From the NCBI RefSeq assembly GCF_028368995.1, contig NZ_JAQNDL010000001.1, positions 224,001 through 288,000 on the forward strand: 64,000 nt of DNA. Direction: 5' to 3'. The DNA comes from Nannocystis bainbridge. GTDB lineage: Bacteria > Myxococcota_A > Polyangia > Nannocystales > Nannocystaceae. Every line of letters begins with the position of its first letter. Position 1 is the first letter of the stretch. Below are positions 1-64,000 of this stretch, piece by piece. The translations under genes and the position numbers were made by a program. The notes under the pieces were generated by a model, which worked only from the letters and a program-made list of their open reading frames with translations, ran no database searches and had not been told where the DNA came from.

Positions 1-3
1 GAG

Positions 4-1152
4 ATGCAGGACCACGTGCGAGCGGCGCCCGACCGTGAGGTGAAGCTGCAGATCGAGCGCGACGGGGTCCGCTTCGACCGCTTCGTCACGCCGCGCCGCA
101 GCGTGGTCAAGAACGCCGTCGACGAGCCCGAGGCCCGCGGCATGCTGGGCGTGTTCCCGTGGGTGTACGCGCCGCAGATCGGCATCGTCGACACCCGCTC
201 GGCGGCGCACGAGCAGGGCCTGCAGACCGGCGACATCATCACGTCGATCAACGGCGAGCCGATCGCCACGGTCGAGGATCTCGAGCGCGAGCTGACGCGT
301 CAGGGTACGGCGCTGCTGCGCTTGACGTACCTGCGCGCGGTGCCGGTGCGCAGCGAGTTCGGGACGTACTGGTGGTACGCGTCGCACCACGCGCGGCTGC
401 TGCCACGTCACGAGGGCGGCGCGACCGGCCTGCTGCCGGCCAACACGTTCGTCCGCACGGTCGCGTCCGGTTCGCCGGCGGCGCGCGCCGGGATCGCACC
501 CGGCGATCGCGTGCTCGCGGTCGACGATCGCCCGGTCACCCGCTGGGAGACGGTCGCGGTGATGCTCGATCGTCAGGGCACCAAGCCGCTCGACCTGCGC
601 GTGCAGTCGCCTGGTGAGGCGCCGCGCACGGTCCGCGTCGAGCAGGAGGTCCGCACCCACCGCGGGATCTACAAGCAAGAGCGCAGCTACCTGTTCTTCG
701 GGGCCGATCCGTACGCCAAGCGCGAGGTGCCGCCGCCCGAGCCGATCCGCGGCCGCGTCACCTACGCCGTGCGCTCGGCGATCGACGAGACGCTGTCGAT
801 GCTCGGCATGATGTGGACGAGCTTGCGGCAGATGGTGACGCTCGAGCGCGGGGTCGACGAGCTCAGCTCCGTGGTCGGGATCTTCAACGTCGCCGGCACC
901 GCGGCCGAGCAAGGGCCGGGTCAGTTCCTGCTGCTGATGGCGCTGCTCAGCATCAACCTCGGCTTCGTCAACCTGCTGCCGATCCCGATCCTCGACGGCG
1001 GGCACCTGATGTTCTTCACGCTCGAGGCGCTGCGTCGCCGGCCGCTCGGTCAGCGCGCGCGCGAGGTGGCCAGCGCCGTCGGCCTGGTGATCATCCTGGT
1101 GCTGCTGCTGATCGCCCTGCGCAACGACATCACCCGCTTCTGGATGGACTAG
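4..1152 (+). CDS. rseP: RIP metalloprotease RseP (M50, PDZ domains); 5'-truncated by the window edge
   Basis: Two PDZ-like repeats (GDIITSING, GDRVLAVDD) and the C-terminal NLGFVNLLPIPILDGGH motif. The HExxH region lies upstream of the window. Confidence 0.9.
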   Translation: MQDHVRAAPDREVKLQIERDGVRFDRFVTPRRSVVKNAVDEPEARGMLGVFPWVYAPQIGIVDTRSAAHEQGLQTGDIITSINGEPIATVEDLERELTRQGTALLRLTYLRAVPVRSEFGTYWWYASHHARLLPRHEGGATGLLPANTFVRTVASGSPAARAGIAPGDRVLAVDDRPVTRWETVAVMLDRQGTKPLDLRVQSPGEAPRTVRVEQEVRTHRGIYKQERSYLFFGADPYAKREVPPPEPIRGRVTYAVRSAIDETLSMLGMMWTSLRQMVTLERGVDELSSVVGIFNVAGTAAEQGPGQFLLLMALLSINLGFVNLLPIPILDGGHLMFFTLEALRRRPLGQRAREVASAVGLVIILVLLLIALRNDITRFWMD

Positions 1153-1889
1153 TGACGACCTGGCTGCTCGCGCTCGACACCTCGACGCCGCGGACAGCGC
1201 TGGCGGTCGGTCACATCGACGCCGCGACCGGCAGCGCGCACGCGGTGGCGGAGGCGACGCATGACGATCGCGGGCGCCCGGCCTCGGCCGAGCTGGCAAC
1301 CCGGATCTCGGCGCTGCTGGCAGCGGCCGGCGTGGCGCCGCGCGAGCTCGGGGCGATCGCCTGCGGCCTCGGGCCCGGGATGTTCACCGGCAGCCGCGTC
1401 GCCCTGGCCACCGCCAAGGGGCTGGCGCTCGGCCTGGGCTGCCCGCTGTTCGGCCTCAGCACGCTGGCGATCGTGGCCGGTGCCGAGCGCGTCCGCGGGT
1501 CGGTCCTGGCCCTGCTCGACGCCCGCCGCGGCGATGTCTACGCGGCCGCGTTTCAGCTCGGCGACGCGGGGCCGGAGCGGCTGAGCGAGGATCGCTGCTG
1601 TCCTTTGGAGCAGGTGCTGGCCGAGCTGCCGCCGGCGTTCGTCGCCGAGGCGCGCGCGGTCGGCCCCGGCGTAGCGGTCGCCTCCGCCCTGCCCTCCGAG
1701 CTGCTCGCGCGCTCGCTGGCGGTCCCCGGCGCCGACGCGCCCGGGCTGTGGGCCGCGGCCGCCCGCGCGGCGCTGCACGAGGCGCCGGTCGACGTCGCCA
1801 CCGTCGACGCGGTCTACCTGCGCGCCAGCTACGCCGAGCTCGGGCTCAACACGCCCAAGCGCCCGCCGTACCGCTCGCCGTTCGTATGA
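1152..1889 (+). CDS. tsaB: tRNA threonylcarbamoyladenosine biosynthesis protein TsaB
   Basis: GTG at 1152 overlaps the rseP stop; motifs LLALDTST, GLGPGMFTGSR, LLDARRGDVY. Confidence 0.9.
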   Translation: MTTWLLALDTSTPRTALAVGHIDAATGSAHAVAEATHDDRGRPASAELATRISALLAAAGVAPRELGAIACGLGPGMFTGSRVALATAKGLALGLGCPLFGLSTLAIVAGAERVRGSVLALLDARRGDVYAAAFQLGDAGPERLSEDRCCPLEQVLAELPPAFVAEARAVGPGVAVASALPSELLARSLAVPGADAPGLWAAAARAALHEAPVDVATVDAVYLRASYAELGLNTPKRPPYRSPFV

Positions 1890-1956
1890 CCGCACGGACA
1901 TGCTCGATCGAGCATGTCGCTTCGCACATGGTCTCGTGGACATGTCCTCGAGAACA
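1887..1956. repeat. Phased array of five 14-bp TG-N10-CA palindromic units
   Basis: TGACC-GCAC-GGACA, TGCTC-GATC-GAGCA, TGTCG-CTTC-GCACA, TGGTC-TCGT-GGACA, TGTCC-TCGA-GAACA; CATG at 1899, 1913, 1927, 1941, 1955. Confidence 0.9.
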
Positions 1957-1985
1957 TGCGCTGCGTGCGTCGCCCGCCCCGGGCG

Positions 1986-2840
1986 TCAGAACGCCACCGA
2001 CAGCCCGCGGCCGCCGATCGCCAGCGCGGCGGCGGCGCGGCGGCGCTGGTCGCCGATGATGAGCATCGGCAGGCCGGCGGTGAAGGCCGTCGCCCCGGTG
2101 ACGATGCTGAGCGCGGCCGAGGCGTCGCGCTCGCGGCCGGCCATGCCGACGCCGAGGCCGACCACCAGCAGGCCACCGGCCATCAAGGCGACGCCGAGGT
2201 TGGTCCACAGCTTGCCCCGCTTGCCCGAGCGCGGCGGGATGGCGGGCACGTACGGAGTATCGAGCGGGGCGGCGCGGGCCAGGGCGCCTGGCTCGAGGAT
2301 CCGGTCGGAGAAGACATGTCCTTCGGGATAGGCGATGACCGCGCTGAGCGTGACCGAGGCGGGGGCCGGGGCCGCGGGGCCGGTGCACACCGAGCCGGCA
2401 GCGCGCAGGCGGGCGTCGACGCGGACGCGGGCGCCTCGCAGCAGGGCCACGGCCGCGGGCGTGAGCACGCCGGCAGACTCGAGCAGCCGCGCGTGGCGGA
2501 CCAGCCGGAGGTCGGCGGCGCACAGCAGGTCGGTGCGCGAAGGATCGTCGGCCTGGGCCTCGGCGGCCGCCTGCACGCCCTTCTCGAGCGGCTCGTGGGC
2601 GCTGCCGAGGAACCGCTGCGGGGCGGCGCTGCCCGTGAGGCGATCGTGCGCGCGGAAGTAAAACTCGGCGGCGCTGGCGTGGGCCCCCTCGGCGGCGCGC
2701 TCGTCGGCGTAACCGGTGAGGTTGTCGCTCCACAGCACGCTCTCGTGGACTGGGCCCTCGGCCGGCCGCGCCGCGACGGAACTGGCGCTCAGCGCCACCA
2801 CGAGCCCACAGGCGACCGCCCGGACACCGCGCATGCCCAC
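1986..2840 (-). CDS. Hypothetical secreted/membrane protein (signal peptide, two C-terminal hydrophobic helices)
   Basis: N-terminal hydrophobic stretch VACGLVVALSASSVAA; C-terminal TM-like segments; typical high-GC codon usage. Confidence 0.6.
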   Translation of the reverse strand: MGMRGVRAVACGLVVALSASSVAARPAEGPVHESVLWSDNLTGYADERAAEGAHASAAEFYFRAHDRLTGSAAPQRFLGSAHEPLEKGVQAAAEAQADDPSRTDLLCAADLRLVRHARLLESAGVLTPAAVALLRGARVRVDARLRAAGSVCTGPAAPAPASVTLSAVIAYPEGHVFSDRILEPGALARAAPLDTPYVPAIPPRSGKRGKLWTNLGVALMAGGLLVVGLGVGMAGRERDASAALSIVTGATAFTAGLPMLIIGDQRRRAAAALAIGGRGLSVAF

Positions 2841-2942
2841 CAGCCTACCGCCGGTGACGCGAGGGCGCCAGCCGGCGGCGCGTCGCCGCAGGCCGTGACT
2901 GCGCCGGCCGACCGCGCGATGTCGGAGTGACGCCGTCGTCGC

Positions 2943-4178
2943 TCAGCCGCGCAGGTGGGCCAGCAGTTGCTCGACGGTGTTGCGACGCGGATCTTCGAGG
3001 ACCCAGTCGAGCAGATCGACGAGCGTCTTGCCGAGCTTGGGACCGGGCGTAGCCAGCCCCTCGCGCACGAGGTCGTCGCCGCCGATGGCCAGCTCGCCGA
3101 CGGCCAGCGGTGCGCCGCGGATGGCCTCCTCGATCGTCACCGCCTGGGCCCACTCGCTCGCGTGCACGACGGCGGCGTCGGCGGCGTACTTGCGCCCGAG
3201 CTTGGCCAGCGTGCGCCGCAGCAGCAGCGGGTCGTGCGAGCGCGCCAGCGGCTCGAGCGCCGGGTTCGTGAGCGCGAGGACCCGCGCCCGCTCGTCCCGG
3301 CTCGGGCGCAGGTCGTCGATGATCTTCTCGATCGTCCCCCGCTCGCCGCGCAGCGGCCACAGCAGTCGGGCCAGGCGGGTCACCGGGTCGCGCGGCATGC
3401 GGTCCACATGCTCGATCGCCGCGGACTGCTCCTCGAAGCTCAGCGGGGCGAGCACGCGGGCCCAGATGCCGGTCTCGGCCATCGGCAGCAGGCCGAGGAT
3501 CGGGCGCGCGGCCGCCAGCAGCTTGAACAGCTCGACGTGGACGCGCTCGCGGCTGACCTTGTCGAGGACGTCGAGCGCGCCGCCGATCGCCGCGGCGGTG
3601 TCGAGGTCGAGCCTGTACTCGAGGACAGCACACAGCCGGACCGCACGCATGGCCCGGAGGCCGTCCTCCTGGAAGCGTTGGGCCGGGTCGCCGACGGCGC
3701 GGATGACCCCGCGGCCGAGGTCGCCGAGGCCGTCGAAGCAGTCGGTGAAGATCTCGCGGATGGGGTTCCAGGCGAAGGCGTTGATGGTGAAGTCGCGGCG
3801 CGCGAGGTCCTCGCGGAGGTCGCGGAGGAACCGGACCTCGGAGGGGCGCCGGCCGTCGTCGTAGCGGCCCTCGCCGCGGAAGGTCGTGATCTCGGCGAGG
3901 ATCCGGGCGTCGCCGCGGCCGTGGATGACGGTCACCGTGCCGTGCGCGACGCCGGTCGGGATCGTCTTCTTGAACAGCGTCTGGACCTCTTCGGGCGTGG
4001 CGCTGCTGGCGAGGTCCCAGTCGCCGTGAGTGCGGCCGAGGAGCACGTCGCGGACGGCGCCGCCGACCAGCACGGCCTCGTGTCCGGCGTCATGAAGGAT
4101 CTGGGCGATCTCACGGAGCGCGGCAGGGATGGGCGCGGCGCGCAGCAGGGCCGCCGCCTGCGAAGGCGTGGGGGTCAT
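2943..4178 (-). CDS. cca: CCA-adding tRNA nucleotidyltransferase (class II)
   Basis: LVGGAVRD..DWD, EITTFR, RRDFTINA, EDGLR; no poly(A) polymerase GRRF signature; start placed at ATG 4178. Confidence 0.85.
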   Translation of the reverse strand: MTPTPSQAAALLRAAPIPAALREIAQILHDAGHEAVLVGGAVRDVLLGRTHGDWDLASSATPEEVQTLFKKTIPTGVAHGTVTVIHGRGDARILAEITTFRGEGRYDDGRRPSEVRFLRDLREDLARRDFTINAFAWNPIREIFTDCFDGLGDLGRGVIRAVGDPAQRFQEDGLRAMRAVRLCAVLEYRLDLDTAAAIGGALDVLDKVSRERVHVELFKLLAAARPILGLLPMAETGIWARVLAPLSFEEQSAAIEHVDRMPRDPVTRLARLLWPLRGERGTIEKIIDDLRPSRDERARVLALTNPALEPLARSHDPLLLRRTLAKLGRKYAADAAVVHASEWAQAVTIEEAIRGAPLAVGELAIGGDDLVREGLATPGPKLGKTLVDLLDWVLEDPRRNTVEQLLAHLRG

Positions 4179-4242
4179 GCCACCGACGTTATCACTCACG
4201 CGGCCGGGTTCGCACGCCGGGGTGCTATGGTTGACCGTGGCC

Positions 4243-4632
4243 ATGGACTTCCCGATCCGGATCACGCCCCTCCTCCGACCCCTGCTCTTCCCGCTCCGGG
4301 CCTCGGGTGAGCGCGCGGCGGTGCGGATCGGCGGCGGACGGGTCGAGGTCGAGTTCGGGGTGTTGTTCCGCGGCAGCTTCGCGCTCGAGCAGATCGAGCA
4401 CGTCAGCCGCTCGACCTGGCCGTGGTGGAGCGGCCTCGGTCTGCGGCTCGGCGCGCGCGGCCGCGTGGGCCTCGTCGGTTCGCTCGAAGGGGTGGTCTGC
4501 GTCCACTTCAACCGCCCCCAGCGCGTCCGCGCGCCGTTCCCGTGGCGCTGCCGCGAGCTCTACCTGTCCCTCCACGACCCCGACGGCTTCATCGCCACCG
4601 TCGAGGCCGAGGCCCACATGGCCGCGGCATAG
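4243..4632 (+). CDS. Hypothetical protein (PH-like small beta domain)
   Basis: MDFPIRITP...LYLSLHDPDGFIA; typical codon usage; fills the gap between cca and polA. Confidence 0.6.
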   Translation: MDFPIRITPLLRPLLFPLRASGERAAVRIGGGRVEVEFGVLFRGSFALEQIEHVSRSTWPWWSGLGLRLGARGRVGLVGSLEGVVCVHFNRPQRVRAPFPWRCRELYLSLHDPDGFIATVEAEAHMAAA

Positions 4633-4644
4633 GACGCCGCCCGC

Positions 4645-7425
4645 TCAGCCCTTGCAGGCGGCCCAGTTGGGCCCCTGACCAGCGTCGACGTGCAGCGGCA
4701 CCTGCAGCTTGTCGCCCGCGGCCCCCTCCATCAGCGGGCGCGCGAGGGCGATGAGCTCTTCGACGCGGCCGGCCTCGCACTCGAAGATGAGCTCGTCGTG
4801 CACGGTCAGCAGCATCTGCACCCACGGCTTGTCGGCCAGCGCGGCGTCGACGGCGATCATGGCCCGCTTCATGATGTCGGCGGCGCTGCCCTGGATCGGG
4901 GTGTTGCGAGCGACCCGCTCGCCGGCGGCGCGTGCGGCCCCCTTGCGCGCGAGCTCGGGGATCCGCCGCCTGCGACCGAAGATGGTCTCGGCGTAGCCGC
5001 GCGCGCTGGCGAGGTCGATGAGATCCTCCATGTAGCGCGACACGCCAGGGATCTTCTCGAAGTAGACCTTGATGTAGCTGCCGGCCTTGCCGCGCGGGAT
5101 GCCGAGCTGGCGCGCGAGGCCGAACGCCGACTGGCCGTAGATGACGCCGAAGTTGACGGCCTTGGCGATGCGCCGCTGCTCGCCGGTGACCTCGGGCTCG
5201 GGCACGCCGAACACCTCGGCGGCGGTGCGGCGGTGGACGTCGACGCCGTCGTGGAATGACGACACCAGGTTCTTGTCGCCCGAGAGGTGGGCGAGGATCC
5301 GCAGCTCGATCTGCGAGTAGTCGAGCGCCACCAGCAGCTTGCCGGGGCCGGCGACGAAGCCCTCGCGGATGCGCCGGCCGACCTCGCTGCGGACCGGGAT
5401 GTTCTGCAGGTTGGGGTCCTTGCTCGAGAGCCGGCCGGTCTGGGCCACGGCCTGGCGGAAGTTGGTGTGGAGGCGACCGGTGACCGGGTTGATCTCGTTC
5501 GGCAGCGAGTCGAGGTAGGTGCCCTTGAGCTTGGTGAGGCCGCGGTACTCGAGGATGAGGCCGACCACCGGGTGATAGGCGGCGAGCTCTTCGAGCACTG
5601 CGGCGTCGGTCGAGTAGCCGGTCTTGGTCTTGCGCCCGGCCTCGAGCCCGAGGTCCTCGAACAGCAGCTTCTGCAGCTGGGTCGGCGAGTCGGGGTTGAG
5701 GTCGTAGCCGGCGTGCTCGGCGATCTGGGCCCGCAGCGCGGCGATGTCGACGCCCATGGCCTCGCCCTGCTTCGAGAGGACCTCGGCGTCGACGCGCACG
5801 CCGGTCTCCTCGATGCGCTGCAGCACGCGCACGAGCGGCATCTCGAGCTCGTCGAACAGGGACCGCAGGGCGCTCGACTCGTCGAGCTGCGGGCGCAGGT
5901 GCTCACCTGTCTTCAAGGCCAGCTCGGCGCGCTCGCAGGCGTAGGCCATCGTGCGATCGACCGGGGCGCGGGTGAAGGTGACGGCCTTCTTGCCCTTGCC
6001 GAGCACGTCCTCCTGGACGCCGGCGGTGTAGGCGAACAGGTCCTTGGCCAGCTCGGTGAGGTTGTGAGACGCGCGCGCCGGGTCGAGGGTGTACGAGGCC
6101 AGCTTCGGGTCCATCACCAGCGGGCCGAGCTCGACGCCGTGGCGGCGGAGGACGATGGCCTGGAACTTGGACCCCTGGGCCACCAGCGGCAGCGCGCCGG
6201 CCATCAGCCGCCGCAGCTGGGCGGTGATGATGTCCTTGGCGACATGTTTCACGAGCAAGGCGTCGCCCTCGTGCGCGACCGGCAGGTAGGCCGGCGCCGG
6301 CGCGCCTTCGCCTCCCGGCGCCAGGGCCACGCCGACCAGCGCGGCCCGCATCGAGTCGGCGACGTCGACGACGATCTGCAGGGCCAGGCTCTTGCCGTGG
6401 GCCAGGGCGGCGTCGACGTAGGCGGTCAGCTCGGCCTCGCTGGTCAGCGTCTGGTAGCGCGACTTGTCGAGGATGAGCGGGGCGCCGGGGCGCAGCTCGA
6501 GCGGGCCCTCGGGCGGCTTGTGCTCGATGGCCTTGCCGCGCAGGCCGAGCAGGCTCTTGAACCCGAGCGGACCGAAGAACGCCTCGAGCGTGGCCTGGTC
6601 GCTGCCGCGGTCGACCAGCTCGTCGAGCGGGCGCGGCAGCGGGACCTCGCAACGCAGCTGCACGAGCTGACGGCTGAGGCGCGCGTTGGCGGCGTGCTCC
6701 TGCAGGGCCTCGCGGCGCTTGACCTGCTTGATGCTGGCGGCGCCGTTCAGCAGACCCTCGAGATCGCCGAACTCCTCGAGCAGCTGGGCGGCGGTCTTGG
6801 GGCCGATGCCGGGCACGCCGGGCACGTTGTCGGAGCTGTCGCCGGTGAGCGCGAGCAGGTCGACCAGCTTGGTCGGCGGCACGCCCCACTTCTCGACGAC
6901 CTCGGGCGGGCCGATCAGCTTGGACTTCATCGAGTCCCACATGAGGATCGGCTTGCGCTGATCGTCGCCGGCGTCGACGAGCTGCATGAGGTCCTTGTCG
7001 GTCGAGAGGATCACGACCGAGCGCCCGGCCTTCTGCGCGGCGTGGGCGTAGCAGCCGATGATGTCGTCGGCCTCGACCCCGGCGACCTCGATCACCGGCA
7101 GGCCGAGCGCGGCCGTCGCCTGGCGGACCAGCGGGATCTGGGGCACCAGGTCCTCGGGCATCGGCGGACGGTGAGCCTTGTAGGCGGGGTAGAGCTCGTT
7201 GCGGAAGCTCTTCTCGGCGTGGTCGAACACGGCGATGAAGACCTCGGGCTGGAACTCCTTCCGCATGGCCTGGATCATGCGGACGAACCCGTGCACGGCG
7301 TTGATCGGCGCGCCGCCCGGGGCGCTCAGGCTCGGCATGGCATGGAAGGCGCGGAAGATGAAGTTGTTGCCGTCGATGAGGAAGACGCTGCCAGGGCCGC
7401 CTTGAGGACGCGCGTTTGTGCTCAC
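4645..7425 (-). CDS. polA: DNA polymerase I
   Basis: 5' nuclease motifs LIDG, EADD, DKD, GDSSDNVPGVPGIGPKTA; polymerase motifs TGRLSSKDPNLQNIP, DYSQIELR, AKAVNFGVIYG, TVHDEL. Confidence 0.97.
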   Translation of the reverse strand: MSTNARPQGGPGSVFLIDGNNFIFRAFHAMPSLSAPGGAPINAVHGFVRMIQAMRKEFQPEVFIAVFDHAEKSFRNELYPAYKAHRPPMPEDLVPQIPLVRQATAALGLPVIEVAGVEADDIIGCYAHAAQKAGRSVVILSTDKDLMQLVDAGDDQRKPILMWDSMKSKLIGPPEVVEKWGVPPTKLVDLLALTGDSSDNVPGVPGIGPKTAAQLLEEFGDLEGLLNGAASIKQVKRREALQEHAANARLSRQLVQLRCEVPLPRPLDELVDRGSDQATLEAFFGPLGFKSLLGLRGKAIEHKPPEGPLELRPGAPLILDKSRYQTLTSEAELTAYVDAALAHGKSLALQIVVDVADSMRAALVGVALAPGGEGAPAPAYLPVAHEGDALLVKHVAKDIITAQLRRLMAGALPLVAQGSKFQAIVLRRHGVELGPLVMDPKLASYTLDPARASHNLTELAKDLFAYTAGVQEDVLGKGKKAVTFTRAPVDRTMAYACERAELALKTGEHLRPQLDESSALRSLFDELEMPLVRVLQRIEETGVRVDAEVLSKQGEAMGVDIAALRAQIAEHAGYDLNPDSPTQLQKLLFEDLGLEAGRKTKTGYSTDAAVLEELAAYHPVVGLILEYRGLTKLKGTYLDSLPNEINPVTGRLHTNFRQAVAQTGRLSSKDPNLQNIPVRSEVGRRIREGFVAGPGKLLVALDYSQIELRILAHLSGDKNLVSSFHDGVDVHRRTAAEVFGVPEPEVTGEQRRIAKAVNFGVIYGQSAFGLARQLGIPRGKAGSYIKVYFEKIPGVSRYMEDLIDLASARGYAETIFGRRRRIPELARKGAARAAGERVARNTPIQGSAADIMKRAMIAVDAALADKPWVQMLLTVHDELIFECEAGRVEELIALARPLMEGAAGDKLQVPLHVDAGQGPNWAACKG

Positions 7426-7544
7426 GCAGCGGGTTCTACCACATGCGCGCCGCCCGTCGACCCGGTCCCGGCGCGCGCGGCGATCCGCGGCGCCGGAGCC
7501 GATCTGCGTCGGCGCACGTCATGGCCGCGGGGGAGCGCACGACC

Positions 7545-7725
7545 TGTCCTTCGGGGCAGGTGCTTGGCGACCTCGGCCGCGAGCGACATGAAAGGATCCC
7601 GACCCATGGCCACCTCGTCCGCGGCGGCTCTGCGTCGACATGTCCTCCGGGACATGTGATGCGAGCGGGCTCGGCCTTTCGACCTGTCCTCAGGGCCAGG
7701 TCCAGGCGACCTGTCCTTGGGGACA
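7545..7725. repeat. Cluster of four TGTCC-N4-GGACA-type palindromes upstream of polA
   Basis: 7545 TGTCC-TTCG-GGGCA; 7641 TGTCC-TCCG-GGACA; 7685 TGTCC-TCAG-GGCCA; 7712 TGTCC-TTGG-GGACA. Confidence 0.85.
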
Positions 7726-7733
7726 GGCGCGGG

Positions 7734-9875
7734 TCAGCGCGGGTCGGCGGCGCAGCGGAAGCCGATGCCGTGGGTGTGGGCGTCGGCGTCGTTGGGGAAC
7801 CGCAGCGCCGGGTCGGAGTGCTCGGGCTCGGAGCTGTTGAAGGCGCCGCCGCGGATCACCCGGTTGTTGCCCGGCATCGGCGGGGCCGGCTCGCCCTCGG
7901 TGGTCGGGTAGCGCTCGAAGCGGTCGGCCGTCCACTCGAACACGTTGCCGACGAGGTCGAACAGGCCGTTCTCGGTCTTGCCGCCGGGGAAGCTGCCGAC
8001 CGGCGCGGTGCCGACGAACTTGTCGTCGGCGGCGTACATCGGCTCGACCGGCGGCAGGCCCTTCTGCTTGCGCCACGCGACGCACTCGGTGCCGCAGGCG
8101 TTGAGGTGCTCGGGGCTGGGGGCGCCGTCGCCCCACGGGAACACGCGGCCGTCGGAGCCGCGGGCGGCGAACTCGAACTCGGCCTCGCTCGGCAGGCGCC
8201 CGCCGTGAACGCGGCAGTACTCGTCGGCCTGGGCCCAGGTGATGCAGTTGATCGGGTGCTGCTTGCGCTCCTCGACGCCGGCGTTGCACAGGGTCGTGTA
8301 GGCGGCCTTGGCCTTGTCCCAGTCGGCCCGCTTGCTCGAGCCCTGCGGCCAGAAGCTGTCGCGGTAGGCCCGCTTGCACTCGCCCTTGTCCGAGCAGGTC
8401 TCGTACTTCTCGGTCGTGACCTCGTAGACGTCGATGCAGAACGGCCGGATCTCGACCTTGTGCAGCGGCCGCGCCAGCGCCAGCACCGGCTTCTCCGACT
8501 CGGTGCCCATGAAGAAATTCTTGCCGGTGACGAACACCATGCCCTCGGGGCACGAGGTCGGCGGCTTGGGCGGCTCGACCTTGACCTCGGGCTTGGGCGC
8601 GTCGACCACCTTGGTCTCGGCGGGCGGCGGCTCGGGCGGTTTTTCGGCCTCGCCCCCGCCGCGCGTGGCGATGAACACGGCGGCGCCGATGGCCACGAGG
8701 GCGCCGACGACCGCCGCGATCGCGCCGATGGCCATCGGCTTGACGGTGGGCGCGGGCGGGGTGACGACGGTGGAAGGGACCGGCGGCGAGACCGGGGTCG
8801 GCGGGGCCGACATCGTCATCACCGGCTGCTGCGCCAGCAGCTCGCCCGAGCCCCGGGTCTTGAGCGGGCCGCCTTGACCGTCGGGCACCACGGTCTGACC
8901 GATGGTGGTCTCGGCGGCCTGGATCGCCGGGTACTCCTTGAGCTCGAGCGCGGCGGCGAGGCCGGTCCAGAACTCGCCCATGTTGGCGTAGCGGTCGACG
9001 ACCTTGACCGCGAGCGCCTTTTGGAACACGGCCTCGACGGCGTCGGAGGTGGTGATGCCGAAGGTCCGCGGGGTCGGGCGCCGCTGGGTGTTCTGGGTCG
9101 CGAACGCGAACTGGATGAACTGCTCGCCCTCGAGCGCCGGCAGGCCGCCGCGCATGATCTCGACCAGCACGAGCGCCATTTGATAGACGTCGGTCCACGG
9201 GCCGGTGGCGCCGTAGCTGCGGTCGAACTGCTCGGGCGCGCCGTAGGTCGGGGTGAAGCTCGAGATCTGGGTGCCGGTGGCCTGCATCGCCGTGCGGGCC
9301 TGGCTCTGCATGACCTTGGCGATGCCGAAGTCGAGGACCTTGATGACGACGCCCGGGGCCAGCGCGTCGCCGAGGACGAAGAAGTTGGCCGGCTTGATGT
9401 CGCGATGAGCGACGCCGCGGCCGTGGGCCAGCGCGAGCGCGCGGGCGCAGCCGTCCATGAGGTTGAAGGTCTCGAGCGCGCTGCGCTCGGGCGAGCGCGG
9501 CGTGCCTGTGTCGTGGCCGATCCACGCCTCGAGCGGGCGACCGTCGAGCCACTCGAGCACCATGTACGGCAGCCACACGCCGTTCGGGGTGGTGAGCGTG
9601 CCGATGTCGCGGGCCTGGACGATGCCGGTGGTCCGGCTCGACAGCGCGGTCAGCAGCTTGCCCTCGCGGACGAACGCCTCGAGCAGCTCCTCGCGCATCT
9701 CGACCGGGGCGTTCGACAGCGCGGTGAAGCACTTGACGGCCACCGGCTCGTCCCAGATCCGATGGTTGGCCCGGTAGACGATGCCGAAGCCGCCCTCCCC
9801 GACCACGCGCTCGATGGAATACTTGTCGGCGACGAGGGTGCCGACGAGCCCGAATCGGTCCACCGCCTCAGCCAT
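7734..9875 (-). CDS. Ser/Thr protein kinase with TM segment and C-terminal formylglycine-generating-enzyme (SUMF1) family domain
   Basis: GEGGFGIVY, VAVK, HRDIKPAN, DFG, APE; TM IAAVVGALVAIGAAVFI; FGE motifs RLPSEAEFEFAARG, GLFDLVGNVFEW, IGFRCA. Confidence 0.92.
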   Translation of the reverse strand: MAEAVDRFGLVGTLVADKYSIERVVGEGGFGIVYRANHRIWDEPVAVKCFTALSNAPVEMREELLEAFVREGKLLTALSSRTTGIVQARDIGTLTTPNGVWLPYMVLEWLDGRPLEAWIGHDTGTPRSPERSALETFNLMDGCARALALAHGRGVAHRDIKPANFFVLGDALAPGVVIKVLDFGIAKVMQSQARTAMQATGTQISSFTPTYGAPEQFDRSYGATGPWTDVYQMALVLVEIMRGGLPALEGEQFIQFAFATQNTQRRPTPRTFGITTSDAVEAVFQKALAVKVVDRYANMGEFWTGLAAALELKEYPAIQAAETTIGQTVVPDGQGGPLKTRGSGELLAQQPVMTMSAPPTPVSPPVPSTVVTPPAPTVKPMAIGAIAAVVGALVAIGAAVFIATRGGGEAEKPPEPPPAETKVVDAPKPEVKVEPPKPPTSCPEGMVFVTGKNFFMGTESEKPVLALARPLHKVEIRPFCIDVYEVTTEKYETCSDKGECKRAYRDSFWPQGSSKRADWDKAKAAYTTLCNAGVEERKQHPINCITWAQADEYCRVHGGRLPSEAEFEFAARGSDGRVFPWGDGAPSPEHLNACGTECVAWRKQKGLPPVEPMYAADDKFVGTAPVGSFPGGKTENGLFDLVGNVFEWTADRFERYPTTEGEPAPPMPGNNRVIRGGAFNSSEPEHSDPALRFPNDADAHTHGIGFRCAADPR

Positions 9876-10040
9876 GGTGGCTCTCTTTACGGGCAGCGGT
9901 ACGGTCTGGATCGAGCGCAGGCATGTGCATGATCAGCGGCGCGATTGTACGCCAGCGTCGCGCGGCGCGCACCGCGGCGGTTGTCGCGGCAGCCTGCCCT
10001 TTTTTTGCCCTCCGCCGCCCGGACTCGTAGGGTCCGGCCA

Positions 10041-12236
10041 ATGTCCGCCCGTCCGTCGCTGTTCGTCTGCACCGCCCTGCTCGCGGCCCTGCTCGCGCCT
10101 CCGGCCTCCGCCAGCACTGCCACGACGGCGACGCGCGGTTCCGCACAACCGGCCGCGAAGGCCTCGCCGAGCCCACAGCGGCCGGCGCAGGCCCGGCCAG
10201 CGACGACGACCGCGACCCCGGCCAGGCCGGCCGCGGCGGCGTCGGCTGGCCGTCAGGACATGGTGAAAAAGCCAGGTGACCCGCCGACCGCGGCGCATGT
10301 GCGATCGGGCACGGCGGCGCCGGCGAACGGGACGACGAAGCCACGGGCCGATGCGGTCGACGGACGCGGACCGGCGACCAGCAAGGGCACCCGCACGAGC
10401 ACGGGCGCGGCGGGCCAGCGCGCCACGAGCACCGGACCGGCGACCCAGCGCGACGCGAGCACCGGACCGGCGAGCAAGCAGACCGCCGCGACCGCCAGCC
10501 GCGACGCCGGCCAGCGCACCGCGAGCGGCGGAACTGCGGGCAAGCAGGCCGTCATGACCGACAGCCGCGACCCGGGCCAGCGCACCACGAGCGCCGCGAA
10601 CAACCGCGCCGGCGTGATCGACGGCCGCGACGCGGCGGCGCTGCGCGAGCTGTACCGTCGCAAGCCAGTCCGCGGGGATCGGCAGGCCGAGACCCGCACG
10701 GCGGCGCGTCCGGCCCAGGGCGAGACCGCGATCCGCGGGGCGGCGCCGAGCGATCGGGCGGCCGAGACGACGGCTGCCCGCCCGGCGCGGGGCGAGCTCC
10801 ACGGCGCGACGAGCGAGGTGGAGCGCAAGAAGATCGACGCGAGCGCGCCCGGTCGACCGACCCCGGCCGTGGTCACGCGCGAGCCGATCTCCCCGGCGCC
10901 AGCGCCGGAGCCCGAGTCGGTGGTGGCCGCGAAGGCTGACTCTTCGGACATGGTCCAAAAGACCGGTTCGAAGAAGTCGCGGCGCAAGGCCGCCCAGGCC
11001 GAGGACGAGCTGCTGGCAGAAGCGTCCGGTCCGCGGCCGACGGCGGGCAGCAGCTGCGCGGCCGGCCTCGGCGCCGCGCCGGCGCTGCAGTTCGACCGCA
11101 CGCGGGCGTCGCTGCGCGAGTTCTCGTGGGCCGACATGGCCTACTTCTTCGAGACCGCGGCCGACGAGGCGGAGCCCCAGTCGCGCCAGGTCAGCGGCGC
11201 GGGCGTGCTGGCGACCGACGAGGCGATCCGGCGCTCGGGCCTGCCGCGGCGGCCGCTCGAGGCGGTGGCCCAGGCGCAGGCGGTCGACCTGCTGACCGAG
11301 CGCGAGCTGGTGCGCATCGACAAGGCGCTCGCCGGGGCCAGCCCGGCCGCGCTGGGGACGCTGCTGCGCGCCGACTCGCCGACCCTGCGCGCGCACGTGT
11401 GGACGTGGCTGGCGACCACGCCGGCCGGCGCGTGCGCGCTGGTCAAGCTCGACGGCCGCGAGGTCGAGGCGGCCATCCACGACCGCAGCGTGGCGGTCGA
11501 GCACGGCGAAGATCTGGTGTTCCGCCCGCTCGGCGACTACGCGCTGGCGGCTCGCTCGCGCCTGGCCGCGGCCGACCCACAGGCCTACGATCAGCTGCTG
11601 CGGACGCTGGCGGTCGACGCGGGGCTCGACCCGCGGGTGCGCGCGACGGTGGCCGGGCTGCGGGTGCGACGGGGCCACGCCGACTCGATCGAGGCCGGCC
11701 TGCGCGACCCGGTGGCGGCGATCCGCGGGGCGACCGCGGCCGCGGCGATCGACCGCGACCGCCCGCGCTACGAGGGCCGGGTGCTCGACCACGCGGCCGA
11801 CGATCCGGCCGATCTGGTGACCGAGCTGATCGTCGGCGAGCTGCTCGGCGGACCCGACGGCAAGCCGCAGGGCGAGCTCGCGCAGCGCCGCGACGAGCGG
11901 GTGATGGCGGCGCTGGCCCGCTGGAAGGGCCGCGGCGATCCGATGTCGCCCCTGCCCGTGCCGTCGCAGCCGCTGCGGTTCCAGGCGCCCAACAAGAAGA
12001 TGGAGTCCGCGCCCGCCCCCGCCCCGGCGCCGATGATCGCGGCGACGCCGGTCGAGCCCGCGGTGGTGCCCGAGGCGCCCGCGCCCGCGCAGGCCAGGCC
12101 CGCCGCCGAAGAGTCGATCGAGGCCCCGCGCCCGCTGGCGCACACGCCGACCCGCCGCGAGCCCGAGCCGGCGGCGAGCGGCCCGCAGCTGCCGAGCGTG
12201 CTCGACGACCCGACCGGGACGTCGCTGCGGCCCTGA
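10041..12236 (+). CDS. Secreted hypothetical protein: low-complexity repeat N-terminus, HEAT-like helical region, Pro-rich tail
   Basis: Signal peptide LFVCTALLAALLAPPASA; A/T/G/Q-rich repeats; HEAT-like segments GLRDPVAAIRGATAAA and AADDPADLV. Confidence 0.6.
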   Translation: MSARPSLFVCTALLAALLAPPASASTATTATRGSAQPAAKASPSPQRPAQARPATTTATPARPAAAASAGRQDMVKKPGDPPTAAHVRSGTAAPANGTTKPRADAVDGRGPATSKGTRTSTGAAGQRATSTGPATQRDASTGPASKQTAATASRDAGQRTASGGTAGKQAVMTDSRDPGQRTTSAANNRAGVIDGRDAAALRELYRRKPVRGDRQAETRTAARPAQGETAIRGAAPSDRAAETTAARPARGELHGATSEVERKKIDASAPGRPTPAVVTREPISPAPAPEPESVVAAKADSSDMVQKTGSKKSRRKAAQAEDELLAEASGPRPTAGSSCAAGLGAAPALQFDRTRASLREFSWADMAYFFETAADEAEPQSRQVSGAGVLATDEAIRRSGLPRRPLEAVAQAQAVDLLTERELVRIDKALAGASPAALGTLLRADSPTLRAHVWTWLATTPAGACALVKLDGREVEAAIHDRSVAVEHGEDLVFRPLGDYALAARSRLAAADPQAYDQLLRTLAVDAGLDPRVRATVAGLRVRRGHADSIEAGLRDPVAAIRGATAAAAIDRDRPRYEGRVLDHAADDPADLVTELIVGELLGGPDGKPQGELAQRRDERVMAALARWKGRGDPMSPLPVPSQPLRFQAPNKKMESAPAPAPAPMIAATPVEPAVVPEAPAPAQARPAAEESIEAPRPLAHTPTRREPEPAASGPQLPSVLDDPTGTSLRP

Positions 12237-12237
12237 G

Positions 12238-12326
12238 TGTCCCCTGAGACATGTCGAAAAGGCCATGCTCTTCGGAGCATGGCCTTTTTTACATGTCGTA
12301 TCGGACATGCCCCCGAAGACATGTCC
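12238..12326. repeat. Phased array of six 14-bp TG-N10-CA units between convergent genes
   Basis: CATG at 12250, 12264, 12278, 12292, 12306, 12320 (exact 14-bp period). Confidence 0.92.
12257..12290. terminator. Probable bidirectional intrinsic terminator embedded in the 14-bp array
   Basis: AAAAGGCCATGCTC-TTCG-GAGCATGGCCTTTTTT: perfect stem, C(UUCG)G loop, A and T tracts on either side, between convergent stops at 12236 and 12338. Confidence 0.8.
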
Positions 12327-12337
12327 CTCTCGCCGCC

Positions 12338-15300
12338 TCAGAAGCTGCGGGCGATCAGGGCCCGAAAGTAGTTGACGTCGCCGCGCCCGGCGAAGCCGTG
12401 GGCGTAGGTGAAGAACAGGTCGATGGTCTCGCGGTAGCCGATGCGGAAGCTGAACACGAGCGACATGCCGAGGCTCCAGCGCAGCGCGTCGCGGCTGAGG
12501 CGTTCGGTCCAGGCCATGCCGACGTCGGCGAACGGGATCGTCGTCAGGCGGCGCAGGTACAGCGGCAGCGAGCTCATGCCGCGCTCGACGTCGACCAGCG
12601 GGATCCGGTACTCGCTGTTGAGCACCGCGTAGTAGTCGCCGGGCAGCGAGCGCCAGGCGAAGCCGCGCAGGAAGCCGGCCTCGCCGAACGCCTCGCGGCG
12701 GAGGAACGACTGGATGACGTCGGGCTGGTCGCGCAGGCCGCCGAGGCGGAACCCGCCGAGGCGCCCGAGGCCGCCCGCCGAGGCCCCGCCGCCGATCCGC
12801 AGCGCCAGCACCTGGTGGCCGCGCCACGGCATCCGGATCCGCTCGGTGTAGGCGGCGCCGACCTGGATGTCGCCGTACTGGCCGCCCAGGTGCGGATCGA
12901 CGACCGACAGGCGCACGCTCGCGGCCCGCCCGGTCTCCTCCTGGTAGCCGTGGCGGACGCTGCGGAGGTTGCTGTAGCGCAGCTCGAGGTCGACGCGGCC
13001 GAGGTCGCCGGCGGCCGGCGGGGTGGTCGCGGGGGCGTTGGGGTCGAGCCGCTCGCGGTCGCGGTCGAGGTCGCGGAAGCGGGTGAACACGTAGTCGAGG
13101 CTGGCGCTGGCGTTGTGGATCGCGTGGCGCACGATGGGCACGTCGATGCCGGCGCGCACCGACGTCTGGCGCTCGCGGTAGCCCTTCTGCGCGTAGGGCT
13201 GGAAGCTGCCGTCGGCCGAGATGTTGTCGTAGCTGTAGCGCTGGGTGCTGTCGTGGATGCGGAAGTCGCGGCGGAATCCGAAGCGGAAGGTCGGCACCAG
13301 GCGGGCGAAGGTGTACTCGACCGAGCCGGTCGGCTGCTGGTGATCGACGAACTGGCGGAACACGCCGGTGAGGCGGTGGTAGCCGACGACGTCGGCGATC
13401 TCGAGCTTGGCCCCGAGCTCCAGGCCCTGGCCGGCGCCGCCGAAGTCGAGCGAGGCCGGGGCGATGGCCCGCGGGAACATGGTGCGGATCGGCTTGTAGC
13501 GGCTGCTGCGGGCGCTGGCCGGGCGCCCGCGATCCTCGGGCAACGGCGGGTCGGGCTCGTCGGCCACGGGCAGGTCGTCGACCGTCGGCAGCGGCTCGAG
13601 GAAGTTCGAGGGGTCGAACTTCATGACCCACAGGTCGTAGCCGGTCGAGCTCGCGCCGATGTAGGCGATCCGCGTGCCGTCGTGGCTGACGACCGGGTCA
13701 AAGGCGGCGCCGAGCACGTTGGTGACCTGGTGGGTGCGGCCGGTAGCGAGGTCGATCGCGTAGACGTTGAGGACGTGGTCGCGGTCGGACGTGAAGAGCA
13801 GCCAGCGACCGTCGGGCGAGTACGCGGGGGTGGTGTCGATCCAGCGGTCGGCGGTCACCCGCGTGTGCGTGCCGGCCTCGCGGTCGTAGACGTAGAGGTC
13901 GCGATAACCGCCGGCGCGGTGCATCGAGTAGGCGACCTTGCGCCCGTCGGGCGACCAGCGCGGGGTGTAGACCTGCTGCGTGCGCTCGACCGGCGCGACC
14001 TCGGTGACCTCGCGGGTGTGCAGGTCGAGGAAGGCCAGGCGCGACTGGGCGACGTCGTTGCGCACGAACACGACAGTGCGGCCGTCGGGCGCGACCTGGG
14101 CGTCGCGGGCGCGCAGACCGAAGGTCAGCTGCTCGGTGTCGGCCGGGCCCTGGCGGGCGTTCGGGGCCCCGGGCTGGCCGTGCCACAGGTAGAGGTCGTT
14201 CCAGGCGTAGCGCAGGTCGTGCAGCGACCATTGCTCGAAGACGATGTCCTTGCCGCCAGGGAGGAACGACCCGGAGGTCGCGCCCTGGACCTCGACGACG
14301 CGCTCGATGTCGGTGCTCTGGCCCTGGCGGCCGACGCCGACGCCCTCGCGGATCCGTCCGCCGCGGCTCGAGATCCGGCGGATGCCCGGGTTCGAGTGGC
14401 CGTCGTCGTCGTAGAAATAGATCATGCGGTCGTCGGCCGACCAGAAGGGCCGCCGCGTGAACGCGTTGCTGGCCTCCGACGCGACGGTGAAGGTGAGCCG
14501 CCGGCCCTCGCGGATGCCCCGGCCGCGGATCGCCCGCGCCTGGGCCTCGAAGCGGCGGGTCATGTGGAGCTCGAACTCCTTCCACAGCTGCTCGAACGTG
14601 ACGCCGAGGACCTTGGAGACGGCGCGGTGGATCCCGTACGGCACCGCCTGGCCGCCGTAGGTGTGGCTGAGCTCGCGCAGCTTGTCGTGGCCGTAGCGGG
14701 TGCCGATGTAGTCGACGAGGTGGAGGCCGTAGAGGTAGACGGTCGTGACGTTGGGGAAGATGGTGCCGGGCGAGGAGACGCGATCGATCGGCTGGAAGCC
14801 GTGCTCGAGCACGTGCATGCGCATCATGGTGTCGAACTGGGCCGAGCGGTGGCGGCCCTGCGAGGACAGGCGCGACTCCTCGTAGGTCGCCAGGCCCTCG
14901 ATGAACCACCGCGGCTGGGCGCCGTTGGGCGGCCACACCTTGCCGAGCACGCCGAAGCCGAGCAGCGCGTTGACCAGCCGCGGGACGCCGTGGATGGTGT
15001 CGATGTGGACGATGTGCGTGTACTCGTGGGTGAGCAGCACGTCGAGCCAGTCGTCGTAGCTCTCGAGCACCGACATCGACTCGGGCGCGGTGACGTTGGC
15101 GTTGACATGCGCGTACGGGACGACCGAGGCGCTGCCGTTGGCGGAGTCGGTGTCGTCGGTGAGGACCACCTGGGTGCGCAGGTACGGGCTGTGTCCGAGG
15201 TCGGGGGCGAGCCGCGAGTGGGCCCGCTCCATCGTCGCCGCCGCGCGCTCGGCCGCGACCTCGCTACCCTGGTAGTAGTGAATGACGAAATGCTCGGTCT

Positions 15301-15418
15301 CGAGGGTACGCCACCGCTGATCGCGGGTGCCCGCCGTCGCGACCGGGGCGAATAACGTGAGCAGCAACAGGCACCCCAACGCGAACCATCGCGCGCGGCC
15401 GGGGCGTGACGCAGACAC
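12338..15418 (-). CDS. Omp85/BamA-TamA-family outer membrane protein with N-terminal zinc-peptidase (HExxH) domain and TolB/PD40 propeller
   Basis: Signal peptide; THEYTH followed by WFIEGLATYEES; PRWSPDG, PAYSPDG and PVVSHDG repeats; barrel motifs FLRGF and FADVG; terminal Phe. Confidence 0.8.
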   Translation of the reverse strand: MSASRPGRARWFALGCLLLLTLFAPVATAGTRDQRWRTLETEHFVIHYYQGSEVAAERAAATMERAHSRLAPDLGHSPYLRTQVVLTDDTDSANGSASVVPYAHVNANVTAPESMSVLESYDDWLDVLLTHEYTHIVHIDTIHGVPRLVNALLGFGVLGKVWPPNGAQPRWFIEGLATYEESRLSSQGRHRSAQFDTMMRMHVLEHGFQPIDRVSSPGTIFPNVTTVYLYGLHLVDYIGTRYGHDKLRELSHTYGGQAVPYGIHRAVSKVLGVTFEQLWKEFELHMTRRFEAQARAIRGRGIREGRRLTFTVASEASNAFTRRPFWSADDRMIYFYDDDGHSNPGIRRISSRGGRIREGVGVGRQGQSTDIERVVEVQGATSGSFLPGGKDIVFEQWSLHDLRYAWNDLYLWHGQPGAPNARQGPADTEQLTFGLRARDAQVAPDGRTVVFVRNDVAQSRLAFLDLHTREVTEVAPVERTQQVYTPRWSPDGRKVAYSMHRAGGYRDLYVYDREAGTHTRVTADRWIDTTPAYSPDGRWLLFTSDRDHVLNVYAIDLATGRTHQVTNVLGAAFDPVVSHDGTRIAYIGASSTGYDLWVMKFDPSNFLEPLPTVDDLPVADEPDPPLPEDRGRPASARSSRYKPIRTMFPRAIAPASLDFGGAGQGLELGAKLEIADVVGYHRLTGVFRQFVDHQQPTGSVEYTFARLVPTFRFGFRRDFRIHDSTQRYSYDNISADGSFQPYAQKGYRERQTSVRAGIDVPIVRHAIHNASASLDYVFTRFRDLDRDRERLDPNAPATTPPAAGDLGRVDLELRYSNLRSVRHGYQEETGRAASVRLSVVDPHLGGQYGDIQVGAAYTERIRMPWRGHQVLALRIGGGASAGGLGRLGGFRLGGLRDQPDVIQSFLRREAFGEAGFLRGFAWRSLPGDYYAVLNSEYRIPLVDVERGMSSLPLYLRRLTTIPFADVGMAWTERLSRDALRWSLGMSLVFSFRIGYRETIDLFFTYAHGFAGRGDVNYFRALIARSF

Positions 15419-15430
15419 CCTCGAAGGATA

Positions 15431-16288
15431 TCAGGCCGACGCGCCGAGGTGCCCACGGACCAGCGTCGTGAGCGCCGCGGGCCGCTCCTCGGCGACGGCG
15501 TGGCCGCAGCCGTCGACCCACTCCAGGGCGGCGCCGCCGATGGCGTCGCGCAGGCGCTCGGCGTGGTCGCGCGGGACGATGGCGTCGCGCTCACCCCAGA
15601 TGACGAGCGTGTCACACGTGAGCGCCTTGAGCCGCGGCAACATCGCCGCCATGCGCCCGTCGTTGGCCAGCTGGGTCAACATCGCGTAGGCCGCCTCGCG
15701 CCCGCCGGTGCGCGCGAGCCGGTCCCAGTAGAGGTCGAGGTCGTCGTCGCCGAGCAGGCGCGGGTCGGCCAGCGCGCGCGCGAGGTAGTGGGCCAGAGCT
15801 GGCCTTCGGTACAGGTTCTTGAAGACATACGGGCCGAGCCCGGGCACGAGCGCCAGGCGACCCTCGAGCGGCAGCGGCATGGCGAAGCAGGTGGCGTCGA
15901 CGAGGACGAGGCGGCGCACCCGCTCGGGCGCGGCGTCGGCCAGGCAGACCGCGATCGCGCCGCCCCAGCTGTGGCCGAGCACGTCGACCTGGTCGAGGCC
16001 GAGGTGGTCGAGCAGCGCCAGGAGCACGCGCGCCATCCAGGTCGGGCTGTAGTCGGCGCAGTGCACCGGCGGCGGACGATCGCTGTCGCCGGCGCCGGGC
16101 AGGTCGGGGATCAGCAGGCGACGCGAGGTCGCCAGCTCGGGGACCAGGGCCCGGAACGCGTAGCCGTAGACCATGAGGCCGTGGATCAGCAGCAGCGGCG
16201 GGCCGGCGCCCGGACCGTCGGGGCCGAGGTCGCGGAGGTAAAGGCGGCCGAAGTCGAGCGAGACCAGCCGCGAGCGGTCGGAGATCAC
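15431..16288 (-). CDS. Alpha/beta fold hydrolase
   Basis: LLIHG, DLPGAGDS, GHSWGG nucleophile elbow, WGERD, GCGH. Confidence 0.9.
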   Translation of the reverse strand: MISDRSRLVSLDFGRLYLRDLGPDGPGAGPPLLLIHGLMVYGYAFRALVPELATSRRLLIPDLPGAGDSDRPPPVHCADYSPTWMARVLLALLDHLGLDQVDVLGHSWGGAIAVCLADAAPERVRRLVLVDATCFAMPLPLEGRLALVPGLGPYVFKNLYRRPALAHYLARALADPRLLGDDDLDLYWDRLARTGGREAAYAMLTQLANDGRMAAMLPRLKALTCDTLVIWGERDAIVPRDHAERLRDAIGGAALEWVDGCGHAVAEERPAALTTLVRGHLGASA

Positions 16289-16308
16289 GGGCCGATAGCC
16301 CGGGGCCC

Positions 16309-18132
16309 TCACGGCCCGCCCTCCCCCTCGCTGCAGCCGTGACGCAGGTGCTCGGGGAAGCGGGCGCGCATGGTCGCCAGCACCAGCTCGTCGGCCTCGC
16401 TGGCGGAGTCGACCTTGAGCACGCGCTGGGCCAGCGCCTTCATGTCGTCGGTCTTCGACGAGCGGATGATGTGCTTGATGACGGGGATGGCGCTCGGGTG
16501 CATCGACAGCTCGGCGACGCCGAGGCCGAGCAGGACCCATGTGTAGCGCGGGTCGGCGGCCATCTCGCCGCACAGGCTGACCGGCACGTTGTTGCGCGCG
16601 CCGGCCTCGGCGACCTCCTTGATGAGGCGGAGGATCGCCGGGTGCATCGGCTGGTAGAGGTACGAGACGGCCTCGTTCTCGCGGTCGATCGCCAGCGTGT
16701 ACTGGATGAGGTCGTTGGTGCCGATGCTGAGGAAATCGACGCGGCTGGCGAAGTGCTCGGCCGTCAGCGCGGCGGCCGGGGTCTCGATCATGACGCCGAT
16801 GTCGATGTCGTCGGCGTGCGCGACCCCGGCGGTGGCCAGCTGATCGCGGGCCTCCTCGATCGCGTCGAGGCCAGCGCCGAGCTCGTCGACGCCGCCGACC
16901 AGCGGCAACATGATCGCCAGCGGCCCGTGCACGCCGGCGCGCAAGAAGCCGCGCAGCTGGGAGAGGAACATGTCGCGCTCGCGCAAGGCGAGCCGCAGCG
17001 AGCGCATGCCCATCGCCGGGTTGCGCTCGTCCTCCATCTCGAGGAGCTTGGTCGGCTTGTCGGCGCCGAGGTCGAAGGTGCGAAACACCACCGTGTACGG
17101 GGCGCACCGCCGCAGGACGTGCTTCGCCATGCGGTAGTGCTCCTCCTCGCTCGGGAGGGTGTCGCGGTTCATGAACATGTACTCGCTGCGGTAGAGGCCG
17201 ACGCCCTCGGCGCCGTGGCGCAGGGCGAGGTCGAGCTCCTCCGAGATGGCGATGTTGGCCCGCACGCGCACGTGCAGGCCGTCGATCGAGACCGCCGGGA
17301 AGGCGTGCTCCTTGCGGATCTTCTGCTCGAAGGCGAGGTGGCGGTCGCGCTCGGCCTGAAAGTGGGCGACCTCCTCGGGGGTCGGCCGGACGATGATGCG
17401 CCCGCGCACCGCGTCGACGACGATGAGGTCGCCGGCGTCGACCGCCGCCAGCACGTCGTCGACGCCGACGACCGCGGGGATCTGCAGCGAGCGCGCCATG
17501 ATGGCGCTGTGCGAGGTCTTGCCGCCGACGCCGGTCACGAGGCCGGCGACCTGGCAGCGGTGCATGCGGGCAGTGTCGGCGGGGCTCAGGTCCTGGGCGA
17601 CCACCACCGAACCGGCCGGCGGATCGATCTCATCGCCGTGCTCGCCGAGCAGCGCCTGCAGGACGTTCTCGATCAGGTAGGTGAGGTCGCTGCCGCGCTC
17701 GCGGATGTAGTTGTCGTCGGCGTGGCCGAGGACCTCGAGGATCTGGTCGGTGACGGTGGTGAGCGCCCACTCGGCGTTGGCCAGGTCCTCGCGGATCAGC
17801 GTCTCGGTGCGCTGGATCAGGTCCGGGTCGCGCAGGATCATCTGCTGCGCCTTCAGGATCTGGCGGTGCTCGCCGTGCGGGAGCTTGCTCTTGACGACCT
17901 CGATCTGCTGCCGACACGCGCGCAGGGCCTCGTGCAGGCGCTCGATCTCGGATTCGACCCGGTCGCGGTCGATGTGGGTGTGGAGGACGTGGACGCGCCG
18001 ACGGTCGACGACATAAGCCGGCCCGATGCCGACCCCGGGGCTGGCGGCGGCGCCGTCGATCTCGCGGCGCAGGCCGACATCGACCTGGCGAAACAGGCCC
18101 GAGAAAGCGGCGCTCTCCGCTCCGTCGTTCAC
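16309..18132 (-). CDS. ptsI: Phosphoenolpyruvate-protein phosphotransferase (PTS enzyme I)
   Basis: GGKTSHSAIMARS (phospho-His), GVGLYRSE, MIETPAA, SIGTNDLIQY, SLCGEMA. Confidence 0.95.
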   Translation of the reverse strand: MNDGAESAAFSGLFRQVDVGLRREIDGAAASPGVGIGPAYVVDRRRVHVLHTHIDRDRVESEIERLHEALRACRQQIEVVKSKLPHGEHRQILKAQQMILRDPDLIQRTETLIREDLANAEWALTTVTDQILEVLGHADDNYIRERGSDLTYLIENVLQALLGEHGDEIDPPAGSVVVAQDLSPADTARMHRCQVAGLVTGVGGKTSHSAIMARSLQIPAVVGVDDVLAAVDAGDLIVVDAVRGRIIVRPTPEEVAHFQAERDRHLAFEQKIRKEHAFPAVSIDGLHVRVRANIAISEELDLALRHGAEGVGLYRSEYMFMNRDTLPSEEEHYRMAKHVLRRCAPYTVVFRTFDLGADKPTKLLEMEDERNPAMGMRSLRLALRERDMFLSQLRGFLRAGVHGPLAIMLPLVGGVDELGAGLDAIEEARDQLATAGVAHADDIDIGVMIETPAAALTAEHFASRVDFLSIGTNDLIQYTLAIDRENEAVSYLYQPMHPAILRLIKEVAEAGARNNVPVSLCGEMAADPRYTWVLLGLGVAELSMHPSAIPVIKHIIRSSKTDDMKALAQRVLKVDSASEADELVLATMRARFPEHLRHGCSEGEGGP

Positions 18133-18404
18133 AGCTCTCCGAACCCGCTCTTGATCAGCTTGCTCAGGGCGTCGAAGCCCGGCGTGGCGTCGGCACCCTC
18201 GACGCGAAGCATGACACGGCTGCCCTGACCGCACGCGAGCATGAGCACGCCGAGGATGCTCTTGGCGTTGACCTCGGTGCCCTCGCGCGCGATCCAGACG
18301 TCGGACTTGAACTTGTTGGCGAGGTTCACCAGCTTGCTCGCGGCCCTGGCGTGGAGACCGAGCTTGTTGACGATCTCGAACTCACCCTGCATCTGCTTGC
18401 TCAT
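18129..18404 (-). CDS. ptsH: Phosphocarrier protein HPr
   Basis: NKLGLHARAA (His15) and NAKSILGVLML (Ser46). Confidence 0.95.
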   Translation of the reverse strand: MSKQMQGEFEIVNKLGLHARAASKLVNLANKFKSDVWIAREGTEVNAKSILGVLMLACGQGSRVMLRVEGADATPGFDALSKLIKSGFGEL

Positions 18405-18829
18405 GCGGTGCTCTCCTTGGCGGGCGCGGGCGACGGGACATGGACGGCGAGGGCCCGTCGGGCGGAGTCGGCGCAAGTGCGCGCGAGCTCCTCGGGCGAC
18501 AGCTCGCTGCGGTCGAGGCTGGCGAGCTTGAGCAGGACGTTGAAGCTGAGCCCGCTGAGCACGACCGGCGGCGCGGTGGCTTCGCGGATCCCGCACGAGC
18601 ACGGGCTGGCGCCATAGGCGTCGGCGATCATGAGGACGCCGCGGCCGCGGTCCGCTGCCACGAGCGCGGCCTTGAGCCGCGTCTTGAGATCGTCGGTCTC
18701 GCCGCGACCGGCGTCGACGGCGATGACGCCCTCGAGGCCCGACTCGCCACACACACCGCGCGCGGCCTCCAGCAAGACGCTGGCGCTGCGACCATGTCCC
18801 ACGAGGACGATGCCGACCTGCTCAGGCAT
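18401..18829 (-). CDS. PTS EIIA component, mannose/fructose family
   Basis: GIVLVGHG and GVLMIADAYGASP; position between rapZ and ptsH. Confidence 0.85.
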   Translation of the reverse strand: MPEQVGIVLVGHGRSASVLLEAARGVCGESGLEGVIAVDAGRGETDDLKTRLKAALVAADRGRGVLMIADAYGASPCSCGIREATAPPVVLSGLSFNVLLKLASLDRSELSPEELARTCADSARRALAVHVPSPAPAKESTA

Positions 18830-19700
18830 GGACCGACTCCTTGGCCGCCGCTTCCGGGAGGTCGCGGTGGCGGATGATGAGCTGCGGCGGCGGCCGCGAC
18901 AGCGGTTCGCCCGCGGACAGCCGTTCAGCGAGGGCTTCCGTCAAAGCCACGGAACGATGCTGCCCGCCCGTACAGCCGAGCGCAACGGTGAGGTAAGAGC
19001 GCCCTTCGCGCACGCTGCGCGGGACGACGAAGCGCAGCAGGCCCTCGAGGTGGTCGAGCAGCGCGGTGGCGTCGCCCTGACCGAGCACGAAGGCGGCGAC
19101 CTCGGCGTCGAGGCCGGTGCGCGGGCGCAGGGCGGCGACGTCGTAGGGGTTGGCGAGGAAGCGGACGTCGAACACGAGGTCGGCGAAGCTCGGCAGGCCG
19201 GTCTTGAAGCCGAACGAGGTGAGCACGAGGTGCAGCACCGAGGCCGCGCTGTAGCGGTCGCGGATCATCTGCCGCAGCTCGCGGGCCCGCAGGCCGCCGG
19301 TGTCGATGGTGGCGGTGGTGCGGGCCCGCAGCGAGCGCAGGCCCGCGCGCTCGTCGGTGATCGCGTCGGGCAGCTCGCCGAGCGGGTGACGCCGGCGGGT
19401 CTCGGCGAAGCGACGCACGAGCACGTCGTCGGGGGCGTCGAGGAACAGGATCTCGACGCGATGCCCGGCCTGGACCAACTGCAGGTGGACGCTGGCGAAG
19501 CCGCCGAGGTGGCCGACCTCGCGCGCGTCGATGCCGACGGCGATCCGCCGCGGGGTCTCCTCGGCGGCCAGGACGTCGACGAGCTGCGGCAGGAGCAGCA
19601 CGGGGATGTTGTCGACGCAGTAGAAGCCGATGTCGGCCAGCGCCGCGAGGGCGGTCGACTTGCCCGCCCCGCTCATGCCCGTGACGACGAGCAGCTCCAC
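18822..19700 (-). CDS. rapZ: RNase adapter RapZ (YhbJ/YvcJ)
   Basis: VTGMSGAGKS, CVDNIP, ETRRRHPL, SFGFK, FDVRFLANP, GCTGGQHRSV. Confidence 0.95.
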   Translation of the reverse strand: MELLVVTGMSGAGKSTALAALADIGFYCVDNIPVLLLPQLVDVLAAEETPRRIAVGIDAREVGHLGGFASVHLQLVQAGHRVEILFLDAPDDVLVRRFAETRRRHPLGELPDAITDERAGLRSLRARTTATIDTGGLRARELRQMIRDRYSAASVLHLVLTSFGFKTGLPSFADLVFDVRFLANPYDVAALRPRTGLDAEVAAFVLGQGDATALLDHLEGLLRFVVPRSVREGRSYLTVALGCTGGQHRSVALTEALAERLSAGEPLSRPPPQLIIRHRDLPEAAAKESVHA

Positions 19701-19702
19701 GA

Positions 19703-20734
19703 TTACTCGACCTCGGGAGAAGGCACGGCGCCCGAATTGGCGCGCGGCGTGGGCACCGGGACGTCGGCCCCGGGCGAGCGGATGTTGGCGCCGCGGGCGC
19801 TGGCGGCGATCCGGGCGTTGATCTTCTCCTGGAACTCGCGCGCCGAGTCGTGGCCGCGGAACTTCAACACCTGGTTGCGAGCGACGACCTCGATCAGCGA
19901 GGCGATGTTGCGCCCGGGTCGGAGCGGGATCCTGGCCAGAGGGACATCCACGCCGAGGATCGGCCACACCTGCGGCTCGGTGCCGAGGCGGTCGTAGTCC
20001 TCTTCCTGGGCCTCGCTGAGCTCGACGACGACCTCGATCTTCTTGTTGTCGCGCACGGCGGCGACGCCGAACAGGTGGGTGATGTTGAGGATCCCGAGGC
20101 CGCGGATCTCCATGTGGTGCTGGTGCATCTCGAGCGCGGCGCCCCACACGGTGTCGGGCGGACGCACCGAGACCTCGACGATGTCGTCGGCGACCAGGCG
20201 GTGGCCCTTGAGGATCAGGTCGAGCGCCGCCTCGCTCTTGCCGACGCCGCTGCGACCGATCAGCAGCAGGCCGACGCCGAGCACGTCGATGAGGACGCCG
20301 TGGATGGTGGCGCGCGGCGACAGCAGGTCCTCGAGCTTGCGCGTCAGTCGCGAGATGAAGACCGAGCTCATCATCGGGCTGCGCAGCACCGGCACGCCGT
20401 GGCGACGGGCGACCTCCATCAGGAAATCGGGCGGGTCGAGGCCGCGGGAGATCGCCAGACAGCACAGCGGCTTGCTGCAGAACGCCTCGAGCCCCGCCCT
20501 CGCCTGGTCCGGCGAGCAGCTCAGCAGGTAGTCGATCTCGGTGAGGCCGAGCACCTGGATCCGGTCGGGGAAGACGTGCTTGACGAAGCCCGACAGCGCG
20601 AGGCCGGGCTTTTGGATCCGCATGCTGGTGATCTTGCGGTCGAGCTCGCCCCAGTCGGACAGCAAGGTCAACTGGAGCGGTTCGGCGGTGGCGTCGAGGA
20701 ACTTGCCGACCTCGATCGAGGCATCTCTGCGCAT
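19703..20734 (-). CDS. hprK: HPr kinase/phosphorylase
   Basis: IQKPGLALSG, HGVLIDV, GRSGVGKSEAAL, LVADD, MEIRGLGI, PGRNIA. Confidence 0.95.
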   Translation of the reverse strand: MRRDASIEVGKFLDATAEPLQLTLLSDWGELDRKITSMRIQKPGLALSGFVKHVFPDRIQVLGLTEIDYLLSCSPDQARAGLEAFCSKPLCCLAISRGLDPPDFLMEVARRHGVPVLRSPMMSSVFISRLTRKLEDLLSPRATIHGVLIDVLGVGLLLIGRSGVGKSEAALDLILKGHRLVADDIVEVSVRPPDTVWGAALEMHQHHMEIRGLGILNITHLFGVAAVRDNKKIEVVVELSEAQEEDYDRLGTEPQVWPILGVDVPLARIPLRPGRNIASLIEVVARNQVLKFRGHDSAREFQEKINARIAASARGANIRSPGADVPVPTPRANSGAVPSPEVE

Positions 20735-20802
20735 GGTGAGCGCAGTCTAGCAGGGGCCGCCCGGCGGGCGCGAGGGCCCGCGGGGCGCGCCTGCGGGGCC
20801 GG

Positions 20803-21480
20803 TCACGTCGCGGCGATGGCCTCGGCCTCGGCCTCGTTGGGCTCGATGAGGCCGTAGTTGCCGTCTTCGCGCACGTAGACGACGTTGATCTCGCCGGAGC
20901 CGGCGTTGGTGAACACATAGAACTGCTTGTGAAGCAGGTTCATCTGCATGATCGCGCCCTCGACGGTCATGCGCTCGGTCGTGAACTCGGTCTGGCGGAT
21001 GACGACCGGGCGGGAGTCCGGCTTGGCGTGGGCGTGGGCGTGGGCGTGACCGTTGCCGTTCCCGTTGCTGAGGGCGGCGACGGTGGCGGCGGCCTCGGCG
21101 GCGGCGTCCTCCTCCTCGACGATCTGGTCGACCATGCTCTCGGCGGCGATGACCCCGAGGCGGACCTTGGCCGAGCGGCCCTCATTGCCCTTATGGTGCT
21201 TGATCCGCGCCTTGTAGCGCCGGACCTGCCGCTCCATCTTGGCCAGCGCCATGTCGACCGACGAGTACATGTTCTCGGTCGACTCCTGGGCGTGCAGTTG
21301 CAGGCCGTTGCGCAGGGTGACGTCGAACGCGGCGATGTGCATCACCTTGTCGACGGTGAACGTGCAGCTCACCCGCAACGGCTCGGCGAAGTAGCGCTTG
21401 ATCTTCTCGAGGCGCTCCTCGGCGTAGCCGCGCAGGGCGGTGGAAGACTCCATCTGGCGGAAAACGAAGTGAGTCTGCAT
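20803..21480 (-). CDS. hpf: Ribosome hibernation promoting factor, long form
   Basis: N-terminal RaiA domain (ENMYSSVDMALAKMERQVRRYK) and C-terminal dimerisation domain (FYVFTN..INVVYVREDGNYGLIEP); downstream of rpoN. Confidence 0.92.
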   Translation of the reverse strand: MQTHFVFRQMESSTALRGYAEERLEKIKRYFAEPLRVSCTFTVDKVMHIAAFDVTLRNGLQLHAQESTENMYSSVDMALAKMERQVRRYKARIKHHKGNEGRSAKVRLGVIAAESMVDQIVEEEDAAAEAAATVAALSNGNGNGHAHAHAHAKPDSRPVVIRQTEFTTERMTVEGAIMQMNLLHKQFYVFTNAGSGEINVVYVREDGNYGLIEPNEAEAEAIAAT

Positions 21481-21576
21481 CGATCGGGCACCTTCTTGGT
21501 GGGTTTGGCTCCGGCCGAAGGCCGGCGTCTTCTGATTGTCTGACCGCAAGGCCAGGAAAGGCCAGGCAAATCGGGC

Positions 21577-23061
21577 TTAAAAGAGCTTACGGCGTTTCGC
21601 GCTGGAGAGCACGCCGAGCTGCTCGCGGTATTTGGCGACCGTCCGCCGGGCGATGTCGATGCCCTCCTCCTGCAAGAGCTCGACGAGCCGCTGATCACTG
21701 TACGGATGAGCCTCGTCCTCGAGGTCGATGAGCTTCTTGATGCGCTCCTTGACGGCCTCGCTGGCGAGGTCGTCGCCGGTGGTGCGGCTGATGCCGGCGT
21801 TGAAGAAATACTTGAGCTCGAAGATACCCAGCGGGGTGTGCACGTACTTGTTGGTGGTCACCCGCGAGACCGTCGACTCGTGCATCTCGATGTCCTCGGC
21901 GACGTCCTTGAGGATCAGCGGCCGCAAGTGCTGCGGGCCGCGCTCGAAGAACTCGCGCTGGAACTTGAGGATGCTCTTCGTGACCTTGATGATGGTGCGC
22001 TGGCGCTGCTGGATCGAGCGGATGAGCCACTGCGCCGAGCGCATGCGTTCGTGGATGTACTCTTTGGCCTTGGGGTGCTCGCCCACGGCCTCTTTGTAGA
22101 GCCCGCTGATGCGCAGCCGCGGCAGGCCGTCTTCGTTCAGCGTGACCAGGAGCTCCTCGCCGACCTTGATGATGTACACGTCGGGGGTGATGTATTGCGG
22201 CTGCTCGACCCCGTAGGCCCGCGCCGGCCGTGGGTCCATGCCCATGATCACTTTGGTCGCCTCGTAGACCTCCTCGAGCGCCTCGCCGGTATCCCGGGCC
22301 ACCGCCTGGTAGTTGCGGATCTCGAGGTTGTGCAGGTGCTTGGCGATGATCGCCCGCACCAGCGGATCCTCGACCGGGTGCTCGGGGTGGTTGGCCTGCA
22401 CCCACAAGCACTCGGCGAGGTTGCGCGAGCCGATCGCCACCGGGTCGAGCTGCTGGATCTTGCGCATCAGCGTCTCGACCTTGAGCGTCGACACGCCGAG
22501 CTTGCGCGCGATCTGGGTGGCGCTCTCCTGCAAGTAACCCGCGGGCGACAGGCAGCGCACGATGTACTCGGCGACGTCCTCGCCGGTCTCGTCGAAGTTG
22601 GAGAGCCGCACCTGCCACATCAGGTGCTCGGCCAGCGTCTCGGCGCGGGTCAGCGTCGCCTCGAGCGAGGGCCCCTCTTCGTCGTCGTTGTTGTTCCTCG
22701 TGGCGCCGGTGGCCGACGGCGGCATGTACTCCATAGAGTCGGCGTAGGCGTCCCAGTCGGCGCCTTCCTTGGGCACCTCGTCGGCCTTGACCTCGGGCGC
22801 GCTGCGCTCGGGCTCCGCCTGGGCCTGCTCCTGCTGCGGCGCGTCGACCGCGTCCTGCAGCTCGACCGAGCTCACCGGCTCCTCGGCGCTGGTGCCGATC
22901 TCGTGCGCCTCCTCGAGCAGCGGGTTCTCCATCAGCTCGCTGCGCACCAGGTCGACGAGCTCGGGACGGGACAGCTGAAGCAGCTTGATGGCCTGCTGGA
23001 GCTGCGGCGTCATCACGAGCTGCGTGCTCATCCGCAAGTCTTGGCGCATCTGAAGTGCCAT
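21577..23061 (-). CDS. rpoN: RNA polymerase sigma-54 factor
   Basis: MTPQLQQAIKLLQL, HESTVSR, RpoN box ARRTVAKYRE. Confidence 0.97.
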   Translation of the reverse strand: MALQMRQDLRMSTQLVMTPQLQQAIKLLQLSRPELVDLVRSELMENPLLEEAHEIGTSAEEPVSSVELQDAVDAPQQEQAQAEPERSAPEVKADEVPKEGADWDAYADSMEYMPPSATGATRNNNDDEEGPSLEATLTRAETLAEHLMWQVRLSNFDETGEDVAEYIVRCLSPAGYLQESATQIARKLGVSTLKVETLMRKIQQLDPVAIGSRNLAECLWVQANHPEHPVEDPLVRAIIAKHLHNLEIRNYQAVARDTGEALEEVYEATKVIMGMDPRPARAYGVEQPQYITPDVYIIKVGEELLVTLNEDGLPRLRISGLYKEAVGEHPKAKEYIHERMRSAQWLIRSIQQRQRTIIKVTKSILKFQREFFERGPQHLRPLILKDVAEDIEMHESTVSRVTTNKYVHTPLGIFELKYFFNAGISRTTGDDLASEAVKERIKKLIDLEDEAHPYSDQRLVELLQEEGIDIARRTVAKYREQLGVLSSAKRRKLF

Positions 23062-23259
23062 GGTCCCTCGCCTCGCTAAACCAGTAATTTAGCAGAGCGT
23101 ACACCTGGAACCAACGACAACGAGGCGGGTGCCCCCCGCACCCACCTCAGCGCTCGCATGCGTCGTCGGGCCGCTTGTTCCACGCGGCGCCGCGAATTGC
23201 AGCGCAAGACCCGGCGCGATCTCTGGGGCCCCGCTGGGCCCCGACCGGACCGCCGGGCC

Positions 23260-24945
<1,686 letters not shown>

Positions 24946-24980
24946 CTAGCTCACGCGACGCGCAGAAAAATCGCGAGCCG

Positions 24981-26495
24981 TCAGCCGCGCCAGCGGGCCG
25001 AACGGCGCCACGCCGATGCGTCGGCCTCGCCGCCCGGAGCCGACGCAGACGCACGCGAGAGCGACTCGGCGGCTCGCACGGCGGCGGCGGCGGCGATCGC
25101 CCGCGCATCGGCGTCGCTCGGGACGTGCTCGGCGACGAGGTCGGGGTGCTTGTCGATGTAGCGGGTCGAGAAGTCGCCGGCGAGGAAGTCGGGCTCGTCG
25201 AGGCAGCGCAGGTGGAAGGCGAGGTTGGTCTCGATGCCGAGGACGACGGTCTCGCGCAGGGCCTCGCGCATGCGGGCCAGCGCGGCGGCGCGGTCGGGGC
25301 CCCAGGTGGTGATCTTGGCGATCATCGGGTCGTAGAAGCGCGAGACGACGCTGCCCGAGGCGACGGCGGTGTCGATGCGGAGGTTGGCGCCGACCGGCCA
25401 GCGGACCAGGCGCACCTGCCCTGGCGAGGGCAGGAACTTGCGCGGGTCCTCGGCGTAGACGCGGCACTCGACGGCGTGGCCGCGCAGCTCGACGTCGGCC
25501 TGGGTGTAGCCGAGCGGCTGGCCGGCGGCGACGCGGATCTGGTCCCACACGAGGTCGCGGCCGCAGGTGGCCTCGGTCACCGGGTGCTCGACCTGCAGCC
25601 TCGTGTTCATCTCGAGGAAGTAGAAGCGCGGGCCCTTGGCTGTCTCTTCGAACAGGAACTCGACGGTGCCGGCGCCGGTGTAGTCGACGGCCTTGGCGGC
25701 GCGCACGGCCACCTCGCCCATCGCCTGCCGCACCTCGGGCGTCATCTGCGGGCTCGGGCTGGGGCTCTCCTCGATGACCTTCTGGTGGCGCCGCTGGACC
25801 GAGCAGTCGCGCTCGTTGAGGTACACGGTCTCGCCGAACTGGTCGGCCATCAGCTGGATCTCGACGTGGCGCGCGTTCAACACGGCGCGCTCCATCAGCA
25901 TGCGGTCGTCGCCGAACGAGGCCTTGGCCTCGCGCGCGGCGCCCTCGTAGGCCCGCCGCAGCTCGCTGGCCTCGTGCACGATCCGCATGCCCTTGCCGCC
26001 GCCGCCCGCCGAGGCCTTGAGCATCACCGGGAAGCCGATCTCGCGCGCCGCGGCCTCGGCTTGCTCGGCGTCGGCGATGTCGTCGAAGCCCGGCACCACC
26101 GGCACGCCGGCCTCGCGCATCGCCTTGCGCGCGCCGGCCTTGTCGCCCATCACGTTCATCGCGTGGGCGCTCGGGCCGATGAACACCACGCCGGCCTCCT
26201 TGCAGGCCTCGACGAAGTAGGCGCGCTCGCTGAGGAAGCCGTAGCCGGGGTGGATGGCCTCGGCGCCGGTGGCCTTGGCGGCGGCGAGGATCCGCTCGAC
26301 GCGCAGGTAACTGTCGGCGGCCGGCGCGGCGCCGATGTGCACCGATTCGTCGGCCATGGTGGTGTGGAGGGCGTCGCGGTCGGCGTCGCTGAACACGGCC
26401 ACGGTGGCGATCCCACGCTCGGCGCAGGTCCGGAACACGCGCAGGGCGATCTCACCGCGGTTGGCGACCAGGATCTTGCGAAAAGGCGGCGTCAT
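24981..26495 (-). CDS. accC: Acyl-CoA carboxylase biotin carboxylase subunit (no fused BCCP domain)
   Basis: ANRGEIA, HPGYGFLSE, GGGGKG, RDCSVQRRHQK, EMNTRLQVEHPVTE; no EAMKM biotinylation motif. Confidence 0.88.
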   Translation of the reverse strand: MTPPFRKILVANRGEIALRVFRTCAERGIATVAVFSDADRDALHTTMADESVHIGAAPAADSYLRVERILAAAKATGAEAIHPGYGFLSERAYFVEACKEAGVVFIGPSAHAMNVMGDKAGARKAMREAGVPVVPGFDDIADAEQAEAAAREIGFPVMLKASAGGGGKGMRIVHEASELRRAYEGAAREAKASFGDDRMLMERAVLNARHVEIQLMADQFGETVYLNERDCSVQRRHQKVIEESPSPSPQMTPEVRQAMGEVAVRAAKAVDYTGAGTVEFLFEETAKGPRFYFLEMNTRLQVEHPVTEATCGRDLVWDQIRVAAGQPLGYTQADVELRGHAVECRVYAEDPRKFLPSPGQVRLVRWPVGANLRIDTAVASGSVVSRFYDPMIAKITTWGPDRAAALARMREALRETVVLGIETNLAFHLRCLDEPDFLAGDFSTRYIDKHPDLVAEHVPSDADARAIAAAAAVRAAESLSRASASAPGGEADASAWRRSARWRG

Positions 26496-26540
26496 GGCGG
26501 AACGCCGGATCGGTAGCACAAAACGCCGGACGGCGCGGCC

Positions 26541-26876
26541 TCACCGGTGCGGGGGCGCGGGCTGCCAGGGACCGAGCGCGCCGGGCTGCTCCAGCGGGAT
26601 TTCCGGCCCGGCGAGCGCGTCCACGGGGCCGGTCGGACCGGACGCGGCCGGCTTCATGGATTCGTCTTCATGCGCGTCGCCCTGCCCGCCCGCGGCGCTC
26701 ACCGGGCGCTCGGGCACGCCGATCGGGGTGGCCATGGGCGGCGGCGGCGGGGTCGGCCACAGTGGCGGCGGGGTCTTGTCGACGCAGCCGGTCACCGCAA
26801 GGAGCACGAACGGCCCGAACACGGCCACGAGCACCTCTGCGGTGCTGCGGCGCGGGCTCGAGCCGGACGGACGCAC
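26541..26876 (-). CDS. Small Pro-rich putative lipoprotein
   Basis: Hydrophobic stretch ending in lipobox LAVTGC, followed by a Pro-rich segment. Confidence 0.5.
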   Translation of the reverse strand: MRPSGSSPRRSTAEVLVAVFGPFVLLAVTGCVDKTPPPLWPTPPPPPMATPIGVPERPVSAAGGQGDAHEDESMKPAASGPTGPVDALAGPEIPLEQPGALGPWQPAPPHR

Positions 26877-26893
26877 AGAGCTCCTCGGGCGGG

Positions 26894-27454
26894 CTACTCG
26901 TCGTCCTCTTCGGTCTCGTTGCCGGTGAGCTCTTCGTCGTCCAGGCCCGTCTCGTCGAGGTCCTCGAGGCCGGCGGCGTCGTCGAGGTCGGGCGCGGGGC
27001 CCAGCTCCTCTTCTTCTTCGGCGGCTTCCTCGGTCTCGGTCTCGGTCTCCTCGACGTCGACGTTGTCGTCGCCCTCGGTGGACTCGGGGGCCATGCCGAC
27101 CTTCTCGAAGTCCGCGGTGAGCTCGGGGATCGTGTCACCCTCTTCCGATTCCTCCTCGCCCTCGATCACGCTGAAGGCCGCGGCCTCGAGGAAGGTGTTG
27201 TCGTTGCTGGTGAGCTTGAGCTTCTGGCGCTGCTCTTCGATGTACTCGAGCATGACGCCGTTGATCTGCTCTTGGTAGCGGACCTGGCCGCCCTCGATCT
27301 CGCGGAGGGCGGTGACGGCCTGCTTGTTGTCGCAGACGACCTGGGCGGTGCCCTTGCCCTCCAGCAGCGCCCGGGCCCGACGGGCGGCCAGGATCGTGAG
27401 GGCGAAGCGGTTGGGGATCAGCTCGAGGCAGTCTTCGACGGTGACGCGGGCCAT
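26894..27454 (-). CDS. rpoZ: RNA polymerase omega subunit with long acidic C-terminal tail
   Basis: MARVTVEDCL, NRFALTILAARRAR, NKQAVTALREI. Confidence 0.93.
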   Translation of the reverse strand: MARVTVEDCLELIPNRFALTILAARRARALLEGKGTAQVVCDNKQAVTALREIEGGQVRYQEQINGVMLEYIEEQRQKLKLTSNDNTFLEAAAFSVIEGEEESEEGDTIPELTADFEKVGMAPESTEGDDNVDVEETETETEEAAEEEEELGPAPDLDDAAGLEDLDETGLDDEELTGNETEEDDE

Positions 27455-27547
27455 GGGGGGCGGAGTATGGGGGGAGAGGGGCGAAGGCGCAAGTGCCAGC
27501 CGGACGGCCCCCAGGGGCCGTTCACGGCGAACCAGGGCGGGTATGAC

Positions 27548-27979
27548 TCACATCTCGATGAGCAGCTGCTGGCCGCGCTCGCGCAGGTCGAGGGTGTCGC
27601 GGACCCAGGCGATGAAGGCAGTCGCGTGCTCGCGGCGGAAGTTGAAGGCCTCGGCCAGGAACAGCAGCGCCTCCATCTCGCCGTCGACGATCTTGTTGTC
27701 GGCGAGGGCGGCGCAGACGGCCTGATAGAACAGGAAGATCCGCGCCTCGCGGTGCTGGACCGACCGCGCCACGTTGGAAAGATCGGACGGGTGGGAGAAC
27801 TCGCGGCGGACCAGGTCGCGCTCCTCGGGGAGCAGCATCATCTGGCCCATCAGCTCTTCGACGAAGTGGCGCTCGCTGTCGGAGACCTGATTGTCGCGGG
27901 ATGCCATGATCGCCACGGCGCGGGCGACAGCCACCTGCTCCTCGGGGGTGATGAGCTCTGCGATCGGGAAGTCGAGCAT
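27548..27979 (-). CDS. TerB-family protein
   Basis: Two TerB-type motifs: MASRDNQVSDSER and ALADNKIVDGEM. Confidence 0.75.
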   Translation of the reverse strand: MLDFPIAELITPEEQVAVARAVAIMASRDNQVSDSERHFVEELMGQMMLLPEERDLVRREFSHPSDLSNVARSVQHREARIFLFYQAVCAALADNKIVDGEMEALLFLAEAFNFRREHATAFIAWVRDTLDLRERGQQLLIEM

Positions 27980-28168
27980 CCGCTTACTCCAGTGCGCCCA
28001 GGCTAACCCAAGTCCCGAGTCCTGGATAGCCGGCGCGGGCGCGCGTCGGCGGGCCTGAAATCACTGCGCGCCCGGCCGCAAACAGGCGTGCGGACCGCGA
28101 GCGGACCGCGCGCCGCGACGGGGCGCGGAGTAGATCTCCCGCGCGGCGCGACCGGGCGCCCACGGCTC

Positions 28169-29809
28169 TCACTCGGCAGCCTTGAGCCGATCCGGGCGGT
28201 GCAGCCAGCGAACGGCGGTCGGCTCGACGGCGCTGTCGCCCTCGGGCGCGCGCAGGTTCAGCCGCTGCAGCTCGCGCGCGTCGAAGTCGGCCGGCAGCGG
28301 CGCGACGATGTTGAGGGTGGTGCCGTGCGGCCGGATGCTGACCTGGGCGGCGACCGGCGTGGTGCCGTCGGCGAACTCGAACTCGACGGAGTGCGTGGCG
28401 CTGCGCGGCGCGTCGGCCTCGAGCGAGCCGGGCGCGGTCCACCAGATCTGCTGACCGTCGTCGATGGCGCCGAGCAGCAGGCCGCCCTCGCCCGGGTGAT
28501 CGTGGCCCGGGGCCGGCGCGCCCTCGAGGTCCCAGCCGCTGAGGGTCCGGATCCGCTGGTAGGTCGCGTTCCACTGCCAGTCGGACACCCAGGTCGAGCC
28601 GCAGTAGCTCATGTAGTCGGAGTGGGTGCTCGGGTGGCGCAGGCGGATGTCCTGGATGCCGAAGCCCCACACGCCGATGACGCCGTTGTCGTGCGGGTAG
28701 GTGCCGTCGTTGCCCTGCGAGTTGCCACCGGGGCACTCGATGTGGCGCCGGCCCTGGGTGTGCCCGATCTCGTGGACGAAGGTGTCCTCGGGGCGGCCGA
28801 TCATCTGCCCGGCGGCGGCCCGGCGCGTGGCGTCGGATTTGGTCGCGCCGGTGATGTCGGCCGCGAGACCGACGGTGCAGCCGGTGGCGATGCCGCCGCC
28901 GCCGCCGATGCACTCGCCGCAGTTGTCGAACAGACCGTAGTAGTAGACGCTGGGGTCGGCGCCCTCGGCGGTGCGCAGCTGGCTCATCTCGCTGACGAGC
29001 CGCGACAGGCCCTGGTAGGCGGTCATGTCGAAGGTCACCGGGTACGGCTCGTGGACGGTGAACTCGAGCGACTCGAGCGCGTTCTGCTGGAACAGCGCCT
29101 GCTTGAACTTGCCCTCCACGGCGGCGCCGTCGACGGTCGTCTTGCAGCTGCCGAAGTCGTAGGCGACCGGGACGAGCACGACGCGCATGTTGGTGACCGC
29201 ATCCTCGACGCCGACGAAGGCGGTGCCGGTGTACGGGGCCTGCGGCGGCACGTCACCCTCGGGGCTGTCCTCTTGGCCAGGTGCAGTCTCCCACACGGTG
29301 ATGCTGTACTTGAGGCCAGGTTGCATGTGCTCGGCCTTGACGCCGAACGAGAAGGTGCTCTTGAGGTCGGAGTCGCGCGAGTCGTTCTCGACCAGCATCG
29401 TCGACTTGTAGACCTTGTCGACGCCGCCGCCGGTGAGGTGCAGCTGGGCCTCGAGCTCGCGCGGGACCCAGCCCTCGGGCAGCTTGAAGTAGGCGCGGAC
29501 CATGGTGTCGCGACGGGCCGGCAGGTAGGCCCCGCGCTCGGCCCCCGGCACGTCGGCGCCGTCCTTGCCGATCGGCACCGCGACGCCGGAGTTCGCCTCG
29601 ACGCGGTCGATGACGATCCCGCCGCGCGCCAGGAACGGCTCGAAGGCCTCGCCCGTGGTCGGCTCGGCGGTCGTACCGCCCGTCGCGTCGGTGTCGGTGG
29701 CGCTCGTACCGTCCGTGCCGACTCCGTCCGTACCTGAGGCACTCAGGTCGATAGAGCACGCGGCGGAGACACAGAGGAGGGGCGCGATGGCGAAGGCAGA
29801 GCGCAGCAT
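28169..29809 (-). CDS. Lipoprotein zinc metalloprotease (metzincin, M66-like)
   Basis: Lipobox VSAAC; Thr/Gly/Asp linker; HEIGHTQGRRH (HExxHxxGxxH); Met-turn DYMSY. Confidence 0.8.
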   Translation of the reverse strand: MLRSAFAIAPLLCVSAACSIDLSASGTDGVGTDGTSATDTDATGGTTAEPTTGEAFEPFLARGGIVIDRVEANSGVAVPIGKDGADVPGAERGAYLPARRDTMVRAYFKLPEGWVPRELEAQLHLTGGGVDKVYKSTMLVENDSRDSDLKSTFSFGVKAEHMQPGLKYSITVWETAPGQEDSPEGDVPPQAPYTGTAFVGVEDAVTNMRVVLVPVAYDFGSCKTTVDGAAVEGKFKQALFQQNALESLEFTVHEPYPVTFDMTAYQGLSRLVSEMSQLRTAEGADPSVYYYGLFDNCGECIGGGGGIATGCTVGLAADITGATKSDATRRAAAGQMIGRPEDTFVHEIGHTQGRRHIECPGGNSQGNDGTYPHDNGVIGVWGFGIQDIRLRHPSTHSDYMSYCGSTWVSDWQWNATYQRIRTLSGWDLEGAPAPGHDHPGEGGLLLGAIDDGQQIWWTAPGSLEADAPRSATHSVEFEFADGTTPVAAQVSIRPHGTTLNIVAPLPADFDARELQRLNLRAPEGDSAVEPTAVRWLHRPDRLKAAE

Positions 29810-29998
29810 GTTTCGGAACTTACGTTTTTTTTAGAAGGCTCTCAACTAACAAAACCCCGCCAAACCGGGGAAAGCTGGCGCGGAATATGTGAGTCAGCGC
29901 GCGATCGCGCCGTTGACAAGCGCGCGCTCGCAAGCGCAGGTAGGGCCCTCGCCTGGCCGGAACCCGGTCCGAGGCGCGCTGCTTGACAAGTCATCCAC

Positions 29999-30205
29999 GC
30001 ACGCGGTCGGGCTGGATCTCCAGCCCGGTTCGAAGAGGGAAATCGGTGCGGTGCCTCGACTCACGTCGAGCGCCCAGTCCGATGCGGCTCCCGCCACTGT
30101 GAACGGCGACGAGACCGGCGACCCCGCAAGGGGACCACTGCGGCCATGGGCCGTGGGAAGGCGCCGGTCGAGGATGACCCGTAAGCCAGGAGACCTGCCG
30201 TGTGC
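29999..30205 (+). ncRNA. Cobalamin riboswitch
   Basis: AAGAGGGAA, CGGTG, CCCGCCACTGTGA, ACCACTG...GGGAAGG and B12 box AGCCAGGAGACCTGCC, upstream of a TonB-dependent receptor. Boundaries approximate. Confidence 0.92.
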
Positions 30206-30415
30206 CATGTCCGCCCGCGCCTTTCGGCCGCGGCGGGAGGTCGCGGGAGTTCGACCTCGGGCGCGTCTCGGCGTGGCCCCCGACTCCTGCGATCGCAGCA
30301 CGGCCCGAGGCCGTGACGGCGCCCCGGCTCTCCGGCCGGGGCCTGGTGAGACGGGAGTTCACTCGCCATCGCAATCGCCCCCTTCATACCGCGCCTCCGC
30401 GGCCTCGTCCGCGCC

Positions 30416-32719
30416 GTGGTCGCCGCGCTCGTCGTGCTCCCGAGCGCCGCCGCGCGTGCGGATCGTGAGGCGCCCCCTGCCCCCGGCGGCGAGCCGAACG
30501 TCGACGCCGCGCAGCGTTCGCCGGGCCCTGCGAGCGCCCGGACGGACGGCCGCGAAACGAAGCCCACGTCGGCGCCGCGCCCGGTGAGTCCCCCGAATAC
30601 CGCGGCGCGCCGCGGCCCCTACCACACCGTCGTGCGCGCCGACCAGGGCGACGGCCTCGACGCCCAGCGGCGCCTCGACGCCCAGCGGCCCGGATTTCAC
30701 ACCGCGATCGAGCTGGCCGCCGAGCGCGGCGCGCGGTCGGCCGACGGCCTGCCGGAGATCCTCGCCCGCAGCGCCGGCGCCACCGTGCGCAGCCTCGGCG
30801 GCCTCGGGCAATTCTCGGCGCTGTCGCTGCGCGGCTCGTCGGCCCAGCAGGTGGCGCTGTTCCTCGACGGCGTCCCGCTGTCGGCCGGCAGCGGCGGCGT
30901 CGTCAACCTCGCCGATCTGCCGCTCGACGCCCTCGGCGCGGTCACCATCTACCGCGGATTGGTTCCGATCGCCTACGGCGGGGCCGCGCTCGGCGGCGCC
31001 GTCGACCTCGGCTCCGACCTGCGCTGCGACCCGGTCCCGCGCCTGCGCGCGGTCGTCGGCGCCGGCTCGTTCGCCGCCCGCGAGGCCCGCGTCGGCGCCA
31101 GCGTCCCGCTCGTCGCCAGGTCCAAAGGACATGCCCCAAAGAACATGTCCTCGGCGCCACGTCATTGCCTCGCCGTGCGCGCCGGCTACACCGGGGCGGC
31201 CGGCGATTTCCGCTTTCACAACATCGGCGAGACCCCGCTCGACCCGAGCGACGACCGCCTCGATCGCCGCGTCAACAACAGCTACGACCGCGCCCTGACC
31301 CAGGTGGCCGTGCACGGCCGCGTCGGCGACCTGCGCTACAGCGTGCAGGAGCTGGTGTTCGTCAAGGATCAGGGCGTGCCCAGCATGGCCACCGGGGCCC
31401 AGGCCCGGCGCACCCGGCTCGGCACGGTGTCGGCGCGCACGGTCGCGCGGGTCCGGCGGACCTGGTCCCGAGGACATGTCGAGGGCGTGTTCGGCGTGCT
31501 CGCCGAGCAGGTCCGCTTCCGCGATCCGCTCGGCGAGATCGGCCTCGCGCGCGACGACCAGCGCACGCGCGCGCTCGACCTCTACGCCTCGCCGCGCGGC
31601 CGCGTCGGCGTGTGGCGCGGCGCCGAGATCGGCCTCGTCGCCGACGTGCGCGGCGAGCTGATCCGCGTCGACGAGCGCGCCGCCTCGACCGGCCCGCTCG
31701 GCGCCACCGGCGACGCCGATCGCCGCCGCGTCGCCGGCGGCCTCGGGCTCGAGCTCGACCAGCGCCTGCTCGCCGGCCGCCTGCAGCTCGCGCCCGCGGT
31801 GCGGCTCGACGTCCTCCGCAGCGCCTTCGCGGTGCCGCCCGGCCAGGGCGAGCAGAGCGACGAGGGCCGCGATCACACCAGCCTCGGCGTCTCGCCGCGG
31901 CTCGGCATGCGTCTGTCTCTTCGGCCAGGTCTCAGCCTGCGCGCCAGCGCCGGCCGCTACTTCCGCCCGCCGACCCTGGTCGAGCTGTTCGGCGATCGCG
32001 GCTACGCCGTCGGCAACGAGGGCCTGCGGCCCGAGCGCGGCACCGGCCTCGACGCCGGCCTGGTCGTCAGCACCGCGCCGGCGCGCACCAGCCTCTACGC
32101 CCACGCGGCCGGGTTCGTCACCTGGTCCGAGGATCTGATCGCGTGGACCCAGACCGGCCCGTACCTGCGGCCGACCAACCTCGATCGCGCCCGCGTCGCC
32201 GGCCTCGAGACCGCGGCCGCGCTGCGTCTCCTGGGCGGCGACCTCGAGCTGCGCGGCAACTACACCCTGCTGGCCACCCGCAACGGCAGCGCCGAGGCGT
32301 CGATGCACGGCCAGCCCCTGCCCGGCCGCCCGCGCCACGAGCTGTTCGTGCAGCTCGCCGCCGGCCACGCCTACGACCTGCGCGGCCGCGAGTTCTTGCC
32401 TCGCCTCGGCGTCACCGTCGAGCACGCCGCGCGCACCTTCCTCGATCCCAGCGGTCGCTTCGAGGTCCCGGCGCGCACCCTCGTCGGCGCCTTCCTCGAG
32501 CTGCACCTGCTCGCGCGGGTCCACCTCGCCCTCGAGGTCCGCAACGTGCTCGGCGCGCGCGTCGCTACCTGGCGGCCGCCGGTCGCCGGGAGCCCGGCGG
32601 TGACCGTCCCGCTCAGCGATTTCTTCTTCTTCCCCCTGCCCGGCACCAGCCTCTGGACCACCCTGCGCGTCGACCTTCAGCCGCCGCGCCGCCCGCGAAC
32701 CACCGAGAGACCTTCATGA
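30416..32719 (+). CDS. btuB: TonB-dependent cobalamin receptor (BtuB-like)
   Basis: Plug motifs SLRGSSAQQVALFLDGVPL and GAALGGAVDL; barrel motifs FRPPTLVELFG and GNEGLRPERG; directly downstream of the B12 riboswitch. Confidence 0.85.
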   Translation: MVAALVVLPSAAARADREAPPAPGGEPNVDAAQRSPGPASARTDGRETKPTSAPRPVSPPNTAARRGPYHTVVRADQGDGLDAQRRLDAQRPGFHTAIELAAERGARSADGLPEILARSAGATVRSLGGLGQFSALSLRGSSAQQVALFLDGVPLSAGSGGVVNLADLPLDALGAVTIYRGLVPIAYGGAALGGAVDLGSDLRCDPVPRLRAVVGAGSFAAREARVGASVPLVARSKGHAPKNMSSAPRHCLAVRAGYTGAAGDFRFHNIGETPLDPSDDRLDRRVNNSYDRALTQVAVHGRVGDLRYSVQELVFVKDQGVPSMATGAQARRTRLGTVSARTVARVRRTWSRGHVEGVFGVLAEQVRFRDPLGEIGLARDDQRTRALDLYASPRGRVGVWRGAEIGLVADVRGELIRVDERAASTGPLGATGDADRRRVAGGLGLELDQRLLAGRLQLAPAVRLDVLRSAFAVPPGQGEQSDEGRDHTSLGVSPRLGMRLSLRPGLSLRASAGRYFRPPTLVELFGDRGYAVGNEGLRPERGTGLDAGLVVSTAPARTSLYAHAAGFVTWSEDLIAWTQTGPYLRPTNLDRARVAGLETAAALRLLGGDLELRGNYTLLATRNGSAEASMHGQPLPGRPRHELFVQLAAGHAYDLRGREFLPRLGVTVEHAARTFLDPSGRFEVPARTLVGAFLELHLLARVHLALEVRNVLGARVATWRPPVAGSPAVTVPLSDFFFFPLPGTSLWTTLRVDLQPPRRPRTTERPS

Positions 32720-33954
32720 TCCGCCGCTTCGCCCTCCTCAGCACCGCCCTCGCCCTCGCCGCCTGCAACCCCTCCAGCGGCAGCACCGACACCGACACCG
32801 GCACCGGCACCGAGACCGACGGACCTGGCACGACGGACATGTCCCCCACGACAGGTGAGGCGCCGGTCGTGGTCGAGCTCGACGCCCCCTGCGACTTCGG
32901 TCCCGACGGCGCCACCGAGCTCGCGCTCGTGACCAACGACTTCGTCGCCCCCGCCGGGCTCGGCCGCGTCGACACCGGCGAGCGCCAGATCCTCGCCGAC
33001 CTCCTGCCGGCCACCACCGACACCGCCCTCGGCGCGACCGGCGAGTGGCTCGTCATGGTCCACCGCTTCGGCCACAACCGCATCGACGTGGTCGACCGCG
33101 GCGCATGGCTGCTGCGCGGCTCGGTCGACGTCACCCACAGCGCCGCCGACGACCCCAACCCGCAGGGCGTCACCTTCGCCGCCGACGGCCTCGCCTACGT
33201 GCCGCTGTTCGCCGCGCCGGCGGTCCAGATCTACGACTTCTCGGTCGCCGAGTCGTCGGCCTGGCTGCAGGGCGAGATCGATCTCTCGCCGTTCGCCGAC
33301 GCTGACGGCAGCCCCGAGGCCGGACTCGCGCTCGCGTGCGGCGGCGTGCTGTTCGTCGGCATCCAGCGCCTCGTCGACTTCGCGCCCGTCGACAGCAGCT
33401 ACCTCGTCGCCGTCGACCTCGCGGCGCGGGCCCTGCTCGACCTCGACGTCGCCACGGCAGGCACCCAGGGCATCGAGCTGCTCGGCGCCTACCCCAAGCA
33501 GGTCCGCCGCGATCCGGCCGACGCCGCCGGCCACACCGCGCTGGTCCTGACCTCCGGCGTCGAGCGCGTCGACCTGTCCCGAGGGACATCCGAGTGGGCG
33601 GTCGCCCCCGAAGTCCTGGCGGAGGCCAGCATCGACGGCTTCGACCCGCAGGCGTTCGTCGTCGCCCCCGACGGCGCCTCGATCTTCCTCACTGCCACCG
33701 ACGGTGACTATCCGGCCGCGGCCGTGTTCCAGGTCGGCCTCGATGGCGGCGAGCCGACCGCCCCGGTCAAGGTCGTCGCTGGCCTCAACTCCGGCGACAG
33801 GATGCTCGAGAGAATCGGCGGCACGCTGTGGATCGGCGACGCCAACGGGGCGGCGCCGCGGCTCCGCCTCTACGACGTCGCCGCCGCCGTCGAGGTCGAG
33901 GTCGACGGCCTGACGACCAAGGCCGCCCCGTGGACCTTCATCCCCCTGCCCTGA
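32716..33954 (+). CDS. Lipoprotein with predicted beta-propeller (YncE/BtuG-like), copy 1
   Basis: ATG 32716 overlaps the btuB stop; lipobox ALAAC; NPQGV, AYVPLF and IDLSPFADADGSPEA segments. Confidence 0.7.
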   Translation: MIRRFALLSTALALAACNPSSGSTDTDTGTGTETDGPGTTDMSPTTGEAPVVVELDAPCDFGPDGATELALVTNDFVAPAGLGRVDTGERQILADLLPATTDTALGATGEWLVMVHRFGHNRIDVVDRGAWLLRGSVDVTHSAADDPNPQGVTFAADGLAYVPLFAAPAVQIYDFSVAESSAWLQGEIDLSPFADADGSPEAGLALACGGVLFVGIQRLVDFAPVDSSYLVAVDLAARALLDLDVATAGTQGIELLGAYPKQVRRDPADAAGHTALVLTSGVERVDLSRGTSEWAVAPEVLAEASIDGFDPQAFVVAPDGASIFLTATDGDYPAAAVFQVGLDGGEPTAPVKVVAGLNSGDRMLERIGGTLWIGDANGAAPRLRLYDVAAAVEVEVDGLTTKAAPWTFIPLP

Positions 33955-33967
33955 GAGACAGGTCCTC

Positions 33968-35188
33968 ATGAACATGTCCGTTCGCACCTGTGCTCTCGTG
34001 GTGGTCGGTCTCGGCTGCGAATTTGCCGGCCCACTGCCCGGCGACGGCCCGCCGGCCACCGACGCGCCGACGCCGATCGCCGGCTGGCCGCGCGAGGTCG
34101 GCGCCTGCGTCGGCGACTCGGCCGCGCCGACGCGGCTGCTCGTGACCACCACCGACTTCGCCACCGGCGGGGTCAGCACGGTCGCGCTGGCGGGCTTCAC
34201 CGCGCTGGCCGACGTCGCGCTCGGCAGCACCGACGCCAAGCCGTTCTTCTTCGACGGCACCGCCTATGTGCTGCACCGCTACGGCCTCGACGCCCTCGAC
34301 GTGCTCGACCCCGACGACGGCTTCCGCCTGCTGGCGCAGCGGGCGATCGTCGCCGGGGACCCCGAGGTCGTCAGCGCCAACCCGCACGCGCTGGTGGTCG
34401 GTCCCGACGGCCGCGGCTACGTCTCGCTGTTCGGCGCGCCCGAGGTGCAGGTGTGGGACCTGGCCGATGGGACAGCTCCGAGGTTGACCGGGCGCATCGA
34501 CCTCTCGCCGCTGGCCGACGCCGATGGCAACCCCGAGGCCTCCGAGGTCCTGCTGTGCGGCGGCGTGCTGTTCCTCGCCGTCGACCGCGTCGACCAGGAC
34601 GCCGGCCTGGTGCCGAACGAGCCGCGGGCCCGCCTCGCGGCCGTCGACCTCGCCAGCGGCGCCGTGCACGACCTCGACCCCGCGACGCCCGGCGCCCAGG
34701 GCCTGGCGCTGCTCGGCGGGTGGGCCCGGCAATTTCGCCTCGACCCTGCCGACCCGACCGGACGCACCGCGCTGGTCCTCACCACCGGCCTCGAGCGCGT
34801 CGACCTGTCCTCGGGGACATCCGCGTGGGCGGTCGCCGATGCCCGCCTGCAGGCCGCCGGCCTGACCGACTACCGCCTGCCGCAGGCGTTCGCGCTCGGT
34901 CCGGGCGGGACCGACGTCTATCTGGCCGCCTACCGCGTCGACTTCAGCGAGGTCGCGCTGTTCCGCGCCGCGCTGGACCGCGACGAGCCGCTCGTCGAGC
35001 TCGCGTCCGGCATGCAGTCGGTCGAGCAGAGCCTCGAGGTCATCGGCGACATCCTCTACTTCGGCGACCGCGCCCACGGGGCCTCGGGCCTGCGCGCGTG
35101 GGACCTGCGCCAGAGCCCGCCCGCGCCGCTGCCGGGCGCCCCGCTCGCGCTCGGCCTCGCCCCCTACGCCGCCGTGGCGATCCCCTGA
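33968..35188 (+). CDS. Lipoprotein with predicted beta-propeller (YncE/BtuG-like), copy 2
   Basis: Lipobox VGLGC; paralogous to the previous gene (NPHAL, GYVSLFGAPEVQVWD, IDLSPLADADGNPEA, TALVLTTGLERVDLS). Confidence 0.7.
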   Translation: MNMSVRTCALVVVGLGCEFAGPLPGDGPPATDAPTPIAGWPREVGACVGDSAAPTRLLVTTTDFATGGVSTVALAGFTALADVALGSTDAKPFFFDGTAYVLHRYGLDALDVLDPDDGFRLLAQRAIVAGDPEVVSANPHALVVGPDGRGYVSLFGAPEVQVWDLADGTAPRLTGRIDLSPLADADGNPEASEVLLCGGVLFLAVDRVDQDAGLVPNEPRARLAAVDLASGAVHDLDPATPGAQGLALLGGWARQFRLDPADPTGRTALVLTTGLERVDLSSGTSAWAVADARLQAAGLTDYRLPQAFALGPGGTDVYLAAYRVDFSEVALFRAALDRDEPLVELASGMQSVEQSLEVIGDILYFGDRAHGASGLRAWDLRQSPPAPLPGAPLALGLAPYAAVAIP

Positions 35189-35294
35189 GCTCATGCCCGC
35201 CCACGATCCGCCCCCGTCCTCGCTCGCGCCCGGCGCCCCCGAACCGGGCGAAAATGGGTCGAAATGCCGCGCGCGCGGCCGTAGACTGCCCGCG

Positions 35295-36170
35295 GTGCTG
35301 CGCGGCCTGCCTGTCCTTTTCGCCCTGTCTGCATGTACAGGTGCGCCCGCGCCCGCGCCCGAGACCGGCGATGCGCCCGCGCACCGGATCGTCTCGCAGA
35401 CGATCCTCTCCGACGAGGTGCTGTGGGCGCTCGGTCCCGCGGCCCAGGCCCGCGTCGTCGGCGTCAGCGCGCTCGCCGACGACCCCCGCTACTCCGGCGT
35501 CGCCGGCGTATGGCCGCCCGCGACCCCGCGCCGCGCCCTCACCTCCGAGGGCCTGCTCGCGCTCGCCCCCGACCTGGCCGTGATCGCCAGCTTCACCTCG
35601 CCCGAAGTGCGCGAGCTGCTGACGAGCCACGGCGTGCGCCTGCTCGAGTTCACCCGCTTCACCGGCTTCGCCGACTACCGCTCCCACGTGCGCCAACTCG
35701 CCGCCGCGGTCGAGGACCCGGCCGCGGGCGAGCGCCTGATCGCCGACCTCGACGGCCGCCTGGCCCGCCTGGCCGCGCGTCGGCCGGCGATCCGGCTGGC
35801 GGCGGTCAGCTGGGGCGACGGCCACGCCGCGGCCGCCGGCACCAGCTTCGACGACGTCGCCGAGGCAGCTGGCCTTTCGAACATGGCTAAAGAGAAAGGT
35901 CTCGAAGGACATGTCCCTGTGGCCCTGGAGCTGATGGTCTCGTGGGACCCGCCGGTGATCGTCACCGGCTGCCCGGCGCCCGAGCCCGACGACCCGGCCT
36001 GCCGCGCCGCCGAGGCGGCCGTAGCCGCGCTGCCGGGCGTGCGCGCGACCGCGGCGGCGCGGGGCGGGCGGATCTTCGCGGTGCCCGCACGCGCGCTCGC
36101 CAGCACCGGCGAGGGCATGGCGCGCGCCGCCGAGATCTTGCAAGACCGCCTGCGCGCGGAGCCGCCGTGA
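35295..36170 (+). CDS. btuF: Cobalamin ABC transporter substrate-binding lipoprotein
   Basis: Lipobox ALSAC; RIVSQTILSDEVL, EGLLALAPDLAV, AGLSNMA; start placed at GTG 35295. Confidence 0.8.
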   Translation: MLRGLPVLFALSACTGAPAPAPETGDAPAHRIVSQTILSDEVLWALGPAAQARVVGVSALADDPRYSGVAGVWPPATPRRALTSEGLLALAPDLAVIASFTSPEVRELLTSHGVRLLEFTRFTGFADYRSHVRQLAAAVEDPAAGERLIADLDGRLARLAARRPAIRLAAVSWGDGHAAAAGTSFDDVAEAAGLSNMAKEKGLEGHVPVALELMVSWDPPVIVTGCPAPEPDDPACRAAEAAVAALPGVRATAAARGGRIFAVPARALASTGEGMARAAEILQDRLRAEPP

Positions 36171-37168
36171 ACCGCACCACCTGGCTGGCCGCGGCCGCGA
36201 TCCCGCTCGCGCTGCTGCTGTCTCTCGGGACAGGTCCGGGCGAGATCGGCCTCGCCGAGGCGCTCGCCACCATCGGTCGCCGGCTCGCCGGCGACGAGCT
36301 CGATCTGCGCGGCGCGATCGTGTGGGATCTGCGGCTGCCGCGGGCGCTGCTCGCCGGCCTCGTCGGCGCCGCCCTGGCGGCCGCGGGCGCGCTGTGCCAG
36401 GGCCTGTTCCGCAACCCGATGGCCGATCCGGGGGTGCTCGGCGTCAGCTCCGGGGCCGCGCTGTTCGCCGTCGTCGGCCTGCTGTTGGGCTTCGACCGCG
36501 CCGGGTTGTGGGCGATCCCGGTCGTCGCGGCGATCGGCGCGGCCGCGGCCATGGGGCTCCTGCTCGCGGCCGCCGGGCGACAGGCCAGCCTCGCCGTCCT
36601 GCTGCTCGCCGGCGTCGCGCTCGGGGCCCTGTGCTCGGCGCTGATCACCGTGTGTCAGGCGCTCGCCTCGCATCAGTGGGACTTCGGGCTCAAGGTCATC
36701 TACTGGCTGATGGGCAGCTTCGAAGGCCGCAGTTGGCCCCACCTGTCGTGGGCCGTGCCCCCCTGCGGGCTCGGGCTCGCGCTGGCACTATGGCTGCGTC
36801 GCGACCTCGACGCGCTCCACCTCGGCAGCGACGCCGCGGCCTCGCTCGGTGTCGACCTCGCGCGCCTGCGCCTGCTCGTGGTCGTCGCTGTCGGCCTCCT
36901 CGTCGGCGCCGCGACCGCGCTGACCGGCGTACTGGCGTTCGTCGGGCTCGTCGCCCCGCACGTCGCTCGCATGTCCTCGGGGCCAGGTCATCGACGTCTC
37001 GTCCCGCTCGCCGCGCTCGTCGGCGCGAGCGCGACCATCCTCGTCGACGCCGTCGCTCGCTCGGCCAGCGGGGTCGTGATCCCTCCCGGAGTGATCACCA
37101 GCCTGGTCGGCGCGCCTTTCTTTCTGTGGCTGCTCCGGCGTCGCGGCCTGCGCGGACTCGCTGGCTGA
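36167..37168 (+). CDS. btuC: FecCD/BtuC family ABC permease
   Basis: LRLPRALLA, QGLFRNPMADPGVLGVSSGA, AASLGV, FVGLVAPH, GVITSLVGAPFFLWLL. Confidence 0.9.
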   Translation: MNRTTWLAAAAIPLALLLSLGTGPGEIGLAEALATIGRRLAGDELDLRGAIVWDLRLPRALLAGLVGAALAAAGALCQGLFRNPMADPGVLGVSSGAALFAVVGLLLGFDRAGLWAIPVVAAIGAAAAMGLLLAAAGRQASLAVLLLAGVALGALCSALITVCQALASHQWDFGLKVIYWLMGSFEGRSWPHLSWAVPPCGLGLALALWLRRDLDALHLGSDAAASLGVDLARLRLLVVVAVGLLVGAATALTGVLAFVGLVAPHVARMSSGPGHRRLVPLAALVGASATILVDAVARSASGVVIPPGVITSLVGAPFFLWLLRRRGLRGLAG

Positions 37169-37662
37169 GCGCGACGCTTGCACATGCATCGTCGTCACGT
37201 GTCCGCGCGTCGTTCGGACGAACGCGGTCAACTGACCGCACCGCTGCACGCGCACGCCGATCCGTGTGACTTTGTCTGAGCCAGAGCATGCGTTCCTGCG
37301 CTGCGCATCAGCGGCGTGGTGACAGCGCGGCATTACGCGTGCGGCCCATAGACCACGGCGCTGATGTGCGCGACGTCGAAGTCGCTCCACATACAACATC
37401 TTGGGTTCACGCGCGGAGCGCTGTCCACAACTAGTGCCCTGCAGCAAACTCGAAGCGCGGACACGTGCGAACGACTGTCACATTCTCACGCCGGTCGCTC
37501 GTGCACATGCACGCGAGTGACGCGGCTGCACGCTCGCGCGCGGGCAGAATCCGGGACGTCCGCACTGGACGGACCACCGCTTTCGGTTTCTTCTTGTCGG
37601 CCTGATGAGCCCCGGCGCGGAAGACCTCAGCGAGCTCAGCGGAGACGAAGGAAGGTAGCGGA

Positions 37663-38724
37663 ATGAGATTGGTGCACCTGACAGCTCTGGCCTGCGCCGT
37701 CGCCGTCGTCACTGACGGCTTCGACGACGGCGCCAGCGCGGAAGCGGCCCACGATGTCCGGTTCGACGACCGCTACGACCTCGACGGCGACCTGAACACA
37801 GCCGGCCGGACCGGCCCGAGCAGCCTGGACGAAGTTCTGCGGGCGCCCGTTCGCGCCCTCGCGCCCGTGACACCTGCGCCCGTCGAGCCCGCGCTCGATG
37901 AGCCCGCGCAGGTCGCCGCCGACCGCGCACAGGTCGAGCAGTTCCTCCCCCACCAGTGCGTGCACGGCGTCGACGAGCAGCGCCCGCGGCTGACGCGGAA
38001 CGAGCAAAAACGGACCTACGACGTGCTCGCGCACGTCGTCAAGCGGCTCAAGGCCAGCGACGATTTCCTCAAGCTGCTCCAGCTGGTCGCCTCGCGCGAA
38101 TCGAGCCTGCAGCAAGGGCTCGTGCACCGCCTGTCACCTGACCTCGAGGCCAGCCAACAGGCGTGGCGCAAGACCGCCAAGCTCTACGAGGGCAACCCGC
38201 ACCACGCCGAGCACGAGCACTGGCAGACCTACGGCCTGTTCGGCATGAACTCCAACTACTTCACCCAGGTGTGGGACAACCAGGCCGACCCCCGCGTCCT
38301 GTGCGACGCGATCGTCGACATCCTCGTCTATCGCCGCGCCGTCGCCCGCGTCATCCGCAAGGCGGGCACCGCCATCGAGTGCACCGACGCCGCCGGCCGG
38401 ACCTATCAGCACACCACCCGCGCCACCTGGGAGAGCGTGCACCGGGCCGTCAGCGGCGGGAAGATGTGCCCGAGCAAGAGCGAGAACGTCGCCGCGATCA
38501 TGGGCAAGTACTTCCGCGGACGCGCGGCCAAGTTCGGGCTCGACCCTGACAAGCCCGTCACCCTCAAGATGTTGGGCGTGGAGCCGGCCAAGGGCCTCGA
38601 CGGCGCCGCCTGGGCCGACCAGGAGGCGATCGTCATGGGCCTGTGGGCCGAGCTCGAGGCCGAGTGGGCCGAGCACCCGCCGGACGAGCCCGAGCCGGTG
38701 AAGATCGCCCGCACCGGCGTCTGA
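37663..38724 (+). CDS. Secreted hypothetical protein with lysozyme/lytic-transglycosylase-like motifs
   Basis: Signal-like N-terminus; VASRESS (catalytic-Glu-like) followed by YGLFGM; purine-rich RBS-like sequence upstream. Confidence 0.6.
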   Translation: MRLVHLTALACAVAVVTDGFDDGASAEAAHDVRFDDRYDLDGDLNTAGRTGPSSLDEVLRAPVRALAPVTPAPVEPALDEPAQVAADRAQVEQFLPHQCVHGVDEQRPRLTRNEQKRTYDVLAHVVKRLKASDDFLKLLQLVASRESSLQQGLVHRLSPDLEASQQAWRKTAKLYEGNPHHAEHEHWQTYGLFGMNSNYFTQVWDNQADPRVLCDAIVDILVYRRAVARVIRKAGTAIECTDAAGRTYQHTTRATWESVHRAVSGGKMCPSKSENVAAIMGKYFRGRAAKFGLDPDKPVTLKMLGVEPAKGLDGAAWADQEAIVMGLWAELEAEWAEHPPDEPEPVKIARTGV

Positions 38725-38875
38725 TCGGCGCCCGCGCACCCGGACCGGCATCGGACCCGGCCCCCGGGCCCGGCGCCCTGGCCACCGGAACGGCGCTCCT
38801 CGCCGACCCGGCCGGGGCCTCGTTCGCGGTCGCGCGCCGTCCCCGCTGGCGAAGCCGCGGCGGCCCCGCTATCTT

Positions 38876-40417
38876 GTGCCTGTGCTCGCTCGTACGCTGC
38901 ACCTTAACTTATTCGTGTGGACTGCGGCCGTCGCCGCGGCGGGATGTGACCCTTCGGACAGCTCGGGTCAGTCACCGCCGCCGAAGTCGCCTGGACCTGC
39001 GCTGGCCGCCCCTGAAGGCGGCGGCCAGCTGTGCGGCGACGACATCACGCTCGACCTGCGCCGCTCGCTGGTGCTGAGCGAGTTCACGGTGGTGGAGCCG
39101 TTCACCTTCACCCGCGTGATGTCGCAGATCCTGGCCACGAGCCCCGCGCCGGCCGTCACGCCGACGCAGCTCTACCAGCGCTGGTGGGACTACTTCAACG
39201 CCAAGCCCGGCGTCCACCCTGACGCCTTCCACTGCGACGACGAGCTCGTCGACGGCTCACCGGCGATGGGCGCCTTCCCCCACGCCTGCCCGCGCCCCGA
39301 GGGTCGGCTCGCCGACACCGATCCGTTCAGCGACCCGCAGAACAACTTCGACGGCTACATCCCGCTCGGCGTGTTCAACCGCTTCGACCTCGCCCCGCTC
39401 GACGGCAGCAACTGCGGCGAGTACCGCATCGTCTTCGCCAAGCAGTCGGGCTTGTTCGACACCAACGATCGCAACCTCATCATCTTCGAGGCCACCCTGC
39501 CCAACCCGAACCCGAGCTGCGGCATCGAGGGTTGCCGGCCGATCGCGCAGTTCTGGGCCGACCTCAGCGAGATCGACGACATCACCGAGATCCGTGACCG
39601 CGTCGAGGACTTCTACTTCGTCGACGCCGCCGGCGCCGGGCCCGTCGTGCACGCCGACAACTACGGCACCAAGGGCGGCCAGATCCGCACCAACATGTTC
39701 ATGAACGGGCCGAACGCCTGGCAGCTGCGCCAGTTCGAGTTCGTGCACGACTGCGGCGGCTCCGCCTGCATCCGTCCGGTCCTGCTCAAGGACAACCCGT
39801 TCCCCGAGCTCTTCCAGGACGACTCGCCGTGGCTCGGCGCCGAGGCGTTCCAGGAGTGGTTCGTGCGGCAGGTGCCCAACCTCGAGAAGGCCGGCAGCAA
39901 CCTGTTCTTCACCACCGACGTCGGCACCTTCGCCTCCGGCGCCAGCAACTCCGAGGGCGAGTTCGACAACTACCGCATCCAGTCCGGCATCAGCGGCTCG
40001 TTCCGCAGCAAGATCCAGGACGCGATCACCCTGCCCGGCCTCACCGCCGACCAGATCATCAACCGCGCGCTCGCGCTGTCGTGCGCCGGCTGCCACGAGC
40101 ACAACAACTTCGGCGACAACCTCGACTTCGGCGACGGCCTGCCGTGGGAGCCGAGCCTCGGGTTCGTCCACATCAGCGAGGAGTTCACCGCCGAGGGTCC
40201 GTTCGGCACCCGCTTCCCGCTGTCCGACGCGGTCCGCTTCGTGTTCTTGCCGCACCGCGGCGAGGTCCTGCAGAACTTCCTCGCCGAGACCGCCTGCGAG
40301 CCGTGCACCGACAAGGGCGTCAAGCAGTTCGGCCCGCCCGACCCGAGCAAGTTCTTGCCCGACGGCTTCGACAGCGTCGAGGGCATGACGATCGGCGGCC
40401 CGCGCAGCGGCCACTGA
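38876..40417 (+). CDS. Cys-rich lipoprotein with one CxxCH heme-c motif
   Basis: Lipobox AAAGC; SCAGCHEH near the C-terminus; many additional Cys. Confidence 0.65.
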   Translation: MPVLARTLHLNLFVWTAAVAAAGCDPSDSSGQSPPPKSPGPALAAPEGGGQLCGDDITLDLRRSLVLSEFTVVEPFTFTRVMSQILATSPAPAVTPTQLYQRWWDYFNAKPGVHPDAFHCDDELVDGSPAMGAFPHACPRPEGRLADTDPFSDPQNNFDGYIPLGVFNRFDLAPLDGSNCGEYRIVFAKQSGLFDTNDRNLIIFEATLPNPNPSCGIEGCRPIAQFWADLSEIDDITEIRDRVEDFYFVDAAGAGPVVHADNYGTKGGQIRTNMFMNGPNAWQLRQFEFVHDCGGSACIRPVLLKDNPFPELFQDDSPWLGAEAFQEWFVRQVPNLEKAGSNLFFTTDVGTFASGASNSEGEFDNYRIQSGISGSFRSKIQDAITLPGLTADQIINRALALSCAGCHEHNNFGDNLDFGDGLPWEPSLGFVHISEEFTAEGPFGTRFPLSDAVRFVFLPHRGEVLQNFLAETACEPCTDKGVKQFGPPDPSKFLPDGFDSVEGMTIGGPRSGH

Positions 40418-40818
40418 GCCGCTTCACTCCGCCAGCCGCCTTCGCGCGCGAGCCGATCGCCGCGCGCCTCGAGTCGCTCTCCACTCGAGAGCGACGCGAG
40501 CAGCCTCGCGCGAACCGGCCGCCCGCACCGGGGCGCGTGCCCACGCGCTCGACGCACGCGATCGTCCGTCCCGGCCTCTCGCTCCTCGCGGATGCGCCTC
40601 CGCGATCTTGCATGCACGCGCGCTGACTCGCTCGCGCGTGCGACGTGCTGACGCGACCGTCATCTTTCGCTCCCGCCCGCCTCGCTCGTTGCGCACGCAC
40701 GCTGCGGATTCGCGGCCACCGCCTGCCGGAGCGGACCGGAGCCGCGCGTCCGCGTCCGCGTGACGCGACCTGGCCGGGTGGGACCTGCGTGATAGACTGC
40801 GCCGCCGGAGGACCCGCA

Positions 40819-41850
40819 GTGGTCAACGCTTACATCTCAGGGACTGGTTCCTACGTGCCGCCGCGGGTCGTCAGCAACGACGCTCTCATCCACGAGTTCG
40901 GCGTCGACACCACGCACGAGTGGATCGTCCAGCGCACCGGCATCGAGGCGCGCCGGTTCGCCGAGGCCGGGGTGGGCACCGCCGACATGGCCGCCGAGGC
41001 TGCTCGCGCCGCGCTCGCCGACGCCGGGCTCGCCGCCCACGACCTCGACCTCATCATCGTCGCCACCCTCTCGCCCGAGCACGCCTTCCCCGGCAGCGGC
41101 GTCTACTTGCAGCGCAAGCTCGGCCTGTGCGAGGGCGACGACGCCAAGTTCGTGCCCGCGCTCGACGTCCGCAACCAGTGCTCGGGCTTCCTCTACGGCC
41201 TCTCGACCGCGGTCGCCCACGTGCGCGCCGGCATGGCGAAGCACGTGCTCCTGGTCGGCGCCGAGACCCACTCCGCCGCGCTCGACCTCTCGCCCGAGGG
41301 CCGCTCCGTCTCCTCGCTGTTCGGCGACGGCGCCGGCGCCGTCATCGTCTCGGCCACCGACGACGACCGCGGCGTGCGGGGCGTCTACCTCGGCGCCGAC
41401 GGCCGCTTCGCCGAGGTCCTGTGCCAGAAGATCTGGGACATCCGCCAGCGCCCGTTCGTCGCCAAGAACCCCGACCGCAGCGGCACCGTCCCGCCGGAGA
41501 TGTTGTGGGCCAGCATGGACGGCAAGGTCGTGTTCAAGCACGCCGTCGGCGCCATGATCGGCTCGCTGATGCGCGCCTGCTCGTCGCTCTCGCTCGACCT
41601 GCAGGACATCGACCTCTTCTTTTTTCACCAGGCCAACCTGCGCATCAACCAGTTCATCGCCCAGCAGCTGCAGATCCCCGAAGAGAAGGTCCCCCACAAC
41701 ATCGAGCGCTACGGCAACACGACCGCGGCCACCATTCCGCTGCTGCTGGCGGAGAGCGCGCGAGACGGGCGCCTTGTGCGCGGTAAGAAGGTCGCGATGG
41801 TCGCGTTTGGCAGCGGATTCACGTGGGGCGCCGCTATCGCTGACTGGTGA
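40819..41850 (+). CDS. fabH: Beta-ketoacyl-ACP synthase III
   Basis: GGAGG RBS before GTG 40819; WIVQRTGI, NQCSGF (Cys), FGDGAGA, FHQAN (His), YGNTTAA (Asn), FGSGFTWG. Confidence 0.9.
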   Translation: MVNAYISGTGSYVPPRVVSNDALIHEFGVDTTHEWIVQRTGIEARRFAEAGVGTADMAAEAARAALADAGLAAHDLDLIIVATLSPEHAFPGSGVYLQRKLGLCEGDDAKFVPALDVRNQCSGFLYGLSTAVAHVRAGMAKHVLLVGAETHSAALDLSPEGRSVSSLFGDGAGAVIVSATDDDRGVRGVYLGADGRFAEVLCQKIWDIRQRPFVAKNPDRSGTVPPEMLWASMDGKVVFKHAVGAMIGSLMRACSSLSLDLQDIDLFFFHQANLRINQFIAQQLQIPEEKVPHNIERYGNTTAATIPLLLAESARDGRLVRGKKVAMVAFGSGFTWGAAIADW

Positions 41851-41894
41851 GCCCCTCCACACCTCCTTCCCCTGGCATCGATCAGGGTAGGAGC

Positions 41895-42296
41895 GTGGTA
41901 CGCCGCGCCGCATCGCTCCTCGTCCTCGCCGTTCTCGGGTGTGCCCCGTCGACGACGACGCAGGCGCCGTCGGAGCCGCCCACGGTCCGCACCGACACCG
42001 ACACCGAGCCCGTGCGGGCCCAGCCGCGCCGACCCCCGCCCGCGTTCGTCCAGGCCCTCGCCGAGCTCGAGCGCAACCCCAACCTCTGCCTCCGCCTCGT
42101 CGGCCCGCGCGCGGAGCCTGTCCGAAAAGCCTTGTTGCGAGCCTCCCGCGGCCGCATCGACGAGGCCCGGATCGTCGCCGAGACCGAGCCGGTCGAGCCG
42201 GTCGCCCGCAGCGTCGAATACCGCTTCTTCGTCCAGCCCCCCGCCGAGTCCGGCGGCGTCGGCCTGCACACGATCCACGCCTACATGCCGCAGTGA
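41895..42296 (+). CDS. Small hypothetical lipoprotein
   Basis: VVRRAASLLVLAVLGC lipobox; GGAG upstream. Confidence 0.55.
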   Translation: MVRRAASLLVLAVLGCAPSTTTQAPSEPPTVRTDTDTEPVRAQPRRPPPAFVQALAELERNPNLCLRLVGPRAEPVRKALLRASRGRIDEARIVAETEPVEPVARSVEYRFFVQPPAESGGVGLHTIHAYMPQ

Positions 42297-42301
42297 CCGC
42301 A

Positions 42302-42376
42302 TGTCCGCCGAGACATGTCCAATCGGGCATGCCTCTGCGGACATGACTTTTAAAAAGAAGCATGTCCCCGGGGACA
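42302..42376. repeat. Array of 14-bp palindromic units (three phased plus one perfect)
   Basis: CATG at 42300, 42314, 42328, 42342; then TGTCC-CCGG-GGACA at 42363-42376 after a TTTTAAAAA spacer. Confidence 0.88.
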
Positions 42377-42420
42377 GGCGCGAGGACGGCGCGACGAAGC
42401 CTGAGACCTCGCCGGCTGGC

Positions 42421-42612
42421 TCCTCGCTAGCCTCCGAGCGCCCGCCTCGCCTTCGCGCCCTGTTCCTCGCTGGCCTCCGAGCGCCCGCCTCGCCTTCGCG
42501 CCCTGTGCCTCGCTGGCCTCCGAGCGCCCGCCTCGCCCTCGCGCCCTGTTCCTCGCTGACCCGCCTCGCCTTCGTGCCCTGTTCCTCGCTGGCTTCCGTG
42601 CGACCGCCTCGC
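42421..42612. repeat. 43-bp pyrimidine-rich tandem repeat, about 4.5 copies
   Basis: Unit TCCTCGCTGGCCTCCGAGCGCCCGCCTCGCCTTCGCGCCCTGT starting at 42421, 42464, 42507, 42550 (10-bp deletion) and 42583 (degenerate). Confidence 0.9.
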
Positions 42613-42662
42613 TCCTGCTCATCGCCCGCCTCGCCTCTGCTCGGCGCTCGTCTCGCCCGCGC

Positions 42663-43208
42663 TCACGGCCCCGCGAGGTAGTCCGGTGGCACGTGCTCGA
42701 CCAGCCAGACCCCGTTCTCGGCGCGGAAGAACACGAAGCCAGCGGCCACCATCCCCGCCGCGTCGACCCGCAGCACCGCCGGTCGGCCGTGGCGCGCGCC
42801 GACCTTGTGGGCTGTGATCGCGTCGGCCGACAGGTGCACGTGGTGGCGGCGCATCTTCAGCAGGCCCTCGCGCAGGATCGCCGCCACCGTCTGCTCACCC
42901 GTCCCGTGGAACAGCAGCGGCGGCGGCATCGCCGGCACCAGCTGCAGGTCGACCGCCACCGTGTGGCCCTGATTGGCGCGGATCTTCGTCCCCGTGTCGT
43001 CGAACGCGAACCGCTGCTTGTCGCTGGTGCGCACGATCTCCTCGAGCTGCGCCCGCGACATCGGCCGTCGCTTGTGGGCGCACGCGGCCAGCAGCGCCTC
43101 GACCTCGACCCAGCCGCCCGCCTCGAGCTCGAGGCCGAGGCCTGCCGGATCGTGGCGCAGGTGCAGCGACAGGAACTTGCTCAGGCGGACCCGGGAGTTC
43201 GCGTCCAT
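42663..43208 (-). CDS. kptA: RNA 2'-phosphotransferase (KptA/Tpt1)
   Basis: LSKFLSLHLRH, SDKQRF, IRANQGH, LFHGT, RHHVHLS, ENGVWL. Confidence 0.93.
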   Translation of the reverse strand: MDANSRVRLSKFLSLHLRHDPAGLGLELEAGGWVEVEALLAACAHKRRPMSRAQLEEIVRTSDKQRFAFDDTGTKIRANQGHTVAVDLQLVPAMPPPLLFHGTGEQTVAAILREGLLKMRRHHVHLSADAITAHKVGARHGRPAVLRVDAAGMVAAGFVFFRAENGVWLVEHVPPDYLAGP

Positions 43209-43595
43209 CGCCGCCACGATCGTCGATCTCGCCTCGGGAACAAACCCCTGACAGGCCTGTCGCGCGATCGGGCGACCGCCCGGGCACCGGCGTCGCGCGA
43301 TCTCCCGCCCCGCTCCTGCACCCTCACCAAAGCACAATCATTTCATGCACATCCACCGCAGGCCCCGGCGTTGCAAACCTGTGTTGGCACGGGCGGCGAG
43401 CTCCTTCTCCTTTTCGGCGAGCTGCCCGACTTTGGCTTACTTGGCTTGAACCTGGCTTATCCGCGAAATTAGCCTTCACCTAACTTAGCAGTCCGCCATC
43501 CGCACCACCCCATCGGGTCGAGCCACGCTCGGCCCGATGCCCTTTTGGTCGCCTGACGGCGTCCGCGCCGGGTTTTTCGGCTATCGTCACCGGCC

Positions 43596-44207
43596 ATGGC
43601 CACCGCGCTCCGCGGGACGTGCGTCGGCGCGCTCCTCGTCCTCGCCTGCGACGCCCCGGTTTCGCCCGAGCCGAAGGCCGCACCCGCGGTCCCCGAGCTG
43701 GCCGCCTGCGAGCCGGTCGGCGACGACGCCTGGCCCGAGCCGTGGGCTGACGCCGAGCTCGAGGTCCTGGCGCGGGTCAACGCGCTGCGGGCCCGGGGCG
43801 GCAGCTGCGGCGTCCTGCAGTTCTCGCCTGCCCCGCCCCTGCGCATGCAGCCCAACCTGCGCTGCGCCGCCCGCCTGCACACCGACGACATGGTCGAGCG
43901 CGCGTACGTCAGCTCGGTCGACCCTGACGGCCTCGGCGCCGGCAACCGGATCGCCAGGCTCGAGTACAACGCCGCCACCTTCGCCGAGGTCGTCGCCGTC
44001 GTCACCGAGGACGACATCGACGAGCTCGACGACGCCGACGACGTCGTCACCGCCTGGCGCGACAACCCGACCTCGTGCTGGCAGCTGTTCGCGCGCGAGC
44101 TCACCGAAGTCGGCGTCGGCGGCCGCGAGGCCACCTACATGGCCAAGGAAGCCGAGGAGCCGCAGCGCGCCGCCTACTGGACGCTGACCCTCGCGACCCC
44201 GCGCTGA
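43596..44207 (+). CDS. CAP/SCP domain lipoprotein, degenerate copy
   Basis: Lipobox LVLAC; LARVNALRARGGSCG, LRCAARLHTDDM; the GENIA and GHC motifs are replaced. Confidence 0.8.
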   Translation: MATALRGTCVGALLVLACDAPVSPEPKAAPAVPELAACEPVGDDAWPEPWADAELEVLARVNALRARGGSCGVLQFSPAPPLRMQPNLRCAARLHTDDMVERAYVSSVDPDGLGAGNRIARLEYNAATFAEVVAVVTEDDIDELDDADDVVTAWRDNPTSCWQLFARELTEVGVGGREATYMAKEAEEPQRAAYWTLTLATPR

Positions 44208-44361
44208 CGCCCGCCCGACGCCGACACGCCCCACCGCGCCCCGACCGCCTCGCTCGCCACTCACGCCCGATACGCCCGCCCCGCGCGTCTCCCCACGTCC
44301 CCGCGCGAGGCTCGCGGCCGGACCGTCGCCGTCGCGCGCGCGCCTCTGCTAACCTGCCGGC

Positions 44362-45054
44362 ATGCTCTCGCGCCGCGTTCGACTCACCTGTCTCTTGGCA
44401 CAAGTCTCTTCGACCATGTTCCTCGGGACAGCTTGCAGCGACGACGGCGATCCCCTGACCGCCGGCGAGAGCAACACCGTCGGGCCCGCCACCGACACCG
44501 ACGCGTCCACCGATCCCACCGCCGCCCCGACCGACACCGGCGACACCACCGGCGGCTCGGCCGACGACCCGGCGTGGATGACCCCGTACTGCTACACGGT
44601 GGCCGACACCAAGTGGCTGGCCCCGTGGATCGAGCGCGAGCAAGAGGTGCTCGCGCAGATCAACGCCGCGCGGGCCAAGGGCGCCGACTGCGGGTCGGAG
44701 GGCAGCTTCGGCCCCGCGCCGGCGCTCACCATGGACGTGCGGCTCCACTGCGCCGCGCGCAAGCACTCGCTGGACATGGCCGAGCGCGGCTACTTCGACC
44801 ACACCAACCCCGACGGTCAGGATCCGTTCGACCGCATCGACGAGGCCGGTTACACCGGCTGGGGCGCCGCGGGCGAGAACATCGCCGCCGGCTCCGACGA
44901 TCCCCCGCTGACCGTCCAGGGCTGGCTCGACAGCGACGGCCACTGCGCCAACCTCATGAGCCCCCAGTACAAGCACACCGGCGTCGGCTTCTACGAGGGC
45001 ACCGGCAACCTCACCTACTACTGGACCCAGACCTTCGGCGCGCTGCTGCCGTGA
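44362..45054 (+). CDS. CAP/SCP domain lipoprotein
   Basis: Lipobox LGTAC; AARKHSLDMAERGYFDH, GENIAAG, WLDSDGHCANLM, YWTQTFG. Confidence 0.88.
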   Translation: MLSRRVRLTCLLAQVSSTMFLGTACSDDGDPLTAGESNTVGPATDTDASTDPTAAPTDTGDTTGGSADDPAWMTPYCYTVADTKWLAPWIEREQEVLAQINAARAKGADCGSEGSFGPAPALTMDVRLHCAARKHSLDMAERGYFDHTNPDGQDPFDRIDEAGYTGWGAAGENIAAGSDDPPLTVQGWLDSDGHCANLMSPQYKHTGVGFYEGTGNLTYYWTQTFGALLP

Positions 45055-45098
45055 AGCCGCCTGACCCCGGGCCCCCCGCGGTGCTATCCTCGCCGCCG

Positions 45099-45905
45099 AT
45101 GCCCCGCACCCGCCGCAGCCTGCTCACCGGCGCCGCCGGCCTGTGCGCCGCCGCCTGGGCTCGCCCGCTGCGCGCCCAGGAGCCCGGCCTGTTCGGCCCG
45201 CTCGTCGGCGACGAGTTCCGCGAGCCGACCGCCGTCCTCACCGTCGACCTGCCGCAGCTGCAGTACCCCGGCAAGTGGAACCCGCGCCCCGGGGCCATGC
45301 GCGAGCTCGCCGTCGAGCTGCGCCTGCGCACCCGCCTCGAGCCCGTGCGCGAGCCCAGCGTCGTCACCGCCGACTCGCGGCGCCTGTTCGACACCCCGTT
45401 CCTCTACGTCGCCGGCGAGGGCAGCCTGCCGCCGCTCGGCGCCGCCGCCGAGACCGCGCTCGGCCGCTTCCTCGACCTCGGCGGCATGATCCTCTTCGAC
45501 TCCGCCGACGGCGGCGCCGACCTCGGCTTCGAGAAGGACGTCACCGCCTTGCTCGGGCGGATCTTGCCCGGCGCCGCGCTGTCCCGCGTCGCCGCCGACC
45601 ACGTCCTCTACCGCTCGTTCTACCTGGTCGAGACCCCGCTCGGCCGCACCAGCACCTTCGACCACGTGCTCGGGATCCACGAAGAGGGCCGCCTCAAGGC
45701 CCTGCTGGTCCGCAACGACCTCGGCGGCGCGCTGGCCCGCGGCGAGTCGGGCCTGTTCACCTGGCCGTGCGTCCCCGGCGGCGCCGAGCAGCGCGAGTGG
45801 GCCTTCCGCTTCGCCGTCAACATCCTGCTCTACGCCACCTGCACCGACTACAAGGCCGACCGCGCCCACGTCGAGACCCTCCTCCGCAACCGGCGGTGGC
45901 GCTGA
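45099..45905 (+). CDS. DUF4159-family protein with Tat-like signal
   Basis: TRRSLL twin-arginine motif; PFLYVAG, FLDLGGMILFD, HVLYRSFY, FAVNILLYA. Confidence 0.75.
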   Translation: MPRTRRSLLTGAAGLCAAAWARPLRAQEPGLFGPLVGDEFREPTAVLTVDLPQLQYPGKWNPRPGAMRELAVELRLRTRLEPVREPSVVTADSRRLFDTPFLYVAGEGSLPPLGAAAETALGRFLDLGGMILFDSADGGADLGFEKDVTALLGRILPGAALSRVAADHVLYRSFYLVETPLGRTSTFDHVLGIHEEGRLKALLVRNDLGGALARGESGLFTWPCVPGGAEQREWAFRFAVNILLYATCTDYKADRAHVETLLRNRRWR

Positions 45906-45908
45906 TCC

Positions 45909-48260
45909 ATGGAGCGCTGGCGCATCACCGCGGGCCACGTCCCCGGCACTCTCGGCCTGCTGCTGATCCTCGCGGCCGTGGCCCTGGCGATCGTCGAGGC
46001 CGCCCGGGCCTACCGCAAACCTGTCCCTGGGGTCAGCCCGCGGCTGCGCGCCGGCCTGTTCGCGCTGCGCTGCGCCGGCGCCCTCGCGCTGCTGGCCGTC
46101 GCGCTCGAGCTGTCGCTCAGCTTCGAGACCACCAGCGCCGCCGGCCCGCGCCTGGTCATGCTCGTCGACGACAGCGCCAGCATGGGCATCGCCGACGCCG
46201 CGTCGGCCAGCCAGGCGACCATGCGCCGCATCGATCGCGTGCGCGACCTGTGGCGCCGCTCCGAGCCCGCGCGCGCCGACTGGAAGGAGCAGGGCCTCGC
46301 CGTCCAGGTGCGCCGCTTCGGCGAGGGCAGCGAACCGCTCTCCGGCCAGGCCGAGGCCACCCTCGACCTCGACGCCCGCCAGCCCGCCTCCGACCTCACC
46401 CGCGCCTTCGCCGAGCTCGCCGCCATCGACCCCGCCGTCGACCCGCGCCCGCTCGCTGGTGTCATCGTCGTCTCCGACGGCCTCTTCGACCGCGCCGACC
46501 GCGGCGGCGACGACCCGCTGGTGCTCGCCGCCCGCGAGCTCGGCGTGCCCGTCACGGCCGTCGCCGCCGGCGCCCCGCACCTCGTCGACCTCGCCCTCAC
46601 CGAGCTGCGCGCCGGCGAGTTCGCCTTCGTCGAGAACGTCGTCGAGTTCGCCGCCGACATCGAGGCCCACGGCCTCGAGGGCGTCAAGACCGAGGTCGTC
46701 CTGCGCCGCGACGGCCAGGTCGTCGCCACCGAGCCCTTCGTCGCCCCTGCCAGCGGCGAGACCACCGTCCGCTTCGAGGTCGCCCCTGACCGCGTCGGCC
46801 AGTTCGTCTACGAGATCGAGGTCCGCCCCGTCGACGGCGAGGCCAGCCCGCACAACAACCGCCGCGCCTTCGTGGTCAAGGTCCTGCGCGACAAGGTCCG
46901 CGCCCTGCACGTCGCCGGCCGCCCCGACTGGGACGTCCGGGCCCTCCGCACCCTGCTCGGCCGCGACCCCAACGTCGAGCTGCTCAGCTACTACATCTTG
47001 CGCGGGGCCGACGACGCCGACCGCGAGGACCCGTTCGCTCCGCTGTCGCTGATCGCCTTCCCCACCGACGAGCTGTTCAAGGAGCAGCTCGGCAGCTTCG
47101 ACCTCGTCATTCTCCACAACTTCGACGCCCTCAACCACCAGGTCGGCCGCTACTTGCCCGACATCGGCCGCTACGTCGAGGAGGGCGGCGCCCTGGTGAT
47201 GATCGGCGGCGACATGGGCCTCGCCACCGGTGATTATCCCGCGCCCGCGCTCTCGGCCGTCGTCCCGGTCGACCTGCGCGTGCCCACCGGCCTCGACGTC
47301 GAGCCGTTCCGCCCCGCGATCACCGACGCCGGCCGGCGCCACCCGATCACCGCGTGGATCGATCACAGCCGCCTGTCCGATTGGTCGACCCTGCCGCCGC
47401 TCGACAGCTACAACCCCGCCAAGCTGGCCCGCCACGAGGCCGAGATCGGCAGCGCCGTGCTGCTGCGTCACCCCGAGGGCGGCCCGCTGCTCACCATCGC
47501 CGAGCCCGGTCGCGGCCGCGTCCTCGTGTTCAGCACCGGCGCCAGCTGGCGGCTCGGCTTCCACGCCGACCTCCCGATCGTCGACGGCGCGCGGCCTTAC
47601 GATCTCCTGTGGCTCGGCGCGATCCGCTGGCTGCTGCGCGACAGCGCCGCCGACCGCCTCACCCTCGAGACCGACCGCCCCACCTATCTGCTCGGCGCCC
47701 CGATCACCCTGCGGGCCGCCGCGCTCTCGCCCTCCTACGCCCCCGAGGCCGGCGTCGAGGTCGGCTGGCGCGTGCAACCACTCGGCCACGCCGCCGACGA
47801 TCCCGGCGCCGATCCCAACGCCCCCGTCACGATCCTGTCCCAGGGGACATGGACCACCGACGCGCTCGGGCGGGCCAGCGAGACCCTCGGCGGCGGCCTC
47901 TCGGTCGGCGCCTACGAGGCCGTGGCCCAGCGCGCTGGCGGCGACGAGGCCTCCGCCGCCCCGCAGCAGGCGCGCCGCGTCTTCCTCGTCCAGGCCGCCG
48001 GCCGCGAGCTCACCCGCCTCGCCAGCGGCCCCGGCGACGAGCGGCTGCAGCGGCTCGCCGAGGCCACCGGCGGCCGCTTCTTGCGCGCCGGCAGCGACGA
48101 CCTGCCTGCCTCCCCGCCGCTGGCCCCCGATCGCCAGGATCGCGAGCGCGTCGACAGTCGCCGCGACGTCCCGGTCTGGAGCGGCGGCCTCGCCATGGTC
48201 TTGCTCATCGTCTGTCTCGGCGGCGAAGTCCTGGTGCGGCGCCGGGTCGGCCTCGCCTGA
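45909..48260 (+). CDS. Membrane protein with vWA-like and glutamine-amidotransferase-like domains
   Basis: N-terminal TMs; LVDDSASM, VVSDG, YVEEGGALVMIGG, GRGRV, LAEATGGRF; C-terminal TM ending RRRVGLA. Confidence 0.7.
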   Translation: MERWRITAGHVPGTLGLLLILAAVALAIVEAARAYRKPVPGVSPRLRAGLFALRCAGALALLAVALELSLSFETTSAAGPRLVMLVDDSASMGIADAASASQATMRRIDRVRDLWRRSEPARADWKEQGLAVQVRRFGEGSEPLSGQAEATLDLDARQPASDLTRAFAELAAIDPAVDPRPLAGVIVVSDGLFDRADRGGDDPLVLAARELGVPVTAVAAGAPHLVDLALTELRAGEFAFVENVVEFAADIEAHGLEGVKTEVVLRRDGQVVATEPFVAPASGETTVRFEVAPDRVGQFVYEIEVRPVDGEASPHNNRRAFVVKVLRDKVRALHVAGRPDWDVRALRTLLGRDPNVELLSYYILRGADDADREDPFAPLSLIAFPTDELFKEQLGSFDLVILHNFDALNHQVGRYLPDIGRYVEEGGALVMIGGDMGLATGDYPAPALSAVVPVDLRVPTGLDVEPFRPAITDAGRRHPITAWIDHSRLSDWSTLPPLDSYNPAKLARHEAEIGSAVLLRHPEGGPLLTIAEPGRGRVLVFSTGASWRLGFHADLPIVDGARPYDLLWLGAIRWLLRDSAADRLTLETDRPTYLLGAPITLRAAALSPSYAPEAGVEVGWRVQPLGHAADDPGADPNAPVTILSQGTWTTDALGRASETLGGGLSVGAYEAVAQRAGGDEASAAPQQARRVFLVQAAGRELTRLASGPGDERLQRLAEATGGRFLRAGSDDLPASPPLAPDRQDRERVDSRRDVPVWSGGLAMVLLIVCLGGEVLVRRRVGLA

Positions 48261-48328
48261 ACCCGCACGCGCGCCCTCGCCGGCCGCCCCTGCTTTATCG
48301 CGGCCGTCTCGGCTAGAGTCCTTGGCCG

Positions 48329-48751
48329 ATGCCCTCTCGCAGCAAGCCGCCCGCCGACGACGACCGCAGCCCGCCGGGACGCGTCTCGCGGCACATCCAA
48401 CCGCTCGGCCCGCGCGTGCTCGTGCGCCTGATCAAGAGCCCCGATCGCAGCGAGTCCGGGCTGTTCCTCCCGGCCGGCGCCAAGGACAGCCACAGCGAGG
48501 CCCTGCTCGCCGAGGTCGTCGAGGTCGCGCGCACCATGCCCAAGCCCGGCTTCGTCATCGACGAGGACGACGACGACGACGACATCAAGGCCGACCTCGG
48601 CGAGAACGTCAGCGGGATCCCCGTCGGCGCCCAGGTCCTCTTCGCCAAGGATCAGGGCATCGCCGTCCCCTGGGACGAGAGCCTGCGGATCCTCGGCGTG
48701 CGCCACGTGCTCGCCATCGTCGACATCATCTCCGAGGATCACCTGCAGTGA
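48329..48751 (+). CDS. GroES-like co-chaperonin (stand-alone)
   Basis: IQPLGPRVLVR, SESGLFLP, AEVVEV, VGAQVLFAK, VLAIV; acidic insert DEDDDDDD. Confidence 0.78.
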   Translation: MPSRSKPPADDDRSPPGRVSRHIQPLGPRVLVRLIKSPDRSESGLFLPAGAKDSHSEALLAEVVEVARTMPKPGFVIDEDDDDDDIKADLGENVSGIPVGAQVLFAKDQGIAVPWDESLRILGVRHVLAIVDIISEDHLQ

Positions 48752-51513
48752 AGCTCCGCGCGCCGCGACCCGCCTCCGACCTCCTGTCCGCGCCCGTCGC
48801 GGCGCCGCGCGCCGGCGCGCCCGACATGTCCTTCGGGACATCCGGAAGACCTCGCCGTCCCGCCACGGACCTGTCCTCCGGGACAGCTGCATCCACCCCG
48901 CGGCGCGCCGCCCTCCTCACCGGCCTCGGCGTCCTCCTGTCCTTCGGGACAGCTCACGCCCAGGAGCCACGCGCCCTCGACCGCGCCGTCTCTGACGGCG
49001 TCGAGCGCCCGATCAAGGACTACTCCGGCGAGGGTGACGCCAGCAGCATCGAGCTCAACCCCGCCCTGCTCTCGGCGGTCAAGGGCCTCGACTTCGTGTT
49101 CATGGGTTACCGCTCGATCAGCCCGTTCACGCGCGGCGGCGGCCTCGGCGGCTTCATGAGCTTCAACCTCGGCTTCGGCATGGCCACCGGCATCGGCGTG
49201 CAGGCGCTGCGGCCCGGCTTCGGCGGCGGGTATCCCGACCCCTTCGCCCTGCGCAACCCTGACGCCACCAAGATCTCGTGGGCCCTCTCGGGCGGCGACG
49301 GCAAGATCGCCGCCTTCGGCCTCGGCGTGCACTGGCTGCGGGCTGACGGCCTCCTGCGCGCCCCCGACCTCGACGTCGGCCTCCTGCTGCGGATCCGCAA
49401 CTACGCCTCGATCGGCGCCGTCGCTCGCTTCGGCGCCGCCGACCTCCGGGCCTACGGCGACCTCGCCAGCGAGCTCTCGATCCTCGGCGAGCTCGCCCTC
49501 CGGCCGCTCGGTAACCGCACCCTCGAGCTCGCCGGCGGCGTACGCGGCCGCTTCCGCGTCGACCAACCTGGCCTTCGGTTCAGCCAGTGGGACAACCTCG
49601 GCGCCCTCCCGCGCGGCCGCATCGCCGTGCGTCACAAGGGCCTCGAGCTCGCCGCCGAGGTCGAGCAGGTCCGCGTCCACACCCTCGATCCTTCGACCTA
49701 CAACTTCGTGCGCGCCGACAAGGCCGTGCGCGGCTCGGTCCAGCTCGCGGTCGCCTGGGACTTCATGAAGGTCAGCGGCGGCGTGCACGCCGGCCTCGGC
49801 GAGGGCGTCGACGGCTTCGGCCTCGCTGCCCGCTTCTCGACCGCGCGCCAGGGTCGCGTGTTTTGGCCGCGCCTCGTCGACGTCGAGCGCGTCGACCTGT
49901 CCGCGATCAAGGGCGAGCGCCACCTGCTCGGCCTCTTGCAGCGGCTCGAGCGGGCCGAGAAGGCCGGCGCGCGCACCATCCTGCTCGTCGACGCGCGCAG
50001 CACCGGCCTCGGCTGGGCCAGCCTGCAGGAGATCCGCGGCGCCCTGGTCCGGATCCGCAACGCCGGCGGCCACGTCTTCGCCTACCTCGAGGACACCAAG
50101 CTCAAGGACTACTACCTCGCCAGCGCCGCCGAGCAGGTGTTCCTCCACCCTGCCGGCGAGCTCGCCACCTTCGGCCTCGCCTCGACCACCTTCTACCTGC
50201 GCGGCCTGCTCGACAAGCTCGGCGTCCAGGTCGAGGCGCTGCACATCGACGAGTACAAGTCCGCCCACGAGATGTTCTCGCGGACAGGTCCGTCCGACAA
50301 GGACGTCGAGCAGCGCGAGGCCCTGCTCGACGACACCTTCGCCCAGATCACCCACGACATCGCCCAGGCCCGCGGTCTCAGCATCGCCCAGGTCCAGGGC
50401 CTCGTCGACGACGCCCCCTACGGCCCTGCCAAGGCCAAGCAGCTCGGCCTCGTCGACGCCGTCGTCTTCCGCGACCAGGTCGTCGAGAAGATCGGCGACG
50501 CCGTCGGCGCGCGCGTCAAGTTCGCCCAGTTCGACGACACCGAACCTGACCCGAAGACCTGGTCGACCGCGCCCTACGTCGCCGTCGTGCTCGTCGAGGG
50601 CACCATCGTCGACGGCGAGAGCCGCACCATCCCGCTGCTCGGCACCCAGTTCACCGGCGGCGACACCATCGTCGCCCAGCTGCGGGCCGTGCGAAACGAC
50701 CCCGCCTGTCAGGGCGTCGTCCTGCGCGTCAACAGCCCCGGCGGCAGCGCCCTCGCCTCCGACGTCATCTGGCGCGAGGTCTCGCGCACCCACGAGGCGT
50801 GGAAGAAGAACCCGCGCAAGAGCCCGCCGATCGTCGTCTCGATGGGCGACGTCGCCGCCAGCGGTGGTTACTACGTCGCCGCCGGCACCGACCACGTGTT
50901 CGCCCAGCCCACCACCCTCACCGGCTCGATCGGCGTCGTCTCCTTGCACTTCGACGTGAGCGGCCTGCTCGCCAAGCTCGGCGTCGCCACCCACACCTTC
51001 AAGCGCGGCAAGAACGCCGACATCTCCGGCCTCTACCGCCCCTACAGCCCCGACGAGCGCGCCCGCATGGACGCCTCGATCCGCCGCGTCTACGACCTCT
51101 TCCTCAAGCGCGTCGCCGACGCCCGCGGCAAGACCCCCGAGCAGGTCGACGCCCTCGGCCGCGGCCACGTCTACTCCGGCACCGACGCCAAGCAGCTCGG
51201 CCTCGTCGACGCCTTCGGCGGCCTGCGCGAGGCCGTCGCCCTCGTGCGCCAGCGCAGCGGCGTCGGCGAGCGCCGCGACCTCCAGCTGCGCATCGTCCCG
51301 GCCCGCAAGGGCATCCTCGAGCTCGTCCTCGACCTGCTCGGCCCCGATCGCGGCGACAAGGGCCTGCGCGGCCGGATCCAGGCCCGCCGCGACGCCGAGC
51401 CCCCGCTCCCGCTGGTCCTCACCACCGCGATCGCCCGCCTCCCCCTCGGCCTCCTGTTCCTCCCGCAAGATCAACCGAGCGCCCTCATGCCGGTCGTGCA
51501 CACGATCGAGTGA
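48748..51513 (+). CDS. sppA: Signal peptide peptidase SppA (S49) with N-terminal predicted beta-barrel domain, copy 1
   Basis: YYLASAA, EYKSA (Lys), LRVNSPGGSALAS, VAASGGYY (Ser), TLTGSIGV, GHVYSG. Start uncertain (GTG 48748 or ATG 48826). Confidence 0.85.
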   Translation: MKLRAPRPASDLLSAPVAAPRAGAPDMSFGTSGRPRRPATDLSSGTAASTPRRAALLTGLGVLLSFGTAHAQEPRALDRAVSDGVERPIKDYSGEGDASSIELNPALLSAVKGLDFVFMGYRSISPFTRGGGLGGFMSFNLGFGMATGIGVQALRPGFGGGYPDPFALRNPDATKISWALSGGDGKIAAFGLGVHWLRADGLLRAPDLDVGLLLRIRNYASIGAVARFGAADLRAYGDLASELSILGELALRPLGNRTLELAGGVRGRFRVDQPGLRFSQWDNLGALPRGRIAVRHKGLELAAEVEQVRVHTLDPSTYNFVRADKAVRGSVQLAVAWDFMKVSGGVHAGLGEGVDGFGLAARFSTARQGRVFWPRLVDVERVDLSAIKGERHLLGLLQRLERAEKAGARTILLVDARSTGLGWASLQEIRGALVRIRNAGGHVFAYLEDTKLKDYYLASAAEQVFLHPAGELATFGLASTTFYLRGLLDKLGVQVEALHIDEYKSAHEMFSRTGPSDKDVEQREALLDDTFAQITHDIAQARGLSIAQVQGLVDDAPYGPAKAKQLGLVDAVVFRDQVVEKIGDAVGARVKFAQFDDTEPDPKTWSTAPYVAVVLVEGTIVDGESRTIPLLGTQFTGGDTIVAQLRAVRNDPACQGVVLRVNSPGGSALASDVIWREVSRTHEAWKKNPRKSPPIVVSMGDVAASGGYYVAAGTDHVFAQPTTLTGSIGVVSLHFDVSGLLAKLGVATHTFKRGKNADISGLYRPYSPDERARMDASIRRVYDLFLKRVADARGKTPEQVDALGRGHVYSGTDAKQLGLVDAFGGLREAVALVRQRSGVGERRDLQLRIVPARKGILELVLDLLGPDRGDKGLRGRIQARRDAEPPLPLVLTTAIARLPLGLLFLPQDQPSALMPVVHTIE

Positions 51514-51757
51514 CGCCCTGCGAGGCGAGTGACCGCGTGATCCACCAGCGTCGCCTCGAGATCGCGCAGCTTCGTGGCGAGCACCGCGTGTGCCGCCGCG
51601 ACGAGCGACCTTTCGCCGCTGCGAGGTTCCCCGTGAGCGCCTTCTGCGACCGCGGCGCCGATCGCGTCGGGTTCACGCCGCACCTTGCTGCCGCCTTCAC
51701 ACGCAACCGCCTTCGTCTGGCGCGCCCGCGGCCGCTCGCGCACACTGCATCCGCCGC

Positions 51758-54787
<3,030 letters not shown>

Positions 54788-54791
54788 CGCC

Positions 54792-54880
54792 TGTCCTCCA
54801 GGGCATGTCCGCGAGGACCTGCGCGAAAGCGCATGTCTTTTCGAACATGCACGAAAGGGCATGCCCTCGCGGACATGCCC
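54792..54880. repeat. Phased array of six 14-bp units between convergent genes
   Basis: C(A/C)TG cores at 54790, 54804, 54818, 54832, 54846, 54860, 54874. Confidence 0.92.
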
Positions 54881-54904
54881 GTCACGCCCGCGTCCGCGAC
54901 CCGC

Positions 54905-55630
54905 TCACGACCCGCCGCCGAGCAGCTGCTCGACCTCGGCCTGCGAGCCGAGCACCCGGCGGGACAGCTCGAAGTACAGCTCGCGCTCGCGGCCGCCGCG
55001 GCGGCTGGCGCGGAGGATCGGCACCAGCGAGTGCAGCGCCTTGACCCGCTCCTCGAGGTCCAGCGTCAGCAGGCGCTCGACCAGCGAGTCCAGGGTCGGC
55101 GGCTTGTGCAGCAGCTCGGACAGCTCGACGCGGCGGCCGACCGGGATCGGCAGGCGCTCGAGCAGGTTGTCGAAGTGAATCGCCTCGTGGAAATCGAGGT
55201 GGCCGTCGAGGTTGACGAACATCGCCGCCAGGCCGACGGTCAGCTCGGCGCGCAGGTGGGCCTGCTGGGTCCAGGTGTCGCGCAGCTGGGCGACGTGGTC
55301 GAGGTCGACCCCGAGGCGGCGGGCGATGCGGTCGTGCACGGTCGCCTCGACGTCCGAGCCGGTGCCGTCGGCCAGCGCCATCTGCCAGCAGCGGCGCAGC
55401 ACGTCCTCGAACCGGGACTCGTCGGTCAGGGGCGCCAGGTCGTGGAAGCGGCGCTCGAGCTGCTCCTGGCGCGACAGGATCTCCATCCACACCATCTGAT
55501 CCTGCTCGCTCAGGGTCGAGCCGACGTAACGCAACACTTCGTCCCACTCGCCGATGTCGAGGATCTCGTCGGCGTGGGCGATGAGCCCGCAGCCCACCAG
55601 AATCCATTCTTGCTCGGAAGTGAGCGCCAC
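54905..55630 (-). CDS. TerB-family protein with duplicated domain
   Basis: IAHADEILDIGEW, MALADGTGSDVE, NLDGHLDFHE. Confidence 0.7.
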   Translation of the reverse strand: MALTSEQEWILVGCGLIAHADEILDIGEWDEVLRYVGSTLSEQDQMVWMEILSRQEQLERRFHDLAPLTDESRFEDVLRRCWQMALADGTGSDVEATVHDRIARRLGVDLDHVAQLRDTWTQQAHLRAELTVGLAAMFVNLDGHLDFHEAIHFDNLLERLPIPVGRRVELSELLHKPPTLDSLVERLLTLDLEERVKALHSLVPILRASRRGGRERELYFELSRRVLGSQAEVEQLLGGGS

Positions 55631-55688
55631 CTTGCCTCTCTTTCGCCTGCCCGCAGGGTACAACAGATCGACCGGAGGGGCGGCCGGG

Positions 55689-58418
55689 CTACTCGACCTC
55701 GATCGTCTCCTCTGCCAGGGCCAGCTCGCTGGGATGCTCCGACAGCCACAGGCTCGGCGGGAGCCGGCGCAGCACCCACACCATCGCCGACTCCCCCAGG
55801 CCGAGCGGCGACGGCAGCTTGAGCCCGAAGAGCGCGCTGATCTGGTCGCCGAGGGTCGGCGGCGCCGGCACGTGGCGCACCTCGCCCTCACCCGGCTTCA
55901 GCGCGGCCCGCTCGCGGGCGTAGGCCACGGCCTCGCGCAGCCCGCCGTACGCGTCGACGAGGCCGAGCTCGCGCGCCCGCACCCCGCTCCACACCCGTCC
56001 GCGGGCCAGCGCGTCGACCTGCTCCGGCGTCAGCTTGCGCGCCTTCGCCACCCGCGCCGTGAACTCCCGGTAGCTGGCGTCGACGCCGGCCTGGGCCGCC
56101 GCCCGCTCGTCCTCGCTGTACGGCTTGAACCACGTGTAGAGCCCGCCGCGCGCGCCGTAGTCGACCGACTCGACCTTGACCCCGAACTTCTCGAGCACGC
56201 CCGACACGTCGACCTTCGGGCGGAACACGCCGATGCTGCCGGTCTTGGTGGTCGCGTCGGCGAAGATGTAGCTGCCCGCGGTCGCCACGTAGTAGCCGCC
56301 GGACGCCGCCACGTCGCCGAACGAGATCACGACCGGCTTGATCTTCGCCACCCGGTCGAGCGCGCGCGCCATGTCGTCCGACGCCGCCACCGACCCGCCC
56401 GGGCTGTCGATGCGCACCACCACCGCCTTGACCCGCCGGTCCTCGCGCAGGCGATCGATCGCCCGCACCAGCGTGTCGCCGCCGGCCAGCACGCTGCCGA
56501 CGATCGGGACCGTCAGGCTCGCGCCGTCGCTGATGGTGCCCTCGACGTGGACCACCGCGATCGCCGGACCTGGCCCGAAGGACATGTCATGCACCGGCAG
56601 CGCGCTCGGGGCCCGCAGCGTCACCTTGCGCGCCAGCCACTTCTCCAGCTCGCCCTCGAGCTCGTCGGCGTAGCCGATCGCGTCGATCATCCCGGCTCGC
56701 AGCGCCTGCTCGGCCGTGTGCGGCGCCGTGTCGATCCACTGCACCACCTGCTCCGGCGTGGTCTTGCGGTTCTGCGCCACCGTCCGCACCACGTGGTTCC
56801 AGATGTCGGTCAGCAGCAGCCGCCGCTGCGCGTCCGACTCCGGCGTCGGCCCCGTGCGCTCCCACTGCTCGGGCCGCGACTTGTACTCGTACGCCCGCAC
56901 GAACTCGGCCTTGGCCCCGAGGCGCCCGAGCAGCTCCGCGTAGTAGAACACCTCCGAGCGCATGCCGACGATCGACAGCCGCGCCCCCGGGTGCAGGATC
57001 ACCCGGTCGGCCGCGGTCGCCAGGAAGTAATCCTTCAGCCCCGCCCCGCGCAGGTACACCGCTACCTTGCCGCCGCGCGCCCGCACCCGCAGCATCGCCT
57101 CGCGGATCTCCTCGATCTCGCCCCACCCGTTGCCCGAGCCGTCGACCTCGAGCGCCACCACGGCGCGGCCCTGTCGCTGCTCCGACGCCTTGTCGAGCGC
57201 GTCGACCAGCCTGCCCGCCCCGCGGTCGCCGGCGTAGCGATCGACGTCGAAGCGCAGCGCCTCGAGCGGCGCCTGGGCCAGCGTCGCATAGCGCTCGGCC
57301 GACGCCCGCAGCTTGAACGCCCCGCCCTGCGCCCCGAAGCCGTCGGCCCCGTTCGGCCCGAGCACCGGCGCTGCCGCCACGCCGACGTGGGTAAAGTCGA
57401 GCTCGAGCCCGACCATCGCCCGCAGCGCGTCGGTGGCCTCGCGCTGGCCGACGGTGTTGACGTAGTAGCGCTCGACCTCGCCGAACAGCCGCCACGCCGC
57501 GCCGCCGGCCGCGATCCGCCCGCGCGGCGCCAGCACCGGCGTATGGAACCGCGGGTCGGCGTTCGGCAGCGGCACCACCCGCGCCCCGACCCCGAGCTCG
57601 AGCGCGCGCGAGCCCTTGATCGGCCGCACCGCCACCTCGGCGTCGAGCTCGAACGGCTGGCGGCGATCGAGGATGCCCGGCCGCGGCGGCTCGGGGATTC
57701 GCAGGTCCTGGCCCGCGCGCGGCGTGTTGATCGCCCGCGCCACCAACCCGAGCGCCACGTAGCGGCTCGGGCGATAGGCCAGCGACAGCTCGGCCTGGTG
57801 CAGCCGCTGCGCGTAGAGGTTGCGCTCCGACCACGTGCGCGCGTAGCTGATGCCGAGCGACAGCCCCGGGGCCCAGCGCATCAGCGGCACCGCGGCTGCC
57901 AGCGTCAGCTTGTTGTAGTCGAGGTCGGCCGGGTACCAGTCGTCGCGGTACCACTCGACGGAGTCCTGGCTCGGCAGGCGCCCGCAGCCGAACGGGCACA
58001 GCCGCTGATAACCTGCCCCGAGGGACAGGAAGGTGTCGGCGAGCTTCTGCCCGAACAGCTTGAGCTGCAGCGGCACCGCCACGAACACCCCGAAGCCGCC
58101 GCCGCGCCGCTGCGACGTCGCCCGCGTGTAGTTGCCCGCCAGCACCCCGCTGAACCCGCGCAGGAACCCCATCGCCGCCGGGTTGACCGCCACCGCCGCC
58201 GCGTCGATCTCGCCGGCCACGTGGCTCTGCGGCATGTCGATGTCGCGCAGCAGTGAGCGGCCCTCGCCCGCCCCGAACGGCGCCGGCTCCGGCGGGGCCG
58301 CGTGGGCCGACGTCGCCAGCGCGAAGGCCCCCAGCGCGCACACGCCCACGGCCCGGCGACGCCGCGACGTCGCGCCCGCAGGACCACCGTAAACCACCGA
58401 GCGAGCACGAGCGGCCAT
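55689..58418 (-). CDS. sppA: Signal peptide peptidase SppA (S49) with N-terminal predicted beta-barrel domain, copy 2
   Basis: DYFLATAA, EYKSRPE, RIDSPGGS, VAASGGYY, TGSIGV, GRVWSG; start ATG 58418 overlaps the mutS2 stop. Confidence 0.85.
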   Translation of the reverse strand: MAARARSVVYGGPAGATSRRRRAVGVCALGAFALATSAHAAPPEPAPFGAGEGRSLLRDIDMPQSHVAGEIDAAAVAVNPAAMGFLRGFSGVLAGNYTRATSQRRGGGFGVFVAVPLQLKLFGQKLADTFLSLGAGYQRLCPFGCGRLPSQDSVEWYRDDWYPADLDYNKLTLAAAVPLMRWAPGLSLGISYARTWSERNLYAQRLHQAELSLAYRPSRYVALGLVARAINTPRAGQDLRIPEPPRPGILDRRQPFELDAEVAVRPIKGSRALELGVGARVVPLPNADPRFHTPVLAPRGRIAAGGAAWRLFGEVERYYVNTVGQREATDALRAMVGLELDFTHVGVAAAPVLGPNGADGFGAQGGAFKLRASAERYATLAQAPLEALRFDVDRYAGDRGAGRLVDALDKASEQRQGRAVVALEVDGSGNGWGEIEEIREAMLRVRARGGKVAVYLRGAGLKDYFLATAADRVILHPGARLSIVGMRSEVFYYAELLGRLGAKAEFVRAYEYKSRPEQWERTGPTPESDAQRRLLLTDIWNHVVRTVAQNRKTTPEQVVQWIDTAPHTAEQALRAGMIDAIGYADELEGELEKWLARKVTLRAPSALPVHDMSFGPGPAIAVVHVEGTISDGASLTVPIVGSVLAGGDTLVRAIDRLREDRRVKAVVVRIDSPGGSVAASDDMARALDRVAKIKPVVISFGDVAASGGYYVATAGSYIFADATTKTGSIGVFRPKVDVSGVLEKFGVKVESVDYGARGGLYTWFKPYSEDERAAAQAGVDASYREFTARVAKARKLTPEQVDALARGRVWSGVRARELGLVDAYGGLREAVAYARERAALKPGEGEVRHVPAPPTLGDQISALFGLKLPSPLGLGESAMVWVLRRLPPSLWLSEHPSELALAEETIEVE

Positions 58419-61069
58419 CACGGCTGAACCCATACCACGGTCACGCCCTCGCCGCCCTCGCGCTGCAGGCCCGGGCGCTTGCGGTGGATGAACGGCTGCT
58501 CGGCCAGGTACTCGCGCACCGCCTTGCGCAGGGCCCCGGTGCCGTGGCCGTGGATCACCACCACCACCTCGAGGTCCTTCTGCATCGCCTCGTCGAGGAA
58601 GCGATCGATCGTCCGCAGCGCGTCCTCGGCCCGCGCCCCGCGGACATCCACGCTGTTGTCGATGCCGACCTCGATCGCCGCCGCCGACTCCCCGAAGTGC
58701 TTGCTCGCCGTCGAAGGCAGCGGCTCCGGCACCTCCCACCGGCGCACCGGCGCCGCCACGCCCGGCTTCACCTTCGCCCGCGTGCGCGTCGGAGTCCGCA
58801 GCGAGCGCAGCTCCGTCAGCGGCACCGTCGTCTTCAGCGCCTCGACCTGGACCACCGCGCGCTCGCCCTGCACCGCCAGCACCTCGCCCTGCTTGCCGAG
58901 CGACACCACCATCACCCGCTCGCCCGGCACCAGCTGCACCGGCGGCTCGCCCGGGGCCTTCGGGGCCGGCTCGCGCCGCTCCGCCAATTGCCCGCGCCCG
59001 GCCTGCAGCCCGCCCTTGGCCGCCTCCAGCGCCACGTCGAGCTTGCCCTCCTTCTCGGCCTTGCGCACCTGCTTGCGCAGATCGGCCACCTCGGCGTGCA
59101 GCGCCCGCAGCTCCGCCGACGCCGCGTCGTACGCCTTTTGCTTGCGGCTCTTGGCCTGCTCGAGCGCCGCCGCCTCGCGCCTGGCCACCTCCTGGTTGCG
59201 CCGGCGCAGCTCGTCCCGCTCGCGGTCGACCTCCAGCCGCGTCGTGATCAGCCGGTCGCGCTCCGCCACCACCTCCTGAAGCAGTTGGTCGACCCGCAGC
59301 CGGCCCTCGTCCATCAGCCCCTGCGCCACCTGCAGCACCGGCTCCGGCAGCCCCAGGCGGCGCGCCACCGTCAGCGCGCTCGACGGCCCCGGCACCCCGA
59401 TCAGCAGGCGGAACGTCGGCATCAACTTCTCGAGATCGAAGCCCACCGACGCGTTGATGAAGCGCCCGGGGAACCGCTGCGCCAGCAGCTTGAGCCGCTC
59501 GTAGTGGGTCGTCGTCACCACCGACGCCCCGTGCTCCGTCAGCGCCAGCAGGATCGCCTCGGCCAGCGCCGCGCCCTGCTCCGGATCGGTGCCGACCGCG
59601 ATCTCGTCGAGCAGCACCAGCGTCCCGCCGTGCTCGACCTGCGCCGACGCCAGCGCCGCGCACACGTGCTGCATGTGCGCCGAGAACGTGCTGAGGTTGG
59701 CCGCGATCGACTGGTCGTCGCCGACGTCCGTCACGATCGCCCGCACCAGGGGCAGCCGCGCCGGTCGCCGCGTCGGCAGCCGCAGCCCCGCCTGCGCCAT
59801 CAGGGCGCACAGCCCCAGCGTCTTGAGCGCGACCGTCTTGCCGCCCGCGTTCGGCCCGCTGATCACCAGCGCCGACCCGAGCTCGAGCAGGATGTCGTTC
59901 GGCACCACCTCGACGCCCGACAGCACCATCAACGGGTGGCGCGCGCCGATCAGCTCGAAGCGGTCCATCGCCGCCTCGTCCTCGCTCGCGCGCGCCGCCC
60001 CGACCTCGGGCGCCAGCCCGTGGTACGCGTCGGCGAAGCGCAGCCGCGCGTGGATGGCGTCGAGCGCGATCAGCTGCTGTTGATTGGCGCGCAGCTGGGC
60101 CGCCGCGATCCCGACGCTGCGGCTCAGCTGCTCGAGCACTCGCCGCTCCTCCGCCGCCGCTTGCATCTGCGCCGCGCGCAGCGAGTTGTTCTCCTCCATC
60201 AACTCGCTCGGCTCGACGAACAGCGTCTGCCCGGTCGCGCTGCTGTCGTGGATGATGCCGGTCAGCGAGCCGCGGCGCGTGAACGCGTCGGCGCGGACCG
60301 GCAGCACGATCCGGCCCTCGCGCTCGGTGTAGTACGAGTCCTGCAGCACCTCGGCCACACCTGACTGTTTGACCAGGCGACTCGCCGCCTTCATGAGCGA
60401 CGCCTTGAGCTCGCGGACCCGCTGCCGCGCCTTTTGCAGCCCGGGGCTGGCGCCGTCGACCACCCACGGCTCGCCCTCCGGGCCGTCGGGCGCGATCGAT
60501 CGGCCGAGCGCGCCGGCCAGCTCGCGCTGGGGGTGGAGCTCCCCGAGCCGGGTCGCCAGCGTGAGCACCCCGGGATCGCTCGCGTAGCCCCGCTCGGCCG
60601 CGACCGCCGCGTTCAGATCCACGCACAGCTTCACCGCCTGCAACTGGCGCAGGGCTGCGAGCAGTTCCGCGGGCAGCAGCATCACGCCGCGGCTCGCGCG
60701 CATGACCGCGTCGGAGATGTCGCTCAGTGCCCCCAGAGCGTCCGCCAAATTGCCGGGGCCGCCCGACTCGCGGGCCAGGGACGCCTGCACGGCCAGGAGC
60801 GCCTGCAGCCCGTCCTGCTCGGACAGCAGGGTTCGCACCTGCGCCGGTTCGGAGGTCCGCCGCAGCACCGGCGCCGCGTCGGCTTCGTACGGCTTGCGGG
60901 CCAGCTCCGCCGCGACCTCGGCCTGCAGCAGCGAGCGGGCCATCGGCGTGCGCAGGTGTTCGGCGAGGCGCTCGCACAGGAGCGGCCAGCCGAGGTGAAC
61001 GAGCACCGAGCGGCTGCTCGGCGAGCTCGTCCCGGTCTTGGTGGTTCGCGAATTCTCCGGGCCGTTCAC
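58418..61069 (-). CDS. mutS2: Endonuclease MutS2 (Smr domain)
   Basis: IHDSSATGQTLFVEP, ISGPNAGGKT, LSTFSAHM, LLDEIAVGTDP, TTHY, Smr motif VIHGHGTG. Confidence 0.93.
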   Translation of the reverse strand: MNGPENSRTTKTGTSSPSSRSVLVHLGWPLLCERLAEHLRTPMARSLLQAEVAAELARKPYEADAAPVLRRTSEPAQVRTLLSEQDGLQALLAVQASLARESGGPGNLADALGALSDISDAVMRASRGVMLLPAELLAALRQLQAVKLCVDLNAAVAAERGYASDPGVLTLATRLGELHPQRELAGALGRSIAPDGPEGEPWVVDGASPGLQKARQRVRELKASLMKAASRLVKQSGVAEVLQDSYYTEREGRIVLPVRADAFTRRGSLTGIIHDSSATGQTLFVEPSELMEENNSLRAAQMQAAAEERRVLEQLSRSVGIAAAQLRANQQQLIALDAIHARLRFADAYHGLAPEVGAARASEDEAAMDRFELIGARHPLMVLSGVEVVPNDILLELGSALVISGPNAGGKTVALKTLGLCALMAQAGLRLPTRRPARLPLVRAIVTDVGDDQSIAANLSTFSAHMQHVCAALASAQVEHGGTLVLLDEIAVGTDPEQGAALAEAILLALTEHGASVVTTTHYERLKLLAQRFPGRFINASVGFDLEKLMPTFRLLIGVPGPSSALTVARRLGLPEPVLQVAQGLMDEGRLRVDQLLQEVVAERDRLITTRLEVDRERDELRRRNQEVARREAAALEQAKSRKQKAYDAASAELRALHAEVADLRKQVRKAEKEGKLDVALEAAKGGLQAGRGQLAERREPAPKAPGEPPVQLVPGERVMVVSLGKQGEVLAVQGERAVVQVEALKTTVPLTELRSLRTPTRTRAKVKPGVAAPVRRWEVPEPLPSTASKHFGESAAAIEVGIDNSVDVRGARAEDALRTIDRFLDEAMQKDLEVVVVIHGHGTGALRKAVREYLAEQPFIHRKRPGLQREGGEGVTVVWVQP

Positions 61070-61217
61070 GGCCGCGGATTATGCCCCGTTCCCGCGCCGG
61101 GGACTTCCGAGCGCGCGCCGCCTGCGAACACGCCGCGCCTGAAATCGCCCGCCGGCGCACGCGCGCCCGCGCGTCTCTGTCTCGGCCGTCACGTGTTGCG
61201 CGTGGCGAATTTTCGAC

Positions 61218-61234
61218 TAGGCACGCATGGCGCA
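61218..61234 (+). promoter_or_regulatory. Candidate sigma-54 (-24/-12) promoter for the mrp operon
   Basis: TAGGCACGCATGGCGCA: GG at 61220-61221, N10, GC at 61232-61233, about 25 bp before the ATG at 61258. Confidence 0.45.
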
Positions 61235-61257
61235 AACGGGATAGGGTACGTTACCCG

Positions 61258-61734
61258 ATGATGCGCGCCTTATCGCTTGTCATCCTCCTGGCCGGTTACT
61301 GGGCGCTGCTGTCCGGACAGTTCCACAACGGCTTCCTCATCACCTGCGGCGTGCTCTGCATCGCCTTCGTGTGCTGGATGGCGAGCCGGATGGGGCTCAT
61401 CGACGACGAGGGCGCCCCCGCGCGCTACTACGTCGGACTGCTGCTGTATGTGCCCTACATCGCCTGGCAGGTCATCCTCGCCAACTGGGACGTGCTGAAG
61501 CGGATCTGGTCCAGCGAGCTGGCCATCGATCCACGCCTCACCCGGATCCGCCACGGCACGCGGGCCGGCTTCGTCACCGTCACCTACGCCAACTCGATCA
61601 CGCTCACGCCCGGCACGGTGACGATGGAGGTCACCGAGACCGAGATGCTGGTCCTCTCGCTCACCAAGGAGGGCGAGGACGGCCTGATCGACGGCGACAT
61701 GGAGCGCCGCTGCAAGCGCCTGGAGGGCGGTTGA
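61258..61734 (+). CDS. mrpE: Na+/H+ antiporter subunit E
   Basis: WALLSG, ANWDV, YANSITLTPGT. Confidence 0.9.
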   Translation: MMRALSLVILLAGYWALLSGQFHNGFLITCGVLCIAFVCWMASRMGLIDDEGAPARYYVGLLLYVPYIAWQVILANWDVLKRIWSSELAIDPRLTRIRHGTRAGFVTVTYANSITLTPGTVTMEVTETEMLVLSLTKEGEDGLIDGDMERRCKRLEGG

Positions 61735-61997
61735 TGTCCACGGTCTACCTGATCACCGCCGTCGTCCTGATCGTCGGCGCCTTCATGCTCCTCTACCGCG
61801 CGCTGGCGGGGCCGACGGTCTACGACACGATCCTCGCCACCAACGCGATCGGCACCAAGACGATCGTGTTCGTGATCCTGCTCGGTTACATCAGCGGCCG
61901 GACCGAGTTCATCGACATGGCGATCATCTACGCGCTGATCACCTTCATCACCACGATCGCCATCCTCAAGTACATCGAGAAAGGTCGGCTCGACTAG
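61734..61997 (+). CDS. mrpF: Na+/H+ antiporter subunit F
   Basis: RALAGPTVYD, IDMAIIYALITFITTIAILK. Confidence 0.9.
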   Translation: MSTVYLITAVVLIVGAFMLLYRALAGPTVYDTILATNAIGTKTIVFVILLGYISGRTEFIDMAIIYALITFITTIAILKYIEKGRLD

Positions 61998-61999
61998 CC

Positions 62000-62311
62000 A
62001 TGCACTGGAACGAAGTCGTCTGCACCGTCCTGCTCGCGCTCGGCTGCGTCATCAGCTTCTCCGGCTCCTACGGCGTCCTCAAGTTCCCCGACTTCTACGC
62101 CCGCTTGCACGCGGCCGGCAAGACCGACTCGCTGGCGCAGGTGCTCATGCTGCTGGGCCTCGTGTTCGTCACGCCCGACGTGCTGACGCAGATCAAGCTG
62201 ATGCTGGTCGCCTTCATCCTTTTGATCGTCGCGCCGACCGCCACCTTCGCCATCACCCGCGCCGCCCACCTCGACGGCCTGCGCCCGTGGACGCGAGGAG
62301 GCCCGCAGTGA
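62000..62311 (+). CDS. mrpG: Na+/H+ antiporter subunit G
   Basis: GVLKFPDFYARLHAAGKTD, PTATFAITRAA. Confidence 0.9.
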   Translation: MHWNEVVCTVLLALGCVISFSGSYGVLKFPDFYARLHAAGKTDSLAQVLMLLGLVFVTPDVLTQIKLMLVAFILLIVAPTATFAITRAAHLDGLRPWTRGGPQ

Positions 62312-63516
62312 ACGCCGTCGTCCTCATCGACACCCTGCTGCTCCTGCTCGTCACCGCCACCGCGGTGGCGATCATCGAGGTCCGCAGCCTGTACGCCTCC
62401 GCGATCCTCACCGGCATCTACAGCCTCTTGATGGCGCTGGTGTGGGTCAACATGCACTCGATGGACGTCTCGTTCACCGAGGCGGCCGTCGGCGGCGGCA
62501 TCTCGACGATCCTCCTGATCGGCACGCTGGTCCACGTCGGCCGCGAAGAGAAGCCGATCAAGAAGCGGCTGCACGTCCCGGCCCTGATCTTCACCGCCCT
62601 GACCGGCGCCGCGCTGATCTACGGCACCCTCGACATGCCGCGCTTCGGCGACCCGGCGGCGCCGATCCACCACTACCGCGTGCCGGAGATGATGGCCCAG
62701 ACCGTCGGCTTCGTGAACGGCACGCCCGGCAAGCAGAAGCCGCCCGAGGGCTTCGACCTCGACCGCTACCGCCGGTTCGACGGCCGCGTCACCGGGCCCA
62801 TCCCGGACGACCCCAAGGACACCGCCTGGCGCGAGAAGTCGATCCTGCAGACCGAGGGCCTGATGGTCCCGCAGGTGCGCGCGGCGCATGAACCTCATGC
62901 GGAAGAGGGCCACCACCTCCACCCGCCCGACGACTTCAACGGCCACGTCCCGAACTCGGTCACCTCGCTGCTCGCGGCCTACCGCGGCTACGACACCATG
63001 TTCGAGACCACGGTCATCTTCACCGCCGGCATCAGCCTGATCCTGCTGCTGCGACGGCCGCGGCGCGAGGGCTACCTGCAGCCCGGCGCGGCGCTGAGCG
63101 ACCAGGTCATCCTCCGCGTCGTCACCAAGCTGTCGATCCCCTTCATCCTGATCTTCGGCTTCTACGTCATCACCCACGGCGAGCTCGGCCCCGGCGGCGG
63201 CTTCCAGGGCGGCGTGGTGCTGGCGACCGCGTTCATCCTGTACGCGCTGATCTTCGGCCGCGCCGCGCTCTACCGCGTGGTCCCGCCGCCGGTCAGCGAC
63301 ATCCTCACCGGCGTCGGCGTGCTGATCTACAGCGGCACGGGCGCCGCCTGCATGCTGCTCGGCGGCAAGTTCCTCGACTACTCGATGCTGAACCCGGCGG
63401 TGCCCGGCGACGGCGAGTCGCTGGGCATGACCCTCGTCGAGTACGGCGTCGGCCTCACCGTCAGCATGGTCATGCTCACGATCTTCAATCAGCTCGCGGA
63501 GGAGCGCTCCACGTGA
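62308..63516 (+). CDS. mrpB: Na+/H+ antiporter subunit B, fused DUF4040 plus MnhB domains
   Basis: DVSFTEAAVGGG, NSVTSLLAAYRGYDTMFE, HGELGPGGGFQGG. Confidence 0.85.
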   Translation: MNAVVLIDTLLLLLVTATAVAIIEVRSLYASAILTGIYSLLMALVWVNMHSMDVSFTEAAVGGGISTILLIGTLVHVGREEKPIKKRLHVPALIFTALTGAALIYGTLDMPRFGDPAAPIHHYRVPEMMAQTVGFVNGTPGKQKPPEGFDLDRYRRFDGRVTGPIPDDPKDTAWREKSILQTEGLMVPQVRAAHEPHAEEGHHLHPPDDFNGHVPNSVTSLLAAYRGYDTMFETTVIFTAGISLILLLRRPRREGYLQPGAALSDQVILRVVTKLSIPFILIFGFYVITHGELGPGGGFQGGVVLATAFILYALIFGRAALYRVVPPPVSDILTGVGVLIYSGTGAACMLLGGKFLDYSMLNPAVPGDGESLGMTLVEYGVGLTVSMVMLTIFNQLAEERST

Positions 63517-63971
63517 CCGGTGCCCTCGGGATCTACAACTACTGGATCTACGTCCTGTTGATGATGATCGGGCTCTACGGCGTCATCGCCAAGCCCAACC
63601 TGATCAAGCAGGCGATCGCGCTGGGCCTGTTCCAGACGGGGATCTTCCTCTACTACATCTCGATGGCGGTGGTCGACGGCGGCACCGCGCCGGTGTGGAC
63701 CACCATCCTCGACGGGGCCCAGAAGTACGAGGGCCCCTACGACAACCCGCTGCCGCACGTCCTGATCCTGACGGCCATCGTCGTCAGCGTCAGCGTCCTC
63801 GCGGTCGCGCTGGCGCTCATCATCAACATCAAGCGCGCCTACGGCACCATCGAGTACGACGAGATCGAGGCGATGGACCAGGCCGACAAGCGCGCCGACT
63901 ACCAGCGCGGCCAGGTCACCGACGCCGCCGACGACGTCGAGCACCGGCAAGAGGGGCATCACCATGCTTGA
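63513..63971 (+). CDS. mrpC: Na+/H+ antiporter subunit C
   Basis: GLYG, NLIK, NPLPHVLILTAIVV, YGT. Confidence 0.9.
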   Translation: MTGALGIYNYWIYVLLMMIGLYGVIAKPNLIKQAIALGLFQTGIFLYYISMAVVDGGTAPVWTTILDGAQKYEGPYDNPLPHVLILTAIVVSVSVLAVALALIINIKRAYGTIEYDEIEAMDQADKRADYQRGQVTDAADDVEHRQEGHHHA

Positions 63972-64000
63972 TGCGTTCGAGATCGTCCCCAACCTCCCGG
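63964..64000 (+). CDS. Probable start of MrpD (truncated by the window end)
   Basis: ATG at 63964 overlapping the mrpC end (MLDAFEIVPNLP); assigned from gene order only. Confidence 0.4.
   Translation, partial: MLDAFEIVPNLP

Follow-up and report, generated by a model that had tools for sequence, protein, structure and literature searches.

The 64,000-nucleotide stretch of the Nannocystis bainbridge genome analysed here (positions 224,001 to 288,000 of contig NZ_JAQNDL010000001.1; hereafter, the window) raises the question of why a spaced palindrome of 14 bp, TGTCC-N4-GGACA, recurs along it and of what might read that word. The answer we tentatively prefer, and consider quite possible, is that an abundant dimeric protein recognises the word in duplex DNA and that arrays of it would expand by slippage where the DNA tolerates them. 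A preliminary description had listed ten perfect copies, every one of which was found in its place, together with 26 near-copies, likewise all real: 19 with one mismatch and seven (5908, 15800, 25641, 29305, 31463, 31914, and 51838) with two. That the word is enriched is confirmed: against those ten copies, 100 dinucleotide shuffles of the window gave a mean of 0.06 and a maximum of 1, the earlier rough estimate having been 0.05 per 64 kb, and sites with at most one mismatch numbered 39 versus 1.66 expected. The 11.05-Mb genome contains 1987 perfect copies plus 4258 with one mismatch, which 6245 sites amount to one per 1.8 kb, within the one per 1–2 kb proposed at the outset, and are spread over all five contigs at about 28 per 50 kb, being scarce in lower-GC stretches that hold large genes without Pfam families. 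The sharp peak at a spacing of four, suggested beforehand as a check, was evident: N0–N3 gave 6, 0, 8, and 16 copies and N5–N15 gave 5, 3, 2, 2, 7, 11, 6, 5, 7, 19, and 12, so that every spacing except N4 within N0–N15 remained at 0–19 copies genome-wide, and no rival combination of arms and spacing approached the count. Since the half-site by itself is not enriched (12351 TGTCC versus 12390 TGACC in the genome), whatever reads the word must do so symmetrically.

Adjacent sites, one mismatch being allowed, are separated by distances that peak at 14 bp (485 pairs), 28 bp (274), 42 bp (165), and 56 bp (58), in agreement with the exact 14-bp arrays described earlier; the 14-mers abut head to tail at that period and thereby form GGACATGTCC junctions. 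The signal is thus genome-wide, strand-symmetric, and tiled, as had been claimed. Because 493 of the 1987 perfect 14-mers have a half-site on neither flank, and just 33 of 956 GGACATGTCC junctions have no partner, we consider the 14-mer to be the autonomous unit. Among the one-mismatch sites (n = 4258), G2 was altered in 29 and C13 in 21, both positions being nearly invariant; the 4-bp centre is highly diverse, the commonest 4-mer accounting for about 5%, and is free apart from a preference for Y-Y-R-R. The palindrome extends up to 24 bp as GGACATGTCC-N4-GGACATGTCC, the longer forms ACATG-N10-CATGT and GACAT-N12-ATGTC being present in 1472 and 1057 copies, respectively. Arrays reach at least eight units, and the 435 with at least three units comprise 315 that are intergenic, 61 within coding sequence (CDS), and 59 mixed. 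The principal sites of the window, none of which is assigned a strand, are the following:

1887..1970, about six abutting units that form an array where ORF 1152-1889 (+) and ORF 1986-2840 (-) converge, in the spacer separating them; the sites at 1887, 1915, 1929, and 1943 share one phase, and the first unit, TGACC-GCAC-GGACA, opens with a TGA stop codon.
7545..7725, sites 7545, 7641, 7685, and 7712, the second and fourth being perfect, clustered in the spacer that follows a kinase gene at 7734-9875 (-) and lies upstream of polA at 4645-7425 (-), as named by Pfam; GACC...GGTC flanks occur on three of the four.
12238..12321, six to seven units filling the convergent spacer 12237-12337 as an array; those on either side of the central TGCTC-TTCG-GAGCA come close to being each other's reverse complement.
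33575..33588, perfect copy in ORF 32716-33954, read as D-L-S-R-G-T.
33947..33988, three degenerate units that abut and extend across both the stop codon of ORF 32716-33954 and the beginning of ORF 33968-35188.
34806..34819, perfect copy in ORF 33968-35188, a tandem paralogue, at the place equivalent to 33575.
42302..42376, abutting units at 42302, 42316, and 42330, followed by a perfect 14-mer at 42363, in the spacer where ORF 41895-42296 (+) converges with the Tpt1-like ORF 42663-43217 (-); the array begins 6 bp past the stop.
47836..47849, perfect copy in ORF 45909-48260, CTG TCC CAG GGG ACA (L-S-Q-G-T).
48827..48951, three perfect copies in one reading frame at the predicted N-terminus of an S49 peptidase; a candidate ATG start (ACATGTCC) shares bases with the copy at 48827, and a signal-peptide-like stretch contains the third.
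53506..53533, perfect copy and abutting one-mismatch unit in the M16 peptidase ORF 51938-54787, both units being conserved in four close species.
54792..54875, array filling the convergent spacer 54788-54904, which as a single strand would form a long hairpin on either strand; its CATG junctions are kept in five species, and the 4-bp centres differ.

All four well-supported convergent spacers of the window carry arrays. Over the genome, copies were found in 730 of 1285 convergent spacers (57%), 933 of 3510 tandem ones (27%), and 30 of 643 divergent ones shorter than 250 bp (5%), percentages that are approximate, the genes having been called with a home-made GC3 caller covering 83% of the genome. 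Site density was 0.4 per kb in short divergent spacers versus 8–12 per kb in short convergent ones, a contrast of roughly 20-fold; measured from the stop codon, the position of the first site peaks at -3, +2, +11, and +16, arrays often beginning on the stop codon itself. Three features were absent from the preliminary description: the bias toward convergent spacers and the 3' ends of genes, the avoidance of spacers that hold promoters, and the sharing of the word, at graded density, with two further genera. A transcription-factor regulon or a sigma-54 enhancer was discarded, promoter-bearing spacers not being favoured, and the 56 short divergent spacers with a site, searched for an autoregulated reader, had no common theme.

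This ranking of spacers, together with the way in which arrays begin at the stop codon, is also how terminators and REP elements behave, and in that respect it counts against a duplex-DNA site. If, as one possibility, the word acted in RNA, the arrays would be bidirectional terminators or hairpins that stabilise 3' ends, and the genic copies would be by-products. The terminator-like spacer pattern, the distances from the stop, and the arrays in every well-supported convergent spacer of the window are consistent with that role, as is a consensus terminator scan of window positions 1-20000, in which none of the eight hits fell in the convergent spacers 1890-1985 and 12237-12337. Two convergent-spacer arrays gave predicted hairpins of -42 to -57 kcal/mol (z from -3.8 to -6.2), and array hairpins are equally stable on either strand, which also counts against the duplex reading, as does a weak sense excess of G-U-compatible variants (327 sense versus 272 antisense). 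Nevertheless, no T enrichment follows the site, and the sense-strand centres in tandem spacers, TTCG 29 times and CGAA 37 times, were without bias relative to the transcribed strand; structure alone, moreover, would need no specific sequence, the arms do not covary (see below), and terminators would be harmful at the 766 genic perfect copies detailed below. In the low-density genus g2, convergent spacers hold just 3 of the 43 copies examined. An intrinsic (Rho-independent) terminator we rejected on the lack of T enrichment, of sense asymmetry, and of consensus hits in those two convergent spacers; an RNA-level element of whatever kind we judge to be quite improbable.

The word was described at first as lying both in intergenic DNA and inside genes, and such is the case. 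Perfect copies wholly within predicted CDS number 766 of the 1987 (39%) versus 15–25 when synonymous codons were shuffled within each predicted CDS (five shuffles), which codon-preserving control had been proposed from the start; the same-phase spacings N1, N7, and N10 occurred in CDS 0, 2, and 4 times. Because those 15–25 survivors of the synonymous shuffling at N4 compare with 1–7 at other spacings, the amino-acid sequence itself has been shaped. The genic copies occupy all frames, are distributed evenly along genes, and arose by substitution without change of length, with amino acids altered and rare codons used. At 47836, where the copy is kept even in two deep loci from metagenome-assembled genomes, CTG TCC SAR GGG ACA is the reading in five of the six other Nannocystis rows, the sixth (L003) being out of frame there, whereas in seven outgroup rows both the residues and the codons are different (GTC GCC GCC GGC ACC, for instance). 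At 50273 and 52866 the word is absent from sister lineages.

If, alternatively, the word were spread by molecular drive—through preferential DNA uptake of the DUS/USS type, recombination, or biased repair—no benefit per site would be needed, which supposition suits the dispersal over all contigs, the genic copies in every frame, the substitutions toward the motif despite their cost in amino acids and codons, the shaping of the amino-acid sequence itself, the scarcity in lower-GC stretches, and a density graded over three genera. However, the unenriched half-sites demand a symmetric reader and uptake sequences are not known to be symmetric; furthermore, neither the exact 14-bp tiling nor the contrast between convergent and divergent spacers would be expected from drive alone, and we hold this explanation to be unlikely.

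The third alternative, a selfish or structural repeat like REP/BIME, would consist of a DNA or RNA hairpin multiplied by an enzyme or by slippage wherever insertions are tolerated. The occupancy of gene 3' ends and convergent spacers, the long and mostly intergenic arrays, the common extended palindromes, and the stable predicted hairpins are all in its favour. So are the centres: neighbouring ones are directly identical 68 times versus 27 expected and those at i and i+2 inverted-identical 30 times versus 8.5 expected, which excesses imply duplication in both orientations. The number of units differs from species to species, and the range is lineage-restricted. Counting against the duplex reading, the centres on the two sides of a central unit are reverse complements, within one mismatch, in 106 of 681 cases versus 57.5 expected, a hint that hairpins are involved in some process or selection. 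The arms, in contrast, give no sign of pairing. In 4977 units defined by array phase alone, complementary deviant arm pairs occurred at observed/shuffled frequencies of 0.101/0.089, 0.034/0.030, 0.116/0.142, 0.088/0.084, and 0.112/0.090, and centre pairs were complementary about as expected (0.306 versus 0.319 and 0.269 versus 0.261). The deviant pairs being no more Watson–Crick complementary than shuffled ones, the two arms evolve independently; apparently compensatory pairs such as TGCCC..GGGCA (146 versus 60 expected) vanished in this unbiased test. The diversity of the centres is unlike that of copies of a master element, the genic copies made without length change and the mostly isolated CDS sites of genus g2 are equally foreign to such a repeat, and, as detailed next, neither a transposase nor an association with longer repeats was found; we regard a REP-like origin as improbable.

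The search for a Y1/RAYT transposase (PF01797), whose co-occurrence with the word had been proposed as a check, was made in the genome of the window (G000; 90.5% complete) and gave no match at E <= 0.001, the same search having matched 6 of 14 control genomes. No ParB paralogue was found, the genome containing a single ParB_N match, and six canonical parS sites (GTTCCACGTGAAAC) form a cluster of their own at C1:4343337-4345347, apart from TGTCC-N4-GGACA, which separation rules out the word as the parS of the organism. None of the repeats recovered by self-megablast—rRNA operons, contig-end duplications, and a few 2-kb repeats—was flanked by the word; the double motif had no match in viral_contigs, and the word none in Rfam 15 at the gathering score. 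The sole Rfam 15 match of the window was a cobalamin riboswitch at 29987-30216. The word matches none of the named systems covered by these searches, as had been surmised. At the level of titles and abstracts, our literature searches gave no description of it in Nannocystis or myxobacteria, and among the matches listed for GGACATGTCC those abstracts dealt with p53 or with eukaryotic or viral work and included no bacterial repeat. The repeat system appears to be undescribed.

Orthologous loci assign the genome to Nannocystis, hence to the Myxococcota, as had been presumed. The word is enriched in only three genera of the Nannocystaceae (g1, g2, and g4), at graded density, and is at background in 13 others. 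Because 27 of the 43 copies examined in genus g2 are single sites in predicted CDS, dispersed single sites rather than arrays look like the basic state. Orthologous arrays retain their junctions, their centres having diverged. Copies in the sister-genus genome G011 were in the same place as in their G000 orthologues in 5 of 41 comparisons, compatible with chance, and 200 kb of G011 contained no other enriched 5-Nk-5 palindrome. At the N. exedens locus, a 290-bp insertion, non-repetitive both in G000 and at the other loci, splits the orthologous array.

The preliminary description had offered two mechanisms, a dimeric protein polymerising on phased sites and a REP-like hairpin. The former fits better, because the arms do not covary, G2 and C13 hardly ever change, the centre can vary freely, and the genic copies arose by substitution; the binding and polymerisation that it entails we infer. 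In the duplex-DNA reading, an abundant symmetric protein of Nannocystis and two sister genera would recognise TGTCC-N4-GGACA as a dimer, reading each half-site base-specifically and leaving the 4-bp centre unread apart from the Y-Y-R-R preference, which would suit bending at the dyad. Single sites would be retained, and newly made by point substitution, along the whole chromosome, genes included; slippage would multiply them into abutting 14-bp arrays where the sequence is free, mainly behind stops and between convergent genes; and selection would act against them in promoter spacers. Dimers could occupy the abutting units side by side, perhaps cooperatively, the leading candidate roles being nucleoid organisation or the insulation of gene ends. 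Against all this, no cognate protein was found, and some 6000 sites demand an unusually abundant specific binder. More far-reaching, and in our opinion rather doubtful as a whole, is the proposal of a new chromosome-marking system in these three genera, in which a dedicated symmetric protein would polymerise on arrays behind most convergent pairs, the 14-bp word being written thousands of times by selection in genes and spacers alike, and would serve as a sequence-specific, protein-based, bidirectional insulator of gene ends (blocking either polymerases, as a roadblock, or supercoils) or as a nucleoid anchor; we know of nothing comparable in kind and scale among bacteria.

Lineage-wide repeated palindromes are few—REP, HIP1, and the uptake sequences—and each has been informative on genome maintenance. 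REP/BIME elements of Enterobacteria and Pseudomonas share with the Nannocystis word short palindromic units in hundreds to thousands, lineage specificity, arrays behind or between convergent genes, and the hallmark of a hairpin-capable palindrome clustered at gene 3' ends; but REP units are 20–40 bp long, are all but confined to extragenic DNA, and go with a Y1/RAYT gene, whereas the present unit is of 14 bp, with a free centre, exact abutment, a large genic fraction, and no PF01797 match. HIP1 of cyanobacteria (GCGATCGC), too, is a palindromic word in excess by orders of magnitude in genes and spacers, lineage-restricted, and with conserved occurrences, yet is a contiguous 8-mer without spacer, tiling, or gene-end bias, all of which the Nannocystis word displays; a methyltransferase link has been proposed for HIP1, whose reader and function are, to our knowledge, still unestablished. 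The DUS of Neisseria and the USS of Pasteurellaceae are similar in their 10–12 or so specified bases, their density of about one per kb, their genic copies at a cost to the protein, their frequent location at gene ends, their lineage dialects, and their dispersal through the genes and spacers of one lineage; those words, however, are asymmetric and form hairpins only as inverted pairs, while in Nannocystis the unit is the symmetric 14-mer as such and abutting spacer arrays are the rule. Neisseria dRS3/NIME likewise has short inverted arms, a variable centre, and hundreds of copies in intergenic mosaics, but dRS3 is of 20 bp (6-N8-6), exclusively intergenic, and a phage-integration target, whereas our searches revealed no phage or IS link. 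A likeness in tiling is to the met-boxes of MetJ and the centromeres of ParR, omega, and TubR, where palindromic boxes run head to tail with dyads at both centres and junctions and dimers lie side by side, as they may on the Nannocystis arrays; such ribbon-helix-helix-type operator arrays are local, at a few promoters or centromeres, unlike thousands of chromosomal sites that avoid promoters. Finally, parS/ParB and NBS/Noc also involve dispersed palindromes of 14–16 bp, the parS arms TGTTCC/GGAACA being one base off those of the present word, which differs in its thousands of sites versus tens.

The word is unusually tractable in being a sharp bipartite site that occurs singly in genes, is tiled behind them, and avoids promoters; the graded density in three genera and the background level in 13 offer a direct phyletic route to the cognate gene, and N. 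exedens, N. pusilla, and N. punicea can be cultured. It is also a marker of native DNA in these producers of natural products and a source of trouble in assembly and PCR. If a protein does read it, that reading would bear on how convergent transcription units are kept apart, or on how the nucleoid is organised, in the large GC-rich chromosomes of myxobacteria.

The palindrome TGTCC-N4-GGACA (hereafter the 14-mer, unit or site) had been proposed to mark the window far beyond chance, and the ten perfect copies reported there were all correctly located, with a mean of 0.06 expected from dinucleotide shuffles of the window. The 26 near-copies listed with them were likewise genuine (19 with one mismatch and 7 with two), and the window's sites with at most one mismatch numbered 39 versus 1.66 expected. 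In the genome of the window's own organism (G000; 11.05 Mb in 5 contigs, 71.5% G+C), where the window occupies C1:224001-288000, a genome-wide scan of spacings N0 to N15 returned 6, 0, 8, 16, 1987, 5, 3, 2, 2, 7, 11, 6, 5, 7, 19 and 12 copies, a sharp peak at N4 in agreement with the preliminary description, and one-mismatch copies followed suit, there being 4258 at N4 versus 98–322 at N2, N3, N5, N6 and N7. When every 5-bp arm was combined with every spacing from N0 to N12 in that genome, the TGTCC-N4-GGACA family alone was found, the highest ranks being the word and its shifted readings; and TGTCCCGA was the top over-represented 8-mer upon a maximal-order Markov expectation. The enrichment also survived a codon-aware null: shuffling synonymous codons within each predicted coding sequence (CDS) left 15–25 copies versus the 766 observed, while the same-phase spacings N1, N7 and N10 occurred in CDS 0, 2 and 4 times. 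Since N4 still stood above the other spacings after that shuffling (15–25 versus 1–7), the protein sequences themselves have been shaped.

The orthologous loci, which were gathered using the protein of the window's ORF 45909-48257, had 93–95% identity to that protein in named Nannocystis records (N. punicea, N. pusilla, N. exedens and Nannocystis sp.), 62–64% in Nannocystis MAGs, and about 50% in other Nannocystaceae; the identities with the named records place the window in a Nannocystis. We then counted the 14-mer in 61 genomes of the family, the figures outside G000 being pattern searches with one composition control.

Copies of the 14-mer per genome in the Nannocystaceae
Genus g1 (Nannocystis, the window's own): 333–2090, in 8 of 8 genomes, G000 included
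Genus g4: 67–696, in 7 of 7 genomes
Genus g2: 87–169, in 5 of 5 genomes
Genus g232: 5–20
The 13 remaining genera of the family: 0–11
Reversed-pattern control, all 61 genomes: 0–10

Two perfect abutting units occurred in 9 of 10 further Nannocystis genomes, and were absent from the 8 other genera of the family, the 12 other families of the class and the 300 further genomes of the phylum that were searched, with no match in viral contigs.

The arms of the 14-mer (positions 1–5 and 10–14) are fixed and its centre varies freely, though with a leaning towards Y-Y-R-R; in G000 the most frequent centre is CCGA (107 of 1987 perfect copies). The palindrome is prolonged into its flanks as ACA...TGT (ACATG-N10-CATGT, 1472 copies in G000) or, in a second flank type, as ACC...GGT (ACCTG-N10-CAGGT, 282 copies). 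The exact 14-bp tiling noticed earlier is borne out genome-wide, with neighbours lying 14, 28, 42 and 56 bp apart in 485, 274, 165 and 58 pairs; and from this exact abutment there results the junction palindrome GGACATGTCC, with 956 copies versus 9–75 for similar 10-mers. The autonomous unit is nevertheless the 14-mer rather than the junction: 493 of the 1987 perfect 14-mers had no recognisable half-site on either flank, and only 33 of the 956 junctions lacked a partner on both sides. A half-site by itself shows no enrichment (TGTCC 12351 versus TGACC 12390), 4205 of the TGTCC occurrences—one third of the total—being part of a full site. Among the 4258 one-mismatch sites the arm bases G2 and C13 were rarely the ones changed (29 and 21 cases), positions 3/12 and 5/10 being the most tolerant. 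Other recurrent site spacings in G000 (36, 39 and 48 bp) stem from local tandem repeats whose period is a multiple of three, with one unit per period, some of which resemble coding peptide repeats.

The location of the sites was assessed with a home-made GC3-based gene caller, whose calls are approximate, cover 83% of the genome and agree with Pfam in the window. The perfect copies in G000 were distributed as 1203 intergenic, 766 wholly within CDS and 18 across a boundary, and arrays of at least three units were mostly intergenic (315, versus 61 within CDS, with 59 mixed).

Intergenic spacers of G000 with at least one site (at most one mismatch)
Convergent: 730 of 1285; 8–12 sites per kb if below 250 bp
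Tandem: 933 of 3510
Divergent (below 250 bp): 30 of 643, at 0.4 sites per kb

This location rules out a classical regulon or enhancer, short divergent spacers holding 0.4 sites per kb. Measured from the stop codon, the position of the first site peaked at -3, +2, +11 and +16, the -3 peak arising where the stop TGA itself opens a TGACC unit. Arrays were present in all four of the window's well-supported convergent spacers:
1890-1985, array in convergent spacer
12237-12337, array in convergent spacer
42297-42662, array in convergent spacer
54788-54904, array in convergent spacer

Predicted coding sequence, for its part, holds seven of the ten perfect window copies, three of which (48827-48951) lie in a common frame within the N-terminus MSFGTSGRPRRPATDLSSGTAASTPRRAALLTGLGVLLSFGTAHAQEP, the first overlapping a candidate ATG; the ACATGTCC junction at 48826-48828 provides a plausible ATG start codon for an S49 peptidase. 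Genome-wide, 110 of the 268 CDS copies of that frame read ATG at this position, so that translation starts may in some cases coincide with a copy. The CDS copies were evenly distributed along genes, with the cheapest frames favoured (435, 268 and 63). A REP-like element, which would have both the gene-end location and the arrays in common with these sites, is an unlikely explanation: no RAYT was found in G000 at E <= 0.001, and such an element would leave unexplained the CDS copies and the diversity of the centres.

With at most one mismatch, the density was about 28 sites per 50 kb on all contigs, barring a handful of low-density stretches with lower G+C (0.68–0.70; C1:1.10-1.30 Mb and C2:0.75-0.80 Mb of G000), in which it fell to 2–6. 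Two 20-kb samples of these stretches contained large genes, 5 of 8 without any Pfam family, the named ones being a 2130-aa DEAD-type helicase-like gene, a WD40 kinase and a pyruvate phosphate dikinase-type gene; the stretches may be accessory islands. Long near-identical duplications, inverted and shared (7–17 kb, 99.0–100% identity), were present at several contig ends of G000, and could be either assembly fold-backs or genuine terminal repeats:
C1:4515659-4536530
C2:3021502-3033751
C5:707284-720618
C2:1-3617

The window contains, in addition, the following features:
26894-27451, minus strand, RNA polymerase omega (Rpb6) homologue, predicted 185 aa, with the Pfam domain on residues 7-59 only
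29987-30216, plus strand, cobalamin riboswitch (93 bits), upstream of the TonB-dependent receptor gene (30584-32716)
32716-33951 and 33968-35185, tandem paralogues without Pfam family

The riboswitch is followed by the receptor gene, the two paralogues of unknown function, a periplasmic binding protein and a FecCD permease, which arrangement looks like a B12 uptake operon. Within this putative operon both paralogues carry the palindrome at an equal codon position, and a degenerate three-unit array joins the stop of the first to the start of the second.

As to how copies arise, at site 47836 the alignment has six further Nannocystis rows, of which five, the two deep MAG loci among them, read CTG TCC SAR GGG ACA (L-S-x-G-T), the sixth (locus L003) being out of frame there. 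The codons GGG and ACA end in G and A, those of the outgroups being GGC and ACC; and all seven outgroup rows had different residues and codons, as exemplified by V-A-A-G-T (GTC GCC GCC GGC ACC), an example in which the length is unchanged. Alignment of the window with the deep lineage L006 was possible at four CDS sites, of which one was common to both and three were restricted to the window's lineage, the latter with several substitutions towards the word. Such motif-ward substitution in genes, as well as the sparse low-GC stretches, would be accounted for by a drive resembling uptake sequences or biased repair; we consider this drive improbable. It would leave unexplained the symmetric unit, the tiling and the difference in site frequency that separates convergent from divergent spacers.

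Among four close species, CDS copies were kept in place; spacer arrays varied in unit number and in almost every centre, with the CATG junctions kept. Adjacent centres within arrays were directly identical in 68 cases versus 27 expected, and those two units apart were related about twice as often as by chance, both directly (104 of 681; 56 expected) and inversely (106 of 681; 57.5 expected), which identities indicate that arrays lengthen through local duplications of either orientation. In N. exedens (L004, 19347-19649) the orthologous convergent-spacer array is interrupted, precisely where two units meet, by an insert of some 290 bp, of which no repeat was found in G000 or the other loci. In a genome of genus g2 (G011, 87 copies), 27 of the 43 copies examined were single sites in predicted CDS and 3 lay in convergent spacers, and their places did not match those of G000 (5 of 41 comparisons coincided). 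Since the g2 copies are mostly single CDS sites, with few in convergent spacers, the basic state appears to be dispersed single sites, and the arrays at gene ends appear to be an expansion in Nannocystis.

Sites functioning as stems would be expected to pair each deviant arm with a compensating change in the opposite arm. Among 4977 units chosen solely by their phase with a good neighbour, compensating arm deviations were no commoner than when the right halves were shuffled, nor did the centre pairs exceed expectation. The centre showed no preferred orientation relative to the transcribed strand (TTCG 29 versus CGAA 37), G-U-compatible variants relative to that strand were in weak excess (327 versus 272), and the site flanks had no T tract 3' of the site. 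The arrays do form long predicted hairpins, on both strands, because their junctions are self-complementary:
42290-42385, -43 and -42 kcal/mol
54785-54885, -56 and -57 kcal/mol (z about -6)

A terminator or stabiliser hairpin would account for the location in Nannocystis, but neither for the sequence specificity and the missing covariation nor for the 766 in-gene copies and the distribution in g2, and we regard it as quite improbable. ParB/Noc binding is ruled out by a single ParB_N gene (C3:1147646-1147930) and a separate cluster on a different contig (C1:4343337-4345347), where canonical parS (GTTCCACGTGAAAC) is present in six identical copies inside 2 kb. The analysis identified no protein cognate to the word.

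No description of TGTCC-N4-GGACA in bacteria was found in full-text searches of open-access main texts. The word comes nearest to REP/BIME, HIP1, uptake sequences and dRS3/NIME, having features of each, though it fits none. We class it as a lineage-wide iterated palindrome, with a serious possibility of a new mechanism. The best fit, which we hold with somewhat less than even confidence, is a putative symmetric protein reading two half-sites base-specifically on duplex DNA, a reading favoured by the fixed spacing, the free centre with its flexible Y-R step at the dyad, the near-invariant G2/C13 and the independent evolution of the halves, as well as by strand symmetry, in-gene creation by substitution and the avoidance of promoter spacers. 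The arrays would allow putative dimers to bind side by side; in the geometry envisaged, each 14-bp step would rotate successive dimers by about 120 degrees, three units (42 bp) equalling four helical turns. The dispersed in-gene sites speak against single sites acting as strong roadblocks and point to a nucleoid-wide role, and the gene-end arrays suggest an insulation of convergent units or the handling of supercoils.

Follow-up and report, generated by a model that had tools for sequence, protein, structure and literature searches.

A conserved part of a substrate-binding protein gene of Nannocystis bainbridge carries within its codons an array of five palindromic DNA units in a 14-nt phase (35865..35934 of the window, i.e. 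the whole stretch of 64,000 nucleotides that was analysed). A force that acts at the DNA level and reads the GGACATGTCC consensus in this 14-nt phase shaped the stretch by substitution, within the limits set by the protein and over the history of the genus. We consider it highly probable that the array is an in-place intragenic copy of a genus-specific repeat, written by substitution and attended by a putative trans-acting reader of duplex DNA.

The host gene (35193..36170, plus strand) encodes a product of 325 amino acids with a lipoprotein-type signal peptide, a periplasmic substrate-binding protein of the Peripla_BP_2 type (Pfam PF01497, E 3.2e-16, 59.9 bits vs a cut-off of 27.5); an alternative start, GTG 35295, was the choice of our home-made and rough gene caller. 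An earlier reading of the window, made from the sequence only, had called the gene btuF. That name is not established, as the protein matches Peripla_BP_2 in Pfam and no BtuF equivalog above cut-off (its sole NCBIfam match is TIGR04281, with 61 bits vs 325). A safe name for the product would be BtuF/FhuD-class substrate-binding protein, with 'btuF' as a guess. The gene sits between, on one side, a gene for a TonB-dependent receptor (30416..32719, plus strand; PF00593 and PF07715) and two unannotated paralogous genes and, on the other side, a gene for a FecCD-family permease (36167..37168, plus strand; PF01032, E 2.6e-83), which overlaps the stop codon of the binding-protein gene by 4 nt and whose best NCBIfam matches are BtuC models, all under their cut-offs. 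Other copies of the repeat occur in the same cluster: a two-unit intragenic copy inside the receptor gene (31127-31154; unit scores 17.5 and 15.3) and a further array of two units in the short stretch that separates the two paralogous genes preceding the binding-protein gene (33956..33983; unit scores 10.4 and 17.4).

Each unit of the array consists of a 10-mer and a 4-nt spacer, and the five units start at 35865, 35879, 35893, 35907 and 35921. The fourth is the perfect palindromic core GGACATGTCC (35907..35916), spelled by the codons GGA CAT GTC C of Gly-His-Val-Pro; the second, GAACATGGCT (35879..35888), matches the consensus at 7 of 10 positions and has its CATG intact, contributed by AAC ATG (Asn-Met); those at 35865, 35893 and 35921 are weak but in phase. 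With a matrix conditioned on CATG, the units score, from 5' to 3', -12.2, +11.8, -7.8, +16.8 and -10.3. All five thus lie above the 95th percentile of CDS positions (-14; median -33), and the phased positions that flank the array are at background (-42 and -32). The sequence-only reading had reported four phased units, starting at 35870, 35884, 35898 and 35912, within a run of 19 codons. The sequence, the starts and the codon list proved exact and in frame of the ORF 35193-36170; the description as four phased units stands as a phase-specific signal, but the individually strong units number only two.

The array is also visible in the base composition. Eleven of the 19 listed codons indeed end in A or T, and the flanks favour G or C at the third position as had been claimed (GC3 of 0.92 in the rest of the gene vs 0.50 in the 22-codon segment). 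The overall GC content is 0.53-0.58 in the 60-nt windows over 35840-35939 and 0.73-0.88 on either side. Several of the codons used are rare in the genome, with the following shares of their synonym sets: CTT (0.010), GCA (0.015), GGA (0.020), GCT (0.023), CCT (0.031), AAA (0.037), GGT (0.051), GAA (0.065) and CAT (0.085). For the repeat family the location is atypical: the array is intragenic and lies about 250 nt before the stop codon.

The choice of codons was compared with the motif by means of a matrix derived solely from intergenic DNA, namely from 1831 'middle' units situated between two CATGs that are 28 nt apart. The 70-nt phased score is 28.5 in the array's own phase and lies between -44 and -117 in each of the remaining 13. 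Not one of 200,000 synonymous recodings of the peptide, sampled at random from the codon usage of the genome, reached this score (mean -21.7, sd 6.8, maximum 11.6), and the ceiling for any synonymous spelling is 34.4. The synonym that fits the motif best is used in 19 of the 22 degenerate codons, 10 of these 19 being rare codons, and wherever there is a choice between two A/T-ending synonyms the one preferred by the motif is used every time. The codon choice is therefore specific to the motif, so that an explanation by rare codons or AT-richness in general is ruled out; the DNA of the array is close to the best phased-array match that the peptide permits.

The repeat family to which the array belongs is abundant in this genome of 11.05 Mb and 71.5% GC. 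Pairs of CATG occur 3736 times at a spacing of 14 nt, as compared to 72 and 262 times at 13 and 15 nt; the multiples of 28 and 42 nt are represented by 2073 and 1586 pairs and other spacings by about 70-480. Chaining of the phased CATGs yielded 2074 arrays of at least two CATGs, the longest with 16, and the family unit can be described as the palindrome GGACATGTCC followed by a weakly AT-rich 4-nt spacer. Arrays with at least three CATGs were found in 434 of 1461 convergent gaps, 281 of 4411 tandem gaps and 32 of 1485 divergent gaps, and we therefore regard the arrays as elements of gene 3' ends; those in tandem gaps lie at a median of 25 nt past the upstream stop codon. These genome-wide counts are approximate, since the underlying gene calls (8164 genes, 84% coding) are home-made; the matrices and thresholds used here are likewise our own. 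Along the chromosome the spacing of the arrays is irregular (CV 1.34). Within the window, a typical intergenic member with six phased units lies between convergent gene ends (12247..12330), another intergenic one with six phased units follows directly after a stop codon (54801..54884), as does the intergenic array at 42311..42371, and an intergenic array of five phased units is found at 1896..1965.

The family was found only in the genus of the window, Nannocystis, among the genomes searched. Two perfect adjacent units are present in 9 of the 11 Nannocystis genomes and in none of 30 other relatives, and in a collection where each prokaryote species is represented by one genome the pattern was found in 78 stretches, 75 of which belong to entries with Nannocystis, Nannocystaceae or Myxococcales in their titles. 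An array signal was found at the orthologous place in one genome of the genus (G000) for 36 of 42 arrays that came from other species, all close relatives and taken without a matched control; the count becomes 33 of 39 once three intervals longer than 1 kb are dropped, and there are G000 sites to which more than one of the loci corresponds. As judged from the search listings, a published description of phased GGACATGTCC arrays in the literature on Nannocystis or on myxobacterial repeats was not found, and the papers containing GGACATGTCC among the matches listed concern eukaryotic contexts (p53, primers), with none on phased arrays.

The history of the array in the binding-protein gene was followed in orthologues taken from 8 genomes of the genus and 12 of other genera of the family. 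The alignment is free of gaps across AGLSNMAKEKGLEGHVPVALE in all 20 and the residues match the pattern of the protein family; the array is therefore not an insertion. The proposal that the peptide fits its family and does not look inserted was thereby confirmed, GHVP occurring outside the genus as well. Expressed as z, the fit of the synonymous codons to the motif is 4.7 to 7.4 in 8/8 same-genus orthologues and -2.0 to 1.3 in 12/12 from outside the genus. The alignment thus gives what had been predicted of it, i.e. no length gap and a synonymous divergence towards the motif in the same-genus sequences, and together the two observations uphold the view that a DNA signal was overprinted on the protein code rather than brought in by a mobile insertion. 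That the overprint was made by synonymous codons was found to be true for the larger part; it is not purely so, as amino-acid changes also moved towards the motif.

The successive states can be read from living species. An orthologue from outside the genus (L009) encodes G-L-V-G-H-V-P in the common codons GGG CTC GTC GGT CAC GTC CCC, and two distant same-genus species (60-64% amino-acid identity) have GGT CTC TCG GGA CAT GTC CCT GTG at this place. In the crown species of the genus GCT, CTT, AAA, AAA and GAA were gained upstream of the core. The change of Leu (CTG) to Met (ATG) that completes the second CATG is restricted to two genomes (G000 and G001); the position is CTG or CTC (Leu) in the other 6 same-genus orthologues and in most outgroups. 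All 8 same-genus orthologues have GGA CAT GTC/GTG CC(T/A): GGA CAT was retained in 8/8, down to 60-64% identity, and the full 10-mer in 7/8 (G003 has GTG), with the proviso that the species are related and 8/8 does not amount to eight independent events. When the A/T-ending codons of L001 were compared with the two distant species (L007 and L008), 4/6 and 4/7 were retained within the segment and 1/6 and 0/4 outside it, where the retention within the segment hangs on four rare codons. These alignments show a core unit that was retained genus-wide, in a gene whose rare codons otherwise changed, and outer units that came later, with the crown species. The segment has no 20-mer in common with the rest of the genome, the longest shared word being an 18-mer found in 6 other places, and a copy-paste origin from a donor array was rejected on this ground.

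The array is one of many intragenic copies. Perfect GGACATGTCC occurs 285 times inside genes, counted at least 45 nt from the gene ends, and by frame these copies divide into 103 GGA CAT GTC C, 161 xxG GAC ATG TCC and 21 xGG ACA TGT CC, for which 10 synonymous resamplings/permutations gave 0-2, 17-36 and 0-2, respectively; depending on the frame the excess over the codon-aware expectation is about 5- to 100-fold. CDS loci whose score equals or exceeds that of the array in the binding-protein gene number 166, 182 and 119 for 3, 4 and 5 units, as compared to 0-3, 8-15 and 9-11 in codon-permuted genes. The GC3 in the 10 codons flanking intragenic perfect units is 0.74-0.90 and rises to 0.97 farther out (197 sites with well-supported flanks out of 251), and a phased array is present at 72 of the 144 strong GC3 dips of well-scored genes vs 16 of 4120 random windows. 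The expectation that dips in GC3 track the motif was thus substantiated, both by this coincidence and by the lower GC3 beside the units. The copies are spread evenly along the genes (deciles 5, 20, 22, 27, 34, 22, 26, 30, 8 and 3, where both gene ends are excluded by design), and in these decile counts no bias towards the 3' end is seen.

Orthologue series were also made for two chosen and four randomly drawn intragenic sites. One of the random sites (L154) was dropped for want of a usable outgroup; in the informative sites, i.e. the binding-protein gene, the two chosen and three random ones, the motif arose by substitution in place and without an indel in 6/6. In a gene for an endonuclease-III-like protein the original GGC GAG GTG CCG CGC AGC TTC appears as GGA CAG GTC CCG AAC GAC ATG in G010 and as GGA CAT GTC CCG AAG GAC ATG in the crown species, one residue passing from E via Q to H; the changes are clustered, with about 10 substitutions within 21 nt. 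In a gene for a Clp-like ATPase GGC CGC GAC GCG GCG CTC GGC GCG CGG CCC CTG CGT CAC became GGA AAG GAC ATG TCC CTT GGG GCA CGT CCC TTG CGA CAT, and the residues A-A were replaced by M-S beside the GARPL motif. Intermediate states exist for both genes (G010 for the former, G004 for the latter). Sites also decay: at one other intragenic site G000 carries CCT where its relatives carry CAT. Because sites turn over in this way, as also seen in the GTG within the core of G003, any single copy is probably dispensable. Paralogue alignments of 77 sites (33 gap-free, 25 with gaps of 1-3 and 19 with gaps of at least 4) proved too noisy as a test for insertion, at 25-50% identity, and the orthologue series were used instead; given the 19 sites with the larger gaps, insertion may have occurred at some of the other intragenic sites.

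The copies have left a trace in the proteome. The tripeptide DMS is present 422 times and its reverse SMD 88 times, and 148 of the 679 GHV tripeptides are spelled GGACATGTC. Relative to the expectation from composition, DMS, TCP and GHV are found at ratios of 2.73, 1.71 and 1.46, and the reversed tripeptides at 0.57, 0.80 and 1.15.

Properties at the level of RNA were inspected as well. The array in the binding-protein gene folds no better than shuffled sequence (z = -0.26; 76 of 200 shuffles fold equally well), and an RNA hairpin at this site was rejected for that reason; the intergenic array at 12247-12330 folds very strongly as RNA (z = -7.8). Adjacent units hardly covary: their complementarity is 0.48 vs 0.43 expected and 0.63 vs 0.59, with a mutual information of at most 0.02, so that a hairpin kept by compensatory change was rejected too, the complementarity being barely above the consensus expectation. 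Intergenic arrays acting as classical intrinsic terminators were likewise discarded, as there is no downstream excess of TTTT (present within 14 nt downstream in 2.5% of 690 tandem-gap arrays and on the upstream side in 3.5%). A search for the Y1 transposase (PF01797) gave no match in the genome of the window, which is 90.5% complete, and matches in 6 of 14 control genomes. The lack of covariation between adjacent units and of an RNA fold at the site leads us to favour a factor that reads the consensus over a hairpin.

Several other explanations were weighed against an overprinted copy of the repeat. The rare codons at the site are conserved across the genus, precede a translationally coupled permease gene by some 250 nt and belong to a cluster of which several genes carry copies, and these points would suit a local element of the operon that resembles the repeat, such as an internal promoter, an operator, a processing or attenuation site, or a rare-codon translational pause. 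We nevertheless consider this very unlikely: neither a pause nor an AT-rich element would predict that 19 of 22 codons are the synonym that fits a matrix derived from intergenic DNA, an equally good score is reached by about 170 other CDS loci, which lie in unrelated genes, the intragenic copies are evenly spread along genes, there is no RNA structure at the site and the tuning is absent from the out-of-genus orthologues of what is an operon gene. The protein itself supplies AT-richer residues at this place (N, M, K, E, K) and the array has three weak units among its five, as might be expected if rare codons had clustered by chance or the composition were accidental, for instance through a recombination patch from a donor of lower GC. 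Hardly any probability attaches to such an accident, however, in view of the recodings, none of which attains the observed score, of the phase-specificity of the signal, and of its genus-wide conservation in a protein that is continuous with the outgroups.

The entry, in frame, of a small mobile palindromic element comparable to the Rickettsia palindromic elements or to REP/MITE would agree with the dispersal of the family in about 2000 copies, with the recurrence of GHVP-x-DMS-type peptides in unrelated proteins and with the larger gaps (at least 4) at 19 of the 77 other sites in the paralogue alignments. For the array studied here we hold it to be extremely improbable: the length is equal in 20/20 orthologues with residues that fit the family and a GHVP that exists outside the genus, the segment shares no 20-mer with the rest of the genome, and the Y1 transposase profile PF01797 finds nothing in the 90.5%-complete genome. 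A further alternative is a mutational process templated in cis, where quasi-palindrome correction or template switching copies a perfect unit onto its neighbours and a trans-acting reader is not needed. The array apparently grew outward from an old perfect unit and the changes in the endonuclease-III-like gene are clustered, as such a process would have it; it would also predict a complementarity of neighbours beyond the consensus, but what is observed barely exceeds independent matches to the consensus, the units in the binding-protein gene do not pair and intermediate states are found (G010, G004). We therefore take templating in cis to be very unlikely.

The mechanism that we propose for the overprinted copy may be summarized as follows. 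Point substitutions, mostly synonymous and with a few at tolerant residues, overwrote a conserved part of the binding protein, putatively under the influence of a sequence-specific reader of duplex DNA that acts in trans. A reader of this kind is suggested by the independent convergence of the units on the consensus and by an intragenic copy that lacks a fold of its own. It would most likely be a protein binding as one dimer per palindrome and, in the simplest picture, stacking cooperatively at 14-bp intervals, and its presence would raise the chance of fixation of those substitutions that improve a phased unit, while the function of the protein would filter which improvements of the motif survive.

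What the bias in fixation consists of can be graded only loosely. Natural selection for binding, with a role at the level of the chromosome or of transcript ends, is a serious possibility though somewhat short of an even chance; it is suggested by the strong preference for convergent gene ends and by the array signal at the orthologous place for 36/42 arrays, a count obtained without a matched control. A selfish or molecular drive, by analogy with uptake sequences or with biased repair, is a possibility that we would put at about a third, and is suggested by the even distribution along genes, by the price paid in rare codons, by conserved residues having been replaced, by sites being gained and lost, and by the shift in tripeptides. 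The rest of the probability goes to mutation templated in cis, a local role or an explanation that has yet to be conceived. A role that is specific to the transport operon is unlikely.

The family shares traits with several known systems of hyper-abundant motifs. HIP1 (GCGATCGC) of cyanobacteria is a short palindrome that is strongly over-represented genome-wide, including within ORFs, and conserved at orthologous positions; it is reported to have no gene-level function, and selection vs biased repair is a matter of debate (PMC5861425; PMC4390886). The Nannocystis palindrome is alike in its over-representation inside ORFs and may be so in the conservation of its sites, the core unit of the array being retained across the genus. 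It differs in being longer (10 bp, with a CATG centre), in its 14-nt-phased arrays with the bulk at gene 3' ends, and in its host, a myxobacterial genus of 71.5% GC in which the motif forces rare codons. The uptake sequences of the Pasteurellaceae (USS) and Neisseria (DUS) are described as hundreds to thousands of lineage-specific copies that were built in place by substitution and filtered by what the proteins tolerate, the encoded tripeptides being about doubled in frequency and the sequences in particular frames being accompanied by preferred codons (PMC2817400). The Nannocystis motif resembles them, as it accumulates in coding DNA by substitution and the tripeptides it encodes are enriched, and departs from them in that the overprinting uses rare rather than preferred codons.

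To our knowledge, uptake sequences are not palindromes in 14-nt-phased arrays. The REP/BIME elements of enterobacteria are dispersed palindromic units that form arrays in 3' intergenic space and avoid promoter regions. The Nannocystis arrays likewise occupy 3' intergenic space, with few in divergent gaps, but they occur in a genome without a Y1/RAYT match, their units show no hairpin covariation and they are not followed by a T-tract; we know of no REPs that were written into ORFs by substitution. Rickettsia palindromic elements are in-frame insertions that add residues and give rise to repeat-derived peptide segments within conserved proteins. A repeat-derived segment in an otherwise conserved protein is found here as well, unlike theirs with an unchanged length in 20/20 orthologues and at 5 other informative sites. 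Taken together, a 10-bp palindrome in a strict 14-bp phase, placed at gene 3' ends and overprinted against the codon bias, is a combination that differs from HIP1, uptake sequences and REP/BIME.

The array demonstrates that a signal at the DNA level can override a strong codon bias and occasionally the conservation of a protein, and can do so throughout a genus, where the evolutionary steps from no motif via one unit to an array can still be seen side by side in extant species. The question raised by HIP1 and the uptake sequences, i.e. whether selection or drive keeps hyper-abundant motifs, becomes directly testable in a new system, and the 14-bp phase provides a sharp handle for finding the putative reader. 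For annotation it is relevant that the arrays explain about half of the strong intragenic GC3 dips in the genome, which are otherwise open to misreading as insertions, horizontal patches or frameshifts. In its widest form, on which we find ourselves evenly divided, the proposal states that a GGACATGTCC reader has populated about 30% of the convergent gene ends and steadily rewrites coding sequence, by molecular drive or as a chromosome-level binding code, with the site in the binding-protein gene among its oldest intragenic footprints. If true, the drive or binding code would be strong enough to shift the tripeptide frequencies of the proteome and to replace residues in conserved enzymes.

Besides the array in the binding-protein gene (35193-36170, plus strand), motif copies were found within other genes of the window, at 31127-31154, 32835, 48822, 53501-53528, 56566-56593, 2312 and 10946, with single units scoring between 12 and 17.5 against the motif matrix. 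One of these, the two-unit copy at 31127-31154, lies in the TonB receptor gene (30416-32719), which belongs to the same cluster as the binding-protein gene. Between these two genes lies a pair of neighbouring paralogous genes (32716-33954 and 33998-35188; 74% identity across a 248-nt stretch) that had no match in a Pfam search, and the 43-nt gap that separates them holds a two-unit array (33956-33983).

The binding-protein gene carries another cluster of A/T-ending codons at 35303-35348, which covers the signal-peptide and lipobox codons. The motif-like units found there were weakly phased, scored 5.7 (35307), 2.7 (35321) and 0.3 (35335), and were out of phase with the main array of the gene (35865-35934). 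The permease gene (36167-37168) is followed by some 500 nt of lower GC content (37169-37671) without a convincing ORF, and since the next gene beyond it (37672-38724) had no Pfam match, no ABC ATPase gene adjoins the binding-protein and permease pair.

Tandem repeats of other kinds also occur in the window. A 43-nt unit is present in four head-to-tail copies at 42422-42594 (94-96% identity; the last copy 74% and offset), with an intergenic phased array directly upstream and a minus-strand gene next after the block. Three tandem units of approximately 60-66 nt (62-79% identity) lie at 10445-10636, within the called gene 10299-12236.

In one congener the locus G007:C2:7870609-7871704, orthologous to G000:C1:3814921-3816240 of the genome that holds the window, matched the latter gene in two frames (query residues 74-285 and 283-439), and the split falls exactly at the intragenic array; the reading frame could have shifted there, or the repeat could have been misassembled.

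Over the whole genome of N. bainbridge, the tripeptides DMS and TCP occurred 2.7-fold and 1.7-fold, respectively, over the composition-based expectation, and their reversed forms both fell under it. This excess is a footprint of the repeat across the whole proteome.
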